DNA of 64,000 nucleotides from positions 1-64,000 of the IMG/VR virus record IMGVR_UViG_3300011113_000257; one strand, given 5' to 3'. Source of the DNA: a virus. A program made the position numbers and the translations under genes. The notes under the pieces are model-generated. The model was not told the origin of the DNA. It saw nothing but the letters and a program-made list of their open reading frames with translations, and made no database searches. Below are positions 1 through 64,000 of the stretch, in pieces; positions within the stretch are counted from its first letter, which is position 1, and the number at the start of each line of letters is the position of its first letter.

Positions 1-1904
1 ATTCCACCAGTCTCGGTGAAAGCCTTAAGAAGAAGTGCTATATTTACTAAAAATTCTCCGAAAACTGGACCAGTCGAGGTCATTTTATTGAAGATGTCTG
101 CAAAAATACCAGGGATAGGTTTGATTGCATCAAAGAAAGCCTTAACACCTTGATTACCACTAATTTGGTAGAACATCTTCATTACTTCACCAAGGAAACC
201 ACCAATAGCAATTACGTTATCTGCAATTGCATTAAACTTTTCTTGCAGTTCCCCTGTGCGTCTGCCTTCATCTGCAAACGCTTTTAACTTATCAAAAGCA
301 CCAGCAAAGGCATCAATAATCTTTTTACCAGAATCACTTGCCCCCGCGCCAAGAGATTTGAATGCACCAAAAGCACTACTTAATAGCCCGCCAATGCTTT
401 TAGCAAATTCTGCTGCTCTTTCAAAAGATGCAGTTAGTTCCCCTGTTGCATTCTTGAATCTAATTGTTCCGACTAAAGCATCTGCACTTTTCTTAATAAA
501 CTCAGAAAATTGTAGAGTTAAAGGTGCAACAGCATCAAGAAGATTAAGCGCTCCCTCGGCAATATCAACAAAAGCATCACCAAGATTTCTCATAATCTCA
601 ATATTTGCTCCACCAAATACTCGCTTAATAATGTCAAGATTATCTATACGGGTAAGCATTTCAGCAAATTTACGAGCAATATTGCCAATAACTCCGCCCA
701 TCTCGGTAAGCATTGGCTTTAAGACAGGGAAAAGTTTTGTTACAAGCATGTCTACAGCAACAGTGAGAGGACCAAATAATTTTTCACCAGCAGCAGCACG
801 TAGTTTTAAAAACTCTGGTTTTAGACTTGCAATGTAGATAGCAAATCTTCTTGCCTCGGCTGAGAGGTCCTTAAGAAGGTCAACTGAGGAAGCAGAGTTT
901 TGATTAGTTTTTTGTAGAGCCCTTTGTAGAGCAAGTTGCGCCTCAAGAATGTCTTGAGCATTATCACGCTGAGTCTTGAAGAGGTCTGCTTCTGCTTCTG
1001 CAAGATTTTCTTTTGCTGACTGAACTTCTTTAGTGCCTTCAATGCCAGTTTGAGCAGCGTACTCTTGAGCCTTAGCAAGGTCATTTGAACGGTCTGTTGC
1101 TTGGCGATAATCTAAGTCTGCTTGCTTAAAAGCAAGTTCAGCCTCTCGACGAGCACGAGAATCTGCAGGAAGGTCTTGACTACGAAGAAGGGTCTCGCGT
1201 GCGCGTTCTAGTTCAATTGCTGCTCTACTTTGCGCAATGGCAGCATCTTCAGCATCAAAACCAAGTTGCTGGAGCGACTCAGCGCCTTCTTCGTATGCTT
1301 GATTAAGAGCAACCTGAGCCTTACGAACTTTGTCATTGGCTGCAGCCATTTTTTCAGCAGCCTGTTGGTAAACTTGAGCAAGCCTTCTACGAGCATCTGC
1401 AATAGCAGCGTCGTTATTGGCTCCACCACCAGCAGCCGAGCCAGTTTTTTGTTTGAGAAGAGCGCCAATACCTTTTGCCACTCCGCCAAAGGCAAGTTTT
1501 GCCGTTAAAGCCCCCTGCGCAATCGCCGCCAAAAGTCCAGGCAGAACTGCAAGAGCAGGTGCTGCAGCGCCAACAGCAGAGCCAACGGCAAATAGTCCTA
1601 GAACTAAATCGCCAATAGCACTTACAGCACCTGAAATTGCTGGACCTAAAAAGTATCCAGTTTTAATTAATTTATTAAATGTTTTTCTGGCTGCATCTGC
1701 TTCTTTTTCAAGCCTAGCAAATGGGCTTCTACCGCCACTTCCCACGCCTCTAGAAACAGACTTACTAAACTCTTTACCGACATCTTCGCCCATTCTTTTT
1801 GTAACAGGTTTGATGTCTTTAAGAGCCTTTTCTACGTCCTCTTTAAAACCAGCAGTTACTGCCCTTATGACAATATTTGCTTCACCAATGTTTGTTACAG
1901 CCAT
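1..1904 (-). CDS. Tape measure protein, N-terminal part (runs off window start)
   Basis: ATG at 1904 (MAVTNIGEANIVIRAVTAGFKEDVEKAL...); Ala/Gly-rich helical sequence; directly downstream of tail chaperones; long antisense shadow ORFs suggest an open frame. Missing from the ORF track because it is truncated. Confidence 0.85.
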   Translation of the reverse strand, partial: MAVTNIGEANIVIRAVTAGFKEDVEKALKDIKPVTKRMGEDVGKEFSKSVSRGVGSGGRSPFARLEKEADAARKTFNKLIKTGYFLGPAISGAVSAIGDLVLGLFAVGSAVGAAAPALAVLPGLLAAIAQGALTAKLAFGGVAKGIGALLKQKTGSAAGGGANNDAAIADARRRLAQVYQQAAEKMAAANDKVRKAQVALNQAYEEGAESLQQLGFDAEDAAIAQSRAAIELERARETLLRSQDLPADSRARREAELAFKQADLDYRQATDRSNDLAKAQEYAAQTGIEGTKEVQSAKENLAEAEADLFKTQRDNAQDILEAQLALQRALQKTNQNSASSVDLLKDLSAEARRFAIYIASLKPEFLKLRAAAGEKLFGPLTVAVDMLVTKLFPVLKPMLTEMGGVIGNIARKFAEMLTRIDNLDIIKRVFGGANIEIMRNLGDAFVDIAEGALNLLDAVAPLTLQFSEFIKKSADALVGTIRFKNATGELTASFERAAEFAKSIGGLLSSAFGAFKSLGAGASDSGKKIIDAFAGAFDKLKAFADEGRRTGELQEKFNAIADNVIAIGGFLGEVMKMFYQISGNQGVKAFFDAIKPIPGIFADIFNKMTSTGPVFGEFLVNIALLLKAFTETGG

Positions 1905-1911
1905 TACTTAC

Positions 1912-2336
1912 CTAACCTAGAGGTGCTTCTCGGAGAACGCCACCAAATGGGTTCGCAGAATCAGGGTCAAAGTTAGTTGGGGGTACGTAAGGCTTTACGT
2001 TGTTTGTCTTGGAAGGAATGTAGTTTCCTTCTGCATCAAAAGGTTCAGAAGAGTATTGACCGTCAGCAGAGTCAAAATCTTTGCTCTTCTTTGTAGAGTA
2101 AGCAAATTTTCTGCCGTATACAGTTTCATATATAACATCTCTAGCAGAATTCTTTGTATCAAACTCTGCTTCGCTGGTAACAATAGCATCTTCTTCAAAG
2201 AGGTAGTGGATTACGTCTAACATGTCACTTACCTCCAGTTCCTTAAGATTTATTCCGTTTAGTAGACAACGACCATTAATGTAGTGCCAAAGTTCTAACG
2301 CCCACTCCGTTAGTCCGATGACACCTGCGTGGGGCG
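1912..2336 (-). CDS. Tail assembly chaperone, post-frameshift (gpGT-like) segment
   Basis: The frame of ORF 1912..2223 stays open upstream (PPHAGVIGLTEWALELWHYINGRCLL...) and overlaps the end of 2310..2645 in the -1 frame. Confidence 0.7.
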
Positions 2337-2645
2337 GTTTGAATAGGTCTCCAAAATCCAGCCAATAATTTCTCCTAGTGTTTCCACAGAGACAATCTTG
2401 TCTGGGTCTTCGATTAGTTTTTCAAAACGCTTGTGGCTTTCAGGAAGTAGGGCTACTTCGAAGAATCCAAGAATTGCATTTGTTGAGTCAGCAGCGTCTT
2501 CGGATGAACTACTTGCTGCAAACTTAAGAAGAACTTTGCCTTGAATTGCAGGACGGCAATTAAACTCTTCATCATATAACTTAAAAGATAGGCTTTCTTT
2601 GGCGTTATCCTCTAGAGGAGAACCAAAATCCTTAAATCGTGACAT
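2310..2645 (-). CDS. Tail assembly chaperone (gpG-like)
   Basis: Position before tape measure; ends ...YSNRPTQ, an ending I associate with actinophage chaperones. Confidence 0.75.
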   Translation of the reverse strand: MSRFKDFGSPLEDNAKESLSFKLYDEEFNCRPAIQGKVLLKFAASSSSEDAADSTNAILGFFEVALLPESHKRFEKLIEDPDKIVSVETLGEIIGWILETYSNRPTQVSSD

Positions 2646-2682
2646 AATTTTTTCCTTTGTCTTTGTATTATTTATTTATGCG

Positions 2683-3090
2683 TCAGTCCTTTAGTGCTAA
2701 GTATAGATTATCTGTGAGATACCTATTTGGCTTAGTACCAGGATGTCGAACACTTGTTGCGTAAATGACTCTGCTTCCCTTGTTAAAAACAAGATACTGA
2801 GAGCGGTTTGGGGTAATGATATGTGGCTTAGTTCCCTCGTGATGCATACGGGCATAATTAAGCGGAGAGCCTACTTTTACGAATTGACCACGAACGTCTC
2901 TTCGATGACTCATTGATATAGAGCGTTTTAAAGCCCCAGTATCAACTCCAACTTGCCTACGAGCAGCATTTGCCACTCTAAGTCCTCGTTTGCTAAGGCT
3001 TCTACCCACTGGACCAAGAGGGTTATTTAATAAATAATCTAGTCCTGCGTTATTAAACTTAATATCAGTTGCTGTAAAAGAGATTTTCAT
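2683..3090 (-). CDS. HK97 gp10-like tail completion/neck protein
   Basis: VDTGALKRSI, YARMHHEGT and HPGTKPNRYL motifs. Confidence 0.75.
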   Translation of the reverse strand: MKISFTATDIKFNNAGLDYLLNNPLGPVGRSLSKRGLRVANAARRQVGVDTGALKRSISMSHRRDVRGQFVKVGSPLNYARMHHEGTKPHIITPNRSQYLVFNKGSRVIYATSVRHPGTKPNRYLTDNLYLALKD

Positions 3091-3092
3091 GG

Positions 3093-3599
3093 TTACGGAA
3101 CCGCAATCGTAAAGGTCGCACTAACTGCTTGAAAACCACCCTCTGGAGAGGGGATATCTACAGTTCCAATGACCCCAAGACCAAAGGCTCCAGTAGTCTC
3201 CCACTGGTCTAAAAAGGCTACACAATCAAGCAATACCCATGCATCTACAGCAGAAATGTAAGAACCTTCTTCAATTTTAGTTGATGCAGGAACTAGACCT
3301 TTTCCGCTAGTCGTGGGAATCTCACGTACAACTGTTGCTTTAAGTACGGCACTGCGCGGAGAGTTACAACGCTGAGGCGCAGTTGCTTCGTCTCCTGGAG
3401 GACCAATATAGAGTTGCTGAAAAGACACGACCAACTGCTCGCAGTCGAATGCTTCTTGACCAGCCATCCAATACTGACGAGAAGGCAAGGTTACACCGTG
3501 GTGAGCATACCTATCTACAACAACCTGCAGAATGTCATCTAAAAGATTTTTAAGACTTAAAGAGTCAGCAGATGCACCAGCGATACTGGTAATCGGCAT
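3093..3599 (-). CDS. Putative tail terminator / head-tail protein
   Basis: Synteny; DCEQLVV and PEGG motifs resemble actinophage tail completion proteins. Confidence 0.55.
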   Translation of the reverse strand: MPITSIAGASADSLSLKNLLDDILQVVVDRYAHHGVTLPSRQYWMAGQEAFDCEQLVVSFQQLYIGPPGDEATAPQRCNSPRSAVLKATVVREIPTTSGKGLVPASTKIEEGSYISAVDAWVLLDCVAFLDQWETTGAFGLGVIGTVDIPSPEGGFQAVSATFTIAVP

Positions 3600-3601
3600 G
3601 G

Positions 3602-3760
3602 TTACTCAGTTTCTTCAGCAGGTGCTTCTTCTGCAACAACTTCAACTACAGGTGCTTCAACCTTTTTAGGCTTTGCAGGTGCAGTTTTCTTTGCAGGAGC
3701 AGGTGCAGATGTCTTAGCAGCGCCAATCATATCTTCAGCGCGAAAGTTTGTCTGTGCCAT
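3602..3760 (-). CDS. Small Ala/Lys/Glu-rich protein (52 aa), not in ORF track
   Basis: MAQTNFRAEDMIGAAKTSAPAPAKKTAPAKPKKVEAPVVEVVAEEAPAEETE*; AAGGA SD upstream; fills the gap. Confidence 0.7.
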   Translation of the reverse strand: MAQTNFRAEDMIGAAKTSAPAPAKKTAPAKPKKVEAPVVEVVAEEAPAEETE

Positions 3761-3826
3761 TATATATCCTTTGGTAGTAGGTGCTTCTATTTTATCGGAA
3801 TTACAGCATTCCTATTTCTTGCTTTG

Positions 3827-6800
3827 TTATCTAATGAACCATTCTTCTACCGTATCTGAAATATCTTGGAGTTTACGCCAACGCGGATTAACTGGCTTGC
3901 CCTTAATCATTCTGACTTTTCCAACTAAACCGATAGCATCCCATTCTTGTCTATCTTCTCTTGGAACATACTCGATTTCTGGGTCGTAGTTTGGATTAAC
4001 TTTATCTCTTTGCTGGATTACGGTTGTGTAGTTTTCTGGAAGTTCAATGTCTTGAAGGGCAAAATCATCAAAAGCATAAGCAACTTCTTTGGTTTCTCCC
4101 TTTTCATCAATTTCAGTCCATTGGTAGACTTCATAATCTTCTAGGATTCTACGACCAAAATCATCAATCAAATACTTTTCATTCCAATGGCTCCACGCAG
4201 AGTCGCCAATGAATCCTGGTCTACCAGAAACAATGCCAATAATTTCTTCTGAATCTTCAGTTGCTTCAACGATTTTATTTCCAACAAGAATTACTGGAAT
4301 GCCCACTCGGTCTTCCGCGTTAGGGTTGCCATCAAGCCATTCAAAGTATTCTGCGTAGTCAGCAGGAGATGTAATGGTTGCAACATCAGATGCAATTCTT
4401 CCGTCGCCTCTTACTTGGAAATCTAAATCAGCAGTTCCATTTGTATTTGAATAACAAAGAATAAAATCTGATGTTGTATCCGATGCACGACCTTTATTGT
4501 TGCGATGAAAAATTCCAGCGTATGAAGCGTTACTTAGTATTGAATATGTAGAATAATCTCCAGTTGTAGAGTCAATAAAGTAATAACCTACGTTAGTTGC
4601 TATTACCGCACCATCTCCAGCAGCGATGTTGTTTCCTAGTAGCCTTGATATGTCTAGTGTTCCCTTTAGAACGTGGCTTCCTGCTGAACTAATAAGTAGT
4701 TCATATGTAGCGTCATTAGCATTTGGTCTTATGTAGACCCCGCCACCAGTACCAGCGCCAATATATGTTGTGGTTCCATTGTTTAATAAAACATACTCTT
4801 GACCAGCCATGCCATTAGTAGCAAGACTTTCATAGGTACTACTACCAGTCCACTCGCGTAAAACAAGTCCACCGTCAACACCGTCAGAGTTAGAACGGAT
4901 TGAACCTGTTGCTGTTATATCAGCAGCAGACGCAGTCCCAGTAAAAGTTGGAGAACTTAGAGTTTTGTTAGTTAATGTTTGAGTAGTTGTGTCAGCAACT
5001 AAAACTTCATTTCCACTTGAAAGGTTGGCAGGTAACCTTAAATCAAGGTTTCCTCCAACATCTCCAAGAGGACCCTTTAGGGCTAGATTTCCACTAGTAG
5101 TACCAGTAAAATTAATGAAACTATTATTTATAGAGATAGGGGTTCCAGCAGTATAAGAACCTGTAGTTCCTTGGATGCCCTGTAAACCTTGTAAACCTTG
5201 AAGACCTTGAACTCCTTGAGAACCTGTGTTGCCAGTTATACCTTGTATGCCTTGTGCACCAGTGCTACCTGTTGAACCCGTTGTGCCTTGGAGACCTGTA
5301 AAGCCTTGTAAGCCTTGTAAGCCTTGCGTACCTGTAGAACCTATGGTTCCCTGAATACCTTGAGAACCTGTCGAGCCTGTATCACCTGTTGTTCCCTGAA
5401 AACCAATAAATCCTTGTAAACCAGTTATACCTTGAGCGCCAGTTGCGCCTGTATCACCTGTTACACCTTGAATTCCTTGTGTTCCAGTTGTACCTTGTGC
5501 ACCTATTGTGCCTTGTAAGCCAGTTGCACCAGTTGTTCCTTGAACTCCTTGTTCTCCAGTTGCTCCTGTAGTGCCTTGTATACCTTGTGTGCCACTAAGT
5601 CCTTGAATACCTTGCTCGCCTTGAGAACCAGTTGCGCCTAAGGTTCCTTGAACACCTTGAATTCCTTGCGAACCTGTAGAACCAGTTATACCTTGTATAC
5701 CTGACTCGCCTGTAGAACCTTGAGTACCTTGAATGCCTTGGAGACCTGTAAAGCCTTGTAAGCCAGTGGCTCCTTGTAAACCAATTGTTCCTTGAGAACC
5801 AGTTGCACCAGTTTCACCTGTTGTTCCTTGGCTCCCAGTAATACCTTGAACACCCGTGAGACCTTGGGAACCAGTAACTCCTTGAATGCCCTGAGCACCT
5901 ACGTCACCAGTTGTGCCTTGGGTTCCTTGGGTTCCTTGTAAGCCTTGTGTACCTTGGAATGAAAGACCTTGAATACCTTGGTTTCCAAGTAACCCTTGAA
6001 TGCCTTGTACGCCTTGTACGCCTTGAATACCATCCGAGCCATTTGTCCCATTAGCGCCAGTAGTTCCTTGAGCGCCTTGGATTCCTATAAATCCTTGGAT
6101 ACCATTATTTCCAGAAATTCCTTGACTGCCGACGGTTCCTTGTGCCCCCGTTTGTCCCGCTTCGCCTTGCGTGCCCTGAGTACCGCTCGCGCCCTGTATA
6201 CCTTGCGTTCCCTGAGCACCGCTAGACCCTGTGGAGCCTTGTATGCCAGTTGTTCCTTGGATGCCGTCTGACCCATTAAGACCAGCACTACCAGTAATAC
6301 CTTGAATACCTTGAATACCTTGCTCGCCTTGTATACCTTGTGCACCTGCTACACCTTGAGTTCCTGTTGCTCCTTGTACACCAGTTGAGCCTGTTGTACC
6401 TTGTAATCCAATCTCACCTTGAGCGCCAGTTACACCTTGTACTCCAATTGTTCCTTGGATACCTTGTATACCGCTACCAGTTGTTCCTTGAATACCTTGT
6501 ACACCGTCAGAACCAATGTAGCCAGAAGTTCCCTGTGCGCCTGTCTCTCCTTGTATGCCTTGAACACTTAAACCAGTTGTACCTTGAAAACCTAGTAGAC
6601 CCTGTGTGCCAGTCGCGCCCTGTGCACCTATAGTTCCTTGAGAACCAGCAACACCTTGTGTCCCAGTTAAACCTTGAAAACCTACAGTTCCTTGCGTTCC
6701 TATTGTTCCTTGCGCTCCTGTAGTTCCTTGTGCGCCTGTAGTTCCCTGAAAACCAATTAATCCTTGTGCACCTGCTGAGCCAGTTGCGCCTTGGGCACCT

Positions 6801-8062
6801 GTGGACCCTGTAGTTCCTTGTAAACCAGTTGAGCCAGTAGTTCCTTGGAAACCTAGTAAGCCCTGAGTACCAGTATTACCTGTCGTACCTTGAGAACCTA
6901 TTAACCCTTGTATACCTTGTGCGCCTGTTGAGCCTTGAGTTCCTGTAGCACCTTGAGTTCCCGTGGTGCCTTGAGCACCTAAAACTCCTTGAGAACCTGT
7001 AGCACCTTGTGTTCCTATAGAGCCTTGAGTACCAGTCGTTCCCTGTACGCCAATTAATCCTTGAACTCCCTGCGTGCCTTGAGCACCAAGCAGACCTTGA
7101 ATGCCAGTAGTGCCTTGAGTGCCTGCAGTTCCTTGTGCGCCTATAAAACCTTGTATACCTTGGGCACCAGTAGAGCCTTGCGTACCAGTGGCTCCTTGAA
7201 TACCTAGAGTTCCTTGGACACCCTGTGAACCTATAGTTCCTTGTGCGCCTGTAGTTCCCTGTGTACCCGTAGCGCCTTGAGTGCCTGTGTTTCCTTGAGT
7301 CCCCTGCGTACCCTGTGCTCCAGTTATTCCCTGAAAACCTAGCAAGCCTTGGGTGCCTGTTGCGCCTTGAGTACCTGTTGTACCTTGTGTTCCTTGTATT
7401 CCTTGTGCACCCGTGGAACCTTGAATACCTAATGTGCCCTGTGTTCCAGTTGTACCTTGGATACCTTGTGTTCCTTGGACACCCTGCGTACCTTGAGAGC
7501 CTGTAGTTCCTTGGGTACCCGTGGCACCTTGCGTACCCGTGGTGCCTTGCACGCCTTGTAGTCCTTGGACACCTTGAGTACCTTGCGTACCAGTGGCTCC
7601 TTGAGTTCCAGTTGTTCCTTGGGAGCCTGTTGTACCTTGAGAGCCTGTAGCACCTTGTGCACCTTGTAAGCCCTGTAAGCCTTGAATTCCCGTAGTACCC
7701 TGAGAGCCAGTTGCGCCTTGCAAACCCTGAATGCCTTGCGTACCTTGGAGTTGGGCAAAGCCAAAGCCTTGTAGACCTTGCGTGCCTTGCAACCCCTGAG
7801 TTCCTTGAGTACCTTGAACACCCATTTCGCCTTTGGCACCCTGAGGACCACTTTTACCAAGTTCTATAGTTGAGTTAACCTCAACAAGAGCAACTTCAGG
7901 CGAAGAACCTTCAATAGATATTTGTTGGTTTGTTTGGTTAATTTCAACCGTACCGCTAGGGGAAATACTTATAGTATCTTGACCGTCAGTAATGCTTACT
8001 ACATTGTTTCCGTTTTCTACAGATACTGAAACTACTTCGCCATTGATTTCTACTGAACTCAT
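3827..8062 (-). CDS. Collagen-like tail fibre with C-terminal peptidase G2 (intramolecular chaperone) domain
   Basis: About 900 aa of G-X-Q/T triplets; C-terminus ADYAEYFEWLDGN...NPNYDPEIEYVPREDRQEWDAIGLVGK is typical of the peptidase_G2 auto-cleaving chaperone. Confidence 0.85.
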   Translation of the reverse strand: MSSVEINGEVVSVSVENGNNVVSITDGQDTISISPSGTVEINQTNQQISIEGSSPEVALVEVNSTIELGKSGPQGAKGEMGVQGTQGTQGLQGTQGLQGFGFAQLQGTQGIQGLQGATGSQGTTGIQGLQGLQGAQGATGSQGTTGSQGTTGTQGATGTQGTQGVQGLQGVQGTTGTQGATGTQGTTGSQGTQGVQGTQGIQGTTGTQGTLGIQGSTGAQGIQGTQGTTGTQGATGTQGLLGFQGITGAQGTQGTQGNTGTQGATGTQGTTGAQGTIGSQGVQGTLGIQGATGTQGSTGAQGIQGFIGAQGTAGTQGTTGIQGLLGAQGTQGVQGLIGVQGTTGTQGSIGTQGATGSQGVLGAQGTTGTQGATGTQGSTGAQGIQGLIGSQGTTGNTGTQGLLGFQGTTGSTGLQGTTGSTGAQGATGSAGAQGLIGFQGTTGAQGTTGAQGTIGTQGTVGFQGLTGTQGVAGSQGTIGAQGATGTQGLLGFQGTTGLSVQGIQGETGAQGTSGYIGSDGVQGIQGTTGSGIQGIQGTIGVQGVTGAQGEIGLQGTTGSTGVQGATGTQGVAGAQGIQGEQGIQGIQGITGSAGLNGSDGIQGTTGIQGSTGSSGAQGTQGIQGASGTQGTQGEAGQTGAQGTVGSQGISGNNGIQGFIGIQGAQGTTGANGTNGSDGIQGVQGVQGIQGLLGNQGIQGLSFQGTQGLQGTQGTQGTTGDVGAQGIQGVTGSQGLTGVQGITGSQGTTGETGATGSQGTIGLQGATGLQGFTGLQGIQGTQGSTGESGIQGITGSTGSQGIQGVQGTLGATGSQGEQGIQGLSGTQGIQGTTGATGEQGVQGTTGATGLQGTIGAQGTTGTQGIQGVTGDTGATGAQGITGLQGFIGFQGTTGDTGSTGSQGIQGTIGSTGTQGLQGLQGFTGLQGTTGSTGSTGAQGIQGITGNTGSQGVQGLQGLQGLQGIQGTTGSYTAGTPISINNSFINFTGTTSGNLALKGPLGDVGGNLDLRLPANLSSGNEVLVADTTTQTLTNKTLSSPTFTGTASAADITATGSIRSNSDGVDGGLVLREWTGSSTYESLATNGMAGQEYVLLNNGTTTYIGAGTGGGVYIRPNANDATYELLISSAGSHVLKGTLDISRLLGNNIAAGDGAVIATNVGYYFIDSTTGDYSTYSILSNASYAGIFHRNNKGRASDTTSDFILCYSNTNGTADLDFQVRGDGRIASDVATITSPADYAEYFEWLDGNPNAEDRVGIPVILVGNKIVEATEDSEEIIGIVSGRPGFIGDSAWSHWNEKYLIDDFGRRILEDYEVYQWTEIDEKGETKEVAYAFDDFALQDIELPENYTTVIQQRDKVNPNYDPEIEYVPREDRQEWDAIGLVGKVRMIKGKPVNPRWRKLQDISDTVEEWFIR
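5160..7850 (-). repeat. Coding 9-nt-period collagen repeat (Gly-X-Gln/Thr)
   Basis: Recurrent ccttg on the + strand at 9/18-nt period; translates as GXQ triplets. Confidence 0.95.
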
Positions 8063-9789
8063 ATTGTGGTCACTTCGGGGGTCACAACGAACTGACCCTC
8101 AAGCAACCTAGTAACAGTCCCACTACTTGAAGTCAACTCTAAATCGTAAACATAACTTCCATCATCTAAATCTGAAGTGTAATCTGCATCAATAGTAATT
8201 ACAATAGTTCCAGCAGCGCCACCTAAAGTAATACCAGCATTAAGTGTGGAAGTAGGGCTTGCACCAAGTGCTAGAGCACCGTTTGTAGCCGTGTAAGCAA
8301 TGGTAAATGTTGTTGCAGTAGGTGCAGATAAAACAAGATACTTTACTGAACCTGAACTTGCAGTTAAATTAAACAGAGTTACAGTGCTTCCAGAGGTTAA
8401 ACCATGAGCAGTTGCTGTTGTTACGGTAGCAATATTACTAGAAACAGTAGCACTATTGATTACTTTTGCTGCTCCTGCTGTTGAAACTAAAGACAATGCT
8501 GAACTTGTACTAGAGTAAGATGCTCTAACCTGCATCGCAGCAGTGTAGTTAGTTATATTTACAGCAACTCCATCAATGCTCCAAGTCATAGTACGAGTGA
8601 ATGTCGCACCTTGCTGACAAGTTAGTCTTGTTGGGGTAGCAGAAGTTGTAGATATAGGATTAATTTGACTCTGTAGAACTTTCTTAATTTGAAGATTACC
8701 TTCAAGAAGTTCGGTTGTAGCGCCAGTGCCGTCTACAGCATAAAGAATCCATTTACCAGGGTCATTTGGACCTAAAGCATTGTAAGTGTTTTTGTAGTCA
8801 AAAGTTAAGTCTATATATGTAATTCCACCACTAGTCGAGAATGCAGCAGCAGTAGAGGCATAAGTTTTTGTGTAATGACCGTTCCAACTAACAGCATCAA
8901 GACGCAAGGTATAGGAAGCATTGTTGTATGCAGTCAACCCAGCATTAGCGCCAGTGCAAGCAATAGCCTTACTTCCTACAAAACTATTGGCACTTGATAG
9001 GACGACATCTTTTGTTGAATTAGCAGTCAAAACAATAGGACGTGGTGGAGCAGCGCGACGGGCACGAGGAGTATCTGGACTAAATACCTTTGATGGCGCA
9101 AGAGCCTTTGATGGGTTTGCAGTCTTGATAAATAGGTCAACGGCATAAATACCAATACGCATATTCTCAAGAAAATCTTGGTTGTCGAGGACGGTATAAG
9201 AAACGCCCTGACGAGAAATAGATGTAACACGGTCTGGAAGAGCGCAGTCATCCCCAGTCCAGAACTTAATAAGTTCAATTGCAAAAAGTTTTGCTGCCAT
9301 ACGACCTGAAACAGGTGGTCTGATGCCGTATGTATAAGTAACTTCTACGTTTCCTGGCGGCCAGGGAGTGCCACTGTAGGCGCGAATTTCGTTGTGCTCT
9401 GATACGTAGTAGTAGTCAGGGTCAACAATATGACCATCGTATAAAGAACGAACTAAGTGAACTTCTTGTACTGGCTTTCCGCGTAGGCGAATACGTGAGA
9501 TGGAAGAAGTTCCGTCTGATTGATATGCAGAATCGTTCCAGTCTTCTGAAGCCATATTATAGACAGACCCATTTACCAAATGCGCCTGAAAGTTTTTTGC
9601 AGAGATACCTTGATAACGGAAAGAATCAACAGATGTGATGTAACGCTCTGTTACAGTTGTAATTCCACTATATTTACGACCAGACATAGCCCAAAGAATG
9701 TTAGATGCCATTTGGCAAGCGTCATCGGCATACTCTGAATCAGAGTATGCTGTGCCTAAATCTGAAGGGACTACCCAAAGATTTGACAT
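8059..9789 (-). CDS. Head-to-tail adaptor fused to a C-terminal beta-sandwich domain with an inserted beta module
   Basis: N-terminal ASNILWAMSGRKY...CALPDRVTSISRQGVS adaptor motifs; C-terminal QGATFTRT...YVYDLEL...RLLEGQFVVTPEVT. Confidence 0.75.
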   Translation of the reverse strand: MSNLWVVPSDLGTAYSDSEYADDACQMASNILWAMSGRKYSGITTVTERYITSVDSFRYQGISAKNFQAHLVNGSVYNMASEDWNDSAYQSDGTSSISRIRLRGKPVQEVHLVRSLYDGHIVDPDYYYVSEHNEIRAYSGTPWPPGNVEVTYTYGIRPPVSGRMAAKLFAIELIKFWTGDDCALPDRVTSISRQGVSYTVLDNQDFLENMRIGIYAVDLFIKTANPSKALAPSKVFSPDTPRARRAAPPRPIVLTANSTKDVVLSSANSFVGSKAIACTGANAGLTAYNNASYTLRLDAVSWNGHYTKTYASTAAAFSTSGGITYIDLTFDYKNTYNALGPNDPGKWILYAVDGTGATTELLEGNLQIKKVLQSQINPISTTSATPTRLTCQQGATFTRTMTWSIDGVAVNITNYTAAMQVRASYSSTSSALSLVSTAGAAKVINSATVSSNIATVTTATAHGLTSGSTVTLFNLTASSGSVKYLVLSAPTATTFTIAYTATNGALALGASPTSTLNAGITLGGAAGTIVITIDADYTSDLDDGSYVYDLELTSSSGTVTRLLEGQFVVTPEVTTI

Positions 9790-9887
9790 AATCTACACAT
9801 CCTCGCTAAAGAAACGGCGGGCGCGGGAACCGTTTTACCAGTCTCCACGCCCGCCTCCGATTTTTCTAGTTAACTACCAACCTGAGA

Positions 9888-10919
9888 CTAAGCGTCGCTG
9901 TCGATGATATCTGTATCACCAGATAGGTAGGATTCCGAACCAGGTACGTTGAACGTGGTGTCAATGTCAGCAACTGGCAAGTTGTAAGTTGCAGTTGGAG
10001 CGCTTGTACCTGACCAAGTGTAGAAACCCCTGTATAGGTATGAAGATGGAGACCAATCCGAGCGAGCATATGCGTACGGACGGTCAGTAACTTCACTCCA
10101 AGACCAACGGGTGTCTGGACCAGTTCCGAAAGCGGTGTTACCAATGCCGTAACCTTCGAAAGTGTTAGCAAGCATACCGTTCTCAATTACGCGGTCACCT
10201 GATTGACGTAGACGAGCGTAAGGGAAAATCCAGTGGAAGTAAGGATTGGTTGCAGCGCGCTTTCCGTTAGCCACAGCATGTGACCAAACTTCAATTGCAA
10301 CACCGTTGCCTGAAGGGTCATCACCAATTGCAGGTGCAGCCCAACCAACCGAGGTGTCATCGCGGACAGTGACAAGACCTGTACCAGTAATATCTCCAGC
10401 AATCAGAGCAGTACCACTGTAAGCGTATGAAACAGATGTACTGCTTGTGGCAGTAATACGCTTAATACCGTTAAGTGCTGTTGGAATAAGACCTGAAACA
10501 GTTACGTTATCTCCCGCTACAATACCGTGACCTGCAGTCATTGTTAGAGTCACTGTACTTGTGCTGGCGGTACTAGAGGTTTCTGTAACAGGTTGTGCTG
10601 TTGCAGTTGAGTAATTCTTAGACAACAGAACGCCACCTGCAAGTAGTGCAGATAGTTCTGGGTCTGGCTCACAGATAGCAAGTTCCATAGTTGCGCGCTT
10701 TAGGCGGTCTGGAGCCTTGTACGAGACACATACTGTGCCATCGGCTGCCTTTTCTGTGATTTCTTCACCGTCTTCATATTCAGGGGTGAAGGACATACGA
10801 ATGAATGCGGACGTTGTGTAACTATCCAAGTCGCCATTAAGTAGCGAACCAGCCGCATTTAAGCGAGTGACGCGAATGGCAGCACCTTGGACAGAAGCCG
10901 CGTAATCTTGAGTTGCCAT
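9888..10919 (-). CDS. Major tail (tube) protein
   Basis: AIRVTRLN, EYEDGEEITEKAADGTVC and CEPDPEL motifs of actinophage major tail proteins; followed by a hairpin at ~9815-9855. Confidence 0.8.
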   Translation of the reverse strand: MATQDYAASVQGAAIRVTRLNAAGSLLNGDLDSYTTSAFIRMSFTPEYEDGEEITEKAADGTVCVSYKAPDRLKRATMELAICEPDPELSALLAGGVLLSKNYSTATAQPVTETSSTASTSTVTLTMTAGHGIVAGDNVTVSGLIPTALNGIKRITATSSTSVSYAYSGTALIAGDITGTGLVTVRDDTSVGWAAPAIGDDPSGNGVAIEVWSHAVANGKRAATNPYFHWIFPYARLRQSGDRVIENGMLANTFEGYGIGNTAFGTGPDTRWSWSEVTDRPYAYARSDWSPSSYLYRGFYTWSGTSAPTATYNLPVADIDTTFNVPGSESYLSGDTDIIDSDA

Positions 10920-10945
10920 GTTGGGCTATCTCCTATTGTTGTTAA

Positions 10946-12094
10946 CTAGACGGATGATGAAAAATCGACCCGGACTGCGTAATGACAGTCTGGTTCAAAG
11001 TGGACAGCCGCTGCGCGGACGGCTTTTATGCGCATGTCATTGGTGTTAGACGAGGCTGTGATGCCTTGCGCCAAACTCTCATTAACTACCTTTATTGCAC
11101 CAAGGTGTACATCTACATAACCAGTAGCAAACATCCACTCAGTTGTATTTGTTACTGCACGGTTCGCATGTCCAATTGGACCAATGCCTGTGTATCCAGT
11201 TCCAACAATGACTGGTGTTCCTACTTTAGTTACGAGAATTTGACCCTTTTTATTAACATCATCTTCGTCAAGTCTTCCTGAAAAATCTACGCGCTCTAGT
11301 TGGTCGTAGCAGATTGCTGCCATACGACGAGACATGTGGATTACACCTTTAAGACCTGCAGGGCTGTTAGACAAAGCGCCCTCAAGACGAGCCAAGGCTA
11401 CACGGGGAACATCTCCGCCAGCAGTAACTGTTACATCCGTGGAAGCCTTCTCTTTTACAAGATAGTTATTGCTTAGGGTAGCAATTGGGCTTGTTCCAAG
11501 AGTTAAAGCACCATTTGATGCGGTGTACGCAAAAGTAAATGTTGTTGCAGTACCAGCAGTAATTACGTAGTTATCATAACCACTAGCAGAAGTTAAGTTA
11601 TAAACCGTAACAATATCGCCAACCTTAAACTGGTGCGTAGTTGCTGTTGTTACAGTTGCAAAGTTTGAAGTTACGGTTGCACCAGAGATTACATGGGATG
11701 TATACCCAGTGTAGTGCTGAGCAGCAGAACCAAGCCATAGTTCGCTTTCAATAGCCTTCTGACTACCTGCTTCTATAATTTTTTCGACGCGCTTGAAACG
11801 GTCCTGAGCAGGGAGGCTAAAAGTAGAAGAGAAGTCTTCGGCTTCAATCCCAAAGGGAACATAGTTAGCAAAGCGTTGCTTTGTTGTTCCGTCGTATAAC
11901 TCGCCATTAGTAACATCATCATCGTTGATGGTTAGTAGACGCAAGGCGAAAGCGTCTGAATCAAATTCATGGGCTGCGAATCGAGCCCAATGGTCTTGCG
12001 CTTCAGTGTATTGCGAAACGCTTGCGACGCTCAGAACCCCAAAAGGGTAAGGAGTTAAGGGGTGAGGTGCCGTAATAGACAAATCCTGAGCCAT
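10946..12094 (-). CDS. Major capsid pentamer protein (cluster-B/Rosebush type)
   Basis: Directly after the MCP; PFGVLSVA, ALARLEGAL, GVIHMS, TKVGTPVIVGTGY and WMFATG motifs. Confidence 0.7.
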   Translation of the reverse strand: MAQDLSITAPHPLTPYPFGVLSVASVSQYTEAQDHWARFAAHEFDSDAFALRLLTINDDDVTNGELYDGTTKQRFANYVPFGIEAEDFSSTFSLPAQDRFKRVEKIIEAGSQKAIESELWLGSAAQHYTGYTSHVISGATVTSNFATVTTATTHQFKVGDIVTVYNLTSASGYDNYVITAGTATTFTFAYTASNGALTLGTSPIATLSNNYLVKEKASTDVTVTAGGDVPRVALARLEGALSNSPAGLKGVIHMSRRMAAICYDQLERVDFSGRLDEDDVNKKGQILVTKVGTPVIVGTGYTGIGPIGHANRAVTNTTEWMFATGYVDVHLGAIKVVNESLAQGITASSNTNDMRIKAVRAAAVHFEPDCHYAVRVDFSSSV

Positions 12095-12152
12095 TATCTT
12101 ATTTCTCCTATATTCTGAGCGTCGCGTTGCGTTTCTTTAGAGTCTAATTAGA

Positions 12153-14117
12153 TTAGAACTCTACGGTTGCTGATGCTGTACCAGCAAGGGTGTCGCGTAG
12201 TGCAGAGCGAGCACCGTTGATGCTGATTGTTGAAGTTACCTTGATGGATTCAACGCCAACCTTGGCAATACCTTCGAAGGTTTCAACGAACATCTTGTAG
12301 TCGTTGGTGCCAACAAGGGTTGAGTCACGGATAACTCCAAGGTCAAGCGTGCCACCATCTAGGAACAAGAATGTTCCTTCAGCGAAGATGTACCATACGA
12401 ATGAGTCATAGAACTCGTTCATAGCGCTTGCGCCCTGTGAAGCGTATGCGTTTGCATCATCCAAGTGCCATGTGACATTTACGCCACGAGCACGAAGAAG
12501 ACCGTCGATTTCGCTGTCAGAAACGTCCAACTTGCTGTCGCCTGGCATTTGTAGAGCGAAGTCAGCGCGAATGGCTGCCTTAACCCATGCTGGGCAAACA
12601 ACACGCAACTGTGCGTCGTCAGCCATACGGTGACGTGCACGGTACTGAGCACCAGCGCGACCAACCTGAAGCAGGAAGTCTACGCCAAGACCAAGTACGT
12701 TGGTGCTTGTTACAGCAGTGGAACCTGTGCTTAGTGCAGACAGAAGGTTCTCTTCTGCTTCACGAGCGTGCTGAATCAGACCTAGTTCGTTGTGACGAGC
12801 AATAAGTTCTGGGTAAGCACGTGTAGCAAGGTTACCGAACTGCATCTGCAGGGTTACTGCATCTGCAACTGCGGTTGTTTCGGTTGCAGCAGTTACAACA
12901 AGGTTTGCCTTGGTAGCACTTGAAGTAGCCGAGTTGGTTACGTAAGCGGTGTCAAGAGCAGTTGTCCAAACGCCAACAGCGTTGCCGTATGAAGACAATA
13001 CTGGTGGAACGATGTAACGGATACCGCCACGGTCAGCCTGGAATGATGGAAGAGCGTCGCGCACTGGGCGGACGTTTGTGCCAATTCCAAAGATGTCGTA
13101 ACGAGTAGCAAATGGAGACTGGTATGAACCAGAAGCAGTAAGAGCAGTTGGAGCACTCTTAATCTTTTCCATGTTTGCTTCTGCATCGCTACCAAGTTGC
13201 ATTGCTTCTGGGTATGCGGTGCTGAATGATGCAACGATGTGCTGTTCGCCGTCGCCACCGTTTACGCGGCGCAAGCCGTGTAGACGCTTGGCGAATGCAT
13301 CTGCTACATCGCTCATGTTGGATAGTTCTGTGCCTGCAGTCACACCTGGGATGTCAGCGCCAGCAGTAATTGCTACTGGAGTGGCGGTTGTCATCGAAGC
13401 GGGACGGCGGTCGGCTGGGACTTCAGGAGTTACATCCTGAGCGTCAAAAGCAGCGGCGGTCACTGTTGCCTCTTCCTGCACCTCTACTGGTGCATCAATT
13501 GGGGTTTCGGTTTCTTCGGTTGAAAGTTCAACAACTTCTTCTGTTGATAGTTCAACAGTTTCTTCAGTTGAAAGTTCGGTAATTTCTTCTGTTGAAAGTT
13601 CTGCTTCTGCAACTGGTGCTTCTTCAGTAACTTCTGGTTCTTCGGTAGAAAGTTCAATAACTTCTTCCGCAATAGTTGATGCTTCTTCAACTGCTGGTAC
13701 TTCATCGGCTTCTGCAGATGCCATCATTGGCTTCTCTTCATCCTTTTCCATACCTTCAGCGTCATCCTCTACTGGAGTCTCAGTCTCGACCTCTACTTCG
13801 GTCTCTTCTGGCATTTGTTCCATGTCAGTATCTTCCTCTGGTTGTTCGGTCGCGGCTTCCATCTCCTCGCCGTGCACACGAGCACTGGCTTCACTTGCTG
13901 TTGCAGCAAGTTCTTCAGCCTGTACTTCGCGACGCTGTACTTCAGAACGAACTGAATCGAGCATGTCGGCTAGTGAGGTCATCGCCTCAACTGTTTGGGG
14001 AGTTGGTTCTTCGCTTTCGACCGATTCGAACTGGTTGATGATTTCATTCTGAAGTTCGACGATTTGTTCGTCGGATAATTCAGTCATGGTTTCCATCATG
14101 TTGATAATGCGGTCCAC
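12153..14117 (-). CDS. Major capsid hexamer protein with N-terminal acidic scaffold region
   Basis: Probable GTG start at 14117 after a GGAGGAGG SD; RDALPSFQADRGGIRY and GGTLDLGVIRDSTL...NDYKMFVETFEG motifs; acidic N-terminus with ELSTEE repeats. Confidence 0.85.
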   Translation of the reverse strand: MDRIINMMETMTELSDEQIVELQNEIINQFESVESEEPTPQTVEAMTSLADMLDSVRSEVQRREVQAEELAATASEASARVHGEEMEAATEQPEEDTDMEQMPEETEVEVETETPVEDDAEGMEKDEEKPMMASAEADEVPAVEEASTIAEEVIELSTEEPEVTEEAPVAEAELSTEEITELSTEETVELSTEEVVELSTEETETPIDAPVEVQEEATVTAAAFDAQDVTPEVPADRRPASMTTATPVAITAGADIPGVTAGTELSNMSDVADAFAKRLHGLRRVNGGDGEQHIVASFSTAYPEAMQLGSDAEANMEKIKSAPTALTASGSYQSPFATRYDIFGIGTNVRPVRDALPSFQADRGGIRYIVPPVLSSYGNAVGVWTTALDTAYVTNSATSSATKANLVVTAATETTAVADAVTLQMQFGNLATRAYPELIARHNELGLIQHAREAEENLLSALSTGSTAVTSTNVLGLGVDFLLQVGRAGAQYRARHRMADDAQLRVVCPAWVKAAIRADFALQMPGDSKLDVSDSEIDGLLRARGVNVTWHLDDANAYASQGASAMNEFYDSFVWYIFAEGTFLFLDGGTLDLGVIRDSTLVGTNDYKMFVETFEGIAKVGVESIKVTSTISINGARSALRDTLAGTASATVEF

Positions 14118-14200
14118 TACTGTCCCTCCTCCGGGGCAGTCGGGGGAAATCACCTATGTCTGTGACTTCCCGGCTTATGTAGTCGAGATTGAGGGACTCC
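14118..14200 (-). promoter_or_regulatory. Structured 5' leader of the capsid gene that can sequester the SD
   Basis: On the minus strand GUCCCUC (14197-14191) pairs with GAGGGAC (14128-14122), which overlaps the SD; internal 10-bp hairpin at 14144-14171. Confidence 0.5.
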
Positions 14201-14265
14201 GAACAGAAACCTGTAGGAGGCACTCCACCCATATCTGATAATACAGTATTCTTAAATATGCTATT

Positions 14266-17200
14266 TTAAGTTAGCAATCTAAGAAGTTTATTCATTTTGC
14301 TAGAAATCTCTCCTTGGCTGTAAACGTCTCCGCCAGCCATGAAAGACTTTAACTCTGCGGTTGCTTCGGCAGCATCTTCAGCGCCAATTTTGTTCTCTAC
14401 TTTTTCAATCATATCTTCCATTAATTTAGCCAAAGCAGGTGGAACATCGCTAAAACGAAGTTTTACAGATTGATTTTGGAAAGGCAGAGGTAAGTTAGAG
14501 ATTGCTTCAGCCAAAGCAGTAGCACCAGTTCTTACATTAGTTAGTGCAGTGCTATCTAAAGCCCCTGTATCAATACGATTTACAGTGTCAATGACATCAC
14601 GAGCGCCCTGAGCAGCGCGGGAGTAGTCCCCAACATTGTCAAGGTTTTCGACCTCACCGATGCGTCGAGCAAGTGCATCAAGTGATGCAACTCCTGAGTC
14701 CCTCTTTAAACGGGCTAAAACTAGGCGAAACTTGCCTTGAGCATCTCTAGGCTGGGTTTTAGCAGTGTATTTACCTTCAGACCGAGAAGCCTCTTTAGAG
14801 GCTGGTGCTTTTGGGTCAACACCACCTGTGGCTTCCTTAGTTGCATCGGCTTCCATAATGTCAGCAGCAGCAGTCAAAGAAGTAGTAGAAATTTTGCTTC
14901 TCATGTCTGCTAAAGAGATTGAAAGTTCCATTCTGCTTGCAGAAAGGTTTTTCCACTCATCTGGTACAAGTTCTGGTTTGCCAAGAGCCTTAGCACGCTT
15001 AGTGATGTGACGGCGAACCTTAGCGCGGTCCGATGGCTTTGAGCGACCATAAGCACGAACAGCCTTGCGTAGGTCTGATACGTTTCGAATTGGGTAAGAA
15101 CCATTTGGTAAAGCCTCGCCAGTCTTGGCAAGTTTTTCACGAACGGCTTCAGACGGACCAGCAGCGACTAAACCTTGCTCTTCAAGTGCTGAAAAAACTG
15201 TTTCAAAATTTACTTCTACAGGCTCATTTTCAGTCACTAGTATTTCTACTTCACTAAGTGAAGAGGATAACTGCCATTGCCACTTCTGGTGCATATCAAT
15301 ACGACCAGCAATAAAATCAGCAACACCCTGCTCATTAGCAGCCTCAAGCATTTGGAACATAGTCTTAAGTTCATCAATTATTACTTCATTTGCAAGAAGC
15401 AAATCTGCAGCAAGAGCACGAGGACTTCCACTTGATAATTCGGAACCTGAAAGGCTAGACATGTGAGCGTAATCTGCTACGCCAACCTTAGGGAATCCTC
15501 CGAGTTTTCGGATGTTTTCTCCTAGAGGGTCAATTGAACTATAGACATCCTCATAGATTTCTTGAAATAGTTCGTGATACTGAGAAAAATCTGAGCCAAC
15601 TACGTTCCAGTGATAGCCATGAGCGCGGAAGTATAGGTTTATTACATCTGCCATAAGAGAATGTATAGCATTCATGTAAAGAGGCTCTATTGAGTCTCCG
15701 CCATGACCTAACGGATAGGTGCACTTAGGGCAACATTCGCCCCTACACATTGATGTGCAAGCAGGGCAACAGCCACATCCGCCACCTGCTGTAATACCAG
15801 ACTCGTTAGTAAATTCTTGTTTAAGCGATGCAAAACGACTCTTTGCAATTTCTGCATACTGGTTAAGTAGGTCTGGGTCATCCTTTAATCGCGCTAGGTA
15901 GTTTGCACCAGCAGCAACAAGAGCCATAACTTCGCCAGATGCGACACGGGCACGGGCAATTGGGAACCCTGGAACATTTACTTGGCATACAGCAACAAGT
16001 TCAAGTGCGCCTTGGATTGGTCGCCAGTCACCTGACGGAGCAGAAGCGCGAATAGCGCGAACTTGGTGAGCAGTAATCTCTGGACGAAGCGAGCCAGCAA
16101 CCCAGATTCCAAATGAATCTTCGCCAGCATGAACATCAGCAAATGCTGAAGCAGTGTCATCATAATGCTTTGCAGCAGACTTAGCAGATGCTTCTAGTGG
16201 AGCATGTCCACCAGCAAGAGTCAGTTGACCTACTGGAATATCGTCGCCTTCTTCAGTACGGCAAACACCTGTGTGGAAGTATGAGTAACCACTCTTCGAG
16301 CGAGGAGGCTTTGTTCCAAAAGAAAGACCAATATGGTCTACATGCCAAGCAGCAATGTGACCGAATACGCGACCATCGTCAGTAACTGTAAGAGGAGTAG
16401 GACCTTCTAATTTAGGGTTCTCAAACCATGACTTAGGTGGGGTCACTGGAATAGAAGCAACTACAGCAGCACAAGCCACTAAAGCGCTCTCATTAGAAAC
16501 AGGCTTCTTAACCTGCATACCGATTGAACTCACAGGTTCCTCCTGTACATCGACGATTTCGTCAGTTAATAGTATTCTACACTCTTGGAAGGCTGGCTTA
16601 GGAACTAAAGTAACGCCCATGATGCGTCCCTTAGTGATTTTTATTTTTCCTGTGCCAACCTTTTTATCTTCGTCAGAAGATGCTTCTTCTTCGGTTGCTT
16701 CAAATCTGTCTAAATCTGCAGAGACTCCGCGAATAAATCCACCACGAACTAAGCGCTCTGCTTCGCGACCATACTCACCTGAATCAAATATGCCATAAGC
16801 ATTTCCAATGCCGTCAGCAGTGCGTTCCATTTTGTCGATACGACCTACAACAACGGAGCCGTCATGCCCTTGAGCAGTCTTAATCTGCCACATTAAAGGA
16901 AGCGGAAGTTCGCGCATCGAAACAGCGCCTACTGAGAAACTTCTACCGTCACCTGATTCTGCTCCTTCAGGTAAAACAACAGGAATAAAGAATTCTGAAC
17001 CAGATGTCGCAGGGGCTTGGAATCCGCCAGAGGCAATAAGAACTCTATTTTTTAGTTCTTCTGCTTGAGCCGATAGTTCTGCATTTGAGATAATTTCTGC
17101 GCTAGAGCGAATGTAGTCATCGCTGTAAGTATTAAAAGCGCCCTTACGACCATACATTTGACGATGAGCCTTATCACCAGTCCACATTCCAGTCATTTCT

Positions 17201-19473
17201 TTATGACGCAAGGCGCAATAGCCCTTAGCACGAGGACCCATGTACTTGGATAGTTGACGAACGCAACGAGTCCAGTCTCCACCAGTTCCCCAGCGAATCT
17301 TGGCTCCACCCTTACCAACAGTCCAATAGCGACGAAGTGTTTCGGCATTTCCGCGATTGCGGTCCGCGCCACCTGCAGCAATGATTGCTAGAAGGTCACC
17401 AGTTGGTCCCCAAAGAACTGACAGTTGAGAGTTAATCTCTTCTTGTCTTTTCAATTCTTCTTCTTTTTCTATGCCACTTTTTTCCATCTGAACCATGACA
17501 TCGGAAAGAGTTTCATCATCTAGGACAACTACAGGAGGTGGTGTAGGAGAGTTAAGGTCAGTCAAAATTGCTTCGTCTTTAACCCATTTACCGTCTTGAC
17601 GCTTGAAAAGGGTAGGAGTTGTTGACTTGTTGTCGGCAGGAATAAGAGCAACCAAATTCATTACAGCCTGTGGGTCATCTTGAGCCACGATAGCCATGTA
17701 AATTGCTGGGACATCTGAATTTTCAGGGGTCAAAGCAGTTAAATCTGCAGATGCAGTAATGCTTTCGTACACCGAAGTGTAGTTTTTAGTTGTTGTGACA
17801 ACTCCGTCTTTCATAGAGACATTTTTATTCCACTTACCTGAGCCCTTGCCTGAGCCCTTGCCTTTAGAAGGACCTTTATAGCCCACAGATTTGGCACTTC
17901 TTTTTGCTTCAACATCATCAGTTCTTACCGGGTTGTACCAAGAACGATTAGGGTAAGTTTTCTTTGAGCCCTTGCCGTATACAGTGTCTAGCCAACGACG
18001 TAAGTACGGGTCGTTATAGGCATTTGGAGCCAATACATCATCAGCCTGAGTATTGACGCTAATTCTAGGAATTTCTTGCCTGTTTGCTTCGTAGTATGCG
18101 CGTTGGTCTGAAACCCACGAGCCCCAGTCGTTAAGCATTGTTTGCATACTGTCTACAGTTAAAGGTGGAAGACGGTTAGGTAGTCCAGCAAGTTTAGGAT
18201 TTGCTGACTGACGAGGTTCGCCAAGAATTCCTGAAACATCTAGCGGTTGACCAAAGCGAGGTGGCGGAACTGCTGCAGGTGTTTCTTCTGCTGGTTTAGT
18301 ATCGCTAATAGCAACGTCAGCAGTGTTTCCGTTGTCAAACTCAACGGTAGCCATTTTGCCTTTTACTGCTTTAATGGTTCCAGTTGCTTGCGGGTTGTTG
18401 GCAACAGTTACTTTTCCGCCCATTTTTGCAAACTTGCCAGAAGCGTCGCGTACTTGGCTTTCTACGTTTTCTGCACGCTCTTCGGGGGTGTAGTTACCGT
18501 CGGTGGCAGATGCTTCAGCAAATGTAAGAGAATCTATGTAACCCCAGTCAATATCTGCAGATGCTGCTAGTACCATTTCAGTTTCGGTAACATCAATGTT
18601 TTGGATGCTAGTAGCCAAAAATGGACTGGAATCTAAAAGAGCAGAGGCAACAAGAGCAGCCTCTGGGTCTACAGGGAAGTGATAGAAAAACTTGCCGTCT
18701 ATGTCAAAATCTAAAGCAGAATCTATGTCTTGGAAAGATTTGCAGGATTCTCCTAAATTAAACCAAGAACCGTTATCCCAAACTTCAACAGAGTTGTCTT
18801 GGTGAATTGCGTATAGACGGTCAATTCCAGCACCATCACCTTGAACTCTAATAGCAAAATCTACATTAGTAGAACTTGAAAAATATGAAACATCAATGTT
18901 GTCTACTTTTTTGTATATTGATGCAGTTACAGTTTTTTTGTTCTCACGCTCTACGATTGCTGAAGCCCAACGCTGAGCAGAGTCGCCACCCCAGAGAGCC
19001 CAAGCGATACGACCATTAGACGGGTAGCCATCTTGTCCTGGTTTGTATCCTTTAGCCTTTTTATCTACTTCATGGCGCGGAAAATATTTTGCAATGTGAC
19101 GCACTTTACGAATACCAATTTGTCCGCCTTTTGCAAGGGTGCGAGCAGTGTTTAATCCAACAGGAGTTCCACCGCGTCCTTCTTCCTTGCGCCACTCAAG
19201 AGCACGCTTGGCTTCAGCCTGAACAGCCTTTGGAATGGTATACATGCGGTCGCTGTCTGCAAAAACTTTAATATCTAAATCAACTTCATATCCTGTAGCA
19301 AGTTCGTATGAAGTGGTTAGAGGTTCTTCTCCATGCTCATTCCAAGAGACTGAAGCAAGCACTGAAGCAATGTTGTCTACGGAGATGACTTCGTTAGTGT
19401 CCTCGTTCACAATGAGAGATACATTGTCGGATGTTAGGAGAACATCACTACCGTTGCGACCGACAAATTGCAT
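14266..19473 (-). CDS. Capsid maturation protease polyprotein (two protease-like domains, Cys-rich motif, Dps/ferritin-like domain, other head modules)
   Basis: Protease at ~16570-16995 (SGDGR, GHDGSVVVGRID, GVSADLD, TLVPKPAF); second domain at ~15950-16445 (GRVFGHIAAW, SGDWR, VNVPGFP); Dps at ~15255-15685 (HGYHWNVVGSDFSQYHELFQEIYE...DPLGENIRKLG). Confidence 0.85.
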   Translation of the reverse strand: MQFVGRNGSDVLLTSDNVSLIVNEDTNEVISVDNIASVLASVSWNEHGEEPLTTSYELATGYEVDLDIKVFADSDRMYTIPKAVQAEAKRALEWRKEEGRGGTPVGLNTARTLAKGGQIGIRKVRHIAKYFPRHEVDKKAKGYKPGQDGYPSNGRIAWALWGGDSAQRWASAIVERENKKTVTASIYKKVDNIDVSYFSSSTNVDFAIRVQGDGAGIDRLYAIHQDNSVEVWDNGSWFNLGESCKSFQDIDSALDFDIDGKFFYHFPVDPEAALVASALLDSSPFLATSIQNIDVTETEMVLAASADIDWGYIDSLTFAEASATDGNYTPEERAENVESQVRDASGKFAKMGGKVTVANNPQATGTIKAVKGKMATVEFDNGNTADVAISDTKPAEETPAAVPPPRFGQPLDVSGILGEPRQSANPKLAGLPNRLPPLTVDSMQTMLNDWGSWVSDQRAYYEANRQEIPRISVNTQADDVLAPNAYNDPYLRRWLDTVYGKGSKKTYPNRSWYNPVRTDDVEAKRSAKSVGYKGPSKGKGSGKGSGKWNKNVSMKDGVVTTTKNYTSVYESITASADLTALTPENSDVPAIYMAIVAQDDPQAVMNLVALIPADNKSTTPTLFKRQDGKWVKDEAILTDLNSPTPPPVVVLDDETLSDVMVQMEKSGIEKEEELKRQEEINSQLSVLWGPTGDLLAIIAAGGADRNRGNAETLRRYWTVGKGGAKIRWGTGGDWTRCVRQLSKYMGPRAKGYCALRHKEMTGMWTGDKAHRQMYGRKGAFNTYSDDYIRSSAEIISNAELSAQAEELKNRVLIASGGFQAPATSGSEFFIPVVLPEGAESGDGRSFSVGAVSMRELPLPLMWQIKTAQGHDGSVVVGRIDKMERTADGIGNAYGIFDSGEYGREAERLVRGGFIRGVSADLDRFEATEEEASSDEDKKVGTGKIKITKGRIMGVTLVPKPAFQECRILLTDEIVDVQEEPVSSIGMQVKKPVSNESALVACAAVVASIPVTPPKSWFENPKLEGPTPLTVTDDGRVFGHIAAWHVDHIGLSFGTKPPRSKSGYSYFHTGVCRTEEGDDIPVGQLTLAGGHAPLEASAKSAAKHYDDTASAFADVHAGEDSFGIWVAGSLRPEITAHQVRAIRASAPSGDWRPIQGALELVAVCQVNVPGFPIARARVASGEVMALVAAGANYLARLKDDPDLLNQYAEIAKSRFASLKQEFTNESGITAGGGCGCCPACTSMCRGECCPKCTYPLGHGGDSIEPLYMNAIHSLMADVINLYFRAHGYHWNVVGSDFSQYHELFQEIYEDVYSSIDPLGENIRKLGGFPKVGVADYAHMSSLSGSELSSGSPRALAADLLLANEVIIDELKTMFQMLEAANEQGVADFIAGRIDMHQKWQWQLSSSLSEVEILVTENEPVEVNFETVFSALEEQGLVAAGPSEAVREKLAKTGEALPNGSYPIRNVSDLRKAVRAYGRSKPSDRAKVRRHITKRAKALGKPELVPDEWKNLSASRMELSISLADMRSKISTTSLTAAADIMEADATKEATGGVDPKAPASKEASRSEGKYTAKTQPRDAQGKFRLVLARLKRDSGVASLDALARRIGEVENLDNVGDYSRAAQGARDVIDTVNRIDTGALDSTALTNVRTGATALAEAISNLPLPFQNQSVKLRFSDVPPALAKLMEDMIEKVENKIGAEDAAEATAELKSFMAGGDVYSQGEISSKMNKLLRLLT

Positions 19474-19554
19474 GTTTTCGTCTCCAGATTCTAGACAGAT
19501 ACACTAATAATAACAAAAGAACAGAAAGGTTATTTTGTTAAATTACTTAAATTA

Positions 19555-20256
19555 CTACTTTTCTTCAGTTACTGGTCCACCAGCAACCCAAGCATCGCAT
19601 GTTCTACCAGCAGCGCATTTGAAGTCAAAAGCCTCGCAGTATCCAAGGTCTCCAGCGTCAATAGCGCCCCAAGCATCATTTCCTTGCTCGTTGCCTAAAC
19701 CAGACTCAATGCAATCAAGCATTCTAGGTGTCTTGATAAACACTGCGCAGTTTCCGCAACGTGAGGATTTTGCCTCTTCAATATCAGTAGACCAACGGTC
19801 AGCCTTTTTCTGCCAAAAATCTTTATTTGGACGAGCAGGATTTAGAGGACCGTATCCAGCAAATGTAATAGCGTGTTGGCGGTTCTCAAGATTGACCATT
19901 ATGTCTTGGGTGGCAGGAGGACAAACACCACTAGCAGCAGTTATTGATGCAGGAGTTTGAGGCTTAATATCAAACATAGGGTCAATTCCAAACTTGGAAT
20001 TAATTTCTTCGTAAGTAGGGTATTCGCGGTAAACCATATGAGCATCAAAGTCTGGGATAAACTCTGGTTTAACGAATGACAACATAGCGCCAGAACCAAC
20101 AGGATTTGTTTGGTCTGTTGTAGGAAGCCACTCTCCGTTTACGCGGGAAAAAGAGCCTTCTGAGGAGTTATAAATAAGACCTGTTAGTTTTCCTTCTAGA
20201 CCGAAGGTAGCCATCAAATCTGACGGTTTTTCAGGTGCTTCTGGGGTAAATGCCAT
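19555..20256 (-). CDS. Head-region protein with C-terminal Cys-rich (HiPIP-like) module
   Basis: CPPATQD...CGNCAVF...C...GYCEAFDFKCAAGRTCDAW, following an ITAAS motif. Confidence 0.6.
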   Translation of the reverse strand: MAFTPEAPEKPSDLMATFGLEGKLTGLIYNSSEGSFSRVNGEWLPTTDQTNPVGSGAMLSFVKPEFIPDFDAHMVYREYPTYEEINSKFGIDPMFDIKPQTPASITAASGVCPPATQDIMVNLENRQHAITFAGYGPLNPARPNKDFWQKKADRWSTDIEEAKSSRCGNCAVFIKTPRMLDCIESGLGNEQGNDAWGAIDAGDLGYCEAFDFKCAAGRTCDAWVAGGPVTEEK

Positions 20257-20870
20257 TAGTCTTCTTCCTCTGTCTCTGGTTCTTGGTATTTATACTTTAA
20301 ACTATGCCTATTAAGAACTAAACCTTTAGAGAAGTCTAGTCCTTCTGTCTGACCAGCAAGCCAAGGCTCTAGCCAAGGATTTAAGTCACGGGTCCCAGCA
20401 GCATCAATCATAGAAAGAATCCACGCTTTTTCTGCGTCTTCCGAGATAGAGTCGGTTTCTCCATAAGCAAATGCTTCGAATTCTGGGTCCTCAAGAAGTG
20501 TATCAGCAGCAATATTCATTTTTTGCTCTGAAGGCTTTAGACCACTCTGCTGAGAAAAATCGGTTTTTAGTTCTTTTAATTCTTGATTTATTGCTTCTTT
20601 TACTGATTTAAAAGGTTTTTCAGGAGTAAATTCTTTTGCTATATAAGAATTTAAGTTAAATAAAGCAATGTCCAACCAACCAACTACAGTTTTTGGCGTT
20701 ATACCACCTCGAACCTCAATAATTTTATTTGTTCGCTGGGTTCCATCAAAAGGTTCTCGACCTTCAGGAAAGACATACCGAACAGAAGAATCCGAAGCAA
20801 CAATAGAAAACTTATGACCGCCATTTCCATAAATGGAGTCGTAGAGCCTTACTACTTTAATTTCAGCCAT
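20256..20870 (-). CDS. Hypothetical protein (head module)
   Basis: 204-aa ORF, translationally coupled to the downstream gene. Confidence 0.6.
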   Translation of the reverse strand: MAEIKVVRLYDSIYGNGGHKFSIVASDSSVRYVFPEGREPFDGTQRTNKIIEVRGGITPKTVVGWLDIALFNLNSYIAKEFTPEKPFKSVKEAINQELKELKTDFSQQSGLKPSEQKMNIAADTLLEDPEFEAFAYGETDSISEDAEKAWILSMIDAAGTRDLNPWLEPWLAGQTEGLDFSKGLVLNRHSLKYKYQEPETEEED

Positions 20871-20884
20871 GCTTTACTCTAGTC

Positions 20885-23800
20885 CTATCCGTAAATTTCT
20901 GTCCAAGTGTCAGGACTATAATTTCTTATTTCGCCCATTCTGTCCACAAACATATTTAAAATTTCTTGCGGTATGTGAGGACCATATTCTGCTCTAAGCC
21001 TGTCAAAAGCATCATCTATAATCTTGTCGATTAACGCCTTTAGTGTTACAGGACCAAACCTATCATAAAATTGCTTACCAAGTTCATTGCTTTGGGCAAA
21101 ACTTCTTGATAAGTAATCGTATGGACTTTGATATCCTACGCTAGTCTGCTCTAGTGCTGTCTGAACTGCTACGGATGCAGCGTTATCAAACGGAATCGGA
21201 ATGTATGATTCAGATTCATTTTGATGAGATGAACTGTTAGGGACATCATTTCCTCTGACCATTATAACATTCTGAGGATTTCTGTCTTCGTTTTGAATTA
21301 CTGCATCAAGAATTAGCATTCCTAAAGAGTTATTCACGCTTACTCGGCTTGAGACATCAGTTTCATCGATATCAAACAACCTAGACTCACTCATTTTAAC
21401 TAAGTATGCGGTGTCTAGTTCAGGACTATCGTTTGGAGCAACAACAAGTTCCTGAGTTCTAAGTGCAGGGATGCTTAAGTTAGTTCCAAGTTCACTAGTG
21501 ATAATCAAATTTCTGTCATCACTGCTGTGCTTTTCTATAACTGGTAGACCTATAATTCCAAGAGCACGTCCAAGTGCATTAGATGATGTCTCAGCCAAGG
21601 CAGCAGTGTTAGTCGAGGCATCTTTAACATAAAATACTTCTCCAGTTATGTTACTTTCTACTTTCCAACTATTACTTGCTCCAGAGTAAGGACCAGATAT
21701 TGAAGGTCCTGTAGTAGGTGATACGGAAGACTGTCTAACAAGTTTTGTAATTGTTAGAGGAAGGATTTCTCCTGTGTCTGGATTCATAACTTCTTGAGCC
21801 ACGCCCTCAGGCATTAAAGGATTAAAAATGCTTGACGGCAAGGTCAACACGGACTCACCTTGGGAACTAAAACTTTCTCTGTTAGGTTCTAGGGCTAGTC
21901 TATCTTTTTGTAGTGCGCTTAAAATATTGACTAAATCAGAAATAATTCCAGCATCTACAGCCCTTCCAGAAGGCGTGTCTTCATTTGTTAGTGAAAGATT
22001 TTCTTGGTTTGCAAGAGTAGTAGCGATATATTTACCAAGAGCAGCCTTAGCAGGTGGAGATAGTAACGAAACAGAACGACTTCCGTCATAGCCTACAAGT
22101 AGCGTTAACTCGTCTGCATATGGTGCGATAATTTCTCCATCACCTTGATATGTTTCTCTATTAGTGAAGTGTCTTTTTATGTTTTCGTTATTCTCGAAGG
22201 AAGTTTCTCCTGTAGAAGACAAGACATCTACAGCATCTTTCATTGCATCGTAGGCGTGGTTTTGTTTTCTTTCAGTAGCGTTAGGGTCTAGAACTTTTTT
22301 GCCATTCCATTGATTAGCAATCATGTAAGACTTACCGAACCACTTAAGTTGAGTCTTTCTTGCGTTAGGGTCCCAGCCAACCATTGCTAATTCGCGAGGG
22401 GTAGGGAAAGACGGATGTACATCCATAACTGCTGCTTGACGTAGTTCTTCCCAAGAAGAAACGCCATAGGCATCGAAGGCTTGCTGAACGTAAGCCTCCA
22501 TGTCAGCACGAGACCTAGCCTTGTCAGCAGAACCAGAGACATAGCGACTGCCATCTCTTTGGATTTCATCATACATTTTTTTAAGTCTGTCATACCCAAC
22601 AGAAGCACTTGCCCAGTTGAAGCCAGTAATAGCCCAGACATAAGCACCTGTCGCATCGCCACCACCCGCAGCGGTAACTGTAATGAATTTTGCTCCGTTT
22701 GCTATGTAGTAATTTTCAGCAAATTGATTGAATAGAGAGGAGAAACCTGAAGGTGTTGCTCCTTCAATAAACATGCTTGCATTGTAGACATTATCAAGTT
22801 TTCCATCTACAAAGTTAAAAGTTCTACGAGCATTGTATGTTTTTCCTGTAGTAGTGTCTTTTATTGTTACAAAAGCATATATACTACTAGCACCTGTTTC
22901 TCTCACTCTTCCGTCAGCAGTCACTGACTGAACTTTTAGTGCTGGACCAAACATATTTCCAGCGCCTAGTATGAGTTTGAAGGCTTCGTTTAACTCTCTT
23001 TCAGTTCCTTCCCTACTAATTCTAGCAACCTCTGCTATTGAGGGACGAGATGTTCCAGCGCGAGCAATTTGAGCAGCCTTTTGCGCTTCCCAGCCTTTGT
23101 CTTGGAAGTATTGCTGGTCGACAAAATCTCCGTTAGGAGTCAATACTGGGTTGTCATCTATTCTGTCAAAATTAATATCTGACACGCCTTCCATAGAACC
23201 ATCAAACTCTAACTGCTGTACAGGAAGGATTTCTCCCATTAGACGGTTAAGGAATCTCCTAGCAAGAGGTACTCGGTTAGGTGTCAACTCAAGATTTTCA
23301 AAACTTTCTTGAATTTCTCCAGCCTTAGCCGTTGCTCGTGCCTGCTTTGCGGCAAGGGTCTCTTCATTATTCTGAGACACTAATTCGGAGACCTTATCTC
23401 TTATTGAGTCAACTAATTGGTCATAATTACTTGAAGGTGTTAATTCATAAACATCAGACTCGCCATTAGGTTTTACTACGGAAACACTTGCAGAACTTTC
23501 TCCATCAAGGCTTATAGATACGTCTACTTTGTACCCATTTACATAACCCTTTGGCTTGTGCTGGAAAGATGCCTCCCATGTATCGTTGGGACCCGCAGAG
23601 TCTTTTGTAAAACTTCTATATTCAGAAGAATTATAGTCTGGAAGACTTCTAATTAAATCTCCTAATTGTCTTCTAGAAGAACCAAATCTTGTAATTTGAT
23701 ATTGATTCACGCTATCGCTTGCTTTAGTTACAAGTTGGTCGATAGCATCATTAGTTTTAGGCTTTGATGCACCATTTATCAATCGACCATCGTCCGAAAC

Positions 23801-26800
23801 TCTATTTATGGTCCAACCACCTCTACCAAGGCTATGAGTCATAACTCCTTCGTAGCCAGTTAGAGGAATTTTTATAGAAATAGAATTGTTATCTTCTCTG
23901 ATAGACACTTCAAAAGGAGTAGCAGATATTAAATTACCTGCTCTAGTGGCAAACTCGGCTCTAATGTTTTCTAACTCTTCTGGAGTTATTTCTCGGTCTG
24001 CTCTTGGTTGTAGAGGATAAGGGTTTCTAGCAGTAGCCCTACGAACAGTTGGAGTGGTAGCAGTAGTTTGAGCAGGTTCGCTTGTTGTTTGTCTAAAAGG
24101 TCTAGCACCTTCAAGGCGAGATACTGCTTCTAGACCTGCTGCATCAAGGTCGGCAAAATACCCAACTTCATCAAGACCGCCTCTTGCAACAGAGTATCCC
24201 TGAGCATCCTCATCCCACTTAATTCTAACGGCAAGACTACCATTCCTGTCGTCAATAATAAGTAGAGTATCATTTCCTGCTAATCTACTTATTTCTGCCA
24301 TTTTTGCTCTTATGCCGTTTTCTGAATTTCCTGAAGTTAGGCTATTAAAGTTATCTACAAAGTCTGCTAACTCAGTGGCTCTTTCTTGCTCTGGGTTAGT
24401 AGGCGCAAGAGTTGGCGTAGGTTGCTCAGCGCTCTCTTCTTGAATCGGACCTGAAGTTGGTGGAGGAGGTGGAGGAATTGAACCAGCAGGAACTGCATCT
24501 ACACTACGAAGTGCATCTAAGAAATCCCGACCATGACGCGCTCTAGCGGTGTTACTAAACCAATCAACAGAACCATCAGGCTTAAATTCTCCAACATTAC
24601 GCTGTCCTACGGTATCAAAGATATAAACTAAATCTCCAACATCTGTTAAAGCAGTATTTCCTGCTCTTAGGTCTCTACCACCTTTGTCGTAGTAGCCCAT
24701 GAGGTTTTGATAAACCTCTGGAGATAACTGAGACTCGTTGTATAGCGCATCAGTAGGAGTAAGAGTTGATTCAGGTGTTGGAGTGCTAGGAGGTGTCACA
24801 GGCGGGGTTCCGCCACCGTCATTATTGTCTCCGCTAGGACCTGCTGGAGGTGTTGGAGGTGTAGGAGGTGTTCCACCCATCATACGAATCCAAGTACGAC
24901 CACGTCCATCTCGAGAATCTACATCAGGAATCACAAGAGGCAAATCGCTTTGTGCAAGTACAGGCAAACCATTTTGACGACGGTATTCGTTAATTTGGTC
25001 TAGAATTTCGCCCCACATGCGATACGCACGACGAGTTTCACCAACTTGAGCACCTTGACGCTTAGATATATACGGGTAAATCTTTACTTGGTATGTTCCG
25101 TCTTGATTTCGGTAACTTCTCTTGACGATGTATTTATTCGTCAGAGCATATTGCTCTCTACGCATAGGGTCAAGATTTGGACGTGTTTCAAGTTCCTTTG
25201 GTGGTTCGTAATCAGTACGGTTTTCCATACCTGCAGTACGACCATTTAGGAACAACATACGGGTAGCCCATAGAGCATAGGAGCCATCGCGGAACGCAAC
25301 AATTGCATAGCCTTCGCGTGGGATATCTCCATCATTTTCTACAACATGCCAGCCAACTACTGTTCCTTCGCCTCGGCTATTCCAGCCGTCATATGAATGA
25401 ACTACTCTATCGCCAACACGGGCTTGGTTTACTCCGTCAGCGTATATATTGTTTCTTGCTTGCCACTTACGGAAAATTTTGTTTCCAATGATTCTCCTGC
25501 GCATTGCAGGAGTTCCTGACATCATTGACTCATCTGTTGTGTAAGGGGATGAGTCTCCTGGAGTAACTGCACGGACATCAGTATTTGCGTCAAAGTTGTA
25601 GTCAGCCTGTATAGAGCCATCTGCAAGACCATTAATCATGTCCGCATGAAGAGCCTTTGCTTCTCCAAGTGTTGCAGCACTTGATGCCTTTGCTCGTCGG
25701 TTAGGGTTATTAGGGTCAACAGCAACCACTTCGTAGCGCTCTGGAGCGCCGTCAATACGAGGAAGTAGAATTGTTGCTACGTCATACTCTCTACCGTCTG
25801 GACCAACTACACGCTGAGGCGCAATAATAGTTCCACCTTCAAGAATGACGTTACCATCAACAGGAGTTCCCGGTTCGAACACAACTGGTTCTTCGGTACC
25901 TTCTTGGTCGTCATCATTAAGGTCGCTTAGGTCCTTGTTAAGAAGTTCTGTAGTTACATCTTCTGGACTTTCTACAACGCGCTCGCCTTGAGCACCAAAG
26001 ACGCGACCAATACTCAAATCTCCTGCTTGTTCAGGGTCACTCATATCTAGTGGAACAGTAGACTCGTCTGGATTTCTCCATACATAAGAACCTTCACCGT
26101 CTACGCTTTGGTAGATTAAGTAGGCACCGTTTTGAATTCGTGCACGCTTTGCTTCTAAGTTCTGTTGCTTTGAACGGGCTGGCTTCTTAGGAGTTTTTAC
26201 TGCTGGCTGTAGGAATTTGTTAATCTCTTCAGTAGCAGATTTTGCATCTTCTAAAGTTTCAAATCTTTGGAAGTTAGCAATGTTTACTCCCTCGCCAAGG
26301 AAGCGCTCCTGTGCTTCTTCCCAGTTGCTTAAGCCCTTGTCCTTAAAGACACCAACTTCATAACCGCCACCAAAACGCTTAGGCATTTGCATAACTGTAA
26401 TTTTGTAAGCAACGCCATCCTTGTCATAGACAATCGCTTCAGACCTCTGTGTTGGATAAGTAACATCTAGAATCTGTGAAGGCTTTTCTTCTTCAGTAGG
26501 CTTTGTGTCTTTCTCAGCGTTAAACATTTCTAGAGAAAGAGCAATAATGTCTTCATGCAATGCGCGTAGTACGCTATCTCCAATTGTCTGGGCTTCATCA
26601 ACAGAGTCAACAATGTTTTCTTGCTCGCCAACTAAGTCGCCGTTTTCATCAAATACCTTGGTAGTAGCAGTAAGTGTTCCATCTCCGTTATCTTCGACAG
26701 TTGTTTCAGCGTTAAAATCGTCGATATTGTCAGCAGTGTGCTCTAACCTTGGAGCAGGCTTCTCACTAGGTTCTACAACATCAGTTAATGTTGGGTCGCC

Positions 26801-29800
26801 CTCTTCGCCAGTGCTTAGAGAGTTGGCGCTGATTGGACGACGAACATTATCAAGACGTGTACCGCCCCAATAAGGACCACTAACAAATTCTTCGCCACTT
26901 TCAAGGTCAATACGATGGATGCTAAATCGGTTGTCTTCAACCTCTTCAACACCAACAACCTGAGACCAACGGTCACCCTTACGGGTACGCATAAAGTCTC
27001 CAACTTCAAGAGAGTTAGCGCGAACATCTTCACGGTCAATTGGGCGAGTGTTAGCGTCATTTAGTACCCACTCAGTTTTACCTAAGCGAGTTGGCTTTGA
27101 TGCTAAATCTTTAGATGCCTTTACACCAGCAACATCTTCAGCAGATTCTGGAGTGATATTTTCAGTAGTGTTTTTAGCATCACTAACTAACTGGTCAACA
27201 TCAACATCGTTACCAGCAAGAGCATTTGCTACAGCCTGAGACATATTCCATGCTTCAAGGTCGCGTAGGTAGTTAGGGTAAGTTACTGAGTCATAGAAGG
27301 CTGAATCTTCTGCGTGCTTAGCAGCGATTGCATCAACATCAAACTGACCATTAGCAAGGTTCTCTGCTTGAGCGCGGTCAAGAAGTTTTCCAAAGATTAA
27401 CGCTGCTGCTTCTGCATCAGCATCGGCACTATGCCAGTTCTCTAGTGATACTCCGTACTCTTCTGCAAGTTTACCTAAGGCAACTCCCTTGCGAGGGTTA
27501 CCAGCATCAGCATTAATTGCTCTAGCAAGAGACTGAGGGTCAATGTAGCCTGTAGGAGTGAAATCTACACCTGTGTTAGATAAAACATTTTCCAAGAATT
27601 TACGGTCAAACCTAGAGTTCTGAGCGCCAAGAATCGTATCGGCTCCGACCCAATCAGCAAATGCTTGATGAGCCTCTTCCATACTTGCTTGTTGTTGTAG
27701 GAACTCGTCGGACAGAGGATTTCCATCGCCGTCCTTTAGGTTGTCTTTTGACCAACCTTCAAGCGGTCTACCTGGATTCATGTACATATTGAATCGGTCT
27801 ACTACAACGCCATCTTTAATCTTTACAGCGCCAAGTTGAACAGGGTTTTCTGTATTAGGGTCAAGACCAGTTGTTTCGTAGTCAAAGAATGTGAAGGTCA
27901 TGCCCTTCATAGCCTCGCGAAGATTTTCCCAACTTCCAGCCTCGCGTAGCATTTCAGCAAATGCACCCTGTGCAAATGGGTCGCTTACCTCGAAAGGAGA
28001 GCGTGGCTCGCGTTCAGGAACTGGGCGAGGTGCTTCTCGGAGCGCAGGGTTGACTTCCTGAGGGTAGTCAACTTCTGGAGCATCGCTTGGGAAGTTATAA
28101 AGTGATGCAGCAGTAGCGAGGTTCTGATTGTATTGCTTAAGAAACTCTGGGTCAGTGTTGCGAACATAACGTCCGTCAATAACTTCACCTTGGTTGATTG
28201 CAGGCAATGGACCTGATTCAGGAAGTTCACTGTTACGAATAACTTCCATCTTGTATTCGCGACCGTTGCGACCTTCTTGACGAGGCTTCCACTGCTTTTC
28301 TTGGAGTTCGTGTCCTGGGTAGTAGCCCTTGACTATAAGAAGACCTTGATTGATTGCATCTGCATGGTCTGGATTGTCTGGGTTAGGGTCAGAAACGCTA
28401 ACAATAACAAAGTTACCTTTGGTCGCGTCAGCCATAACATCGCCTGGCTTAAGTTCGTTTGTGTGAACTTTTACGCGGTGGATGTCTGTGGTTGGATTAA
28501 ATTCGTAAGAGGCTACGTCGTAGCGATTAGTCCAACGCCCACGCGCTGCATTAATCATTCCGCGCCATTTAGCGTAAGCAAGTTTAAATTCTTGGCTATT
28601 GCTTCCGCCTTGGAAGTCTGCGTATCTAGGCTTATGAATTTCTGGAAGATTACCTGACATAGGCATATCTTCTGCTGGGATGCCTCTTACAAAGTTAATA
28701 GGAGTTGTGTTTTTCCATAACTTTTCTTGTACTGGGTGCCCTGGGAAGTAACCCTTAACAGAAATTTTACCGCGAGAATCTGGTTCGGTTCCAACTTCAG
28801 TAATAGTAAAGTTATCGCCAATTGTTACATCGCCAGGTTGCATATCAGTTACAGGAGCACTGAACTTTACAATGCTTGCCTTGCTAGGAAGATTGCTTTC
28901 TGTATTGAGACCCCAGATATCTTCAGGAGAGTCTGTAACTTTTGTTTCGGCATTAGGATTTTTGTATGAAGAAGGGTTAAAAGTCGTAAACTTTTGCGCA
29001 TCAGAACTTACATCTACAACTACTGTTCGGTCAATCTCGTTACCATAAGCATCAAAGCCAGTGATATATCCAGTGATAGATGAGGTGGTTACACCGTTTT
29101 CATCAGTATCCTCAATAATTTCCTCATCACGAGGAGTGAACCCCATATACCAAGAGTGAGAGCCATTAGGTACGTCTACATCAAATTGACTTGGGTCAAT
29201 GTAGTCGCCAAACTCAAGTTCGTTGAGTGGTAGATTTGATTGCTTTACTGATAGAGGAGTACCAGCAGGACTTACTGGTCCTGTTGCTTCTTCTTCAGCG
29301 CTTGTCCCAGACCCCTCGCGTATTCCCTCAGTTCCTCTTCCGTCATCTGGTTGAGTTTCTTCGGTGCCTTCACTAGGCTGACTTTCTGTGGCTTCTTCTC
29401 GGTCACCAGTTCCTCCTGTATTAACTACTTCGTTACTACCAATATCATAGATTGCTTGCTGATTTCTGTCAATTCCAGCCTGAATACCTGCTTCTCTGTC
29501 ACTGAAAACCTCAGAAACATCAAGCACCATCTCGTTATTTTCTTCATCGTGCCAGAAACCTAAGTACATATTGTCTTCAGAAAGTGCGTCCTTGTTTTCA
29601 GCAAGGTAGTCGTAAATGTACTTTTCTGGGTCAGACATAAACTCGTCGAAGTTAATTTCTTTATTGAATCCCTGACGGGCTACAACAAAGCCTTCTGTCG
29701 GCTCCGAGCCGTCAAGCGTGTCAATCGTTAGACCTCCGCCAGGCTGGATTCCACGAGCGCGTTCAGCAATAACTTCTGTAACGGAAGGCTCTTCTGCGAT

Positions 29801-32368
29801 GCCTTCGCCATCCATCATTGCTTGCATTTCTTCGTCAGTTAGGTCACCAGATGAGCGACCTTCTTCTACGTCAGAAGCAACTGGCTTATTATCAGCCTGC
29901 GCAGCCCAAGCGCGGTCGGCAATTTCTTGAAGGATTTCGTTGGTATCTTCGCCTTGAAGTTGAAGCGCATCGCGAATGTATTCTGGAGCAATTTCCATAA
30001 CAAACTCGTCGCCATTTTCATCAGTGTAGGAGAATGGTGCTTTGCCTGCGGAATATTTGCTGCCTTCATCACGAGGCTCTAGAGCAAACTCGAGGCTGTC
30101 AATAAGGTCCTCAGAAGGAAAATCTTGTGCAAGAACATATGGGTCATCAGTCCAACCAACAGGAATGCCTTCTTGGTTTAGAGCATCCCCTTCTTCAACT
30201 GTGAGGATATCTTCAAGAGCGACTGGGTTAGGGTCAATCTGAGTGTAACTCTCTGGAAATTTGATGTCTTCATTGCTTGGTAAAAATGGAACGTGGTCAA
30301 AACCGCTATCAACCCATGACTGCAACTCATCTTCAGTCAGACCTTCAATAAGAGCAGGGTGGTTAGGGTCTTCTTCTTCGCTCTCTTCTTCAGCAGTATT
30401 TACATCTTCAATTGGCTGTTTGCCCTTCGCAGGAGTTATTTCGCTAACTTCTGGGATATCTTTAATGCGGTCGAGAGCGTCTGCAACGTCCTCGCCTCTA
30501 ATTTCTGCAATAGGCTTTGCTTCTGGAGTTTCTACTACAGAAGGTTCTTCTATTTCCGCTTCTGGTTCTTGTGCGCGGTCTAGGCGAGCCTTGCCCTTTT
30601 CATAAGTGTCAGCAACAAACTTATCTGCATTCTTACCTTGCTTCTTAAGAGCAAAGTAAAGTGCTTCTGCTGGAACTTCTTCTACTCCCTCGTTGAACTC
30701 TAAACCGCCGTAGCCTAAGCCATTAATACGGTCTAGACTGTCTCCAATAAGAGCCTCTTGTAGAGCGTTAGCAATTTCCCGTGGCTTAAATTTAGTAGCA
30801 AGTGTTTCAGGGTCATCGGTGAAGTCAGTGCTGTCTTCAGTTACGCGACCGCTTGGAGTGTAGTCTCCTTGCTCGAGTTCGTAAGCACCCTGCGGAACTT
30901 CAAGAGCAGGAGCAGTTTCCTTAGGAAGTTTTGCAATAGGTTGTTGTTTTTCTTCTTTTTTGTCTTGCTGTATTTCCTGTCCACCAAGTTTTTTAGTGAT
31001 AGCCTCTGCGCCCTTGCGGAAGTCATCTTCAAAGCCTTGGAATTTTTTACCAAAAGTTACTTGATTTGGTCTAGCATCTGCATCATTAGCAAGTACGTTA
31101 GCAATATTTTCTGCTTGCTCGGCAAGTTGTTCTGGGGTACGGTCTGAAGGGGCAGTGCCGTCACGTAGGAATGCAGCAATGTTTTGTGCAACATTGCGCA
31201 TTGCTCCTGCAGTTTCGTTGTTTGCAATTTCGTCAAGACCTTCAAGAAGCATGTCTTCAGTAATCTCTTGTGACGGCTCAGCCCCGCCAATAGCATCTTT
31301 TGCGGACTCGTCAAGCATTGAAGCCCAACTATCGCCCTTAGCAACTTCGTCTCCATTTTCGTCAATCAAACGGTAAGACTTTGAGCCGTCCTCATTGTCA
31401 GTCTGAGCAACAGTGTAAACACCATCTGAGAAAGCCTTTTCGCCTGGGTTGCCTTGAAAATTATCTACTGGCACCCAGCCTGCAGGAGAATCTACAAACT
31501 CTAAATCTGCTTCGTCAATAATGTCTGACTCATCTGCTGCTGAAAGACGAGCAGGAACAGGACTATAGCCATCTTTAGTTTTTCCTGGAAGATATGCTTC
31601 AACATTTTCTACAGAACTTGCAGGAACGCGAACAATGCCTTTAGGAGTTTGAATATCATAAGTATTTGAACTGGCAGTAGCACCGACCACGGTGCCAGTC
31701 AGCCAGCGCTTAGAGCCATCTTTAGTGCGTACAGGAACACGGGCTCCACCACCTTGGTAAGCAAATTGACCTAAGCGGTTACGAAGTTGGCGCATAGCAC
31801 GCATACGACGATTAATATAAGAGTTACCATCGCCAGAGAATGCTGCAGTAATTGCTTCAAGGGCTTGCGCACCATCTCGAGTGGAACTCAAGCGAGTTGT
31901 AGCGTACTTACGCTGTTCTTCAGTTGACTCAACTGAGAAAGCAGAAGCAAGAAGAGGAGCATGTTCTTCAGAAATACGAGGGTCAGCCAAGTACCACTGC
32001 ATCTGAGCATCTGCAAGAGCAGAAGCAGTCATTGCATGAGGTGCTGCTGAGAATGGGTGAGCAGTTGTAAGAAGGTCAGAGTACTTAGAAACTGAAGAGT
32101 AAGAAACATGACCTTGCGCAAGATTAATGAATGACTTAAGTTCATTAAATGCGTAACTACGACGACTAGAGAAAAGACTAAAGTGGCGACTTTCGTTTAG
32201 AGCACGCCAAACTACTTCGATAGCAGATGCATCAGTTACTTGACGTAGTGGAGCAACTCTGGAGTTAGCAGAGGCAACAACAGCCAAAACGTCTTGACGA
32301 ATTAAAAGAGCCTGTTCAACTGCTGAACGACGCTTCACGCCTTTAGTTACTTTAGTTCTGTTATTCAC
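20885..32368 (-). CDS. Giant (3827 aa) multidomain putative virion protein with DEDDh exonuclease, GNAT-like and HipA/PI4K-like kinase domains
   Basis: FFDYETTG...AQNSRFD...HSADAD (~27390-27901); NYYIANGAKFITVTAAGGGDATGAYVWAITGF (~22600-22800); YVKD...AE...DAVIQNEDRNPQN...PFDN (~20900-21700). Confidence 0.8.
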   Translation of the reverse strand: MNNRTKVTKGVKRRSAVEQALLIRQDVLAVVASANSRVAPLRQVTDASAIEVVWRALNESRHFSLFSSRRSYAFNELKSFINLAQGHVSYSSVSKYSDLLTTAHPFSAAPHAMTASALADAQMQWYLADPRISEEHAPLLASAFSVESTEEQRKYATTRLSSTRDGAQALEAITAAFSGDGNSYINRRMRAMRQLRNRLGQFAYQGGGARVPVRTKDGSKRWLTGTVVGATASSNTYDIQTPKGIVRVPASSVENVEAYLPGKTKDGYSPVPARLSAADESDIIDEADLEFVDSPAGWVPVDNFQGNPGEKAFSDGVYTVAQTDNEDGSKSYRLIDENGDEVAKGDSWASMLDESAKDAIGGAEPSQEITEDMLLEGLDEIANNETAGAMRNVAQNIAAFLRDGTAPSDRTPEQLAEQAENIANVLANDADARPNQVTFGKKFQGFEDDFRKGAEAITKKLGGQEIQQDKKEEKQQPIAKLPKETAPALEVPQGAYELEQGDYTPSGRVTEDSTDFTDDPETLATKFKPREIANALQEALIGDSLDRINGLGYGGLEFNEGVEEVPAEALYFALKKQGKNADKFVADTYEKGKARLDRAQEPEAEIEEPSVVETPEAKPIAEIRGEDVADALDRIKDIPEVSEITPAKGKQPIEDVNTAEEESEEEDPNHPALIEGLTEDELQSWVDSGFDHVPFLPSNEDIKFPESYTQIDPNPVALEDILTVEEGDALNQEGIPVGWTDDPYVLAQDFPSEDLIDSLEFALEPRDEGSKYSAGKAPFSYTDENGDEFVMEIAPEYIRDALQLQGEDTNEILQEIADRAWAAQADNKPVASDVEEGRSSGDLTDEEMQAMMDGEGIAEEPSVTEVIAERARGIQPGGGLTIDTLDGSEPTEGFVVARQGFNKEINFDEFMSDPEKYIYDYLAENKDALSEDNMYLGFWHDEENNEMVLDVSEVFSDREAGIQAGIDRNQQAIYDIGSNEVVNTGGTGDREEATESQPSEGTEETQPDDGRGTEGIREGSGTSAEEEATGPVSPAGTPLSVKQSNLPLNELEFGDYIDPSQFDVDVPNGSHSWYMGFTPRDEEIIEDTDENGVTTSSITGYITGFDAYGNEIDRTVVVDVSSDAQKFTTFNPSSYKNPNAETKVTDSPEDIWGLNTESNLPSKASIVKFSAPVTDMQPGDVTIGDNFTITEVGTEPDSRGKISVKGYFPGHPVQEKLWKNTTPINFVRGIPAEDMPMSGNLPEIHKPRYADFQGGSNSQEFKLAYAKWRGMINAARGRWTNRYDVASYEFNPTTDIHRVKVHTNELKPGDVMADATKGNFVIVSVSDPNPDNPDHADAINQGLLIVKGYYPGHELQEKQWKPRQEGRNGREYKMEVIRNSELPESGPLPAINQGEVIDGRYVRNTDPEFLKQYNQNLATAASLYNFPSDAPEVDYPQEVNPALREAPRPVPEREPRSPFEVSDPFAQGAFAEMLREAGSWENLREAMKGMTFTFFDYETTGLDPNTENPVQLGAVKIKDGVVVDRFNMYMNPGRPLEGWSKDNLKDGDGNPLSDEFLQQQASMEEAHQAFADWVGADTILGAQNSRFDRKFLENVLSNTGVDFTPTGYIDPQSLARAINADAGNPRKGVALGKLAEEYGVSLENWHSADADAEAAALIFGKLLDRAQAENLANGQFDVDAIAAKHAEDSAFYDSVTYPNYLRDLEAWNMSQAVANALAGNDVDVDQLVSDAKNTTENITPESAEDVAGVKASKDLASKPTRLGKTEWVLNDANTRPIDREDVRANSLEVGDFMRTRKGDRWSQVVGVEEVEDNRFSIHRIDLESGEEFVSGPYWGGTRLDNVRRPISANSLSTGEEGDPTLTDVVEPSEKPAPRLEHTADNIDDFNAETTVEDNGDGTLTATTKVFDENGDLVGEQENIVDSVDEAQTIGDSVLRALHEDIIALSLEMFNAEKDTKPTEEEKPSQILDVTYPTQRSEAIVYDKDGVAYKITVMQMPKRFGGGYEVGVFKDKGLSNWEEAQERFLGEGVNIANFQRFETLEDAKSATEEINKFLQPAVKTPKKPARSKQQNLEAKRARIQNGAYLIYQSVDGEGSYVWRNPDESTVPLDMSDPEQAGDLSIGRVFGAQGERVVESPEDVTTELLNKDLSDLNDDDQEGTEEPVVFEPGTPVDGNVILEGGTIIAPQRVVGPDGREYDVATILLPRIDGAPERYEVVAVDPNNPNRRAKASSAATLGEAKALHADMINGLADGSIQADYNFDANTDVRAVTPGDSSPYTTDESMMSGTPAMRRRIIGNKIFRKWQARNNIYADGVNQARVGDRVVHSYDGWNSRGEGTVVGWHVVENDGDIPREGYAIVAFRDGSYALWATRMLFLNGRTAGMENRTDYEPPKELETRPNLDPMRREQYALTNKYIVKRSYRNQDGTYQVKIYPYISKRQGAQVGETRRAYRMWGEILDQINEYRRQNGLPVLAQSDLPLVIPDVDSRDGRGRTWIRMMGGTPPTPPTPPAGPSGDNNDGGGTPPVTPPSTPTPESTLTPTDALYNESQLSPEVYQNLMGYYDKGGRDLRAGNTALTDVGDLVYIFDTVGQRNVGEFKPDGSVDWFSNTARARHGRDFLDALRSVDAVPAGSIPPPPPPTSGPIQEESAEQPTPTLAPTNPEQERATELADFVDNFNSLTSGNSENGIRAKMAEISRLAGNDTLLIIDDRNGSLAVRIKWDEDAQGYSVARGGLDEVGYFADLDAAGLEAVSRLEGARPFRQTTSEPAQTTATTPTVRRATARNPYPLQPRADREITPEELENIRAEFATRAGNLISATPFEVSIREDNNSISIKIPLTGYEGVMTHSLGRGGWTINRVSDDGRLINGASKPKTNDAIDQLVTKASDSVNQYQITRFGSSRRQLGDLIRSLPDYNSSEYRSFTKDSAGPNDTWEASFQHKPKGYVNGYKVDVSISLDGESSASVSVVKPNGESDVYELTPSSNYDQLVDSIRDKVSELVSQNNEETLAAKQARATAKAGEIQESFENLELTPNRVPLARRFLNRLMGEILPVQQLEFDGSMEGVSDINFDRIDDNPVLTPNGDFVDQQYFQDKGWEAQKAAQIARAGTSRPSIAEVARISREGTERELNEAFKLILGAGNMFGPALKVQSVTADGRVRETGASSIYAFVTIKDTTTGKTYNARRTFNFVDGKLDNVYNASMFIEGATPSGFSSLFNQFAENYYIANGAKFITVTAAGGGDATGAYVWAITGFNWASASVGYDRLKKMYDEIQRDGSRYVSGSADKARSRADMEAYVQQAFDAYGVSSWEELRQAAVMDVHPSFPTPRELAMVGWDPNARKTQLKWFGKSYMIANQWNGKKVLDPNATERKQNHAYDAMKDAVDVLSSTGETSFENNENIKRHFTNRETYQGDGEIIAPYADELTLLVGYDGSRSVSLLSPPAKAALGKYIATTLANQENLSLTNEDTPSGRAVDAGIISDLVNILSALQKDRLALEPNRESFSSQGESVLTLPSSIFNPLMPEGVAQEVMNPDTGEILPLTITKLVRQSSVSPTTGPSISGPYSGASNSWKVESNITGEVFYVKDASTNTAALAETSSNALGRALGIIGLPVIEKHSSDDRNLIITSELGTNLSIPALRTQELVVAPNDSPELDTAYLVKMSESRLFDIDETDVSSRVSVNNSLGMLILDAVIQNEDRNPQNVIMVRGNDVPNSSSHQNESESYIPIPFDNAASVAVQTALEQTSVGYQSPYDYLSRSFAQSNELGKQFYDRFGPVTLKALIDKIIDDAFDRLRAEYGPHIPQEILNMFVDRMGEIRNYSPDTWTEIYG

Positions 32369-33480
32369 GAAGAAGAACCCTTCTCGAAGCGAGGCAATAA
32401 GTCAGCGTCTTTACTGTCGTATGTATATTCTGCCACATTTTTTACACGACTATATGGGTCTTCGTTATCTTTAACTGCTCGCAACCACGTTGCGCGAAGT
32501 GCTGGGATAACTTCATAACCTAAACCAGAAAATTCTGCTAAGGCAGTAATAGCATCTTCTGTTGATTCGTATTCTTCTAAATCTTTAAGGGTTGTAGAAA
32601 GTTCTTGCTCGTAGTACATGTCATCTACATCTTGCTTAAGTTTTGCTCTGTCGTATTCAATAACAGCATCATCGTTGACAGCACCTTCAGGAAGAACTGC
32701 AAAACGGCATTTGCCCATAGGCTCTACTGGTAGAGCAATAATTTGGCACTGGTCTCCGCCTTGATAGAAAACGCAGTTAGCACAGATGACACCAATCGAA
32801 GCAACTTCATTTTCTGCAGCAGGAGTATAGCCAGCCCAAACGCCAATCTGGTCTTCGTTGAACTTTCCGTGCTTAGCAACAACTTCAAGCAGAGCATCTG
32901 CTAGGTCTCGCTCTTCTGGAACCAATCGAGCAGAGGCTGTAAGCGCTGAAGCAGAACTTTTTGTACTACGAGGATGTGACGCAGGAAGTAAGTCGTTATC
33001 TTGCTTGTAGGCAGCGTTAGAAGGCTTTCCAGACTTAAGAAGTTTTAGGAAAGCGTTAACGCGAGCCATAGCCCACTGGTCGCGAGTCATACCTGGTCGA
33101 TGTGAGACTGAGAAAGCACCTGCTCCACGGCGGTAAACAGCCTTAAGCATTCCTAAAGTAGCCTTGCGACCTTCTTTAGCCTTTTCGTTATGGTCAGAGA
33201 CTTTATTTTTTAGAGACTCTTCTACTTTTGCAGAAAACTTAATAGCCTTAGATTTTCCAGTTGAGGCAGAGCCTTTAGGGTTTGTGCTGGAACCTTTAAT
33301 TCTGTCTTTCTTTGGAGCAGGAGTCTGAGAAATAGTTCTTTTCTTTTTCGCTGCAAATTCTGCATCGCTTGAATCGTCAGAAGCATCTATTGGCACACAG
33401 TTAGGAACCATTTGTCCATCTTTGCCTTTCTTCATACCAACTTGCTTATAGCCATCCCAGCAAGGATTATTATCAGGCAT
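32365..33480 (-). CDS. Modular head-associated protein (CWxGY..VPNCVP, YRRGAGAF and 4-Cys HiPIP-like modules)
   Basis: Motifs read from the translation; CANCVFYQ...C...C follows ALTASA. Confidence 0.6.
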   Translation of the reverse strand: MPDNNPCWDGYKQVGMKKGKDGQMVPNCVPIDASDDSSDAEFAAKKKRTISQTPAPKKDRIKGSSTNPKGSASTGKSKAIKFSAKVEESLKNKVSDHNEKAKEGRKATLGMLKAVYRRGAGAFSVSHRPGMTRDQWAMARVNAFLKLLKSGKPSNAAYKQDNDLLPASHPRSTKSSASALTASARLVPEERDLADALLEVVAKHGKFNEDQIGVWAGYTPAAENEVASIGVICANCVFYQGGDQCQIIALPVEPMGKCRFAVLPEGAVNDDAVIEYDRAKLKQDVDDMYYEQELSTTLKDLEEYESTEDAITALAEFSGLGYEVIPALRATWLRAVKDNEDPYSRVKNVAEYTYDSKDADLLPRFEKGSSS

Positions 33481-35218
33481 TTTCTACACCTTCTGTAGGC
33501 GGACCAAACAATTCAGGGAAGTTTTCTACTGTTGGTTCTAGAGTCATACCAGTTTCAACTGGTTCTTCTGTAGGGGCTTCAGGGGCTTGAGGCTCCTCTG
33601 GTGTTGGCTCTATTGGTGCTTCTCCTGAAAGGGCTTGAGTAACCTCAGGTGGAAGTGGACCAACAGAATTAGCCTGTTGCGCACCCTTAATCTTTGTCAT
33701 CATGTCAGGAGCAAGGGCAGCGAGTGCTGCTTCTGTAAGTTCAGGTGTGAGCATTCCTTTTTCGAAGAACATACGAATTGCAAGTTCTTCAGGAGTAGGT
33801 GCATCTGCATCCGAGAAACCGTGAGCATGTCGCCAAGTAGAAAGCGAGATTGCCATCTTGTCAAAACCTGCATCAGCATCAGCAGCGCGGTCATTGCGAG
33901 TTGAAATTGCTGATGGGTCATACCAAACAACAATGCGGTCTACGTCTGATTCTGCGAAACCATTTGCCAAAAGGTAAGGGCGTAAGTAAACAACTGTAAT
34001 TGCATCTGCAATAAGAAGCATGAGTGGCTCAATATGGGTCTTGTAGAGCGTCTCATCAATCTGCAGGGCGTTTGAGTACTTGACGTTGGCTAAGCCAGTG
34101 ATTACGTCTTTAGGCACGTCTACGCCCTGCAGAATGCGTTCCAGTACGCGGTCAGCACGTTGGGCTAGGGCAGGGTCAAAGGAGCGCTCAAACTTAAATT
34201 GCTTAATAGCATCGCCAAGTTCTGCAGGACCACGAATGATAAGTGGAACAACTGCGCTGGCAGAGTCCTCATCCTTAATAGGAGTGGTCATTGCATCGAT
34301 AAGTTGCTCTTCAAAGTCGTCTTGCTGTTCTTCAATAAGAATGTCTGGGTCTACGTCTACGTCATCAGAGTATGGGTAGTCAGGTTGTGCATTTGCTGCA
34401 ACGCTTAGACCATCTGGTAAGTAAAGTGCGCCAGCGTTGAGGCGTGAACGCGCTGTTGCACGGAAAGTACGATTAAGAAGTAGAAGTTCTGCGCAAAGGT
34501 CTAACAAACCGCGTAATGATGAGTCTGCCTCGTCTGAGTAGCGTGGGTGTGAGCGCCAGATGCGTCCTACAAATGCTTGACTACCTAGTTGATGGCTAGA
34601 TTTGTTGTTTGAGCCACCCATACCGTTGCCCATAGCCTGTTCACGGCGACCAATTACGCTGTAACCACCCTTAGGGTCTGCAAGAACTTCGTCAACGGAC
34701 TTAATATCCCACGACTCAGAAGTTCCACGCATAGGCTGTGAAGGCATTTGCACTAAGTAGCATTCGCCAGCAACAGAAAGGTTAAGAGCAGCGTCGCGCA
34801 AGAGTCCAGCCTGACCACCGTAAGCGGAATCAAGACGACCTAAGGCGCGTTCTGCGCCATCCTTCATGCGTTGGTCAATAATTGAAGAGTCTCTTACATT
34901 TACAGGAGTTTCAGAAGGATTTTCTACAACTGCTGCGTAAATGCGAATGCGTGAAATTACAGAGGCTACAAGATTGAATGCATATTTTAATTCGCCGATT
35001 GCATCGTAGTATTCCCAAGCCTCGGCTTGCCAAGAAGATGAATTAGAAGAGCGACGTGCGCGAAATTGTTCGTATTCCCCTTTGTCCCCAATTTTCATTT
35101 GTTGCGCTGCAGCAGTTAAAGGACGAATTGCTGAATATGGCAGTGGTTCTAGTGGAGTACCACCAGAATTTAAAGCGCGTACTGGACGGTCGGCATCATC
35201 GCGACTAAATACACCCAT
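33473..35218 (-). CDS. Portal protein
   Basis: LTAAA...WQAEAWEYYDAIGELKYAFNLVASVISRIR N-terminus and SAVVPLIIRGP motif of cluster-B-like actinophage portals; first large gene of the head module. Confidence 0.85.
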   Translation of the reverse strand: MGVFSRDDADRPVRALNSGGTPLEPLPYSAIRPLTAAAQQMKIGDKGEYEQFRARRSSNSSSWQAEAWEYYDAIGELKYAFNLVASVISRIRIYAAVVENPSETPVNVRDSSIIDQRMKDGAERALGRLDSAYGGQAGLLRDAALNLSVAGECYLVQMPSQPMRGTSESWDIKSVDEVLADPKGGYSVIGRREQAMGNGMGGSNNKSSHQLGSQAFVGRIWRSHPRYSDEADSSLRGLLDLCAELLLLNRTFRATARSRLNAGALYLPDGLSVAANAQPDYPYSDDVDVDPDILIEEQQDDFEEQLIDAMTTPIKDEDSASAVVPLIIRGPAELGDAIKQFKFERSFDPALAQRADRVLERILQGVDVPKDVITGLANVKYSNALQIDETLYKTHIEPLMLLIADAITVVYLRPYLLANGFAESDVDRIVVWYDPSAISTRNDRAADADAGFDKMAISLSTWRHAHGFSDADAPTPEELAIRMFFEKGMLTPELTEAALAALAPDMMTKIKGAQQANSVGPLPPEVTQALSGEAPIEPTPEEPQAPEAPTEEPVETGMTLEPTVENFPELFGPPTEGVENA

Positions 35219-35257
35219 TTATTACTCCTTTGTCGTTTTTATTACGGAGCATGAGGG

Positions 35258-35557
35258 TTATTCCTTGTTCTCATACGCGGTAAGCAATCCCGCCATCGCA
35301 GAAAGTGCTAATGCAACTGCAAAAAAGCGGAATGTTGTTGCATCGATTGTATACCAAGTTGCAAAGCCTAATCCTAGCCACACACTAGAGCACCACTCGC
35401 AAGTAAATAGGTATCCTATGCGTGTAGTTTCTGGTGGATAGCGGTTCCATATCTTATTTCTGACGTTAGAAAAAATTTCATCTTGCGTAACTAGCCTTGT
35501 AGCGCGATAAATTGCTAGTGAAAACACAATAAAATCAACAATATTTAGAGTTTGCAT
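35258..35557 (-). CDS. DUF1360-like membrane protein
   Basis: YRATRLVTQDEIF..R and LFTCEWCSSVW motifs with TM segments. Confidence 0.7.
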   Translation of the reverse strand: MQTLNIVDFIVFSLAIYRATRLVTQDEIFSNVRNKIWNRYPPETTRIGYLFTCEWCSSVWLGLGFATWYTIDATTFRFFAVALALSAMAGLLTAYENKE

Positions 35558-35565
35558 ATAAATCC

Positions 35566-35991
35566 TTAGTTAGCGCTCAAAATTGAGCCAACTGGTGACC
35601 AGTTTTTTAGTCGTGAACCGCAACCACAAGACTTATCTTTTTTAACTGCGATAATTTTATTCGTAACTGTAATAAAACGTGTTATTTTTTGTTGGTCAAC
35701 GTCTTTTTGCGTGTATTGCTCCCTAAAAAACATCACAGGACCAGTACTAGAATCAACGCCAATGTAAACAGTTGTCTCATCTGCAATAACACGGGCAACA
35801 GGGAGCAGTTTTGAGCCTCTCACTGCAGAGTTTTGTTGGTGATTGATTTGGTACATATCTATGTTTGGATATGTTTCGCTTGGAGTAATGTGAACATTGG
35901 CTGGAAAAGTGTCTAAAAGTCTCAAGAGGGGTTTCCTATCGGATGTAGTGCGTGAATTGGAAGTCTTCCCAACCAAGCATTTCGGTAGCAA
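35566..35991 (-). CDS. Hypothetical protein (C-terminal CGCGS motif); start uncertain
   Basis: ORF track; co-oriented with neighbours. Confidence 0.55.
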   Translation of the reverse strand: MLPKCLVGKTSNSRTTSDRKPLLRLLDTFPANVHITPSETYPNIDMYQINHQQNSAVRGSKLLPVARVIADETTVYIGVDSSTGPVMFFREQYTQKDVDQQKITRFITVTNKIIAVKKDKSCGCGSRLKNWSPVGSILSAN

Positions 35992-36223
35992 GTTCGGTGG
36001 AAATGATAATAGGTGATTCGGGACTTGAACTGTTCAGTCTTTTCTGAAAATCGTCTTCTGAATAAATGTAAGTAGCGTTTTTGAAGGCTTGTAGTTCCTC
36101 GCGAGGGATTGAAAGTGGTTTTGGTGGCGTTCCGTGACTAGTTAGGGCTTGAAGAAGCCTTGATTGGGGGTGGTCTGAGCGTGATGGGTTTAACCACACA
36201 ACACAGCAAAGGTCAGTTGTCAT
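35936..36223 (-). CDS. Hypothetical protein
   Basis: ATGA overlap with the upstream gene. Confidence 0.55.
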   Translation of the reverse strand: MTTDLCCVVWLNPSRSDHPQSRLLQALTSHGTPPKPLSIPREELQAFKNATYIYSEDDFQKRLNSSSPESPIIISTELATEMLGWEDFQFTHYIR

Positions 36224-36687
36224 AGGTTTGATAGTCCTTTACTTACTCGGCGAAACATTGCACGAGGGGAGACCTCGCAGGCTTTAGCGATTCTTTGGAC
36301 GGGAACGCCTTTTAGGTATAAATCGGTGGCAAGTTTGGTTAGGTCTTCATTTGCTAGGCGAAATGGCGAGGACGGGGGCGTTTTTGCTCGACAGCGTTGC
36401 GCTAGATGAGAAAGACGCTTAAGTTCTGGAACAAGTTTAGGTGGGACTTTAGGGGAGATTGGGCGTACAGGAAGATTAGGAGTTGGTAGAGGGGCTGGGT
36501 TTTTCTCGTCTGTGTAGCCAGTGTCTTCCTGTTTAATCCAGTTATAAACCGTAGATTTTGGGCGCGGAGGTATTAGGGAGTCGCCTAGTTCTTTGAGAGA
36601 CCAACCAGCCTCGTGGAGCGCCAAAAGACGGTTTGGAATTAGTGGTCCAAGTGAGTTCAGAAACTCTTTTTCAGATTCTGGGAGCAT
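36220..36687 (-). CDS. Double helix-turn-helix DNA-binding protein
   Basis: GWSLKELGDSL..PKSTVYNWIK and GVPVQRIAKACEVSPRAMFRRV HTH-like segments. Confidence 0.65.
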   Translation of the reverse strand: MLPESEKEFLNSLGPLIPNRLLALHEAGWSLKELGDSLIPPRPKSTVYNWIKQEDTGYTDEKNPAPLPTPNLPVRPISPKVPPKLVPELKRLSHLAQRCRAKTPPSSPFRLANEDLTKLATDLYLKGVPVQRIAKACEVSPRAMFRRVSKGLSNL

Positions 36688-36691
36688 GGCT

Positions 36692-36823
36692 CTATTGTAC
36701 AGAGTTTTCTCTTAAGTGTTTCTCCTCGCAGTCACGGGCGAGTTGGGGGACAACGTATTGTTTGCCGCACCAGTCGCAGAACCAAAGATGGTCGTAATTA
36801 GACTTCGAGTTCGAGTCTGACAA
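36692..36823 (-). CDS. Zinc-finger miniprotein (43 aa), not in ORF track
   Basis: TTG start after GAAAGGA; ...WFCDWCGKQYVVPQLARDCEEKH... Confidence 0.6.
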   Translation of the reverse strand: MSDSNSKSNYDHLWFCDWCGKQYVVPQLARDCEEKHLRENSVQ

Positions 36824-36999
36824 AGAGTTCCTTTCGACACTTACATTCTAAGCCGGGATAAGTTGAACGGAAAGACGAAAAAGGTGAACAGTAACTTTAT
36901 TTGGATTTGGGCGCTGAGGCGGCTGTCGTTGTTTCGTACACTTGTTCTAATCGTTTCGGCATTTTTATTTGAATTTTCAACTAACAAACTTTTAGAAAT

Positions 37000-37115
37000 T
37001 TTTTATTTCTTTGTGCCTTTGTCTTTAAGTTTGCCTTTGCTTTTTGTCTTTATCCTTTTACCTTTTTGTGTGCCTGCCTTTATGACTTGCCTTGCCTTAT
37101 GAGTGTTGCCTACTC
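37000..37115. repeat. Degenerate pyrimidine-rich TGCCTT/TGTCTT repeats at the strand-switch point
   Basis: tttgtgcctttgtctttaagtttgcctttgctttttgtcttt...ttgccttgcctt. Confidence 0.6.
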
Positions 37116-37198
37116 ATTAAACACGCTCAACACGCTGAAGGAATACAATTATTTTTCCTAGTGTCATAAGGCTTTTCAAAGTATTTACTAAATTCAAC

Positions 37199-37227
37199 TT
37201 GCACTAACCTGACTTTTCTGAGACAAT
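37199..37227 (+). promoter_or_regulatory. Early promoter TTGCAC-N17-GACAAT
   Basis: Near-identical partner at 37579-37607; followed by AAGGG hairpin and SD. Confidence 0.65.
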
Positions 37228-37271
37228 TGTTTTATCAAGTTGCAAGGGGCAACTGATAGAAGGAGACCAAG

Positions 37272-37478
37272 ATGTCTAACTACCTAACCAAGTCGTATGA
37301 GATTCGCGCCTACACTTTAATGGGCGAGTTCATCTGCGTAGAGTGTGGAGAAAGTCTTTTCAGAAACTCTGACGATGACCCTCAGCCAGTGTTCAGTGAC
37401 CAGTGGAACACTCAGGAGATGCTTGAGACTTATGGGCTAGAAATACCTTGCTTCGCCTGTTACGAAGAAATACGATAG
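37272..37478 (+). CDS. Small Zn-ribbon protein
   Basis: CxxC...CxxC; own promoter, SD (AGGAG) and terminator. Confidence 0.75.
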   Translation: MSNYLTKSYEIRAYTLMGEFICVECGESLFRNSDDDPQPVFSDQWNTQEMLETYGLEIPCFACYEEIR

Positions 37479-37490
37479 CCAAAGGCATAA

Positions 37491-37523
37491 GCCCCTACAC
37501 CGCAAGGTGTGGGGGTTTATCTT
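37491..37523 (+). terminator. Intrinsic terminator with GCAA tetraloop
   Basis: cccctacacc-gcaa-ggtgtgggg followed by a T-rich run. Confidence 0.75.
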
Positions 37524-37647
37524 TGCTTACCGCAGATAGGCATAACCGCAACACGCCAAAAACTTTTTACCGTATGACTTGCATTAACCTGACTTTTCTG
37601 GAATAATCATCTTATGAGGTTGCAAGGGGCAACCGCGAGAGGAAGCA

Positions 37648-37959
37648 ATGACCGTAGAAAAACTAATCGAAGAATACCTAGAGGTTCTAAACGATAAGGC
37701 ACTAACTATCTGCACTACCGCATACGGAGTAAGCAAGGGACGTAAGTTTGCAAAGGTACTGGCACACGGTACTCAGACATCAGTACACGCTTTCGTAAAC
37801 CTAGAGAACGGTGACGTAATCAAGCCAGCAACATTCAATGCACCGCAGAAAAATTCTGACGGTACTTTTTCAGTCCGCTACAACTTAGTGGATGACGAAT
37901 CACGCAAGGCACTATTCGCAGAGTTAGACCCGTATGGTCACTACCTTTACGCAAGGTAG
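37648..37959 (+). CDS. Conserved phage hypothetical protein
   Basis: SVHAFVNLENGDVIKPATFNAP..VRYNL motif; own promoter, hairpin, SD and terminator. Confidence 0.75.
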   Translation: MTVEKLIEEYLEVLNDKALTICTTAYGVSKGRKFAKVLAHGTQTSVHAFVNLENGDVIKPATFNAPQKNSDGTFSVRYNLVDDESRKALFAELDPYGHYLYAR

Positions 37960-37967
37960 CCAACTAG

Positions 37968-38003
37968 AAAAACCCCCCCACCGCAAGGTGAGGGGGCTTT
38001 CTT
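37968..38003. terminator. Bidirectional terminator with GCAA tetraloop
   Basis: A-run, C-run, accgcaaggt, G-run, T-run, between convergent genes. Confidence 0.75.
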
Positions 38004-38015
38004 ATTTACGAAAGA

Positions 38016-38285
38016 TTAAACGCTTTCGCTTTTCTTGCCTTTTGACTTTGTATCAACCGAGTTAAACACTTCATCAATTTCTGCATCAGACAAGTCACCG
38101 TCATTAATGTAGGCGCGTGATAAGCCCTCGACTACGGTAGCGACTCCACCGACTCCAGCCATAAGAATTGCTTGCCAGAGTTCGACTCCAGCAATAGTTC
38201 CAGCACCGATAACCGATAGACCTGAAGCAGAGAATACGGCAAGAATACGCAAGGTAATCTTTCGTATCTTATTAGTTACTGTCAT
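38016..38285 (-). CDS. Small membrane protein (holin-like)
   Basis: Probable start MTVTNK; two hydrophobic segments; charged C-terminus. Confidence 0.55.
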   Translation of the reverse strand: MTVTNKIRKITLRILAVFSASGLSVIGAGTIAGVELWQAILMAGVGGVATVVEGLSRAYINDGDLSDAEIDEVFNSVDTKSKGKKSESV

Positions 38286-38387
38286 AGTGTGTCGTCCTTC
38301 CAAAATTTCACACGGTGCTAAAACAATTTCAGCACCCAGCCTTACGAGTTTATCGCAGGTATTGGGTGCTGAAATTATTTGTGGCAA

Positions 38388-38663
38388 CTACTTAACAATA
38401 ATTCTCATTGCTGTCGGTGCAGTTACTTCAACAACTGGTGCAGGTGCAGGTTCGACAACTGGTTCAATAATTGGTTCTGGTTCTGGCTCAACCGTAGGTT
38501 CAACTACGACTGGTTCAGGTGCAGACTTCCTACCTTTGTATGTCTTTGCAACTGGTTCTTCTACCGTAACTTCCGCTACTGGTTCGACAACTAATTCAGT
38601 CACGGACTCTTCGAGTTCCGCAACTTCATCAACTGTCACTTCAAGTTCTGGATTCAGTTCCAT
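38388..38663 (-). CDS. Acidic Glu/Pro/Val-rich disordered protein
   Basis: Probable start MELNPELE after AAGGA. Confidence 0.6.
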   Translation of the reverse strand: MELNPELEVTVDEVAELEESVTELVVEPVAEVTVEEPVAKTYKGRKSAPEPVVVEPTVEPEPEPIIEPVVEPAPAPVVEVTAPTAMRIIVK

Positions 38664-38719
38664 AGTATTCCTTTGTTGAGGTTGTGCCTTGTATCTATTG
38701 TAAGACACAACTCAACTTC

Positions 38720-38872
38720 CTAGTTCTCTCTAATAGAGAGTAACGCAAGGCTAACCGCGTTAAGACCGAAAGCAAGTGTTAGCAAGTCTTTGCCTAACAT
38801 TGCCGAAACTACTGCCAATACCCCCGCGCCGAGCGAGGCTACTGCCACCCAAATAATTTCAGTTCTATTCAC
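38720..38872 (-). CDS. Two-TM miniprotein (50 aa), not in ORF track
   Basis: GTG start; MNRTEIIWVAVASLGAGVLAVVSAMLGKDLLTLAFGLNAVSLALLSIREN*. Confidence 0.55.
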   Translation of the reverse strand: MNRTEIIWVAVASLGAGVLAVVSAMLGKDLLTLAFGLNAVSLALLSIREN

Positions 38873-39059
38873 TAGAAACCTTTTTCGGGCGAGTTCGACC
38901 CTTTAACCGAGTAGACGAGTCACGCAACTCAACGCCTTCAGCCCAAACTGCCTTCCGCGCTGTACGGTAGCAAACATCTAGTTCACTAGCAATAGTTTCA
39001 ATAGACTTACCTTCTAGGTACATTTCGCTTGCTTGCTTACTAATTTTCTTGACAATCAT
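38865..39059 (-). CDS. Small HTH DNA-binding protein
   Basis: YLEGKSIETIASELDVCYRTARKAV..GVELR. Confidence 0.75.
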   Translation of the reverse strand: MIVKKISKQASEMYLEGKSIETIASELDVCYRTARKAVWAEGVELRDSSTRLKGRTRPKKVSSE

Positions 39060-39107
39060 TATTTACTTTTCCTTTTCTTTTTCTATGTAGGGGCTTGCCC
39101 TACCCCC

Positions 39108-39266
39108 TTAGGGGTAGAGCAAGTCTTTACAACTTTGAGATAACTCAACGGTATCCACCTTGCATCTATCTGGCGTAGCCAAGTTCTCTGCTACTACAAA
39201 CATCGCAATCAGTATTACCGCAATGAATACGTTCCGAACACGTTCTCCGCGCTTAGTAAGTTTCAT
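39108..39266 (-). CDS. Small single-TM protein
   Basis: MKLTKRGERVR followed by a TM segment; AAGGAG SD; promoter TTGACA-N17-TAAGAT at 39305-39333. Confidence 0.65.
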   Translation of the reverse strand: MKLTKRGERVRNVFIAVILIAMFVVAENLATPDRCKVDTVELSQSCKDLLYP

Positions 39267-39307
39267 CTTGCTCTCCTTTTCGTTGAACCATTCAACTAAG
39301 GACAATC

Positions 39308-40252
39308 TTACGCACTAACCTGCACTTTGTCAAGTCCAGACACGCGAGTCTTTTCATAGACGTTAGCCACTACTTCAGCCCAGATAGACGGCGTATGCGT
39401 ATGAGGTTGATAACCACCCGCACCGCCTATCAACACGCGCCCTTGAGCGTAAGTGTTAGCAATGTCCGCAACTATGTCTGAGGCGTATGCATAGCCGTCA
39501 TAGTCAAATTGCAAACTAGCAAGCGGGTCAGTCTTGTGACCATCCGCGCCAGTAGCCAGTAGCACAACATCAGGTTGATACTTATCCGCAAGTTCACGGA
39601 TGTCATCCATAGCCTGAGCAAACTCCAAGTTCCCAGCACCACGAGGCAACGCCCAGTTGTAAACTGAATTTTTTTCGTCGTGACCACTACGCCCAGTTCC
39701 AGGGAATACAGTCCCGTCGTGAATACTCATAGTTGGAATGTCCGTATGGTAAAGCAATGCCTCAACTCCGTCACCGTGATGAGCATCCCAGTCAATGTAC
39801 ATAGTCTTTAGACCTGCTTCACCGAACTTCTTTCCAGCCCAAGCAATGTCATTAAACACGCAAAAACCACTTGAGTAGTCATAGTGAGCGTGATGCTTTG
39901 CACCTTGAGGATTAAAGCCAACTTGCACTTCTCCAGCAATCATCTTCTCAACTAGCCGAGCCGTACCTGCAAACATCTTGAGCGCAGTAAGACCAAGTTC
40001 TGGTTTTGTTCCTGCCCACTCATTCGATAAGCCAAGTAGCACTTCTTGAATGTAGGCAGGGTGATGCACTTTATGTAGTTCTTTAATGTCCGCATCCGTG
40101 CTTTTAGGCGCAACAATCTTTACGCTATTTTTGCCTAACTTGTCAATAAGCAAGTCGGTAGCAAGCAATGCGCGTTCTGGATTAGTAGGGTGACCTTCAC
40201 CTAACTGCCAATCCAAATAATCATTTCCGTATGCAATGTGTAATTTTGTCAT
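39308..40252 (-). CDS. Zn-dependent histone-deacetylase-family (AcuC-like) deacylase
   Basis: HPTNPER, GAKHHAH, SGFCVFND, YIDWDAHHGDGVE, GADGHKTDPL, GGAGGY. Confidence 0.92.
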   Translation of the reverse strand: MTKLHIAYGNDYLDWQLGEGHPTNPERALLATDLLIDKLGKNSVKIVAPKSTDADIKELHKVHHPAYIQEVLLGLSNEWAGTKPELGLTALKMFAGTARLVEKMIAGEVQVGFNPQGAKHHAHYDYSSGFCVFNDIAWAGKKFGEAGLKTMYIDWDAHHGDGVEALLYHTDIPTMSIHDGTVFPGTGRSGHDEKNSVYNWALPRGAGNLEFAQAMDDIRELADKYQPDVVLLATGADGHKTDPLASLQFDYDGYAYASDIVADIANTYAQGRVLIGGAGGYQPHTHTPSIWAEVVANVYEKTRVSGLDKVQVSA

Positions 40253-40759
40253 TTAGTCATTTCCTTTCTTCTCTAAATCTAGTAACCACTTTTCGTAGTC
40301 TTTGTTGCAAAGTACAAGAACACTTCTTGACTGTCGCAAGTATGTGATACTTTCCTCAGCCGAGTAGCCTCTACTCATTAGCACTAATGCGCTAACAAGT
40401 CCAGACCTATTCAGCCCAGACAAGCAACGAATCAGAACACTCTTTCCCGCGTCAAGTTCGTAGTTCACAAAGTCCACTAAAAATTTCAGTTCTTCTTCGT
40501 TAAACTCCGCAACACTTCCATCTTCAAAGTGTTGCCGAAACTCTCTAACGTGCCAGTCCACGGGATTACTCCAAGCGTGTAGTGTCACCACCGTATCAAA
40601 GTCCTGCTTTGTAATCCGTGGTTCTATCTCTGGCTTTCCAACAATGTCATCTTCATCAGTTCCGCCCATAAATAAATTGGGATAAACTTCTGTCCATAAC
40701 TCTTTTGGCATCAGTTCCGCATAAGTTCCGAGTCCTTCTTCCTTTTCGTATTTTGTCAT
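40253..40759 (-). CDS. Dual-specificity / PTP-like protein phosphatase
   Basis: CX5R active site VLIRCLSGLNRSG; EVYPNLFMGG N-terminus. Confidence 0.88.
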   Translation of the reverse strand: MTKYEKEEGLGTYAELMPKELWTEVYPNLFMGGTDEDDIVGKPEIEPRITKQDFDTVVTLHAWSNPVDWHVREFRQHFEDGSVAEFNEEELKFLVDFVNYELDAGKSVLIRCLSGLNRSGLVSALVLMSRGYSAEESITYLRQSRSVLVLCNKDYEKWLLDLEKKGND

Positions 40760-40829
40760 TTTTTCCTTTCCCTTGAAGAATAACAGGTTAATAACATTTT
40801 GTCAAATTGACGGGAAAAGATAAAACCCT

Positions 40830-40883
40830 GTTATCAAATCGTTATCAAATGGATTAGGAAATGTCAGGGTAATGCGCTATGCT
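40830..40883 (+). promoter_or_regulatory. Promoter with upstream GTTATCAAATC direct repeat
   Basis: GTTATCAAATCGTTATCAAAT, then TAGGAA-ATGTCAGGGTAATGCGC-TATGCT; the same 21-mer occurs inverted at 57976-57996. Confidence 0.65.
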
Positions 40884-40924
40884 TAGTACATAAGCCAACA
40901 AGGGGTTGGTGAAAAGGGGTAACA

Positions 40925-41167
40925 ATGAATTGCACTCAATGTGAGAGAAAGGCTTACTCCGTAGGTCTTTGTACTGCGCACTATATGGCTAACTATCGGG
41001 CAAAGAAAAAATACGGCATACCTACCAAAGTCTCTAAGCGACACGGTGGCTGTGTAGAGGCTGGTTGTGAGCGAGAGATTTACTCAAACTCCATTTGCAG
41101 GACACACTATATGAGGGTCTATCGCCGTAGGGTAAAGATACGAAATAAAGAAGGTCTAAAGATTTAG
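40925..41167 (+). CDS. Small protein with two Cys/His (C..C...C..HY) Zn-binding repeats
   Basis: CTQCERKAYSVGLCTAHY and CVEAGCEREIYSNSICRTHY. Confidence 0.75.
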   Translation: MNCTQCERKAYSVGLCTAHYMANYRAKKKYGIPTKVSKRHGGCVEAGCEREIYSNSICRTHYMRVYRRRVKIRNKEGLKI

Positions 41168-41347
41168 AATCCTATACACGGGCTCACAAGGGTCGCCACC
41201 TTCGTCAGCGTATTCCTGTTCTTCAGGGGTTAAGTAATCCCAACCACTATCGTGTACCGCGCAATACTGCTCGCTAATCCACCCTTTTGTTCTGCCAAAC
41301 AGTATCCACTCCGCGCGTTCATCCCATTCTTCGTCTTGCATCTGCAC
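41156..41347 (-). CDS. Hypothetical protein
   Basis: GWIS..YCAVHD...GGDPC motif. Confidence 0.6.
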   Translation of the reverse strand: MQMQDEEWDERAEWILFGRTKGWISEQYCAVHDSGWDYLTPEEQEYADEGGDPCEPVYRILNL

Positions 41348-41358
41348 CCCTAAAAATT

Positions 41359-41919
41359 TCAGTTATCTTTGTACTGTACCGCAATGTGGATAGTTCCGCC
41401 AGTACCTGAATCCAAGTAAGACGAAATAGTTATGGCTTCTTTTAGATAAGTCTTTGCTTCCTCGACCGTAACTTTAGTCCTGACCATAGAATGCAATGCG
41501 CCAAGCGCGAATGATGAGCCACTACCAATACCGTAGATACCTGCAACATCTCTTGCCCAGCAGTAGTCATCATCAATCTCGTAGACAACACCATTAACGC
41601 AAAGGATAATGTTAAACTCTTGGTTTCCGTCTTTTGCGTAACCATTTGTTTCAAAGTAGCCCCTGATTACTGGAATTACTTTAGTAGAAACAAACCTGTC
41701 AAGTTTAACTCCACTTAAGTTTTCCGCATCAGGTAAAGGAATGTCCGCAAGTAAGTTCACAGCCCTCAAGTCTCCTGCAGCACCTATGAGATAGTTCCCG
41801 TTCTTAGATACTTTCTTTATCCCACTTGGTAAAAGATAAACTCTGTTGTCTGATGAAATTTGAGAGTCAAACCCAACAACCGTAAATCCGTCTCCCTGAA
41901 TTGCTGCAATAGTTGTCAT
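41359..41919 (-). CDS. Proteasome beta/HslV-like Ntn-hydrolase protease
   Basis: N-terminal MTTIAAI (Thr nucleophile), GFDSQ, K, GAAGD, GIGSGSSFALGAL, DSGTGG. Confidence 0.85.
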   Translation of the reverse strand: MTTIAAIQGDGFTVVGFDSQISSDNRVYLLPSGIKKVSKNGNYLIGAAGDLRAVNLLADIPLPDAENLSGVKLDRFVSTKVIPVIRGYFETNGYAKDGNQEFNIILCVNGVVYEIDDDYCWARDVAGIYGIGSGSSFALGALHSMVRTKVTVEEAKTYLKEAITISSYLDSGTGGTIHIAVQYKDN

Positions 41920-41936
41920 TAGAAAAGATTTCAGTT

Positions 41937-42203
41937 CTAGACTTCGTAGTCAATCGCGTCATCCCAGAGCAGGTCTTTAAGTTCATTTTCATACTTTGCT
42001 GAGTTCCAACCATTAGTTTTTTCCGAGATGTCTTCCTCATCAACAATCGAATCTAAAGACAAAACTGCCGTGTAGCCGTCATCCTCAAACATAATAATTA
42101 ACTTAGTGTCATCTCTTTCCGCGTCATCAACGATAGCAACAACAAAGGACTCGCCCGTACGATTAGTGTGGTACGCGCTCTGGAGAATTTCTAGTCTGCT
42201 CAT
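41937..42203 (-). CDS. Hypothetical acidic protein
   Basis: ORF track; co-oriented. Confidence 0.6.
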   Translation of the reverse strand: MSRLEILQSAYHTNRTGESFVVAIVDDAERDDTKLIIMFEDDGYTAVLSLDSIVDEEDISEKTNGWNSAKYENELKDLLWDDAIDYEV

Positions 42204-42252
42204 AGCAAAAACATTACCGCATCCTTAGAAAGGCTATTTTTGCTTAAAAAAC

Positions 42253-42483
42253 CTACTTAAAAACAGTAGTGAGCCTGTCGCTTAGGTTTACTATCTTGAC
42301 TATCTTGCTAGTGTTGTCTGGATTAAGTTCCCTAATCAACGCACTAGCCTTTGGATTATTGACCGCACTAAGTTGCTTATGGGCGTAGGCAATAGCCAGC
42401 CCCAAAGAGGTTTGAGTTCTACTCTCGAACGGAGGCTTTATTTCTTTGCCCTTCGAGGTCATTAGTGATACTGAATACTTCAT
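42253..42483 (-). CDS. Hypothetical protein, likely leaderless
   Basis: TTGACA-N16-TAGACT ends 6 nt before the ATG; no SD. Confidence 0.6.
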   Translation of the reverse strand: MKYSVSLMTSKGKEIKPPFESRTQTSLGLAIAYAHKQLSAVNNPKASALIRELNPDNTSKIVKIVNLSDRLTTVFK

Positions 42484-42518
42484 ACCTTTAGTCTACCTAA
42501 AAGATTTCATTTGTCAAG

Positions 42519-42713
42519 TTAATCAAAATACTCAATAACTACCGCGCCCACGAAAGAAACCGCGCCAACTATAAGGGTTGCTACCAAGTAAGTAGGCGTT
42601 ATCACTACTGGCTTTAGCAGACCGATAAACATAAGTTGTAGTTCTAGTAGTGCTAAAGGCAATGAGCCAATAGCAACAAAAGTTAAAACATCCCGTAAGT
42701 GGAATAGAAACAT
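42519..42713 (-). CDS. Small membrane protein
   Basis: Two hydrophobic segments; GGAGG SD. Confidence 0.6.
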   Translation of the reverse strand: MFLFHLRDVLTFVAIGSLPLALLELQLMFIGLLKPVVITPTYLVATLIVGAVSFVGAVVIEYFD

Positions 42714-42716
42714 CTC

Positions 42717-42857
42717 TTAGACCTCCCACTCTCTGTAGCAATCTTGGCAAACCCAATCGAGGGTTATCCAATCGGTGCTTGACGGTGAAACATTAAAACC
42801 ACCGCGAACTGAATCTCCGCACTGTGGACACTGATGTGATTCCTTAAACTTTAACAT
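42717..42857 (-). CDS. Zn-ribbon miniprotein
   Basis: MLKFKESHQCPQCG...CQDC; AAGGAG SD after AAGGG hairpin. Confidence 0.65.
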   Translation of the reverse strand: MLKFKESHQCPQCGDSVRGGFNVSPSSTDWITLDWVCQDCYREWEV

Positions 42858-43204
42858 CTTGCTCTCCTTTTTATCGCCCCTTGCGATAGTTCTATCATAA
42901 CACAAGTCTCTGACCTTTGTCAAGTTAAACGCTAGACGCGCCACCGAAAGGGGATAAGGTGACGCGCCTAACATTTATGAGTGGGGAGAAAGGGGGGGCA
43001 ACCCCACTCGTATTCGGAGCATAGGGAGAAGGGAGAAAACCCTCGCTCTACGAACTCCTCTACTTTAGCATAAAAAAATTTCAGTTATGCCTCCGTGTCG
43101 GAAAATTTAACAATCCCCACAAACTGACTTACTCGAAACCTTTTTCGAGTCAAGCCCAAACCTTTTACCGCATCTCCAACAATTAGTAAAGATAGTCACT
43201 ACCC

Positions 43205-43429
43205 TCACTCCCCAATCTCTGGAATGTCGTAGTCGTTCTGCCAACCGCACTTAGGGCAAGTCCAAACACCGCGCCCCCAGTCGTCAAAAGATACTTCCTC
43301 TGTACCCTCAAACTTGCAGTCAATCTCCGCGCCTGACTGAAACTCAATAATGCCTTTGCACTCTAGGTCATCAATCTCTGCTGAATCCGCGTAGAATCCT
43401 GAACCTCTTAGTGAACCTTCGTAACTCAT
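43205..43429 (-). CDS. Small Zn-binding protein
   Basis: C...C...CPKC; AAGGGA SD. Confidence 0.7.
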   Translation of the reverse strand: MSYEGSLRGSGFYADSAEIDDLECKGIIEFQSGAEIDCKFEGTEEVSFDDWGRGVWTCPKCGWQNDYDIPEIGE

Positions 43430-43497
43430 TTTGTTTCCCTTCTTCTATCGCCCCTTGCGATAAATCTATTTAACCACATAATCTGACTAATGTCAAG

Positions 43498-43671
43498 TTA
43501 CTTGATAACTGTGCCTGTCCAACCCTCTGGAATTGAGTATTTAGTTTTTAGTGCCGTGTGAAAAGTGTCCACAACTATCTGACAAACACCGTCTAGTATC
43601 TCGTCACTCATTCCGTCAAGGTATGTCCGCAAGTTTTCCTGCAACTGTTCTTGCAATTCAAAAGTATTCAT
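43498..43671 (-). CDS. Hypothetical protein (57 aa), not in ORF track
   Basis: MNTFELQEQLQENLRTYLDG...; AAGGAG SD. Confidence 0.6.
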   Translation of the reverse strand: MNTFELQEQLQENLRTYLDGMSDEILDGVCQIVVDTFHTALKTKYSIPEGWTGTVIK

Positions 43672-43740
43672 CTTGTTCTCCTTTCAAGAGTAAAGTTCCC
43701 CAACCCTAAATTTCCAAAACATCTAGGGGTGGGGAATCCT

Positions 43741-43935
43741 TTATTTGTCGTTGATACCTAACAAAGCGAAAATTTCATCTTCGTTCAAGACAGTAACCTT
43801 GTCGCCACTATCATCAACAATTTTTACGCTAGTTACACGGTAAGAGTTAGCAACCAAGTCACGAACTTCTTGCGCCGTGTTAGCGGTAAAACTGTACTCG
43901 TTATCTTTCGACTTCATTGTTACGTTGTAAGCCAT
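43741..43935 (-). CDS. Hypothetical protein (64 aa)
   Basis: Start MAYNVT after AAGGGAG; the track's longer start runs through the ncRNA candidate. Confidence 0.65.
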   Translation of the reverse strand: MAYNVTMKSKDNEYSFTANTAQEVRDLVANSYRVTSVKIVDDSGDKVTVLNEDEIFALLGINDK

Positions 43936-43993
43936 TTCGTTCTCCCTTCTTGGCTCTACCCTTCCCGCACTTTGCGGAAAAGTTTTCAGTTTA

Positions 43994-44135
43994 TGAAGTA
44001 GGTAGGTGGCTCTCTCAACCACCTGTATGCGCTTCCCCACGCTTCCTATTCGGCTACCTACTTCAGTATTGACTGGCGAACTACGCACCGCACTCCAGTT
44101 GTAGTTTTCTTACCTAGTGCAAGACCAGTCAAGTC
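43994..44135 (-). ncRNA. Candidate structured ncRNA (pseudoknot domain plus tRNA-like cloverleaf)
   Basis: Stems 44132-44125/44076-44069 and 44065-44055/44004-43994; own promoter at 44159-44187. Confidence 0.5.
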
Positions 44136-44188
44136 TTTCTCTATTTAGTTATGACCCTAGTCTATCATACTAGGTTTGCTTTCGCAAG

Positions 44189-44267
44189 TCCCAAGAGTAG
44201 GAATCGAACCTACCGTGCCAAAGCGAGTGATTTACAGTCACCTTCCCCACCTTGAGGAATCCTTGGG
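44189..44267 (-). tRNA. trnY: tRNA-Tyr(GTA), atypical D arm, no encoded CCA
   Basis: Acceptor CCCAAGG/TCTTGGG; anticodon arm GGTGA-CTGTAAA-TCACT; long variable region; T arm GTAGG-TTCGATT-CCTAC; promoter at 44287-44315. Confidence 0.75.
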
Positions 44268-44301
44268 GTTATTTAGTTATGGAACTAGTTTATCATACTA
44301 G

Positions 44302-44469
44302 TTATCTTTTTGCAAGTTCTTCGATTAATCTTGTTCGGCGTACAACATCTTTCGTACTCCAACCTTGACCAATCTCCGCGCAAGACTCCAAGTAGTAATC
44401 TAAGTCCTGAATTTCATCGTGAAGTTCGTTCACGGTGAGTTCCTCTACTGGTTTGTTTCTTGTAAGCAT
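44302..44469 (-). CDS. Hypothetical protein (55 aa), not in ORF track
   Basis: MLTRNKPVEELTVNELHDEIQ...; SD; promoter at 44491-44519. Confidence 0.6.
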   Translation of the reverse strand: MLTRNKPVEELTVNELHDEIQDLDYYLESCAEIGQGWSTKDVVRRTRLIEELAKR

Positions 44470-44624
44470 CTTTGCCCCTTTCGTTCCTCAAGTGTACAAC
44501 ACTTTCCTGACAAATGCAAGTCACGGGAAAAGATAATTTAGCGAAGGCGGGACTCAGAATAAAAAATTTCAGTTTTACCAAAAAAGAAAACCCCCGCAAT
44601 GCGCGAGGGCTTTCCATTTTTAGA

Positions 44625-44798
44625 TTAGTAGTTTTCGTTCACCCAATCCACAACGTCTTGCATTTTATCCGCGCTACGCGCTACCGCTAGAAAGTTTTCA
44701 TCTTCTAGTAATAGGCTTTCGTGAACAGTGGTCTCACCTGCTACGAAACCCAGTACGACTCTTAGATTAAGAGTTGATAGTAGTTGTCCTGTTGCCAT
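44625..44798 (-). CDS. Hypothetical protein
   Basis: Start MATGQLL after AAGGGG. Confidence 0.65.
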   Translation of the reverse strand: MATGQLLSTLNLRVVLGFVAGETTVHESLLLEDENFLAVARSADKMQDVVDWVNENY

Positions 44799-44880
44799 TT
44801 TTTCACCCCTTTCCGTGTGATAACACGAGTCTATCATACCTACCTGACATTTGCAACCCTAACGCCCGAGCGTGGTGGGG

Positions 44881-45030
44881 CTAGTTGCCCCCACCACCGC
44901 ATTCGCCATCGGCGAATTCGAGACAACCGCCACAGCAGTCGTCACAAGTACGCACCCAGATAACATCTAGGGCAGGAATGTGTAGAGTTGAGTGAGTTGA
45001 GGTTGTGTTGCAGAATTGGCATTTGGACAT
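44881..45030 (-). CDS. Cys-rich miniprotein
   Basis: MSKCQFC...CDDCCGGC...C. Confidence 0.55.
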   Translation of the reverse strand: MSKCQFCNTTSTHSTLHIPALDVIWVRTCDDCCGGCLEFADGECGGGGN

Positions 45031-45157
45031 TTGAAACCCCTTTAGGTTTAGTATCAAGACCCCTTGCCTTGATGAATCAAGTCTATCATACCTACCTGAC
45101 ATTTGCAAGCACATAAGAAAACCCCCTCCGTAGAGGGGGCTTTCCAAAGGGGTCGCG

Positions 45158-45467
45158 CTAGACGTTAAATAGTTTTTGCACGGCGGTTAGTGCCTTTATG
45201 TCTTTACCACCAATGTGCCAATCGTATTGACCGTAGTTAATTCCGCTTTCGTAGTTCTTCCAGTCGTAGATACTCGCGACAAATACTTCGCCAGTTGTTT
45301 CATCTTCAAACTTTAGCAACCATTCTGCCTGTACTTTATCTTCGGTATAGCCCAAGTAGTGTGGCTCTCCCAACTTTTCTACGATAGTCGCGTAGGTTGT
45401 TCTTACATAACCAAGTAGGAAAGTTCCGCTTGTGTCTACAGAATTACTTTTTTCTATGAGTTTCATT
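45158..45467 (-). CDS. Conserved phage hypothetical protein
   Basis: KLGEP...DKVQAEW...ASIYDWK...WHIGG motif. Confidence 0.7.
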
Positions 45468-45582
45468 TTTTCTCCCTTTCGTGGTATTTCCACTACCTAA
45501 AGTAAACCACTTTATCTGACAAAAGTCAAATCAAATTAAATCCCGCGTGTCCCTAAAAAATTTCAGTTTTACGTTCCCGCAC

Positions 45583-45619
45583 AAAAAAAATAACCCACCC
45601 CGTAGGGTGGGCTACTTTT
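45583..45619 (-). terminator. Intrinsic terminator (representative; similar ones at ~44581, 45117, 46206, 46941, 47400, 49105, 49541)
   Basis: GC hairpin with an A-run on + (U-tract on -). Confidence 0.75.
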
Positions 45620-45624
45620 GTAGA

Positions 45625-46098
45625 TTAGAATCTGCGAGCGCAGACCGGGCCGATACCGCGAGCAACTGATACCTCATCAGTTAATTCACGACCGCAAGCG
45701 CAACATACGCCAAACTGGATACCGTAATCGCAAGCCTGTTCAAGAGTCATCTTGTCATCAGCCGAGATAGCACGGATGTAACTAGGGTCGTACTGGAATG
45801 ACCCACCAACCAACTTGGTTGCGTATGGGCGACCTGACGACTGCGAAATCTTAACGCGGTAGACAGAACCCTCCTTAAAGTAAACGCCGACCTCAAGGGC
45901 GACAACTGGCGCGGTGGTGCGTGGCTCACGCGGTGCGTATGGAAACGACCGCAAAGCGTCAATGACGGAACTAATTTCGCGCTTGGATAGCGCGGTGATG
46001 TCGCCTAAAGAAGCGCGGAACGTGTCCGAAACTGCGCGTGAAGCGAGCAGGGACTGGGCATACGAGATTTGGCTCTCGGTGGCTTGTGTTGTGTTCAT
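45625..46098 (-). CDS. DUF6011-like Zn-finger protein, leaderless
   Basis: CCACGRELTDEVSVARGIGPVCA; -10 TAAGGT ends 6 nt before the ATG. Confidence 0.8.
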   Translation of the reverse strand: MNTTQATESQISYAQSLLASRAVSDTFRASLGDITALSKREISSVIDALRSFPYAPREPRTTAPVVALEVGVYFKEGSVYRVKISQSSGRPYATKLVGGSFQYDPSYIRAISADDKMTLEQACDYGIQFGVCCACGRELTDEVSVARGIGPVCARRF

Positions 46099-46246
46099 AG
46101 AACAACCTTATCAAACAACCTGATAAAAGTCAAGCCAACAACTCATAACTATTTTTTCCGGGCAGCGGCGGCGGCAGAACTGAAATTTTTTATTTCTCCC
46201 GCGCAAGAAAAAAATCCCCACCTTTCGGCGGGGTTCTTTCTTTGGT

Positions 46247-46366
46247 TTAGGCTCTGGTTAGAAAGCGTTTTCCCTCGTGGCGGTGGAACAATGCGATTCC
46301 GTAGCGGTGGGCTACTTCTTTTCCGCATAAGTAGCAATTTGCTTTCCCGTAAAGTTTTCCAAACAT
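46247..46366 (-). CDS. Miniprotein with CxxC (39 aa), not in ORF track
   Basis: Promoter at 46411-46439, hairpin, AGGGAG SD; MFGKLYGKANCYLCGKE... Confidence 0.55.
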   Translation of the reverse strand: MFGKLYGKANCYLCGKEVAHRYGIALFHRHEGKRFLTRA

Positions 46367-46476
46367 TTTGTTCTCCCTCTATCGGTTACTTCCTGCAACC
46401 TGATAAATCAAGTATAACACACTAACCTGACAAATGCAAGTTAGGTGCGCCAGCCGTAGCCAGCGCACCCGTAACC

Positions 46477-46821
46477 TTAAACGGCTAACCCAAATTCCTT
46501 TAGGAACTCTAATTGCTTTTCGGTAAGTCCAGTAGTTTCGCCCTGTCCGTCATTAGATGTAAGAAATACATCTCCAACGATTATGTCTGTACCAATTCCG
46601 TACTTGTCCCAGAATAACTGAGTTGCAATTCTATTTGGCTCTAGTCCAATTAGTTTGCCCTCTTCGTTTAGCCATAGGTCAATCTCTTCACCTACGACCG
46701 CGCACTCAATCCAACCGTCTACCGCGTTACGAATTACTTCGTAAGACTGTCCAACTGTGAACTCGCGAGTTTCAACTGTGCCGTCTACTCCAATGAATAG
46801 ACCCTTTGCTTTGTCGCTCAT
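46477..46821 (-). CDS. DUF3846-like protein
   Basis: AVDGWIE, LWLNEEGKL, N..AT and IVGDVFL motifs. Confidence 0.8.
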   Translation of the reverse strand: MSDKAKGLFIGVDGTVETREFTVGQSYEVIRNAVDGWIECAVVGEEIDLWLNEEGKLIGLEPNRIATQLFWDKYGIGTDIIVGDVFLTSNDGQGETTGLTEKQLEFLKEFGLAV

Positions 46822-47144
46822 TTGCTTCCCTTTCTCTGTGGTACTTCCACTAAAAAATAATAACACATCTCCCTGACATTTGCAAATTATCTTTTCCGCG
46901 TGTCCCCTGACCTAAAAAATTTCAGTTATCTAACTCAGCGCAAAAAGAACCCCGCACTTTCGCACGGGGAACTTTTTGTTTGGTTAAAGTATTTCTCCTA
47001 CTGTTGCTTCCTCGCAAGGGTCGCAAATCCAACCCTCTACTCCGTGCTGGTCAAAAGGAATCATAGTGTCCTTGCATTCAACGCATACAACGTATTTTGT
47101 CCCGTCTGTAGACGTAGCAACTAAACTATCTAATGCGTTCATCT

Positions 47145-47372
47145 TTACACCTCCCCTGCTTCTAAAGTTTCAAAGTAGTTGTTCACATCAACAATCGAGC
47201 AAGGCTCGCATTGTTCATAACCTCCGTCAAGACTGAACTTGTCTAGCGCGTTACCGCACTCTACGCACTTCTCATCTTCGCCTAGTGCTTCTTCCGCACC
47301 GCGTAGTAGCCATTCATCAAATCCTTGTAGCACTTTGCTACCTCCCTTTCTTGTATTCCCATTGTAGCGCAT
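47145..47372 (-). CDS. Small Zn-binding protein (true start likely downstream of the track start)
   Basis: CVECG...CEPC. Confidence 0.55.
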   Translation of the reverse strand: MRYNGNTRKGGSKVLQGFDEWLLRGAEEALGEDEKCVECGNALDKFSLDGGYEQCEPCSIVDVNNYFETLEAGEV

Positions 47373-47440
47373 TAGCCTGACATTCGCAAGTTACCGCGCA
47401 AAAAGAAAGAGCGAGCCTTTCGGCTCGCCCCTCCTAGAGT

Positions 47441-47851
47441 TTAGTAAGTAGCAAAGGTTCGATTAGAGCCTAAGTCCTTAGCAAATTCGTAGATGTGTTC
47501 AAGGTTGATTGTTTTGCTTTCGCCCTTGTTGTTGAAAGCAACCGTGTCGCCTTGAAAGTAACGATACTTTTCCCAACCAACCGAGATAATTACCGCAACC
47601 CAGTCGTCTTGTAGGTGTCGCTTGAATACTTCTGCCCAGTCTACCTCGACAGTTTCATCTTCTTCTTCACTCCACACACTCCATAGGTTTGCTTCACCGT
47701 CTGGGTCAGCGTCAATAAATCCGTAAAGTGTTACGCCGTCTTTCTCTTGCGTAATTACTTCAACAGGATAGTTTGCAAGTTCTGTCTTAAACGCTTCCGC
47801 GTCTTTAACTGCAAAGTAGTTGCTTCGTGCCTGACCAAAAAATTGAGCCAT
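47441..47851 (-). CDS. Conserved phage hypothetical protein
   Basis: ARSNYFAVKD...GWEKYRY; full cassette signals. Confidence 0.75.
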   Translation of the reverse strand: MAQFFGQARSNYFAVKDAEAFKTELANYPVEVITQEKDGVTLYGFIDADPDGEANLWSVWSEEEDETVEVDWAEVFKRHLQDDWVAVIISVGWEKYRYFQGDTVAFNNKGESKTINLEHIYEFAKDLGSNRTFATY

Positions 47852-47901
47852 TTCTTATCCCTTCCGCAAGTAAGCCCTTCTTACTCGCTGTATCTATAAT
47901 A

Positions 47902-48165
47902 CTAAATTACTTGACTATTGTCAAACTCTCCTTGTAAGAGTCCGCAACTTTTGCACACGAAATCATCTATCTCAAGTTCGTAAAAGTATCTGTGCTCGCA
48001 GTCTACGCGCCAAATTGAATAACACTCGCAAGCAAAACAACGGTGCTTATCTTCGCCGAGTTCGATTACCTCATCTTTTTGGATAATCCAATTACAAGTA
48101 TCACACCGAAAAGATTTCACTTTTTCATTCGAGTTGTTGCTGACGTAAATCCATTCCTCTGACAT
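47902..48165 (-). CDS. Cys-rich protein
   Basis: Three CxxC pairs. Confidence 0.6.
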   Translation of the reverse strand: MSEEWIYVSNNSNEKVKSFRCDTCNWIIQKDEVIELGEDKHRCFACECYSIWRVDCEHRYFYELEIDDFVCKSCGLLQGEFDNSQVI

Positions 48166-48265
48166 TAATCGTTCCCTTGTTCATAGCAGTTGTAGCAAGT
48201 CCAACCGCTTTCGATTAGGTCATCATCTAGCAAGTCGCATTGGCAGTTTATGGTGTCCGCGTTCA

Positions 48266-48490
48266 TTAGAACACTCTCCCATACTCGTTTTCAACTACTG
48301 ATAAATCAACAGGTGATGTAACTTCCCATTGTTCGTATGGTGTTGGGTCGTAACTATCTCGGCATTCGTTACACCATAGTTCGGGAAACCAACGGTGCTT
48401 TTTAGACATTTCGGCGATTGGAAAGTCTTGTTCGCAATCCACGCAAAAATCGTTTTCTTCTGGTATTTCAACTCCAAGCCATTGTGTCAT
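48266..48490 (-). CDS. Small Zn-binding protein
   Basis: CVDC...CNEC; AAGGAG SD. Confidence 0.65.
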   Translation of the reverse strand: MTQWLGVEIPEENDFCVDCEQDFPIAEMSKKHRWFPELWCNECRDSYDPTPYEQWEVTSPVDLSVVENEYGRVF

Positions 48491-48594
48491 TTTGTTCTCC
48501 TTTTTGTTTTCGCGGGCTATCCGCTTAGTAATACTTTATCATACTATTTTGTTTGGTGCAAGTAGTAGGGGGCTTGCGCCCCCCACCGCATTTG

Positions 48595-48765
48595 CTAAAC
48601 GTATTCACATACTAGTTCTAGTAAATCCGCGTAAGTTTCTACCCCATTTAATAAGCCGTAGATAGCGTCTGTTAGTTCTGTAGAGTTCCTGATAGTTTCA
48701 ACTAGCAAACTTTCCTCAACTAGCAAGTCACCTGCAAGACAACGAATTGTCATTTCTGCACTCAT
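48595..48765 (-). CDS. Hypothetical protein (56 aa), not in ORF track
   Basis: Promoter at 48807-48835, hairpin, SD; MSAEMTIRCLAGDLLVEESLLVE... Confidence 0.6.
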   Translation of the reverse strand: MSAEMTIRCLAGDLLVEESLLVETIRNSTELTDAIYGLLNGVETYADLLELVCEYV

Positions 48766-48839
48766 TTTGGTTTCCCTTTCTTGTAAGGAGTTTCCTTACA
48801 TTTCTAATAGTACGGACTTTCTTGACATTTGTCAAGTGA

Positions 48840-48992
48840 TTACGCAAACTCGTTTATTGCGTGTCGGCGTTGGGCAGACCTGTCACGATTACGGCGTGTA
48901 CGCCTATCCGCAAACTTTGCAGACTTTTGGTTTAGGACATAGTTCCCTCGACCTGTCACTAGATTGTCTAGTGGACTCTTGCGCTTAGCCAT
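48840..48992 (-). CDS. Arginine-rich miniprotein (50 aa), not in ORF track
   Basis: Promoter at 49016-49044; AAGGAG SD; ...KFADRRTRRNRDRSAQRRHAINEFA*. Confidence 0.65.
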   Translation of the reverse strand: MAKRKSPLDNLVTGRGNYVLNQKSAKFADRRTRRNRDRSAQRRHAINEFA

Positions 48993-49143
48993 CTCTGACT
49001 CCTTTCGATAAATCTATTGTAGCACACTTCCCTGACATTATCAAATCGAACCGCGCTCGGCGTGTCGCAATTTAATAATCTCCGTAAAAAATTTCAGTTA
49101 TGAAAATAAGAAAACCCCCACTTTTGGTGGGGGCTTCCTTGCC

Positions 49144-49452
49144 TTACATAAATCGGTGGTAGAACTCTACTACCTTTTCCCGTGCCTCTTTCCAGTCTGC
49201 CGTAGCGCAGATAGTGACTGTCTGCTCGATACCATTCACATCATCTACCCAACCTATGGCTTCATAGATAGTCACGCCGTCATCATAGTCATAGACCCTG
49301 ACTTCGGCATCTACCGTTTCGTTCATCTCGATAGTGATTGCGTTGTCTGTTACTGGGTTAAGTAGCACCCGTGTAATTCGACTTGCTGGGTGGCGTAGCG
49401 TGGCTAGAAATAATCTAGTGGTTTCGCTGTATGTTGGAATTGTAGTTTCCAC
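49144..49452 (-). CDS. Hypothetical protein
   Basis: Hairpin, SD and terminator cassette. Confidence 0.65.
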   Translation of the reverse strand: METTIPTYSETTRLFLATLRHPASRITRVLLNPVTDNAITIEMNETVDAEVRVYDYDDGVTIYEAIGWVDDVNGIEQTVTICATADWKEAREKVVEFYHRFM

Positions 49453-49585
49453 TTTTGTTTTACCCCTTTTGAGTTATCTACCGCGCCTTGCGGTATGTAG
49501 TAATCGTATCATACCTTTATGACATTTTCTGTATTTCGAGAAAATAAACCCCGCCCGTAGGCGGGGCTTATCTCGAGTATCCGCA

Positions 49586-50101
49586 TTAGCAGATAGAGAA
49601 CCCACCGCTTTCGGCTAAGAACTCCGCGAACTCGCGTACGTTCTGAACATCAAACGGGTAACTTGCTGCCCAATTCTCTTTTGAGCCAACACCGTCACAA
49701 CCATTACACCAGCCGAACTCGCGCCCGACAAGGATAGCCACTTCTGGTGATAAGGCTCGGTCAGGCTGACCCGCACTCACGCCAACTTCATCTGTACGAA
49801 TACCTGTTGAATTGCAGTGCTTACAATCCTCGCGTGGTAAATCCGCAATCTCTGCGTAGTAGTCTTTTTGGTACTGGGCGGTATGTCCTCGACCAATCTT
49901 TTCAAACAAGATGTTTGATAAAGCAATCGCGCCTTCGGCGTTTAGCCCATCTCCATCATTGTATTCACCACTTACTTCTGAAGTAAGTTCAGGTGCAACT
50001 TCAATGCAGTAATTCCAAAGTGGTCGCCACCACCATACATTGTTGCGGAAGTATTCACCGCGCTCTGTTGTCGGTGCAGTTCCAAAAACGTCCATTCCCA
50101 T
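49586..50101 (-). CDS. MGxD-start phage protein with CxxC pairs
   Basis: MGMDV...FRNNVWWWRPLW...CKHC...CNGC...SGGFSIC. Confidence 0.75.
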   Translation of the reverse strand: MGMDVFGTAPTTERGEYFRNNVWWWRPLWNYCIEVAPELTSEVSGEYNDGDGLNAEGAIALSNILFEKIGRGHTAQYQKDYYAEIADLPREDCKHCNSTGIRTDEVGVSAGQPDRALSPEVAILVGREFGWCNGCDGVGSKENWAASYPFDVQNVREFAEFLAESGGFSIC

Positions 50102-50269
50102 TTGGGTTTCCCTTCTGTAAGCAAGTCCCTCTTGCTCACTCTGTGAGTTTATCATACTAGCCTGACATTCGCAACTCAAACGAAAAACTTTTTTCGTGTC
50201 GCCATAACTGAAATTTTTTAAGTAGGCAACAAAAAATCCGCGCAATCTTCCGCGCGGACTTTCTTTTGT

Positions 50270-50536
50270 TTAGAACTTGTAGGTGATGTTAAAGTCTTTC
50301 CGCGTGAACGGGATAAAGGTTTCCCCGTACTCCACATCTCCAGCGTAATTTGTACCGATTTCGTAGCGAACTACAATCTCATCATTCTCTACGAACACGC
50401 TAACTAATTCTGAAAGATAACTTGTAGTCGCGTAATCTCTCCAGTTAGTTGTGATGTCCTCGATAGCGGTGTCTATTGTGTCATACAAAACTTCGCCGTC
50501 TACTTCGATAATGTCTATTGTTCTCACGTCTGACAT
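50270..50536 (-). CDS. Hypothetical acidic protein
   Basis: Start MSDVRT after hairpin and SD. Confidence 0.65.
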   Translation of the reverse strand: MSDVRTIDIIEVDGEVLYDTIDTAIEDITTNWRDYATTSYLSELVSVFVENDEIVVRYEIGTNYAGDVEYGETFIPFTRKDFNITYKF

Positions 50537-50655
50537 TTTGTTTCCTCTCTTTCGCAACCCCTTGTTGCTAGTACCTAGCGTACCCTACTTCCCTGACATT
50601 TGCAAGTTGAAAAAGGGGCGAGTTTCCCCGCCCCCTTTTCGTGCGCCCTCCGCGC

Positions 50656-51129
50656 TTACCAAGAACTCTTGTAAGCAAAACTCCAGCCCTCTGGAACTTT
50701 AGAGAGTATGCGCCCAAGTTGAACAAGGGTATCTTCAACCTGTTCCCAATACCACTCGTCAATCTCATACGAGCCGAAGAAGAAACCTGCTTGAGTTGGT
50801 AGCAATTCTTCCGCCAACTCTTTGTTCTTGCTTTTCCAAACTTTCATACAGACATCATTTAATTCCTGCAACTGCTCTCGGCTAACGTAATACTCCGCGC
50901 AATTATCTTCACCCTCTTGCACGTTGTCCACGAACCATTGGTGTATCTGGTTAGCCTTGCGCCAGTAGCCAACTTTTACCTTGACCGTAATTGACGGGTA
51001 CTCCTCGTTCTCGAAATCTCCTGCGCCAATCGCATCAGAAACTTTTGCGTATGCATCTCTGGTTGCTTGTTCTTGCCATTCGCCACCTGATAGGTAGTTA
51101 CTTGCATAAAGGTACTGGTCTAGTCCCAT
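50656..51129 (-). CDS. Conserved MGLD-start phage protein
   Basis: MGLDQYL, YWRKANQIHQWF, LLPTQAGFFFGS, YKSSW. Confidence 0.8.
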   Translation of the reverse strand: MGLDQYLYASNYLSGGEWQEQATRDAYAKVSDAIGAGDFENEEYPSITVKVKVGYWRKANQIHQWFVDNVQEGEDNCAEYYVSREQLQELNDVCMKVWKSKNKELAEELLPTQAGFFFGSYEIDEWYWEQVEDTLVQLGRILSKVPEGWSFAYKSSW

Positions 51130-51297
51130 TTTGTTTTCCCTTCCGTAAGCAAGTCCGTCTTGCTCACTCTGTAAGTTTATCATACTAGCCTGACATTTGC
51201 AACCTGAACGCGAAACTATTTTTTCCGCGCCCGCGCCAGAAAAAATTTCAGTTTTCAATTTGAGATAAACGCGGATTTCTCCGCGCTCTCTCGTTTG

Positions 51298-51690
51298 TTA
51301 TTCGACTTCGTTATCCGCAAGGATTTGCTTGACGGCTTCAATCGCTTCCTCTAGAGTTTCGCAAACTTCCCACCACTCATCGTCAGCCTTTGGCTCATAG
51401 AACTCAAACCAATTATTATTCACCCAGACATCTTGCTCTGCGTGTGCCGTGTTGAACTCTGCCAACTTCGTGTCCGTGTCAATCCCTGCGGAGATTAGGT
51501 CGCTTGTGTAACGCCAGACATCTCCGTTAGGTAGGTTGATACGCATCTCGCCGTTAGACCCAATGTGAAACTCTCGGTCGCCCGACTTAACTACGGCTAG
51601 AACTTCCCAGCCGTTAGTCCAGCAATAGAACGCCGAGTCTGTCTGCTCTGGGTTCTGCTCTACTAAATACTCAACCGTGTAATCCATCAC
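51298..51690 (-). CDS. Hypothetical protein
   Basis: In an operon with 51696..51965 and 51962..52279. Confidence 0.65.
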   Translation of the reverse strand: MMDYTVEYLVEQNPEQTDSAFYCWTNGWEVLAVVKSGDREFHIGSNGEMRINLPNGDVWRYTSDLISAGIDTDTKLAEFNTAHAEQDVWVNNNWFEFYEPKADDEWWEVCETLEEAIEAVKQILADNEVE

Positions 51691-51695
51691 GCCAC

Positions 51696-51965
51696 CTAGT
51701 CCTCGTCTGACTCAACTCGGACACCGCAAGTAAAACACTTTAAGTTTTCCCAGTCAGGGTACTCGTAGCAAGTATCGTGGATACAGTCGTTAGTATCGAA
51801 CACCGCGCCAAGTAGTTCCAACAAACCGTCAAGGTACTCTACGGGGAACGCTTTCATCTCGCCGTACTTTGACGGTAAGGAAACAACTCCCGACATAATG
51901 TCCTCTGAAAGTTCCGCAAGAAAGTCAAACTGCTCTTGCAACATTTCATAGTCAATGTTTTTCAT
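51696..51965 (-). CDS. Hypothetical protein
   Basis: ATGA coupling. Confidence 0.65.
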   Translation of the reverse strand: MKNIDYEMLQEQFDFLAELSEDIMSGVVSLPSKYGEMKAFPVEYLDGLLELLGAVFDTNDCIHDTCYEYPDWENLKCFTCGVRVESDED

Positions 51966-52279
51966 TTTGTTTTCTCCCCATTGAGTTCTAGCAACACCGC
52001 ATTTAGAGTGTCGTAAAGTTCTTCGTCTTTTGCGTAGTTCGCATCATTGTCAATCGCGTGAGTCCACTCATTTGTTGCCGTGTCGTAAACAGTTCCGTCA
52101 AAGTAACGAGTTTCATTTTCAATGTTCCACTTGCCTGTTTCGGTATCGAAACACACTACATAGTGATGCTGTGTAGTTGAGGGGTAGTAACCCTGCTCGC
52201 CTTCACAAGTTTTGCAGAACGGTGTGCAGTCGAAACCGCCCCCGTGTTCTGGACACTCAACCATTTCTAGTTTGCTCAT
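51962..52279 (-). CDS. Hypothetical protein with N-terminal Cys/His cluster
   Basis: CPEH...DCTPFCKTC. Confidence 0.7.
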   Translation of the reverse strand: MSKLEMVECPEHGGGFDCTPFCKTCEGEQGYYPSTTQHHYVVCFDTETGKWNIENETRYFDGTVYDTATNEWTHAIDNDANYAKDEELYDTLNAVLLELNGEKTK

Positions 52280-52373
52280 TTTGTTTCCCTTTCTTAGAGT
52301 GAGTCCCTCTCGCTCTATGATAAGTATACGCCCCTAGCCTGACATTTGTCAAATCAGGGGCGCACACCGCGTG

Positions 52374-52610
52374 TTACCAATTCAGTTCTTCGCCATTCTC
52401 GTCTTGGAAGATTAAGTCACTCGTATCTGCCGTGTGACCCCAACCGCAACTAAAGTCATTCTCAATCCACACTTCAACTCTCTGCATAATGTCCCACAGG
52501 GTTATTTCACTATGTGGAGTTTCAGTTTCCGCGTGTATGTCGTTAGCAATCTGGTTTACGTCATACGAGACAACTTTCATCACGTTAATGCGTTCTGGTA
52601 ATTCTCTCAT
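52374..52610 (-). CDS. Hypothetical protein
   Basis: Coupled to the upstream ORF. Confidence 0.65.
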   Translation of the reverse strand: MRELPERINVMKVVSYDVNQIANDIHAETETPHSEITLWDIMQRVEVWIENDFSCGWGHTADTSDLIFQDENGEELNW

Positions 52611-52777
52611 TATTTCTCCATTCCGTGTCCAACGTGGACTAATCTAATTTCTGGCTCGCCGACTTCGATTCCCCAGCCATTCTTTAGTAGTTCTAATGCT
52701 TCTTCTTCGCTAGTGCAAAGTTTAAGATTCTTAGAGTCAATCTCTAATGTCTTGATTACTTGAAACTCGTAACGCAT
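52610..52777 (-). CDS. Hypothetical protein
   Basis: Start MRYEFQ after AAGGG hairpin and SD. Confidence 0.6.
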   Translation of the reverse strand: MRYEFQVIKTLEIDSKNLKLCTSEEEALELLKNGWGIEVGEPEIRLVHVGHGMEK

Positions 52778-52958
52778 TTGGTTTCCCTTCCTTAGCAAGC
52801 CCTTCTTGCTAATAACTCTATGATACATCAATACCCTGACATTTGCAACTTGAACACGAAATTATCTTTTCCCGTGCCTTCGCTGAGTTCCGCATAAAAA
52901 ATTTCAGTTTTGTGAAACCAAGAAACCCCTAGCCTTTCGGCTAAGGGCATCTTTTGGA

Positions 52959-53135
52959 TTAGGCGGTGATTAGTCCCTCGTCTATCAAGGTGCTGGCAAT
53001 TCTGCCGTAAGAACCTTGCAGTTGCCACGCTAGTCGCGTATCAACTAGTTGCTGAAACAAGTTAATTGTTTCTTCTCTGTCAAGATTACCTTCTTCGAAC
53101 TCGATGATTAAGTTCGTGATGTCGTGTAGTGACAT
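52959..53135 (-). CDS. Conserved small phage protein
   Basis: FQQLVDT.LAWQLQGSYGR motif. Confidence 0.7.
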   Translation of the reverse strand: MSLHDITNLIIEFEEGNLDREETINLFQQLVDTRLAWQLQGSYGRIASTLIDEGLITA

Positions 53136-53227
53136 TTGCTTCCCTTTCGTATTCGCCGTACTTCGGCTTATGTAGTAAGGATACACTAAACCCCTGACAT
53201 TTGTCAAGGGCTTAGTGTCCCGTGTCT

Positions 53228-53656
53228 TTAGTCTTCTTCTTCGTACTCATCTTCGTCTTCGTCTTCGTCTTCGTCTTCGTCTTCACGGCATCTGTCGCAG
53301 ATTGAGTCATAGTCCGCGCCAGACTCGCCACATAGTTGGCAAAACTCGTCTTCGTATCCCTGTGGGATTATGCTTTCGTATCCCTCGTTAGGGTCGTCCT
53401 CGTTAGTTGCTACTGATTGCACAAACTTTAGCCCGCAAGAGCCTTCGTACCAACGCTTGACTAGGGTAAGCATTTCGTCAGGGGTTGAGTCGGTAACAAG
53501 GAAACTTCCGTCCTCGCCATAGCCCCACTCTGCACTCTGCTTGACTTGCTGGTCGTCTTTCAAGATGTAAATCTTGTGACAACCATCAAACGAGATGCCT
53601 TTGGCTTCGTCAAGTTCTGCCTTAACTTCGTCCCAGATGTCTTGGAAAGTAGTCAT
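53228..53656 (-). CDS. Hypothetical protein with CxxC pair and acidic (ED)n tail
   Basis: FDGCHKIY, WYEGSCGLKF; GTCTTC tandem repeat. Confidence 0.7.
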   Translation of the reverse strand: MTTFQDIWDEVKAELDEAKGISFDGCHKIYILKDDQQVKQSAEWGYGEDGSFLVTDSTPDEMLTLVKRWYEGSCGLKFVQSVATNEDDPNEGYESIIPQGYEDEFCQLCGESGADYDSICDRCREDEDEDEDEDEDEYEEED

Positions 53657-53889
53657 TTTGATTTCCCTTTCTATCAGTAAGCCTTTCTTGCTGATAAAAC
53701 TATCATACCACACTATCCTGACATTACCTAATCGGGGCTTTAGCGCGTGTCGCAGAAAAAATTTCAGTTATCTAAAATTACGAAACCCGTACCAAAAAAA
53801 TTTCAGTACGGGCTTCGCTTAGAAACTGTCGGAAGGCTGACACACGCTGGAAGGACGATACCCCCCGACAGGGCTTATGGGTTATTCAA

Positions 53890-55698
53890 TTATCCGTTAC
53901 GGTTTCCCATAGCGGTTAGTGCTTTCGCACACGCTTGTCCGATAGCGTTGGACGCTTCCGTTGGAGAAGCCACACCGCTTAACGGCTCTACCGTTGTCCC
54001 CCTTAGGAGACTTCTGGCACTTGAACCGTTGTCGAACGGTATCCATACTACCGCCACGCCGTTGCTCTCACACTGCGACACCCAACTCCGAGCCTTTTGG
54101 GTCTCGTCGTAAGTGTACACGCCGTCGGATACCACGACTAAAAGCCTAGCACCGTCACCGTTGAGCAGGTTCAACTCGCCGTCTATTGCCTTGAACGCCT
54201 TGTCAAACTTTTCCGTACCGTCTGGTGCTGTGTACACCGTTACGTCCGTTAAGTGCTGACCAGACTTGAGCGTAGGGAACACGTCGTCGCCGTAGTACAC
54301 CATCGCGCACTTGCCTTGGACTCGCCGAGTTGCTTCCGACATTACCCACGCCGTTGTCGCCATCGGTTGCATCGCCGAATTCATCGAACCGCTAATGTCT
54401 ACCATCACGCCGACCTTTAGTGTTGGCTCGTCCGTTGTCTTACGGACTCGCTTACGCCAAGGTTGCGCCGTTGGTTGCATACCTATCGCCTTGTGTGCTT
54501 CGTTCTGCATAGCCGAGCGAGTTCGTAGCCGTCCACCGGGAACAATGCTACGCACTTCAACAACATCGCGCTCGCGATACTTTGCACGCTCTAATGCGCT
54601 CGCCACTTTCACCGCGCTGATACGCTCGTCTGCCGTAGGCTTACGAACCTCTGTTGCATAACTACGAGTACGAGTAGATGCTGATGGACCAGTACCTCGC
54701 CCGAAAACTTCTTGAGCAACTTTAACATTCTCACGACTTTGCTTTGCACTGTCCGCGCGATTCTTAACTTCCTCTTTCCATTCCTCTGACTCCTCTTGGT
54801 CTGCAAGTTCGGAGTAGTTAGACACCGCAACATTTTCAGATGCTTCTTTCAACTTCTCAAGTAACTCTTTTAATGCTTCGCCAACTTCAGATGTAGACTC
54901 ACCACTTCCACCAGAAGTACTTTCACTACCAGAATTATCCTCGCCACGTTCGTTTGCAAGGTCGCGAACAATCTGTGCCCACTCACGCGCTAATGGATAA
55001 ACAGGTTCCATGTTTCGATGGTCTGTGTGTGTAATGAAACGCTCGATAACACTGCATAACTTTTCAACAGTTTCGTTGCCTAAGTATTCCTCTATAAATT
55101 CTGTAACCTCTAGAACATCATCACGCTCTAAAATTCCACCAATGATTCGACCATGCACTAGTCCAACTAAAGTTGCAATGTTTGAAACACTACCCTGTGT
55201 CAAATCCTCTGACTCAAAATCTGCAATAACAATTTCCATTGCACTTGAGCATAGAAATGCGCGATACCGAGCATCAAGCAAAATACCTTGTGCTTCGATT
55301 CGTGATTCCTCAAGAAGCATTAGTGCTTCGTACTCGTCTGACTTTAATGCTTCGTAAGCAGACTCTAAACTCCACTTCGAGAAACGAGCGTGAAATGCTT
55401 CGTGCATTATCGCGCCAGTTGCCTTTGGAAATTCGTACTGCGTTGAGCGTTGATTAATGTCGCTAATGTGTTCTGGCTTAATGCCAAACCCGAAAGCAAT
55501 TTCTGTGTTCACTTCAATTTCTGCAATCGCTGGCTTGTAGCACGCTGGCGCATTGCTACCTGCAACAGGAGATGCAAGTCCAACTAAATCACCGCGACCT
55601 GCGATTGAGTTTGCTAGTTGCGCAATCTGCGAACCAACTGCATACCATTCTGGATGTCTTTCACCAGAAGTCTTACTGTGTGTGTCAATGTGTGCCAT
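53890..55698 (-). CDS. HEXXH metallopeptidase-like plus VWA domain protein (CobT/MoxR-partner type)
   Basis: HEAFH...LEESRIE; MIDAS motif DISGS; VVSDG. Confidence 0.85.
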   Translation of the reverse strand: MAHIDTHSKTSGERHPEWYAVGSQIAQLANSIAGRGDLVGLASPVAGSNAPACYKPAIAEIEVNTEIAFGFGIKPEHISDINQRSTQYEFPKATGAIMHEAFHARFSKWSLESAYEALKSDEYEALMLLEESRIEAQGILLDARYRAFLCSSAMEIVIADFESEDLTQGSVSNIATLVGLVHGRIIGGILERDDVLEVTEFIEEYLGNETVEKLCSVIERFITHTDHRNMEPVYPLAREWAQIVRDLANERGEDNSGSESTSGGSGESTSEVGEALKELLEKLKEASENVAVSNYSELADQEESEEWKEEVKNRADSAKQSRENVKVAQEVFGRGTGPSASTRTRSYATEVRKPTADERISAVKVASALERAKYRERDVVEVRSIVPGGRLRTRSAMQNEAHKAIGMQPTAQPWRKRVRKTTDEPTLKVGVMVDISGSMNSAMQPMATTAWVMSEATRRVQGKCAMVYYGDDVFPTLKSGQHLTDVTVYTAPDGTEKFDKAFKAIDGELNLLNGDGARLLVVVSDGVYTYDETQKARSWVSQCESNGVAVVWIPFDNGSSARSLLRGTTVEPLSGVASPTEASNAIGQACAKALTAMGNRNG

Positions 55699-55835
55699 CT
55701 CTGGCTCCTTCCTTTTGTACGCCCCTTTGACGTACTCTGTGAGTTTATCATACCTTCTTGATATTTCCAAATTGAAGGGTGGGGAGTCGGGAAACACTCA
55801 CGAAAACCGACTCCCCTTAGCAAGGATGAAAGGGA

Positions 55836-56867
55836 CTAAATCCTTGCTGGCTTGTATTCCGCACCAAACACGCGAGACAGAACATCTGCCACGATTGGTC
55901 TGTCCATCTCTGGTGCAGAAGCAAGTAAGTTCGAGATACCAAACGGAACCCCGAATGTTGTAACGATGTCGCGGAACGCTAAAAGTTCGCGCATCTGTGG
56001 AGCCCACGAGACTTCACCAGACTCTTGTTTCTTAGCAAGATTCTGCGCAACAGTAACGAGGTTGCTAGGTACACCTAAGGTGCGAGCAAGTGACCAGTCA
56101 GTTGCCATCTCTGCTTGAACAGTAAAGCGAGATAGTAAGGCTTCTGAAAGTCGTACTCCCGGAGCATTAGGGTTAGTTGCACCCACAACATAAAAGTCAG
56201 GGTGAACCTTAACAGTACCTCTGTCAGGATTAGCAGTGACAGTAATTTCGCCACGTCCATCCATCACGCCATACAAACCTGAAAGTTGCTTAGGGTCAAT
56301 CAGACCAATCTCGTCAATGAACAAGACTGCACCTTCCTCTACTGCTCGCACAAGTGGACCATCTACCCACTCGAAACCACCAGCAGGATTCTGTACGAAC
56401 CCACCAAGGAAGTCTGACATTTCGATGTCAGCAGTTCCAAGTACTGTGTACATATTTCCACCAAACGCTGCTTCGACTAATGCAGTCTTACCAGTTCCCG
56501 GTGCGCCATAAAGCAACGCGAACATTGGCGAGCCAACTTTGTCTGTGACAGACAAGGTAGTTGCTTCACGAGCCTTGCGTAATGTTGCAACATCTTGATG
56601 TTCACCCCAAGTACGAGCGTGGTACACACTTCCATTTGGACGAATGTATTGACTACTACTTGATTCAAGTGTGACACCTGATGTTGTAATTGGTGTCGCT
56701 ACGCGAGCAACGCGAGGTGCGCGTTCTACGAAACGACCTTGTGGTAAAACCTGCGAGATTACTCTCATAGATGCTTCTGTTGATACTGACTGCGCAACCA
56801 TGTCGTCTAACATGGAAGTGAATTCAGTTCCCCACTTTGAATAAATTTCATTTTCTTTGATGCTCAT
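55836..56867 (-). CDS. MoxR/CbbQ-type AAA+ ATPase
   Basis: GAPGTGKT, WVDGPLVRA, LFIDE, ATNP, LSEALLSRF. Confidence 0.92.
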   Translation of the reverse strand: MSIKENEIYSKWGTEFTSMLDDMVAQSVSTEASMRVISQVLPQGRFVERAPRVARVATPITTSGVTLESSSSQYIRPNGSVYHARTWGEHQDVATLRKAREATTLSVTDKVGSPMFALLYGAPGTGKTALVEAAFGGNMYTVLGTADIEMSDFLGGFVQNPAGGFEWVDGPLVRAVEEGAVLFIDEIGLIDPKQLSGLYGVMDGRGEITVTANPDRGTVKVHPDFYVVGATNPNAPGVRLSEALLSRFTVQAEMATDWSLARTLGVPSNLVTVAQNLAKKQESGEVSWAPQMRELLAFRDIVTTFGVPFGISNLLASAPEMDRPIVADVLSRVFGAEYKPARI

Positions 56868-56883
56868 AATTTTCAGTCCCTTT

Positions 56884-57351
56884 CTACGCTGTGAACATTT
56901 CTGGATAAGATAATGCAGTTCGAGTCTGGTTGATTCGATGCACGACCTTAGTTGGAGTCTTACCTTCTGTTACATCTGTCAAGTCTTTCTGTGAAACTTC
57001 CACAAAAAATGGCTTGCCAATAAGTACGCTACTAATTGAAACGCGCTTCATAAACCACGCTAGTGTTTGAAGTCGCTCCTCGCGATGGTTCTCTGATGTA
57101 ACCCCTGTTGCTGGGTCTACGAGACTACGCTGAAGTGCTTGCACCTTCCATTGTTTCTTTGGCTGTGATGCCGAAAGACGACGATAGTAGACACGCGCTG
57201 TCGAAAAATTTCCAAGTTCATTCCAACCATCTGGAGTAATGAACATCTGAAAAATCTGTTGGTATTCATTCTTGAATTCCGCGTACAAGGCTGTGCCCTG
57301 TACTTTCTTTTCTGGGTCTGTAAGCAGACCAAGAGGTGTTTCTGTTGACAT
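56884..57351 (-). CDS. Hypothetical protein (first gene of the AAA operon)
   Basis: Promoter at 57398-57426; AAGGA SD. Confidence 0.7.
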   Translation of the reverse strand: MSTETPLGLLTDPEKKVQGTALYAEFKNEYQQIFQMFITPDGWNELGNFSTARVYYRRLSASQPKKQWKVQALQRSLVDPATGVTSENHREERLQTLAWFMKRVSISSVLIGKPFFVEVSQKDLTDVTEGKTPTKVVHRINQTRTALSYPEMFTA

Positions 57352-57475
57352 AGTGAGTATTTCCTTTCTTTATGTCTTTTGTCCCTGTGACATTTCTAGT
57401 TTAGCATAACGCTATGATGGAGTCAAATCGGGGTAGGAGTATGTCTAAGGAGACCTACCCCGACCTGACTTCTAA

Positions 57476-57808
57476 CTACTTAGCGACAATGATGTCGTAA
57501 GTAGAAACCTTTGAACAGGTTTCGTATGCTTCTGGATAAACTTCTTTCAGAAGCGTTGAGTCCACATTGGTGCGTGAACGTGGTGCAAGTTCCACTACTG
57601 GAAGCCCTGCGACAGTACCAACCTTGGCAGAACCAATTAGGTCACGAATTGCGCTGTCAAGTTCTGACTTTGCTTTTTCGAGTTCCTTGATTGCAAGTTT
57701 TGCGTTAGCAAAATCTGCAAGCAGGTTCGCGATGTTGGTGTTGTCCAATTCAACGGTGGACGTTTCCGTGACAACCTGTGTTGTCGTTACCTGTGTGCGT
57801 ATGCTCAC
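57476..57808 (-). CDS. Coiled-coil protein resembling YqaJ-type C-terminal region
   Basis: GTG after AAGGGG; VDSTLLKEVYPEAYE motif. Confidence 0.55.
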   Translation of the reverse strand: MSIRTQVTTTQVVTETSTVELDNTNIANLLADFANAKLAIKELEKAKSELDSAIRDLIGSAKVGTVAGLPVVELAPRSRTNVDSTLLKEVYPEAYETCSKVSTYDIIVAK

Positions 57809-58122
57809 TTTGGCGATTCCCCTTTCAAGGAAAGTTCGATAGACCATCTAACGAACAGTTCTAACTTTACGCCCTACACCTGACATTTGTCAAATCGAGC
57901 GTTTCCACCCCGATTTCTCGGGCTGTTTTCGTTCATAGAACCAATGTAACACATTACCCTGACATCCGCAAGTTTATTTGATAACGATTTGATAACGGAC
58001 CGGGAACTGAAATTTTTTAGTTCCGGGTTGTTGAAGGCGGGCTCCAATAAAAAATTTCACTTTTGGGCAAAAAGAAACCCCCGTTCGAAACTCACTGGTT
58101 TCGATTTAACGGGGGTTGGTCT

Positions 58123-58311
58123 TTAGAGTTCTTGCTCCCACTTTTCGATGTCAAACATTTCCCAGATTTCATCATCTGTGAAATTTTCCTTCAACCAAAT
58201 AGCGGTGCGCTTTTGGACTACTGGGTTTTCGTCTACTGGCTTAGCAGTTCCGAAGATGCTACCCATAAGGGCTTGGTATGCGTGTGCGTTTGCTTCATGC
58301 GGTTTGTTCAT
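58123..58311 (-). CDS. Hypothetical protein
   Basis: ATGA coupling. Confidence 0.6.
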   Translation of the reverse strand: MNKPHEANAHAYQALMGSIFGTAKPVDENPVVQKRTAIWLKENFTDDEIWEMFDIEKWEQEL

Positions 58312-58772
58312 ACTCCTACGGTAACACGAGGCACTGACATTTCTTCAGGTGTCCAAATGTAGGGGAGGTCACTTGGCGTATCGGGAAAAAATTCAGAGTA
58401 GTACTCAGGGGCTTTGCGCAAGAGATTCGAGCGGTGCGATTCGTGGAACCGTGAGTTCCCGATGAACCAAGGCAAGCCTTCGTACCGCTTACCTTGCACC
58501 GTTAGGTCTCGCATCTTCTCGATGAAGTACGGTAGCAGGTTGTCGACATACCCTCTCCGTTTCCACTCCAGCGACATTATTGAACCGTAGTACGCGAGTG
58601 CGAACTCGTGCCCACGCCACATCTTGGTCGCAGGGTGGTTGACCCAACCCGTTGTCTCGCCGTTGAGCGCCATCAGTATTTGCTTGGTCTCAACCCGTTG
58701 CTTCCCGAGCCGTCGGTAGTCCAATACCCTCGCCGTCTTTTCAAAATCGGCGTATGGCAGGAACGTCTGCAT
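58308..58772 (-). CDS. MSMEG_6728-family pyrimidine-dimer DNA glycosylase / endonuclease V-like protein
   Basis: MQTFLPY, LD.RRLGKQRVE, HPATKMW, HESHRSNLLRK, DLPYIW. Confidence 0.85.
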   Translation of the reverse strand: MQTFLPYADFEKTARVLDYRRLGKQRVETKQILMALNGETTGWVNHPATKMWRGHEFALAYYGSIMSLEWKRRGYVDNLLPYFIEKMRDLTVQGKRYEGLPWFIGNSRFHESHRSNLLRKAPEYYSEFFPDTPSDLPYIWTPEEMSVPRVTVGV

Positions 58773-58957
58773 TAGCCCTCGCCGTTCTCTCGAACTAGCG
58801 CGATGGCTCTCGCCATGCCTGCAGACCAACCGTCGTTAAACGCGACATCCGTCTCGTCCATTTCCTCAGCGTCCGTCATGTCTTCTTCGGTTACCCGTTC
58901 CCACTCCTCCATTAAAATTTCTAATAGTGTCATGTGGTCACGCCCGCTAACGCCCAC
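58772..58957 (-). CDS. Hypothetical acidic protein
   Basis: TAATG coupling to the next gene. Confidence 0.55.
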   Translation of the reverse strand: MGVSGRDHMTLLEILMEEWERVTEEDMTDAEEMDETDVAFNDGWSAGMARAIALVRENGEG

Positions 58958-59169
58958 GCCTTCTTGAGGTCGCGGTCGAAGTCGCGTTGCAACTTATCCC
59001 ACGCCGTTTCGTCAAAAAGGATTGGGTGCGCCTCTTGCTTATTTCTGCTAAGCACTCGCCGTATAAAAGATTTCAGTTCCGTGTAGTTCATGTTCTTGCT
59101 CCTCCTTTGTTTTGCGGGGCACGCCGTGTGCCTCGCCGTCGTGATGTATTAACTTTATGATAAAAGTTT

Positions 59170-59454
59170 CTAGATGTCAAGCGCGTACTCTGGGAGTTCC
59201 ATCCCTGCCCCAACTAACGCGCGCCGTATTAAACCTTGCTGACGCGAAGTTGTCTGCGAGTATTTATCTACGTTCAGATAAGTAACCTGACGTTTTTCTG
59301 TGTTTATACTAGCCATCCGTGTTGAGTAAGAGTAGATGTCGTAGATGATGTCGCCACCAGCGTCGCACCATTTCGAGGCTCTCATGCTGTGACCGTGCTT
59401 GAATGGTTTGAATGCTGGAATAAATTCTTCTGCAATTTCTTTGTAACTAGGCAT
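59170..59454 (-). CDS. Conserved phage hypothetical protein
   Basis: IYSYST...KYSQTTSRQQ; full cassette. Confidence 0.7.
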   Translation of the reverse strand: MPSYKEIAEEFIPAFKPFKHGHSMRASKWCDAGGDIIYDIYSYSTRMASINTEKRQVTYLNVDKYSQTTSRQQGLIRRALVGAGMELPEYALDI

Positions 59455-59539
59455 TTTTATTTCCCTTCCCGTTGATGTGTCTCACCAACAAGAACCATTC
59501 TATCATACCAACCTGACATTCGCAACTTAAGGCACGCCA

Positions 59540-59893
59540 TTAGATTTCTTCAGTGTCTTCCATTAGTTCAGGAAGATTTTCCTCAACCATCTCCCAGAAG
59601 GTATCAAAAATTTCGATATTCTCTCGAACCTCTTCAACGGGTGCATCGTATTCAATGGTAACGATTTCGTGGACGTGCTCTTCGTCTTCCTCAACGTGGT
59701 GAGTTCGAAACACATAGTCACCGTCTTCGGTGATTAGGTAATTAATAAACATCACGGAGCACTCAGATGTGAGCGCGACTTGGTATGTCTCGGTTAGGGG
59801 GTCGTAGATAGGACAGCAAGCAGAAATGATGTCGTGCATGTAGTGCCCTTTTTTGATGACACGGCTTGGGTGAATGTTGTTCGGTTTGTTCAT
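59540..59893 (-). CDS. Hypothetical acidic protein (possibly leaderless)
   Basis: Promoter at 59900-59928 ends 6 nt before the ATG. Confidence 0.55.
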   Translation of the reverse strand: MNKPNNIHPSRVIKKGHYMHDIISACCPIYDPLTETYQVALTSECSVMFINYLITEDGDYVFRTHHVEEDEEHVHEIVTIEYDAPVEEVRENIEIFDTFWEMVEENLPELMEDTEEI

Positions 59894-60127
59894 ACTAGCA
59901 GTATTGCACATCCGTCTGACATTTCCAAATCGGGCTCAGGGCACACCGTTTAAAAAATTTCAGTTTTGAGTTTGCACGGATGGATTTTGCGGTCCTAGCC
60001 CGGAAAATATAAAAAGGAGGCGGGTGGCCTGGGCGGCTCTTCCAGGCTAAGCGGTTTAACCGTTTAAAAGATTGCGTCAACAATCAGGGCGGCTAGAATA
60101 AGCGCCCCGAGAAATGCAAAAGGAAAT

Positions 60128-60295
60128 TTAAACTCGCTCATCGGTCATCTCGGCGGTCAGCATCTTAACCAGTTCCGTTGCGCGGTTGGCTCTTGCGGTT
60201 ACGCGGATGTGCTCTTCGCGGGTCTTCGCAAGCGGGATGTCTGCGGTTAGGTCACGGGCTAATTCTTCGGCGACTGCTAATAAGTTATTTGTCAT
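60128..60295 (-). CDS. Hypothetical protein
   Basis: MTNNLLAVAEELARDL... Confidence 0.5.
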   Translation of the reverse strand: MTNNLLAVAEELARDLTADIPLAKTREEHIRVTARANRATELVKMLTAEMTDERV

Positions 60296-61268
60296 CAGGG
60301 CTCGCCGCCTGGTCTTCTGAGGCTGCATCCGTTATTATATTTTCCGGGCGGTCATCAGGATTGGATACAATCACGGCATCCGTTATCTCGTAGGTGGCTA
60401 CATCCGTTGGTGTTTCTTCCGGGGACAGGACGCTATAAACGCTCGCCGCTCCTGCAGCAAGCCGTTGCAATCTTTCAGCAACAATGACATGTGGCGGTCG
60501 CGCATCGTTGACTTCGACATCAACGCTAAGTTCCATTCCTCCGCGCACGCCCGCACGGTCGAGAATCTCCGTCGCCGCTTTTAACTTAACGGGTTCAGAC
60601 TCAGCGTTCTCCATCATATCTTCTAGAACGTCGACTGCATACGGTGCGGCTTGGATGAGTTTGCGTCTCGCCCGTTCTACATCTTCGCCCGGTTTGCGGA
60701 CGGACTTTAAGTGGGCTCGGCACAAGCCGTCATCTTTGAGGCGACCAGATGCCCACAACATACAGCGCAAGCCGTCATCCTTGATAGTTCGGCATCGCGT
60801 CGGGAGAACTGCGGGTTGCTTTCTTTCGCTCGCCGTTGGTTCGTTTTGTTCCGCTACCCACTTACGGGTCGCGCCGATAACCCAAGGCGGAGAAATCTTC
60901 ATGGCGTTGTCATCAAGCAGGAGGTCAACACCCGTTAGGTAATCTGAATTATTATTTGAACCGTCAACTAAAAGCGGTCGCTTCTCAACGAGTGAGAGGA
61001 CACGCCGTTCGCGCATTGCCTCTGGAGACCGTGCGGCTATCATACCCGTTGGGTTACCCGTTGCGTCGTAAACGGAATCCCAGTTGTAATGGGCTCGCCG
61101 TAATAGGGAGCGGTTGTCGTAGGTGTCGTCGCACACGCCCCGTTCGTGCTCTATGATACCGAGTTCGGAAAGGTCGGGGCGTAGGTCTAGCGGTGTATCA
61201 AGGCGTGGCGCTCTATCCGTTGGGTCATCTTTGGGACCCTCGGAATCAAACTTTATAACTTCTGTCAT
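60285..61268 (-). CDS. Putative terminase small-subunit-like protein (Cys/His finger plus VKLKAATEILDRAG helix)
   Basis: RC...G.RC...LC..H followed by VKLKAATEILDRAG; the function is inferred. Confidence 0.4.
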   Translation of the reverse strand: MTEVIKFDSEGPKDDPTDRAPRLDTPLDLRPDLSELGIIEHERGVCDDTYDNRSLLRRAHYNWDSVYDATGNPTGMIAARSPEAMRERRVLSLVEKRPLLVDGSNNNSDYLTGVDLLLDDNAMKISPPWVIGATRKWVAEQNEPTASERKQPAVLPTRCRTIKDDGLRCMLWASGRLKDDGLCRAHLKSVRKPGEDVERARRKLIQAAPYAVDVLEDMMENAESEPVKLKAATEILDRAGVRGGMELSVDVEVNDARPPHVIVAERLQRLAAGAASVYSVLSPEETPTDVATYEITDAVIVSNPDDRPENIITDAASEDQAASPDDK

Positions 61269-61383
61269 GCCTCGCCGTTCAATAAAAAATTTCAGTTATC
61301 GTCTCACAATGTGGAACGATTGCTCGCCGTTAAAAAATTTCAGTTTTGCGGGCGGGGAAGCCGCCGCTGCCTGGAAGTTGTAA

Positions 61384-61599
61384 CTATTTTTTCTTGGGGG
61401 CGGGAGTCGCCGTCTTCTTTTTGGCAGGTGCCTTTTTAGCCGGGGCTTTCTTGGCTGGTGCCTTTGTTGCGGATGGTGCAACAACTGGGGCTGGGGCTGG
61501 GGTGGTGTCTAGGAAACGACCCTTTTTGTCGCGTGGCATTTTCTCGGCGGCTTTGCGTCGTGCGCGGGAGCCAAGAAGTTCTTTTAATTTTTTAAGCAT
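61384..61599 (-). CDS. Small basic histone-like protein (KKAPA repeats)
   Basis: KAPAKKAPAKKAPAKKK; contains PRDKKGRF. Confidence 0.6.
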   Translation of the reverse strand: MLKKLKELLGSRARRKAAEKMPRDKKGRFLDTTPAPAPVVAPSATKAPAKKAPAKKAPAKKKTATPAPKKK

Positions 61600-61612
61600 T
61601 GGGAGTTCCGTT

Positions 61613-61834
61613 CTAGTTCTTTGTGATGGAGGCGGAGTTTGAGTCGCCGACCTGTGTGGATGCGATACTGGACAAAACGGACAAAAGGGCAGCGCCGAGG
61701 GAAACCTTTAGGGTGTCTACGGTTGCGATGGTAAAGATGCCAGCCATGTCTGAACCGACAAGGGCAATGAAGGTTTGGGCAAAGGTTTTAATCGCTCTTT
61801 CGGCGAGGTCGTTCAAGAACTTTTTATTATACAT
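61613..61834 (-). CDS. Holin (r1t-like)
   Basis: ERAIKTFAQT...AALLSVLSSIAS...SAS. Confidence 0.85.
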   Translation of the reverse strand: MYNKKFLNDLAERAIKTFAQTFIALVGSDMAGIFTIATVDTLKVSLGAALLSVLSSIASTQVGDSNSASITKN

Positions 61835-62150
61835 AAAATGTCTCCGTTGTCAAATCCAGCGTGTGTATCTTTTATAACGATTAGATAACAAGATGATAAC
61901 GGTTTAAATCTCGGACGATTTTTTTGGCGCGTGGAGAGAGTGGCGAGCCGTTTTGCCCCTTCTATAAAGAGAACCCCATAAAATAAGGGTTTTCTAGTAA
62001 CTAAGTATTATACACTTTTAGCCCTAAAAAAGTGTTTATATTTGGGCGTGTCGCATCACTTTTCTGGGTTCAGAACTGCCCAGACTGCCCAAGCACAGAC
62101 TCCAACACCGATAGCCAATCCGACAACTAATCCAACTAGAAACTCAAACA

Positions 62151-62624
62151 TTAGACTTCCTCTCTACATTCCTGACATAATAAAGCATCATACCCTGTTG
62201 CGTATGACGTGGCGTGTCCGCTCTTAGTTACAGGAACGGGAGTCACAATCTCGTCAACTTTTCCGCATCTGTCGCACTTCAAATCAACAATCCATTCTGC
62301 TGATTTACCTGACATTATCAAGGCACTCAATCCGCGACTCAAGGCGTGCATAGCCCCACCACCCACAGTCCTGCGTAGGAATGCGCGAGTATCGTCAACT
62401 TCTAGAACTGCTCTAGGAGATTTGCAAGGGCAGTCCAACCGAGAAGGCTTACACATAATTTCCCCAGCAATTTCCTTATGTCGTGACATTCCGTGCCCAC
62501 AGATACAGATTCGGCTATCCCTGACTTTTCCCCTCTGCTTGTGAGCATTGTCGGTTATTACTGCCATATCAGGGTCAACCCCAATGGCTATCAAAGCATT
62601 TCTTGCACTGTCGTCAGTCGTCAT
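62151..62624 (-). CDS. Cys-rich Zn-binding protein
   Basis: CICGH..H, C..CPC, CDRC, CQEC. Confidence 0.65.
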   Translation of the reverse strand: MTTDDSARNALIAIGVDPDMAVITDNAHKQRGKVRDSRICICGHGMSRHKEIAGEIMCKPSRLDCPCKSPRAVLEVDDTRAFLRRTVGGGAMHALSRGLSALIMSGKSAEWIVDLKCDRCGKVDEIVTPVPVTKSGHATSYATGYDALLCQECREEV

Positions 62625-62817
62625 AATTTTCCATTTCTTTGGATAGGTTTTCCGCAATCTCGATAAAAGTCATTTCATCCTCGATGCTCTTTTTTAACTC
62701 GGAGTAGAGCCCTAGCATGGCTTGCGTTTTCTTAAAATTAAGGTATGATGTATAGCCCACCACAGCCAGTCCTGCACCCAAAAAGGCACTCAGTCCTACG
62801 AGCAAATATTCCATCAA
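62614..62817 (-). CDS. Single-TM protein
   Basis: N-terminal hydrophobic helix. Confidence 0.6.
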   Translation of the reverse strand: MMEYLLVGLSAFLGAGLAVVGYTSYLNFKKTQAMLGLYSELKKSIEDEMTFIEIAENLSKEMENYDD

Positions 62818-63009
62818 CTAATCCCCATCTCTAGTCTCCAACAATACTTCCTTAACCCCGTGACTGTCAAGCAGTGACTTCACAACTTCCTTAGCCTTGA
62901 CTTCCCATCTGTCTTTTTCTTCCTGACTTAAATCATTCATACCATTTGGGAACCAATATCTCAGGGTATCGTCCACGAAATTCTCGTAGGCTCGCTTCAT
63001 CCGACTCAC
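62818..63009 (-). CDS. Hypothetical protein
   Basis: AAGGAG SD. Confidence 0.6.
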   Translation of the reverse strand: MSRMKRAYENFVDDTLRYWFPNGMNDLSQEEKDRWEVKAKEVVKSLLDSHGVKEVLLETRDGD

Positions 63010-63019
63010 ACTAACTCCT

Positions 63020-63420
63020 TAAAGTTATCCACAGGCGCACCCTGATTCCAACTATAGTACCGACTATAACATAAAAAAACTAAACATTAAACATAAAACA
63101 TAAAAGTCAACTATATTTTACCAACCCCCCTAAGCGCACGCATACGCGCGTATGGAAAATATAGTTAACTTTTATGTATGGTGTATAGTTATTTTAGTGT
63201 TACTAGTCAGATTATTTTATCCGAAAATATTTTTTTCTGCTAGTAACTTACCACTTCGACTCATTTCGACCCGAAACTAAACATTAAAAAACCATACACT
63301 ATAAACCATACACTAAACATAAAAGTCGACTATATTTCCCAGACCAAAATCACAAATCCAACACAAAGTTATCCACAGCCCTTACCTCAAAAATTGCCAC
63401 ATCACCCCCCTTGACAGACC
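63020..63420. other. Putative replication origin: two perfect DnaA boxes, 23-bp repeats, 14-bp palindrome
   Basis: TTATCCACA at 63025-63033 and 63369-63377; ACATAAAAGTYRACTATATTT at ~63098, 63157 (inverted) and 63317; CATACGCGCGTATG at 63141-63154. Confidence 0.6.
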
Positions 63421-63445
63421 CAAATCCAAGGAGTAACCTACCGAT

Positions 63446-63754
63446 ATGAATTCTGAAATATACCTGACTCTTGAAGAGTACAACGATTTTGTGTCACAGG
63501 CACATGCTCAATATATGATAAACCGTCTGCAACATACTCCGTCAGACACCTACAAAAAGTATCATCCGTCTGACCTTGCAATCGAAACCGCATCATTCTT
63601 TGAAGCGTCCTATTTAGTGCTTGACTCCTATCTAGATATAATCACAGCACGACTACGCGCAGAGAGAGAAGCAAAACAAGAACCCGTAGAACCATTCTTT
63701 GACCACAAACCAACCAAGCCAAAGAAGGAAAGAAAGCAAGTAAAAGAGAAATGA
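63446..63754 (+). CDS. Hypothetical protein
   Basis: AAGGAG SD; first gene after the strand switch. Confidence 0.6.
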   Translation: MNSEIYLTLEEYNDFVSQAHAQYMINRLQHTPSDTYKKYHPSDLAIETASFFEASYLVLDSYLDIITARLRAEREAKQEPVEPFFDHKPTKPKKERKQVKEK

Positions 63755-64000
63755 GATATTTAATGAAAAAAATTAAACTAATAAAAACCAACCGACTCCT
63801 AAAAAAGCACGTTGGTAAATCAACTTACTGGGATTAAGTAGGAGAACTAATGACACATATGATTTCGGTAGGGACACACGAATTATTACTAAACCTGTTT
63901 GAGGAAAAGATAGACCTAGAAACATTTAAGAATCTTTCTAATCTACCTGAAGAAGAACTCAACGCAATTTTAGAACTCTTATTAGAAACAGGTTGCTAAA

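Follow-up and report, generated by a model that had tools for sequence, protein, structure and literature searches.

Early genes of this lake actinobacterial phage carry about 20 copies of an asymmetric, oriented DNA word, which we tentatively regard as a distal docking site, upstream of promoters, through which early transcription is tuned. The initial annotation had pointed to a repeated 13-bp box, AAAAATTTCAGTT, in the window (the whole stretch of 64,000 nucleotides that was analysed, positions 1-64000 of the virus record). This 13-mer is the invariant core of a conserved span of 17 bp, A-W-AACTGAAATTTTT-T-A in gene sense, found mainly in gaps that have an intrinsic terminator on one side and the next early promoter, of sigma-A type, on the other.

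Copies of the word in the virus record

An exact search of the window reproduced the 16 copies of AAAAATTTCAGTT in the annotation, 13 on the plus strand and 3 on the minus strand, all within positions 40479-61345 (Table 1). Dinucleotide-preserving shuffles gave a mean of 0.01 exact copies and a maximum of 1, in agreement with the earlier estimate that chance would supply far fewer than one. The reported confinement to the early region holds across the whole record (110,857 bp), which contains no exact copy outside that interval; the first 38 kb hold only four two-mismatch matches, which is the chance level. No other 12-mer of the genome is as over-represented as this word. All eight variants previously listed (those in Table 1, 43979 and 48110) are copies with one or two mismatches, and there is a further one at 39662. 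Genes of this region are on the minus strand, so that the 13 plus-strand copies are co-oriented with transcription and read AACTGAAATTTTT in gene sense.

Table 1 Copies of the word and neighbouring elements in the window. Strands of copies are those of the gene-sense word: (-), with the genes; (+), inverted.
Feature	Position	Strand	Context
Exact word	61333..61345	-	Upstream partner of tandem pair 48 bp apart, before gene 60285-61268
Exact word	61285..61297	-	16 nt 5' of ATG of family-wide 327-aa gene; then ACGGCGAG
Exact word	59953..59965	-	Early-promoter -35 (TTGGAA) 24 nt downstream
Exact word, inverted relative to genes	58005..58017	+	Within hairpin with 9-bp stem; convergent pair with variant at 58050
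Exact word, canonical unit	53757..53769	-	Terminator, word, 5 nt, GACACGC box, 14 nt, -35
Exact word	52897..52909	-	Terminator 16 nt before; -35 TTGCAA 48 nt after
Exact word	51241..51253	-	Terminator on one side, promoter TTGCAA-17-TAAACT on the other
Exact word, inverted	50206..50218	+	Terminator-to-promoter slot; CGACACG box 5 nt off, promoter side
Exact word	49087..49099	-	9 nt past terminator; GACACGCC box 20 nt downstream, then -35 TTGATA
Exact word, canonical unit	46915..46927	-	Downstream: GACACGC box at 10 nt, -35 TTGCAA at 29 nt
Exact word, inverted	46178..46190	+	Terminator-to-promoter slot; inverted in G001 too
Exact word, canonical unit	45556..45568	-	Downstream: GACACGC box at 4 nt, -35 TTGACT at 26 nt
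Exact word	44562..44574	-	Terminator 11 nt before; -35 TTGCAT 42 nt after
Exact word	43074..43086	-	Adjoins extended -10 (TGCTAAAGT); CGACACG box 7 nt upstream
Exact word	41352..41364	-	TGA of word is stop codon of HslV-like gene; next ATG 10 nt on
Exact word in CDS of phosphatase-like gene	40479..40491	-	Encodes E-L-K-F-L; kept in G001
One-mismatch variant AACTGAAATCTTT	59066..59078	-	In small ORF; same variant in G001
One-mismatch variant AAGTGAAATTTTT	58050..58062	-	Directly past terminator; exact in G001
One-mismatch variant TACTGAAATTTTT	53796..53808	-	Loop of terminator hairpin of 635-aa gene; kept in G001
One-mismatch variant AACTGAAATCTTT	41924..41936	-	Junction of upstream gene's stop and HslV-like gene ATG
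One-mismatch variant	38852..38864	-	In CDS of conserved 50-aa membrane protein
Two-mismatch relic	42500..42512	-	Spacer of TTGACA...TAGACT promoter, leaderless gene; exact word in G001
Sigma-A-type early promoter, example	46857..46885	-	TTGCAA-17-TATTAT; conserved ATGTCAGG starts spacer
Intrinsic terminator preceding word, example	49108..49140	-	
Intrinsic terminator before word	44585-44615		
Intrinsic terminator before word	45594-45606		
Intrinsic terminator before word	46216-46233		
Intrinsic terminator before word	46950-46969		
Intrinsic terminator before word	52925-52948		
GACACGC box, WhiA-consensus-like	53745..53751	-	Word copy upstream, -35 downstream
Further box	45545-45551		
Further box	46898-46904		
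Further box	49060-49066		
Further box	50195-50201		

Placement and neighbouring elements

Most copies occupy the slot between terminator and promoter that the annotation had described as usual. A sigma-A-type early promoter lies downstream of 11 of the 16 exact copies and a terminator precedes 10 of these 11, so that 10-11 of the 16 are outside transcription units, past intrinsic terminators and upstream of promoters. No sigma-A promoter is recognisable downstream of the other five (61285, 61333, 41352, 40479 and 43074), and none lies between the 61285/61333 pair and gene 60285-61268. Both exceptions singled out earlier were confirmed, namely the copy within the phosphatase-like gene and the one in a promoter spacer at 42500, which is a decayed copy whose counterpart in the close relative G001 is exact. 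Six of 11 A-clade sites have 37-42 bp from the start of the word to that of the -35 element, a preferred value within a variable range (37-61 bp) that has no significant helical phasing. The word is absent from many early promoters, and the -35 elements of those that bear it are not significantly weaker. The sequence AATGTCAGG occurs 16 times, 14 of them on the gene strand at 44.8-62.3 kb.

Canonical units have a GACACGC(C/G) box 13-16 bp upstream of the -35 element, and the word another 4-10 bp upstream of that box. Across the family the frequency of GACAC is highest 15-24 nt before the start of the -35 element (~64 matches against ~9 expected), and a GACACGCC box stands 15-24 bp upstream of the -35 element (69 related loci). 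The family-wide consensus of the box, C-GACAC-G-C-C-G-A, agrees with the WhiA motif, given as GACAC in Streptomyces (PMC3781837) and, for WhiA/WhiB2 of M. tuberculosis, as GACACGCC (PMC13473873). Of the promoter-proximal boxes, 28% have an A/T run of at least 5 in the 22 nt before them, compared with 5-10% in controls. Of the 11 copies upstream of a promoter, only ~5 are accompanied by a GACAC-type box at 30 nt or less. Two Wbl (WhiB-class) proteins are encoded by the phage itself, so that such proteins are available; their closest relative of known structure is WhiB, which partners WhiA (8DY7/8DY9). The mention of WhiB in the annotation was apt, although the connection is by way of a separate WhiA-type box that adjoins the word. 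WhiA/WhiB-activated sigma-A promoters such as sepX (PMC10243135, PMC3781837, PMC13473873) share the non-template-strand GACAC(GCC) box upstream of the -35 element, but the phage word belongs to no described WhiA/WhiB promoter. The site that alpha-CTD occupies in sepX is not rich in A/T, and its contribution was considered minor (PMC10243135).

Conservation in relatives

Across 15 orthologous pairs in G001, an 88%-identical relative, 195 of 195 core bases are the same, whereas the flanks (±40 nt) are 78% identical. Judged by this comparison, the word is under strong selection. G001 has 21 copies, only in its early region (28.6-53.4 kb). On L191, a more distant A-clade contig, a 10-kb stretch holds 11 exact copies although the neighbouring proteins are 33-70% identical. 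Other clades have different words in the same slot. The word of clade G (L066) is GTATTCATTTTTTC; 12 of its 15 sites start 38-43 bp from the start of the -35 element, and 6 of the 9 copies that have GACAC within 48 nt have it 7-10 nt past the word. In G003 both arms have that genome's own word oriented with the genes. The inverted copy at 50206, like that at 46178, is inverted in G001 too, and the one at 58005 was flipped in situ, because the orthologous G001 site is in forward orientation.

The annotation's interpretation of these repeats is partly supported. One proposal, a site that acts at the DNA level, is the best-supported class, and we favour a DNA site read by a protein because the word is invariant between diverging flanks, clade words share one slot and inverted copies are retained in it. 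Were the word read in RNA instead, on read-through transcripts or polycistronic ones, it might for example be cut by an endoribonuclease or, being AU-rich, enhance the translation of genes that lack a Shine-Dalgarno sequence; the sense orientation of most copies and the start codon directly after some would then be accounted for, as would clades B', D and F, in which the clade word forms the Shine-Dalgarno plus spacer of many genes. We consider this most improbable: A-clade copies are for the most part poorly transcribed, since they lie past terminators and upstream of the promoter, inverted copies are conserved, no Rfam family matches the region and the word has no conserved pairing partner. 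Cluster K (start-associated sequences, SAS) and Cluster M mycobacteriophages carry repeats that are likewise short, asymmetric and lineage-specific and lie close to gene starts or promoters, their functions being unproven. SAS precede start codons by a few base pairs and take in the ribosome-binding site, whereas only 2-3 copies of the phage word adjoin a start codon.

G000 and G001 differ in the promoter-gene-terminator cassettes of which their mosaic early regions are composed, and the annotation had suggested a recombination core. One cassette indel between these close relatives does end in a repeated word-plus-promoter module: the extra G001 cassette has a copy of the word plus ~40 nt at either end, and the single G000 copy at that site aligns to both. 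A RecE-like exonuclease family match among the early proteins is also consistent with exchange. It is nevertheless very unlikely that the word is only a signpost, a PeSL-like shared microhomology for the exchange of early cassettes among co-infecting relatives with no role in transcription. At 13-17 bp it is short for homologous exchange, which would homogenise the flanks as well as the fully identical word; evolvability alone does not keep every copy base-perfect, and copies in a CDS, a terminator loop and a promoter spacer are not at cassette boundaries. PeSL (promoter-early stem-loop) cassette boundaries were reportedly described in T4-type phages by Arbiol and colleagues in 2010. The two systems share arrays of small early genes, in which a stem-loop and a conserved early promoter of host type flank every gene, and the gain or loss of cassettes at repeated boundary modules. 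They differ in phage family and host phylum, and here the boundary adds upstream of the promoter a WhiA-type box and an invariant clade-specific 17-bp word that is far more constrained than its surroundings. A further suggestion, that the repeat is a DNA-entry signal, found no support.

Candidate roles in early transcription

The proposed analogy with the stoperators of L5 stood up in some respects only. In such a scheme a monomeric phage DNA-binding protein, produced once the first minutes of infection have passed, would bind the oriented word across the early region, blocking RNA polymerase that reads through cassette boundaries and repressing where the word overlaps a promoter; the net effect would be shut-off or insulation of early units. 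Cluster A stoperators (L5 gp71, TipsytheTRex repressor; PMC9283540) are asymmetric 13-bp sites with more than 20 repeats, intergenic in actinobacterial phages, lineage-specific in sequence and aligned with transcription, and the phage word is similar in size (13-17 bp), asymmetry, copy number (~20) and co-orientation (81-86% of copies; the G003 word tracks genes in both arms). Its clade specificity recalls the Cluster A immunity groups (PMC9283540, PMC6550527). Copies in short intercistronic gaps (41352, 41924 and 61285/61333), the operator-like exact copy in the G001 promoter spacer and a clade-restricted HTH_3 protein encoded at the divergent control region (64238-64528) also agree with such a role. 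We hold it to be doubtful all the same, as most copies lie outside transcription units, past efficient-looking terminators, and all sites fall within 22 kb, not across the whole genome. A roadblock would not need the preferred -35 distance of the L066 word. Pfam and PHROG scans found no integrase, no lysogeny module was seen, and the sole Cro/C1-type HTH protein and repressor candidate in those scans, outside which the gp71 family falls, is the 96-aa HTH_3 protein itself. Reversal abolishes the function of L5 stoperators (PMC9283540), whereas inverted copies are conserved here.

Could the word be a promoter in its own right? As a second-class element of the -10-region type, its clade-specific upstream half would be read by a phage-modified host RNA polymerase that starts ~5-8 nt downstream, in tandem with the sigma-A early promoters, and some genes would then be on leaderless or short-leader mRNAs. 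Word and genes are co-oriented, both length and layout are like those of phage-specific promoters (specific block, AT-rich run, enriched G 3-4 nt downstream), A-clade copies lie at variable distances from the sigma-A promoter, and the copies at 61285/61333 (gene 60285-61268) and 41352 directly precede genes with no other nearby promoter. In 3 of 3 A-clade genomes a junction copy (the variant at 41924, 4 nt from the ATG) ends 3-4 nt before an HslV-like gene that lacks a Shine-Dalgarno sequence and has its start set by the catalytic Thr2. The HslV gene of the nearest clades, B and C, is however coupled to the upstream gene with no promoter, so that a leaderless start is not required, and a second apparent leaderless case, the variant at 38852, proved to be within a CDS and is unlikely to be functional. 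A TAnnnT hexamer is absent from the word, inverted copies would fire directly into bidirectional terminators, no phage RNA polymerase was found, nor a sigma factor in the A-clade genomes G000 and G001, and an independent promoter would not need the spacing preferred in L066. We therefore rate an autonomous promoter as unlikely.

The docking-site reading, tentative but the likeliest of those considered, places the word as the most distal site in a multi-part upstream promoter region. Its A3T6 tract would lie where the alpha-CTD of RNA polymerase binds in the solved WhiA/WhiB-RNAP complex, and the invariant clade-specific 5' half would be read by a sequence-specific protein, either phage-encoded or host-lineage-specific; we identified no cognate binding protein for the word. 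UP elements, reportedly characterised by Estrem and colleagues in 1998-99, are A/T-rich alpha-CTD sites of bacterial promoters, and the AAATTTTTT stretch resembles their distal subsite consensus, AAAWWTWTTTT. Asymmetry and a position upstream of the promoter are further likenesses. The phage word, however, lies at about -75 to -62, compared with -59 to -38 for the UP element, and alpha-CTD by itself cannot explain its invariant non-A/T half (AACTG), which varies by clade. In the G001 promoter spacer a bound protein would repress rather than activate.

Binding of the docking site would tune initiation at the downstream early promoter, most likely as a boost or as time-gating. The same module recurs at many gene boundaries and for that reason is probably also a site at which gene cassettes of the early region recombine.

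Abundance and conservation of the word

The word AAAAATTTCAGTT has 16 exact copies, against 0.01 expected, with 13 copies on the plus strand and 3 on the minus strand, all at 40479-61345, as the initial annotation had counted them. When up to two mismatches are allowed, 30 matches are found where 4.9 would be expected, and the variant copies reported earlier are recovered among them. The whole of this excess falls within 38.8-61.4 kb, and the rest of the 110,857-bp record beyond the window contains no exact copy and one copy with a single mismatch. The proposed restriction to the early region therefore holds genome-wide, with all word sites in 22 kb of the 111-kb record. The word is also the most over-represented 12-mer of the genome. 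It had no match in the phage nucleotide collection, and no Rfam family matched in the word-bearing region.

Because the early genes lie on the minus strand, the word reads AACTGAAATTTTT in gene sense, and the 13 plus-strand copies are the ones co-oriented with the genes. A close relative in the same A clade (G001, about 88% nucleotide identity, with mosaic cassette content) has 21 exact copies, again only in the early region and 18 of them co-oriented. Across the 37 exact copies of the two phages the conserved span is 17 bp, A-W-AACTGAAATTTTT-T-A, with a mild preference for G 3-4 nt past it. We considered a three-frame stop element and ruled it out, since the flanking bases are too variable.

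Comparison between relatives, a check that the initial annotation had proposed, shows the word to be invariant. In 15 orthologous same-orientation pairs from the two phages, 195 of 195 core bases are kept whereas the flanks (40 nt on either side) are 78% identical (P about 5e-22), and two inverted copies are inverted in both genomes. The word recurs in a distant third A-clade contig (L191), with 11 exact copies in 10 kb among neighbouring proteins that are merely 33-70% identical. An IMG/VR scan with a 15-mer gave, among the matches listed, mostly single chance matches and one more A-clade contig. The copy at 58005 has been flipped in situ relative to G001 and now lies within a perfect hairpin; the inversion, of about 14-18 bp, created a 9-bp stem and left convergent words 45 bp apart (58005-58062).

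The word is most likely read as double-stranded DNA; it is under very strong constraint, specific to the phage clade and associated mainly with the upstream side of early promoters. A role at the RNA level is among the readings that explain least, and we consider it extremely improbable.

The initial annotation had also listed a recombination core among the possible functions. In G001, two copies of the word plus about 40 nt enclose an extra cassette, and in the one case examined, positions 53769-53717 of the genome under study align to two segments of the relative locus L012 (12012-12066 and 12895-12947) that flank this cassette. In that case the repeated word-bearing module is, as judged from the alignment, also an exchange point for cassettes. 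The part of the proposal that stands is thus a single cassette gain or loss ending in the repeated module, a feature shared with PeSL-type cassette boundaries, as are the small early ORFs with terminators and TTGCAAATGTCAGG-type early promoters. Recombination as the only role of the word also ranks among the least explanatory readings and is very unlikely.

Position of the word in early cassettes

The record represents a large tailed phage that encodes PolA, a PrimPol-D5 primase-helicase, an SNF2 helicase, class II RNR, ThyX, a CobS/MoxR-type ATPase with a 635-aa partner, an HslV-like peptidase, two WhiB-family proteins and a resolvase-type recombinase (220 aa). We found 72 related IMG/VR loci. 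Among named phages, the metagenome-assembled Actinomycetia phage DSL-LC01 (PMC10611076) is the closest relative, and from its relatives the phage probably infects uncultured lake Actinobacteria. The stretch at 38.7-63 kb holds small genes on the minus strand. ORFs of the early region and the rightward arm include a Mom-like DNA modification protein, a histone-deacetylase-family protein, a polynucleotide kinase/phosphatase and a pyrimidine-dimer glycosylase.

Coordinates of individual features in the record
Feature	Position	Strand	Description
Word, tandem			Two exact copies before gene 60285-61268
Word at stop codon			One exact copy, overlapping the stop codon of the HslV-like gene
Word at -10			One exact copy, abutting an extended -10
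Word in CDS			One exact copy
GACAC-type boxes	45545-45551, 46898-46904, 49060-49066, 53745-53751, 50195-50201		Boxes in the window
Spacer start AATGTCAGG	46872, 47376, 49031, 50161, 52338		Examples
HslV-like peptidase gene	41359-41919	-	Starts M-T-T-I, Thr2 catalytic
tRNA-Tyr (GTA)	44188-44267	-	Lies between two near-identical promoter-like repeats (AGTATGATAAACTAG / AGTATGATAGACTAG), in the run of early cassettes
Small HTH protein	38865-39059
HTH_3 protein	64238-64528 (L009:238-528)	+	96 aa, Cro/C1-type; just past the window, first gene of the rightward arm, divergent control region
Wbl genes	90250-90747; 91453-91752
Fusion protein	14266-19473	-	1735 aa; matches to portal and head-maturation-protease families, ferritin/Dps domain (residues 1268-1409)
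Structural-module protein	20885-32368	-	3827 aa; sole recognisable domain DnaQ/PolC-type 3'-5' exonuclease (residues ~1485-1710)

An early cassette runs from a sigma-A-type promoter through leader, ribosome-binding site and gene to an intrinsic terminator. The promoters have TTGCAA or TTGACA, a spacer starting ATGTCAGG and then TAnnnT. Ten exact copies of the word lie in the gaps between terminator and promoter, 9-26 nt past the hairpin and 24-48 nt ahead of the -35, and an eleventh promoter-upstream copy (59953) has no detected terminator before it. Three of these 11 are inverted yet occupy the same slot. The commonest spacing class places the word at about -75 to -62. Early promoters without the word are about as numerous as those with it, and the word is usually missing because the terminator abuts the -35.

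Spacing between the word and the -35 is variable in the A clade, and its helical phasing is not significant (Rayleigh p = 0.33 at 10.5 bp). For a clade G contig (L066) a low p-value was obtained, which stems from one dominant spacing rather than from periodicity. The idea that word-bearing promoters offset a weak -35 was rejected, with no significant difference found (Fisher p = 0.29 and 0.38); the sole trend in that comparison is that TTGACA-18 promoters rarely have the word. Besides the -35 and -10, early promoters share the first 8 nt of the spacer, AATGTCAGG, which occurs 16 times, 14 of them on the gene strand at 44.8-62.3 kb. This shared spacer start could be an operator for early shut-off.

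The initial annotation had likened the word to a stoperator, and several properties bear this out: size, asymmetry, copy number, co-orientation and lineage specificity are as in stoperators (PMC9283540), and G001 has a copy within a promoter spacer. Both are asymmetric sites of about 13 bp whose orientation correlates with transcription direction, with at least 20 copies in Cluster A phages against 16 exact, 6 one-mismatch and a few two-mismatch copies here. The likeness fails in placement. Cluster A stoperators lie inside transcription units or over promoters throughout the genome, whereas 10-11 of the 16 copies here follow terminators, upstream of promoters. Given where most sites lie and their confinement to 22 kb, a stoperator-like roadblock is unlikely.

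Copies directly before genes could instead indicate that the word is itself a promoter, the strongest instance being the HslV-like gene, which has no Shine-Dalgarno sequence. However, in neighbouring clades this gene is simply coupled to its upstream neighbour, transcription from inverted copies would run into terminators, and the A-clade searches found neither a dedicated polymerase nor a sigma factor. A second apparently leaderless start, at 38852, was discarded, because homologues put the gene start upstream and the variant copy therefore lies inside the CDS. We regard an autonomous promoter as quite improbable. Across clades A, B and C, the HslV-like gene lacks a Shine-Dalgarno sequence (junction viewed in 60+ relatives) and either follows directly on the clade word or is tightly coupled to its upstream neighbour.

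The reading we prefer, with slightly less than even confidence, is that the word would be the outermost docking site in an upstream promoter region made of several parts. Its T-tract would serve alpha-CTD, and a clade-specific protein would recognise its AACTG half; the direction of its effect on the promoter, like every functional statement here, is deduced from sequence. The T-tract resembles the distal subsite of an UP element, AAATTTTTTA fitting 9 of 11 positions of AAAWWTWTTTT, which we take to be the consensus. The position differs, the UP element, to which alpha-CTD binds, lying at -38 to -59 and the word farther upstream.

The GACAC box and candidate DNA-binding proteins

A box of the form GACACGC(C/G) is often found between the word and the -35. 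In a survey of 69 non-redundant related loci (L012-L083), non-template-strand GACAC shows a sharp peak at 15-24 nt upstream of the -35 start, with about 64 occurrences against about 9 expected from a flat background, and the consensus of promoter-proximal boxes is C-GACAC-G-C-C-G-A. Runs of at least five A or T just upstream of these boxes are enriched three to five times family-wide. The gap from the word end to the box is 4-10 nt in canonical A-clade units, and 7-10 nt in six of the nine L066 copies that have GACAC within 48 nt. The box accompanies only about half of the promoter-upstream word copies.

GACAC is the WhiA motif in Streptomyces venezuelae (PMC3781837), GACACGCC serves WhiA and WhiB2 alike in M. 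tuberculosis (PMC13473873), and WhiA is reported throughout Gram-positive bacteria (PMC3781837). The early promoters resemble WhiA/WhiB-dependent promoters in having a GACAC or GACACGCC motif upstream of the -35 and in the presence of a WhiB-class (WhiB2-class) protein, encoded here by the phage itself. The best solved relatives of the two Wbl proteins are S. venezuelae WhiB structures (8DY9/8DY7; E = 7.7e-12 and 4.3e-6). The box at early promoters, together with phage Wbl proteins closest to WhiB, the partner of WhiA, suggests that host WhiA works with a WhiB at these promoters. Actinobacteriophages commonly encode WhiB proteins; to our knowledge, the targets of these proteins on phage genomes are largely unknown.

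No binding protein for the word was identified. Cluster A stoperators belong to temperate phages with a cognate monomeric two-domain repressor of the gp71 type; here, Pfam and PHROG scans of all ORFs detected no integrase and no repressor-like gene other than the HTH_3 protein, one of two small HTH proteins found. The HTH_3 protein is confined to the A clade except for one homologue, which lies in the clade G array (L066:14412-14708). As a candidate it is poor, because its recognition region is nearly identical in the two clades and is unlikely to read two different words. A phylogenetic profile of the ORFs of this phage against G001-G004, G007 and G008 gave no convincing candidate for a cognate protein.

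A hidden phage RNA polymerase or sigma factor in the A clade was rejected after empty searches. Six-frame searches found no match to Sigma70_r2 in this genome or to Sigma70_r4 in G001, and no T7-type RNA polymerase was matched in G000-G004, G007 and G008, a search for which the polymerase control was uninformative. The 3827-aa protein, considered as a polymerase, matched only DnaQ-type exonucleases (Pfam, PHROGs and PDB sequences); its identity to counterparts in other clades is just 25-33%.

Words of other clades

The A-clade word is absent from every other clade compared. In clade G, GTATTCATTTTTTC occurs 18 times in L066, and its slot is identical to that of the A-clade word; at 12 of 15 sites it is 38-43 bp from the -35. 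In clade E the word is GTAAAAAGTAAAAAC, present about 30 times within about 30 kb, its orientation tracking the genes in both arms. Words of the GGTAAAAA type are found in clades B', D and F, and many of their copies are the Shine-Dalgarno sequence and spacer before an ATG; others lie in terminator-to-promoter gaps without a start codon. These A-run words were not accepted as full equivalents of the A-clade word, since so many copies serve as Shine-Dalgarno and spacer; the forms GGGGTAAAAA and GAGGTAAAAAAT do so for many genes in L015, L021, L022 and G004 (L092-L098). Right after the upstream stop codon, at the junction before the HslV-like gene, each of clades A, B', D, E and F has its own word; clades B and C have none there. 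An element of the same kind, GTATCCACTTTTT, has been noted in another lake actinophage.

Group I phages (G007, G008 and DSL-LC01) have -10-only promoters, marked by ACCTGATATAAT in G007 and G008 and by a GATTCTAAAGATGTTATAAT-type repeat in DSL-LC01, and no such word. There are few terminators at junctions in G007 and G008. In the early region of both, a gene for a protein of about 200 aa matches sigma-70 region 4 (G007:C1:18401-18499, G008:C1:26612-26716; L118, L126).

A fuller but doubtful version of the docking-site reading is that the early promoters are of WhiA/WhiB type, with host WhiA at GACACGCC, phage WhiB paralogs and the 17-bp word as a third docking site, read by a putative phage factor that co-evolves with it, alone or jointly with alpha-CTD. 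The word would then be a private 'address label' that each clade puts on a host activation machine they share, and modules so labelled would also be points of cassette exchange.

The family presents a concrete promoter architecture of terminator, clade-specific word, WhiA-type box and sigma-A promoter, with dozens of repeats in each genome and hundreds among the relatives. Were the word to have no effect on transcription, it would still be among the most strongly constrained non-coding elements of these genomes and would need another explanation. If it is a docking site, the phage equips a host activation system with a private specificity element, and this would explain why cassettes are exchangeable within a clade but not between clades.

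Follow-up and report, generated by a model that had tools for sequence, protein, structure and literature searches.

The minus-strand element beside the tRNA-Tyr gene is a real, conserved, orphan structured RNA, and it is non-coding, lying in the 5' leader that belongs to ORF64, an early gene of 64 aa. It is narrower and more ordinary than an earlier note had proposed: its core is a single domain (Domain 2) lying in a gene leader, and the second domain (Domain 1), which carries a candidate pseudoknot, is optional. The function that we favour, with a probability of about 0.4, is that of a leader or 5'-protective module, which would act in cis on the ORF64 message after being set free by tRNA processing.

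The window, that is the whole stretch of DNA analysed here, corresponds to positions 1-64,000 of an IMG/VR record of 110.9 kb, estimated to be 83% complete (G000). It encodes portal, major head, head-tail adaptor and major tail proteins. The nearest match of the capsid protein is found in the Actinomycetia phage DSL-LC01, from lake water (66% identity), and the next-nearest ones in phages of Microbacterium, Gordonia, Arthrobacter and Mycobacterium. The source phage is an uncultured freshwater siphovirus with a capsid most like those of actinobacterial phages, and the ranking of the capsid matches points to an actinobacterial host. An open reading frame of 3827 aa (20885-32368, minus strand) adjoins the portal gene. 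The element is located within a minus-strand region of many small genes, where the usual order is a promoter-like TTGC(A/G)A, 17 nt and a TG-extended -10 box, followed by a short hairpin and a Shine-Dalgarno (SD) sequence. The features discussed below are listed in Table 1.

Table 1. Positions, within the window, of the element, its helices and the neighbouring features; promoters are predicted
Feature	Position	Strand	Description
Promoter P1 (predicted)	44287..44315	-	-35 TTGCAA, 17-nt spacer, TG-extended -10 TAAACT; pattern match
tRNA-Tyr, anticodon GTA	44188..44267	-	ARAGORN; long variable arm, no encoded CCA
Promoter P2 (predicted)	44159..44187	-	-35 TTGCGA, 17-nt spacer, TG-extended -10 TAGACT; pattern match
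Domain 1, 64 nt	44069..44132	-	8-bp closing helix around H-type pseudoknot (5 + 6 bp) or nested three-way fold
Domain 1 closing helix	44132-44125 with 44076-44069	-	
Domain 1 GCACU/AGUGC	44120-44116 with 44094-44090	-	interleaved with AACUAC/GUAGUU
Domain 1 AACUAC/GUAGUU	44106-44101 with 44084-44079	-	interleaved with GCACU/AGUGC
Domain 2, 72 nt	43994..44065	-	constant core; four-way junction; MFE -31.5 kcal/mol, z -5.46
Domain 2 closing stem, 11 bp	44065-44055 with 44004-43994	-	
Domain 2 first arm, 2 bp	44053-44045	-	
Domain 2 second arm, 4 bp	44042-44029	-	
Domain 2 last arm	44023-44005	-	7 bp, 5-nt loop GAGAG (RNAfold); stacks directly on closing stem
Early-leader hairpin, 9 bp, loop AAAGU	43960..43982	-	just 5' of ORF64 ribosome-binding site
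ORF64, 64 aa, ORFan early gene	43741..43935	-	leader contains element; ribosome-binding GGGAG at 43946-43942

Every helix claimed for the two domains is present on the minus strand, all ten helix strands being found at the expected positions. The ability to fold was evaluated on the whole element, taken as a 151-nt stretch, for which a minimum folding energy (MFE) of -56.6 kcal/mol was predicted (z -4.94), none of 200 shuffles being as good. When a 142-nt stretch was folded in both orientations, -55.9 kcal/mol was obtained on the transcribed strand vs -38.9 kcal/mol on the opposite one (z -1.67); since the opposite-strand fold is much weaker, folding is a property of the transcribed strand. 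In a genome-wide MFE comparison of 150-nt segments, the element is among the most structured ones, with a hand-computed residual from the GC regression of about -3.2 sd, and several other segments of the early region are comparably structured. A second non-coding stretch, about 0.7 kb downstream of ORF64 (42920-43110, minus strand), folds even more strongly (MFE -74.2 kcal/mol, z -6.34); it forms three long hairpins, whose C/U-rich loops resemble anti-Shine-Dalgarno sequences.

Domain 2 had been described as an 11-bp stem closing three arms, arranged as a tRNA-like cloverleaf. The stem and the last arm abutting it are confirmed, while one of the remaining arms is made of merely 2 bp. As first proposed, the last arm had 5 bp (44023-44019 with 44009-44005) and a 9-nt loop, and abutted the closing stem; in the 7-bp form reported in Table 1, arm and closing stem stack into an 18-nt continuous 3' strand, directly followed by UAAA. 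The likeness to a tRNA holds for size and outline and fails for the signatures. Domain 2 has no 7-nt T-loop (UUCRANY), no 7-bp acceptor stem and no CCA; ARAGORN, at 30-50% thresholds, called no tRNA on the RNA strand in either domain or in the insert found in a sister phage (see below), and found no tmRNA in either a standard or a relaxed search; none of the tRNA-clan covariance models scores the element at E <= 10. Neither tRNA finders nor covariance models support the tRNA mimic that had been suggested. The 9-nt string GUGGGGAAG is common to the 3' half of the tRNA D arm (44240-44250) and to the loop of the second arm of Domain 2 (44030-44042), both on the minus strand. A derivation of Domain 2 from tRNA-Tyr was considered and rejected, the best local alignment having a p-value of 0.066, which may be chance, and the other domains p-values above 0.3. 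One strand of the closing stem has an exact 12-nt match elsewhere in the genome, outside the window (91799-91810; blastn-short E about 1.2), which is probably due to chance.

Domain 1 folds less distinctively when taken alone (z -2.85). The interleaved helices of the proposed H-type pseudoknot, of 5 and 6 bp, do exist, and perfect interleaved helices of at least 5 and at least 6 bp were produced by only 44 of 5000 dinucleotide shuffles of the domain interior (0.9%). The pseudoknotted form is less secure, as it competes with a nested fold of -23.6 kcal/mol, at least as stable as a rough estimate for the pseudoknot, which sums -10.8 kcal/mol and about -9 kcal/mol of stacking and leaves the pseudoknot penalty still to be charged. 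The pseudoknot is therefore a plausible candidate only.

The tRNA-Tyr(GTA) gene is the sole tRNA found by ARAGORN in the window. It falls below the Rfam tRNA threshold, its best Rfam score being 32 bits with the tRNA-Sec model. A tRNA-Tyr carried by a phage as its lone tRNA could serve to offset a host defence that cleaves tRNA-Tyr. The core promoter motif was found at five sites, vs 0.24 expected. Extended -10 boxes of the TAGTATGATA(A/G)ACT type are located, on the minus strand, at 44285-44301, 44157-44173, 48531-48547, 50144-50160 and 51172-51188. The layout of P2 is common to four other early promoters in the window; the shared leader CATAACTAAATA follows only two of the five -10 boxes, namely those flanking tRNA-Tyr. 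P2 with its leader, which begins with CATAACTAAATA, is a near-duplicate of P1 with its leader, and for this reason the optional module containing P2 looks like the product of a local duplication. The claim that the element has its own promoter is upheld as far as a promoter-like site is present; the site is a pattern match only, and is absent from one of the variants described below (L086). P1 probably drives tRNA-Tyr and, in L086, everything downstream. A small UUGC-GAAA-GCAA hairpin (44174-44188, minus strand) lies directly 3' of the tRNA and overlaps the -35 box of P2; with it, an RNA processed at the tRNA 3' end would start with a helix one base from its end in the window and in the sister-phage locus L002, and likewise in L086.

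Downstream of the tRNA, no terminator-like site was found from 44188 to 43741 on the minus strand; the element is therefore part of the ORF64 5' leader, and a discrete primary transcript of it appears unlikely. About 15 A/U-rich bases separate Domain 2 from the early-leader hairpin, which is followed by the SD. The same kind of hairpin is carried by other early leaders and, since the other early genes consist of promoter, short hairpin and SD, the tRNA-Tyr and the domains look like cargo inserted between a promoter and a standard early leader. ORF64 itself forms one 90% cluster with no other homologue, and could be assigned neither to a Pfam family nor, at E <= 0.001, to a fold in the PDB; its AlphaFold2 model (pLDDT 83) shows the order strand-strand-helix-strand-strand-helix.

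Three DNA variants of the locus were compared: the window, the sister phage (L002, G002) and L086, a contig obtained from a metagenome scan. In the window, tRNA-Tyr is followed by P2, Domain 1 and Domain 2. L086 contains P1, tRNA-Tyr, one base, Domain 2, the leader hairpin, the SD and ORF64, without P2 and without Domain 1, so that the closing stem of Domain 2 begins two bases past the tRNA discriminator. The sister phage carries a 111-nt insert between P2 and Domain 1 (L002 2686-2800), closed by an 8-9-bp helix and otherwise folding no better than shuffles (z -0.63); the insert has no Rfam match at E <= 10 and no other copy in viral contigs. Further variants are known indirectly, from read-through 'proteins' called across the leader on other contigs. 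In one of these (P0043), the N-terminus corresponds to the middle of the L002 insert fused to the final 17 nt of Domain 1, which implies a deletion of about 105 nt destroying both insert and Domain 1; on this contig Domain 1 would be partly deleted. The N-terminus of another (P0010) would fit a Domain 1 deprived of its interior.

Segments come and go freely in the tract that separates tRNA-Tyr from Domain 2, and Domain 2 is present in every variant seen. The optional modules of this tract are P2, Domain 1 and, in the sister phage, the 111-nt insert. As Domain 1 and the candidate pseudoknot within it are missing from L086 and, by the above reasoning, partly deleted in the P0043 and P0010 contigs, the two domains are not one unit, and their description as a single element has to be given up. 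The series of architectures (tRNA-Domain 2; tRNA-P2-Domain 1-Domain 2; tRNA-P2-insert-Domain 1-Domain 2; deletion forms) amounts to a natural deletion experiment, showing which part matters.

The extent of sequence variation points to the same part. Among the three DNA variants, variable sites are 1 of 71 in Domain 2, 1 of 80 in the tRNA and 1 of 57 in trailer, hairpin and SD, vs 22 of 168 and 17 of 195 in the flanking genes and 28 of 121 at third-codon positions; all variants are close relatives, and these figures rest on few substitutions. By this comparison, Domain 2 is under selective constraint at the nucleotide level and is about as conserved as the tRNA, its junctions and loops being as conserved as its stems. 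Together with the z-score of the whole element and the strand bias of folding, this constraint bears out the view of a real, strand-specific, non-coding structured RNA adjoining the tRNA.

Six substitutions were mapped by script within stems, five of them back-inferred from amino acids rather than read from DNA. All six keep pairing, and each makes or resolves a G-U pair on the RNA-sense strand; on the other strand, or if the DNA formed a cruciform, the same changes would give mismatches. One, C44128 to U, turns a C-G into a U-G pair in the closing helix of Domain 1; of the three in Domain 2, one changes G-C to G-U within the closing stem, and the last arm has a U-G to U-A and a G-C to G-U change; the leader hairpin accounts for the other two, at 43964 and 43977. 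Four other substitutions are located in loops or junctions, and the interdomain linker varies in length. With transitions alone, six out of six would retain pairing with a probability of about 0.06; with transversions allowed as well, the probability is lower. Double compensatory changes were not found: no pair changed on both sides among the variants, and support by covariation is accordingly missing. The substitution data may thus be considered compatible with the structure, short of proof.

In order to place the element among known RNAs, the window was searched against Rfam 15. No family matches the element at the gathering threshold; at E <= 10, searches with 801 nt, with the bare element and with the L002 insert produced noise only, the top scores on the bare element being 12 bits for mir-75 and 9 bits for Xist. 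Novelty with respect to Rfam is therefore maintained. Relatives were looked for by using two covariance models, R1 for both domains and R2 for Domain 2 only. Over 42 related IMG/VR phage records and DSL-LC01, only G000 and the sister G002 match. A blastn search of the locus against 50,697 phage records gave no match, and pattern and protein scans of viral contigs returned only G002, plus one chance match to coding sequence (L004). Three matches to genome contigs of Firmicutes MAGs were discarded as chance, the arm positions not being complementary, and no host homologue was found in the prokaryote genome contigs scanned. Paralogues of either domain are absent from the whole genome and from all loci (blastn-short). 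ORF64 and its upstream neighbour gene are as narrowly distributed as the element, which, on these scans, is confined to one narrow freshwater phage lineage.

The favoured function, that of a protective leader for the ORF64 message, combines these observations as follows. tRNA-Tyr, Domain 2 and ORF64 would be co-transcribed from P1, and P2, where present, would give additional transcript starts. In tRNAs without an encoded CCA, RNase Z is expected to cut just after the discriminator base; as this tRNA-Tyr is of that type, a cut is predicted after its discriminator, and in L086 it would create a new 5' end a single base away from Domain 2. By stacking on the last arm, the closing stem would constitute a 5'-terminal structure resisting nucleases that depend on the 5' end, and would protect the ORF64 message. 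A second cut in the A/U-rich trailer might let Domain 2 persist as a tRNA-sized (72-nt) stable RNA. Domain 1 would be an accessory, arrived with the duplicated promoter and dispensable for the core function. In the window, transcripts from P2 would begin with about 20 unpaired bases, and 5' protection therefore cannot explain everything there. A plain hairpin would suffice for protecting a 5' end, and the branched, conserved junction goes beyond that reading; the conservation of junctions and loops at the level of the stems suggests that Domain 2 may bind a specific partner as well.

The same features could be accounted for, more tentatively, by a stable small RNA acting in trans: Domain 2, with or without Domain 1, would be excised by tRNA-processing enzymes and serve, for example, as a decoy for a factor binding or cleaving tRNAs. 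Domain 2 has the size of a tRNA and a long stem that secures both its ends; it is next to the tRNA in L086 and, like the tRNA, sits between promoter and standard leader; the conservation of its loops and junctions would also be suitable, and phage T4 offers a precedent, with two stable RNAs in its tRNA cluster. The missing tRNA signatures (ARAGORN, Rfam) speak against it, as do the lack of a visible terminator or defined 3' end and of partner genes: TROVE/Ro60 (PF05731) is absent from G000 (83% complete), G002 (89%), G001 and DSL-LC01, in searches where controls responded, and an RtcB gene was not found in G000. In addition, Domain 2 is always linked to ORF64, so that a role in cis is equally possible for it. 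A bolder version is doubtful: Domain 2 would represent a new class of tRNA-sized stable RNA of phages, freed by the host tRNA 3'-processing enzyme; the target of this RNA, in trans, would be a host factor, and it might, for example, serve as a decoy where phage and host defence compete for tRNA-Tyr, with Domain 1 and the L002 insert as exchangeable add-ons.

It is unlikely that Domain 2 is a protein operator, bound by the ORF64 product or by another early protein which would set translation or decay of the ORF64 message. The constant linkage to ORF64, through about 25 variants, and the conserved junction and loop bases would suit such a site, but the SD and start codon are located 50-60 nt downstream, behind a separate conserved hairpin, and would stay uncovered, and the ORF64 model has no recognisable RNA-binding fold.

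A decaying relic, in which a tandem duplicate of the promoter and tRNA unit has degenerated into a fortuitously structured and functionless spacer, is quite improbable for the element as a whole. The near-copy of P1 and its leader at P2, the free gain and loss of segments next to the tRNA, the shuffle-like folding of the L002 insert and the string shared by tRNA D arm and Domain 2 would all be expected of a relic; the conservation of Domain 2, similar to that of a functional tRNA and far above that of synonymous sites, and substitutions that keep pairing would not, and the similarity to the tRNA is not significant. This explanation suits Domain 1 and the L002 insert better than Domain 2.

The earlier note had also suggested a riboswitch or ribozyme; that the element founds a new class of riboswitches or self-cleaving ribozymes is very improbable. 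What might bring one to mind is the compact arrangement of several helices, with a possible pseudoknot, located in a 5' leader and outside any known family. However, no known riboswitch aptamer or ribozyme model of Rfam scores the element at E <= 10, including those of the small self-cleaving families (hammerhead, twister, twister-sister, pistol, hatchet, HDV-like); neither a terminator nor an alternative pairing sequestering the SD is visible, the pairing having been checked by reading only; the pseudoknot domain is dispensable in nature; and the downstream gene is an ORFan without metabolic link.

Finally, the structure could be coding sequence, if the 115-aa ORF which extends ORF64 upstream (44088-43741, minus strand) were translated. 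In the window this frame is open from a GTG preceded, at 4 nt, by GGAG, so that the statement that no SD-led ORF is present does not hold strictly, and gene callers do call the ORF on some contigs; yet it is unconserved and can safely be set aside as not coding, since the frame leading into ORF64 is interrupted in L086 by three stops, owing to the loss of 1 nt after Domain 2, in several variants one extra A in the interdomain linker shifts the frame of Domain 1 into an unrelated peptide, the N-terminal part is missing wherever Domain 1 is absent, and ORF64 has its own SD and ATG. Translation of this extension, which the earlier note had named as refuting its reading, is not supported by the variants. 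The translation of a plus-strand ORF running across Domain 2 matches no database entries.

If Domain 2 is functional, it would be an orphan structured RNA without relatives outside one narrow freshwater phage lineage, and a case in which tRNA processing serves to fix the end of the RNA next to it. The value of the system is limited by the uncultured host, by the ORFan nature of the downstream gene and by variants too alike for covariation.

Among known systems, the YrlA-type Y RNAs bear on the suggestion of a Y-RNA-like decoy. They are modular RNAs of actinobacteria and their phages, which include a tRNA-like cloverleaf module with nearly invariant T and D arms and a GNCGAAN0-1G motif near the 5' end; their genes have a Ro60/Rsr (TROVE) gene on the same strand, at most about 4 kb away (PMC4201824). 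Domain 2 comes close to this motif with GCCGAAUAG near its 5' end, a near miss in which GCCGAA is followed by two bases before the G, that is with the wrong spacing. Unlike YrlA, it has no T arm or T-loop and no score with any Rfam model, and no TROVE gene is present in the genomes named above; the suggested kinship fails on these points.

The tRNA cluster of phage T4 contains the stable RNAs 'species 1' and 'species 2' (rnaC, rnaD), whose function is unknown. Like the element, they are small structured RNAs adjoining phage tRNA genes. Transcribed together with the tRNAs, they are set free by tRNA-processing enzymes, a route which for the element is a prediction; in contrast to them, the element is located within the leader of a protein gene, and has no matching RNA family for comparison.

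tRNA-like processing signals are known from mascRNA-type elements, and tRNA-mRNA co-transcripts from cases such as the E. coli tufB operon. In these, an RNA near or resembling a tRNA sets the ends of neighbouring transcripts through RNase P or RNase Z, as might happen here. Domain 2 differs in failing the tests of tRNA-likeness; the cleavage site would be supplied by the real tRNA.

Stabilisers located at the 5' end of messages include the E. coli ompA leader and the 5' stabiliser of phage SP82 in B. subtilis. The likeness lies in a stable structure near the 5' end of the message, the position that Domain 2 would take, in the layout of L086, after removal of the tRNA. Known stabilisers of this kind are simple hairpins or SD-like tracts, whereas Domain 2, as a putative stabiliser, is a conserved four-way junction.
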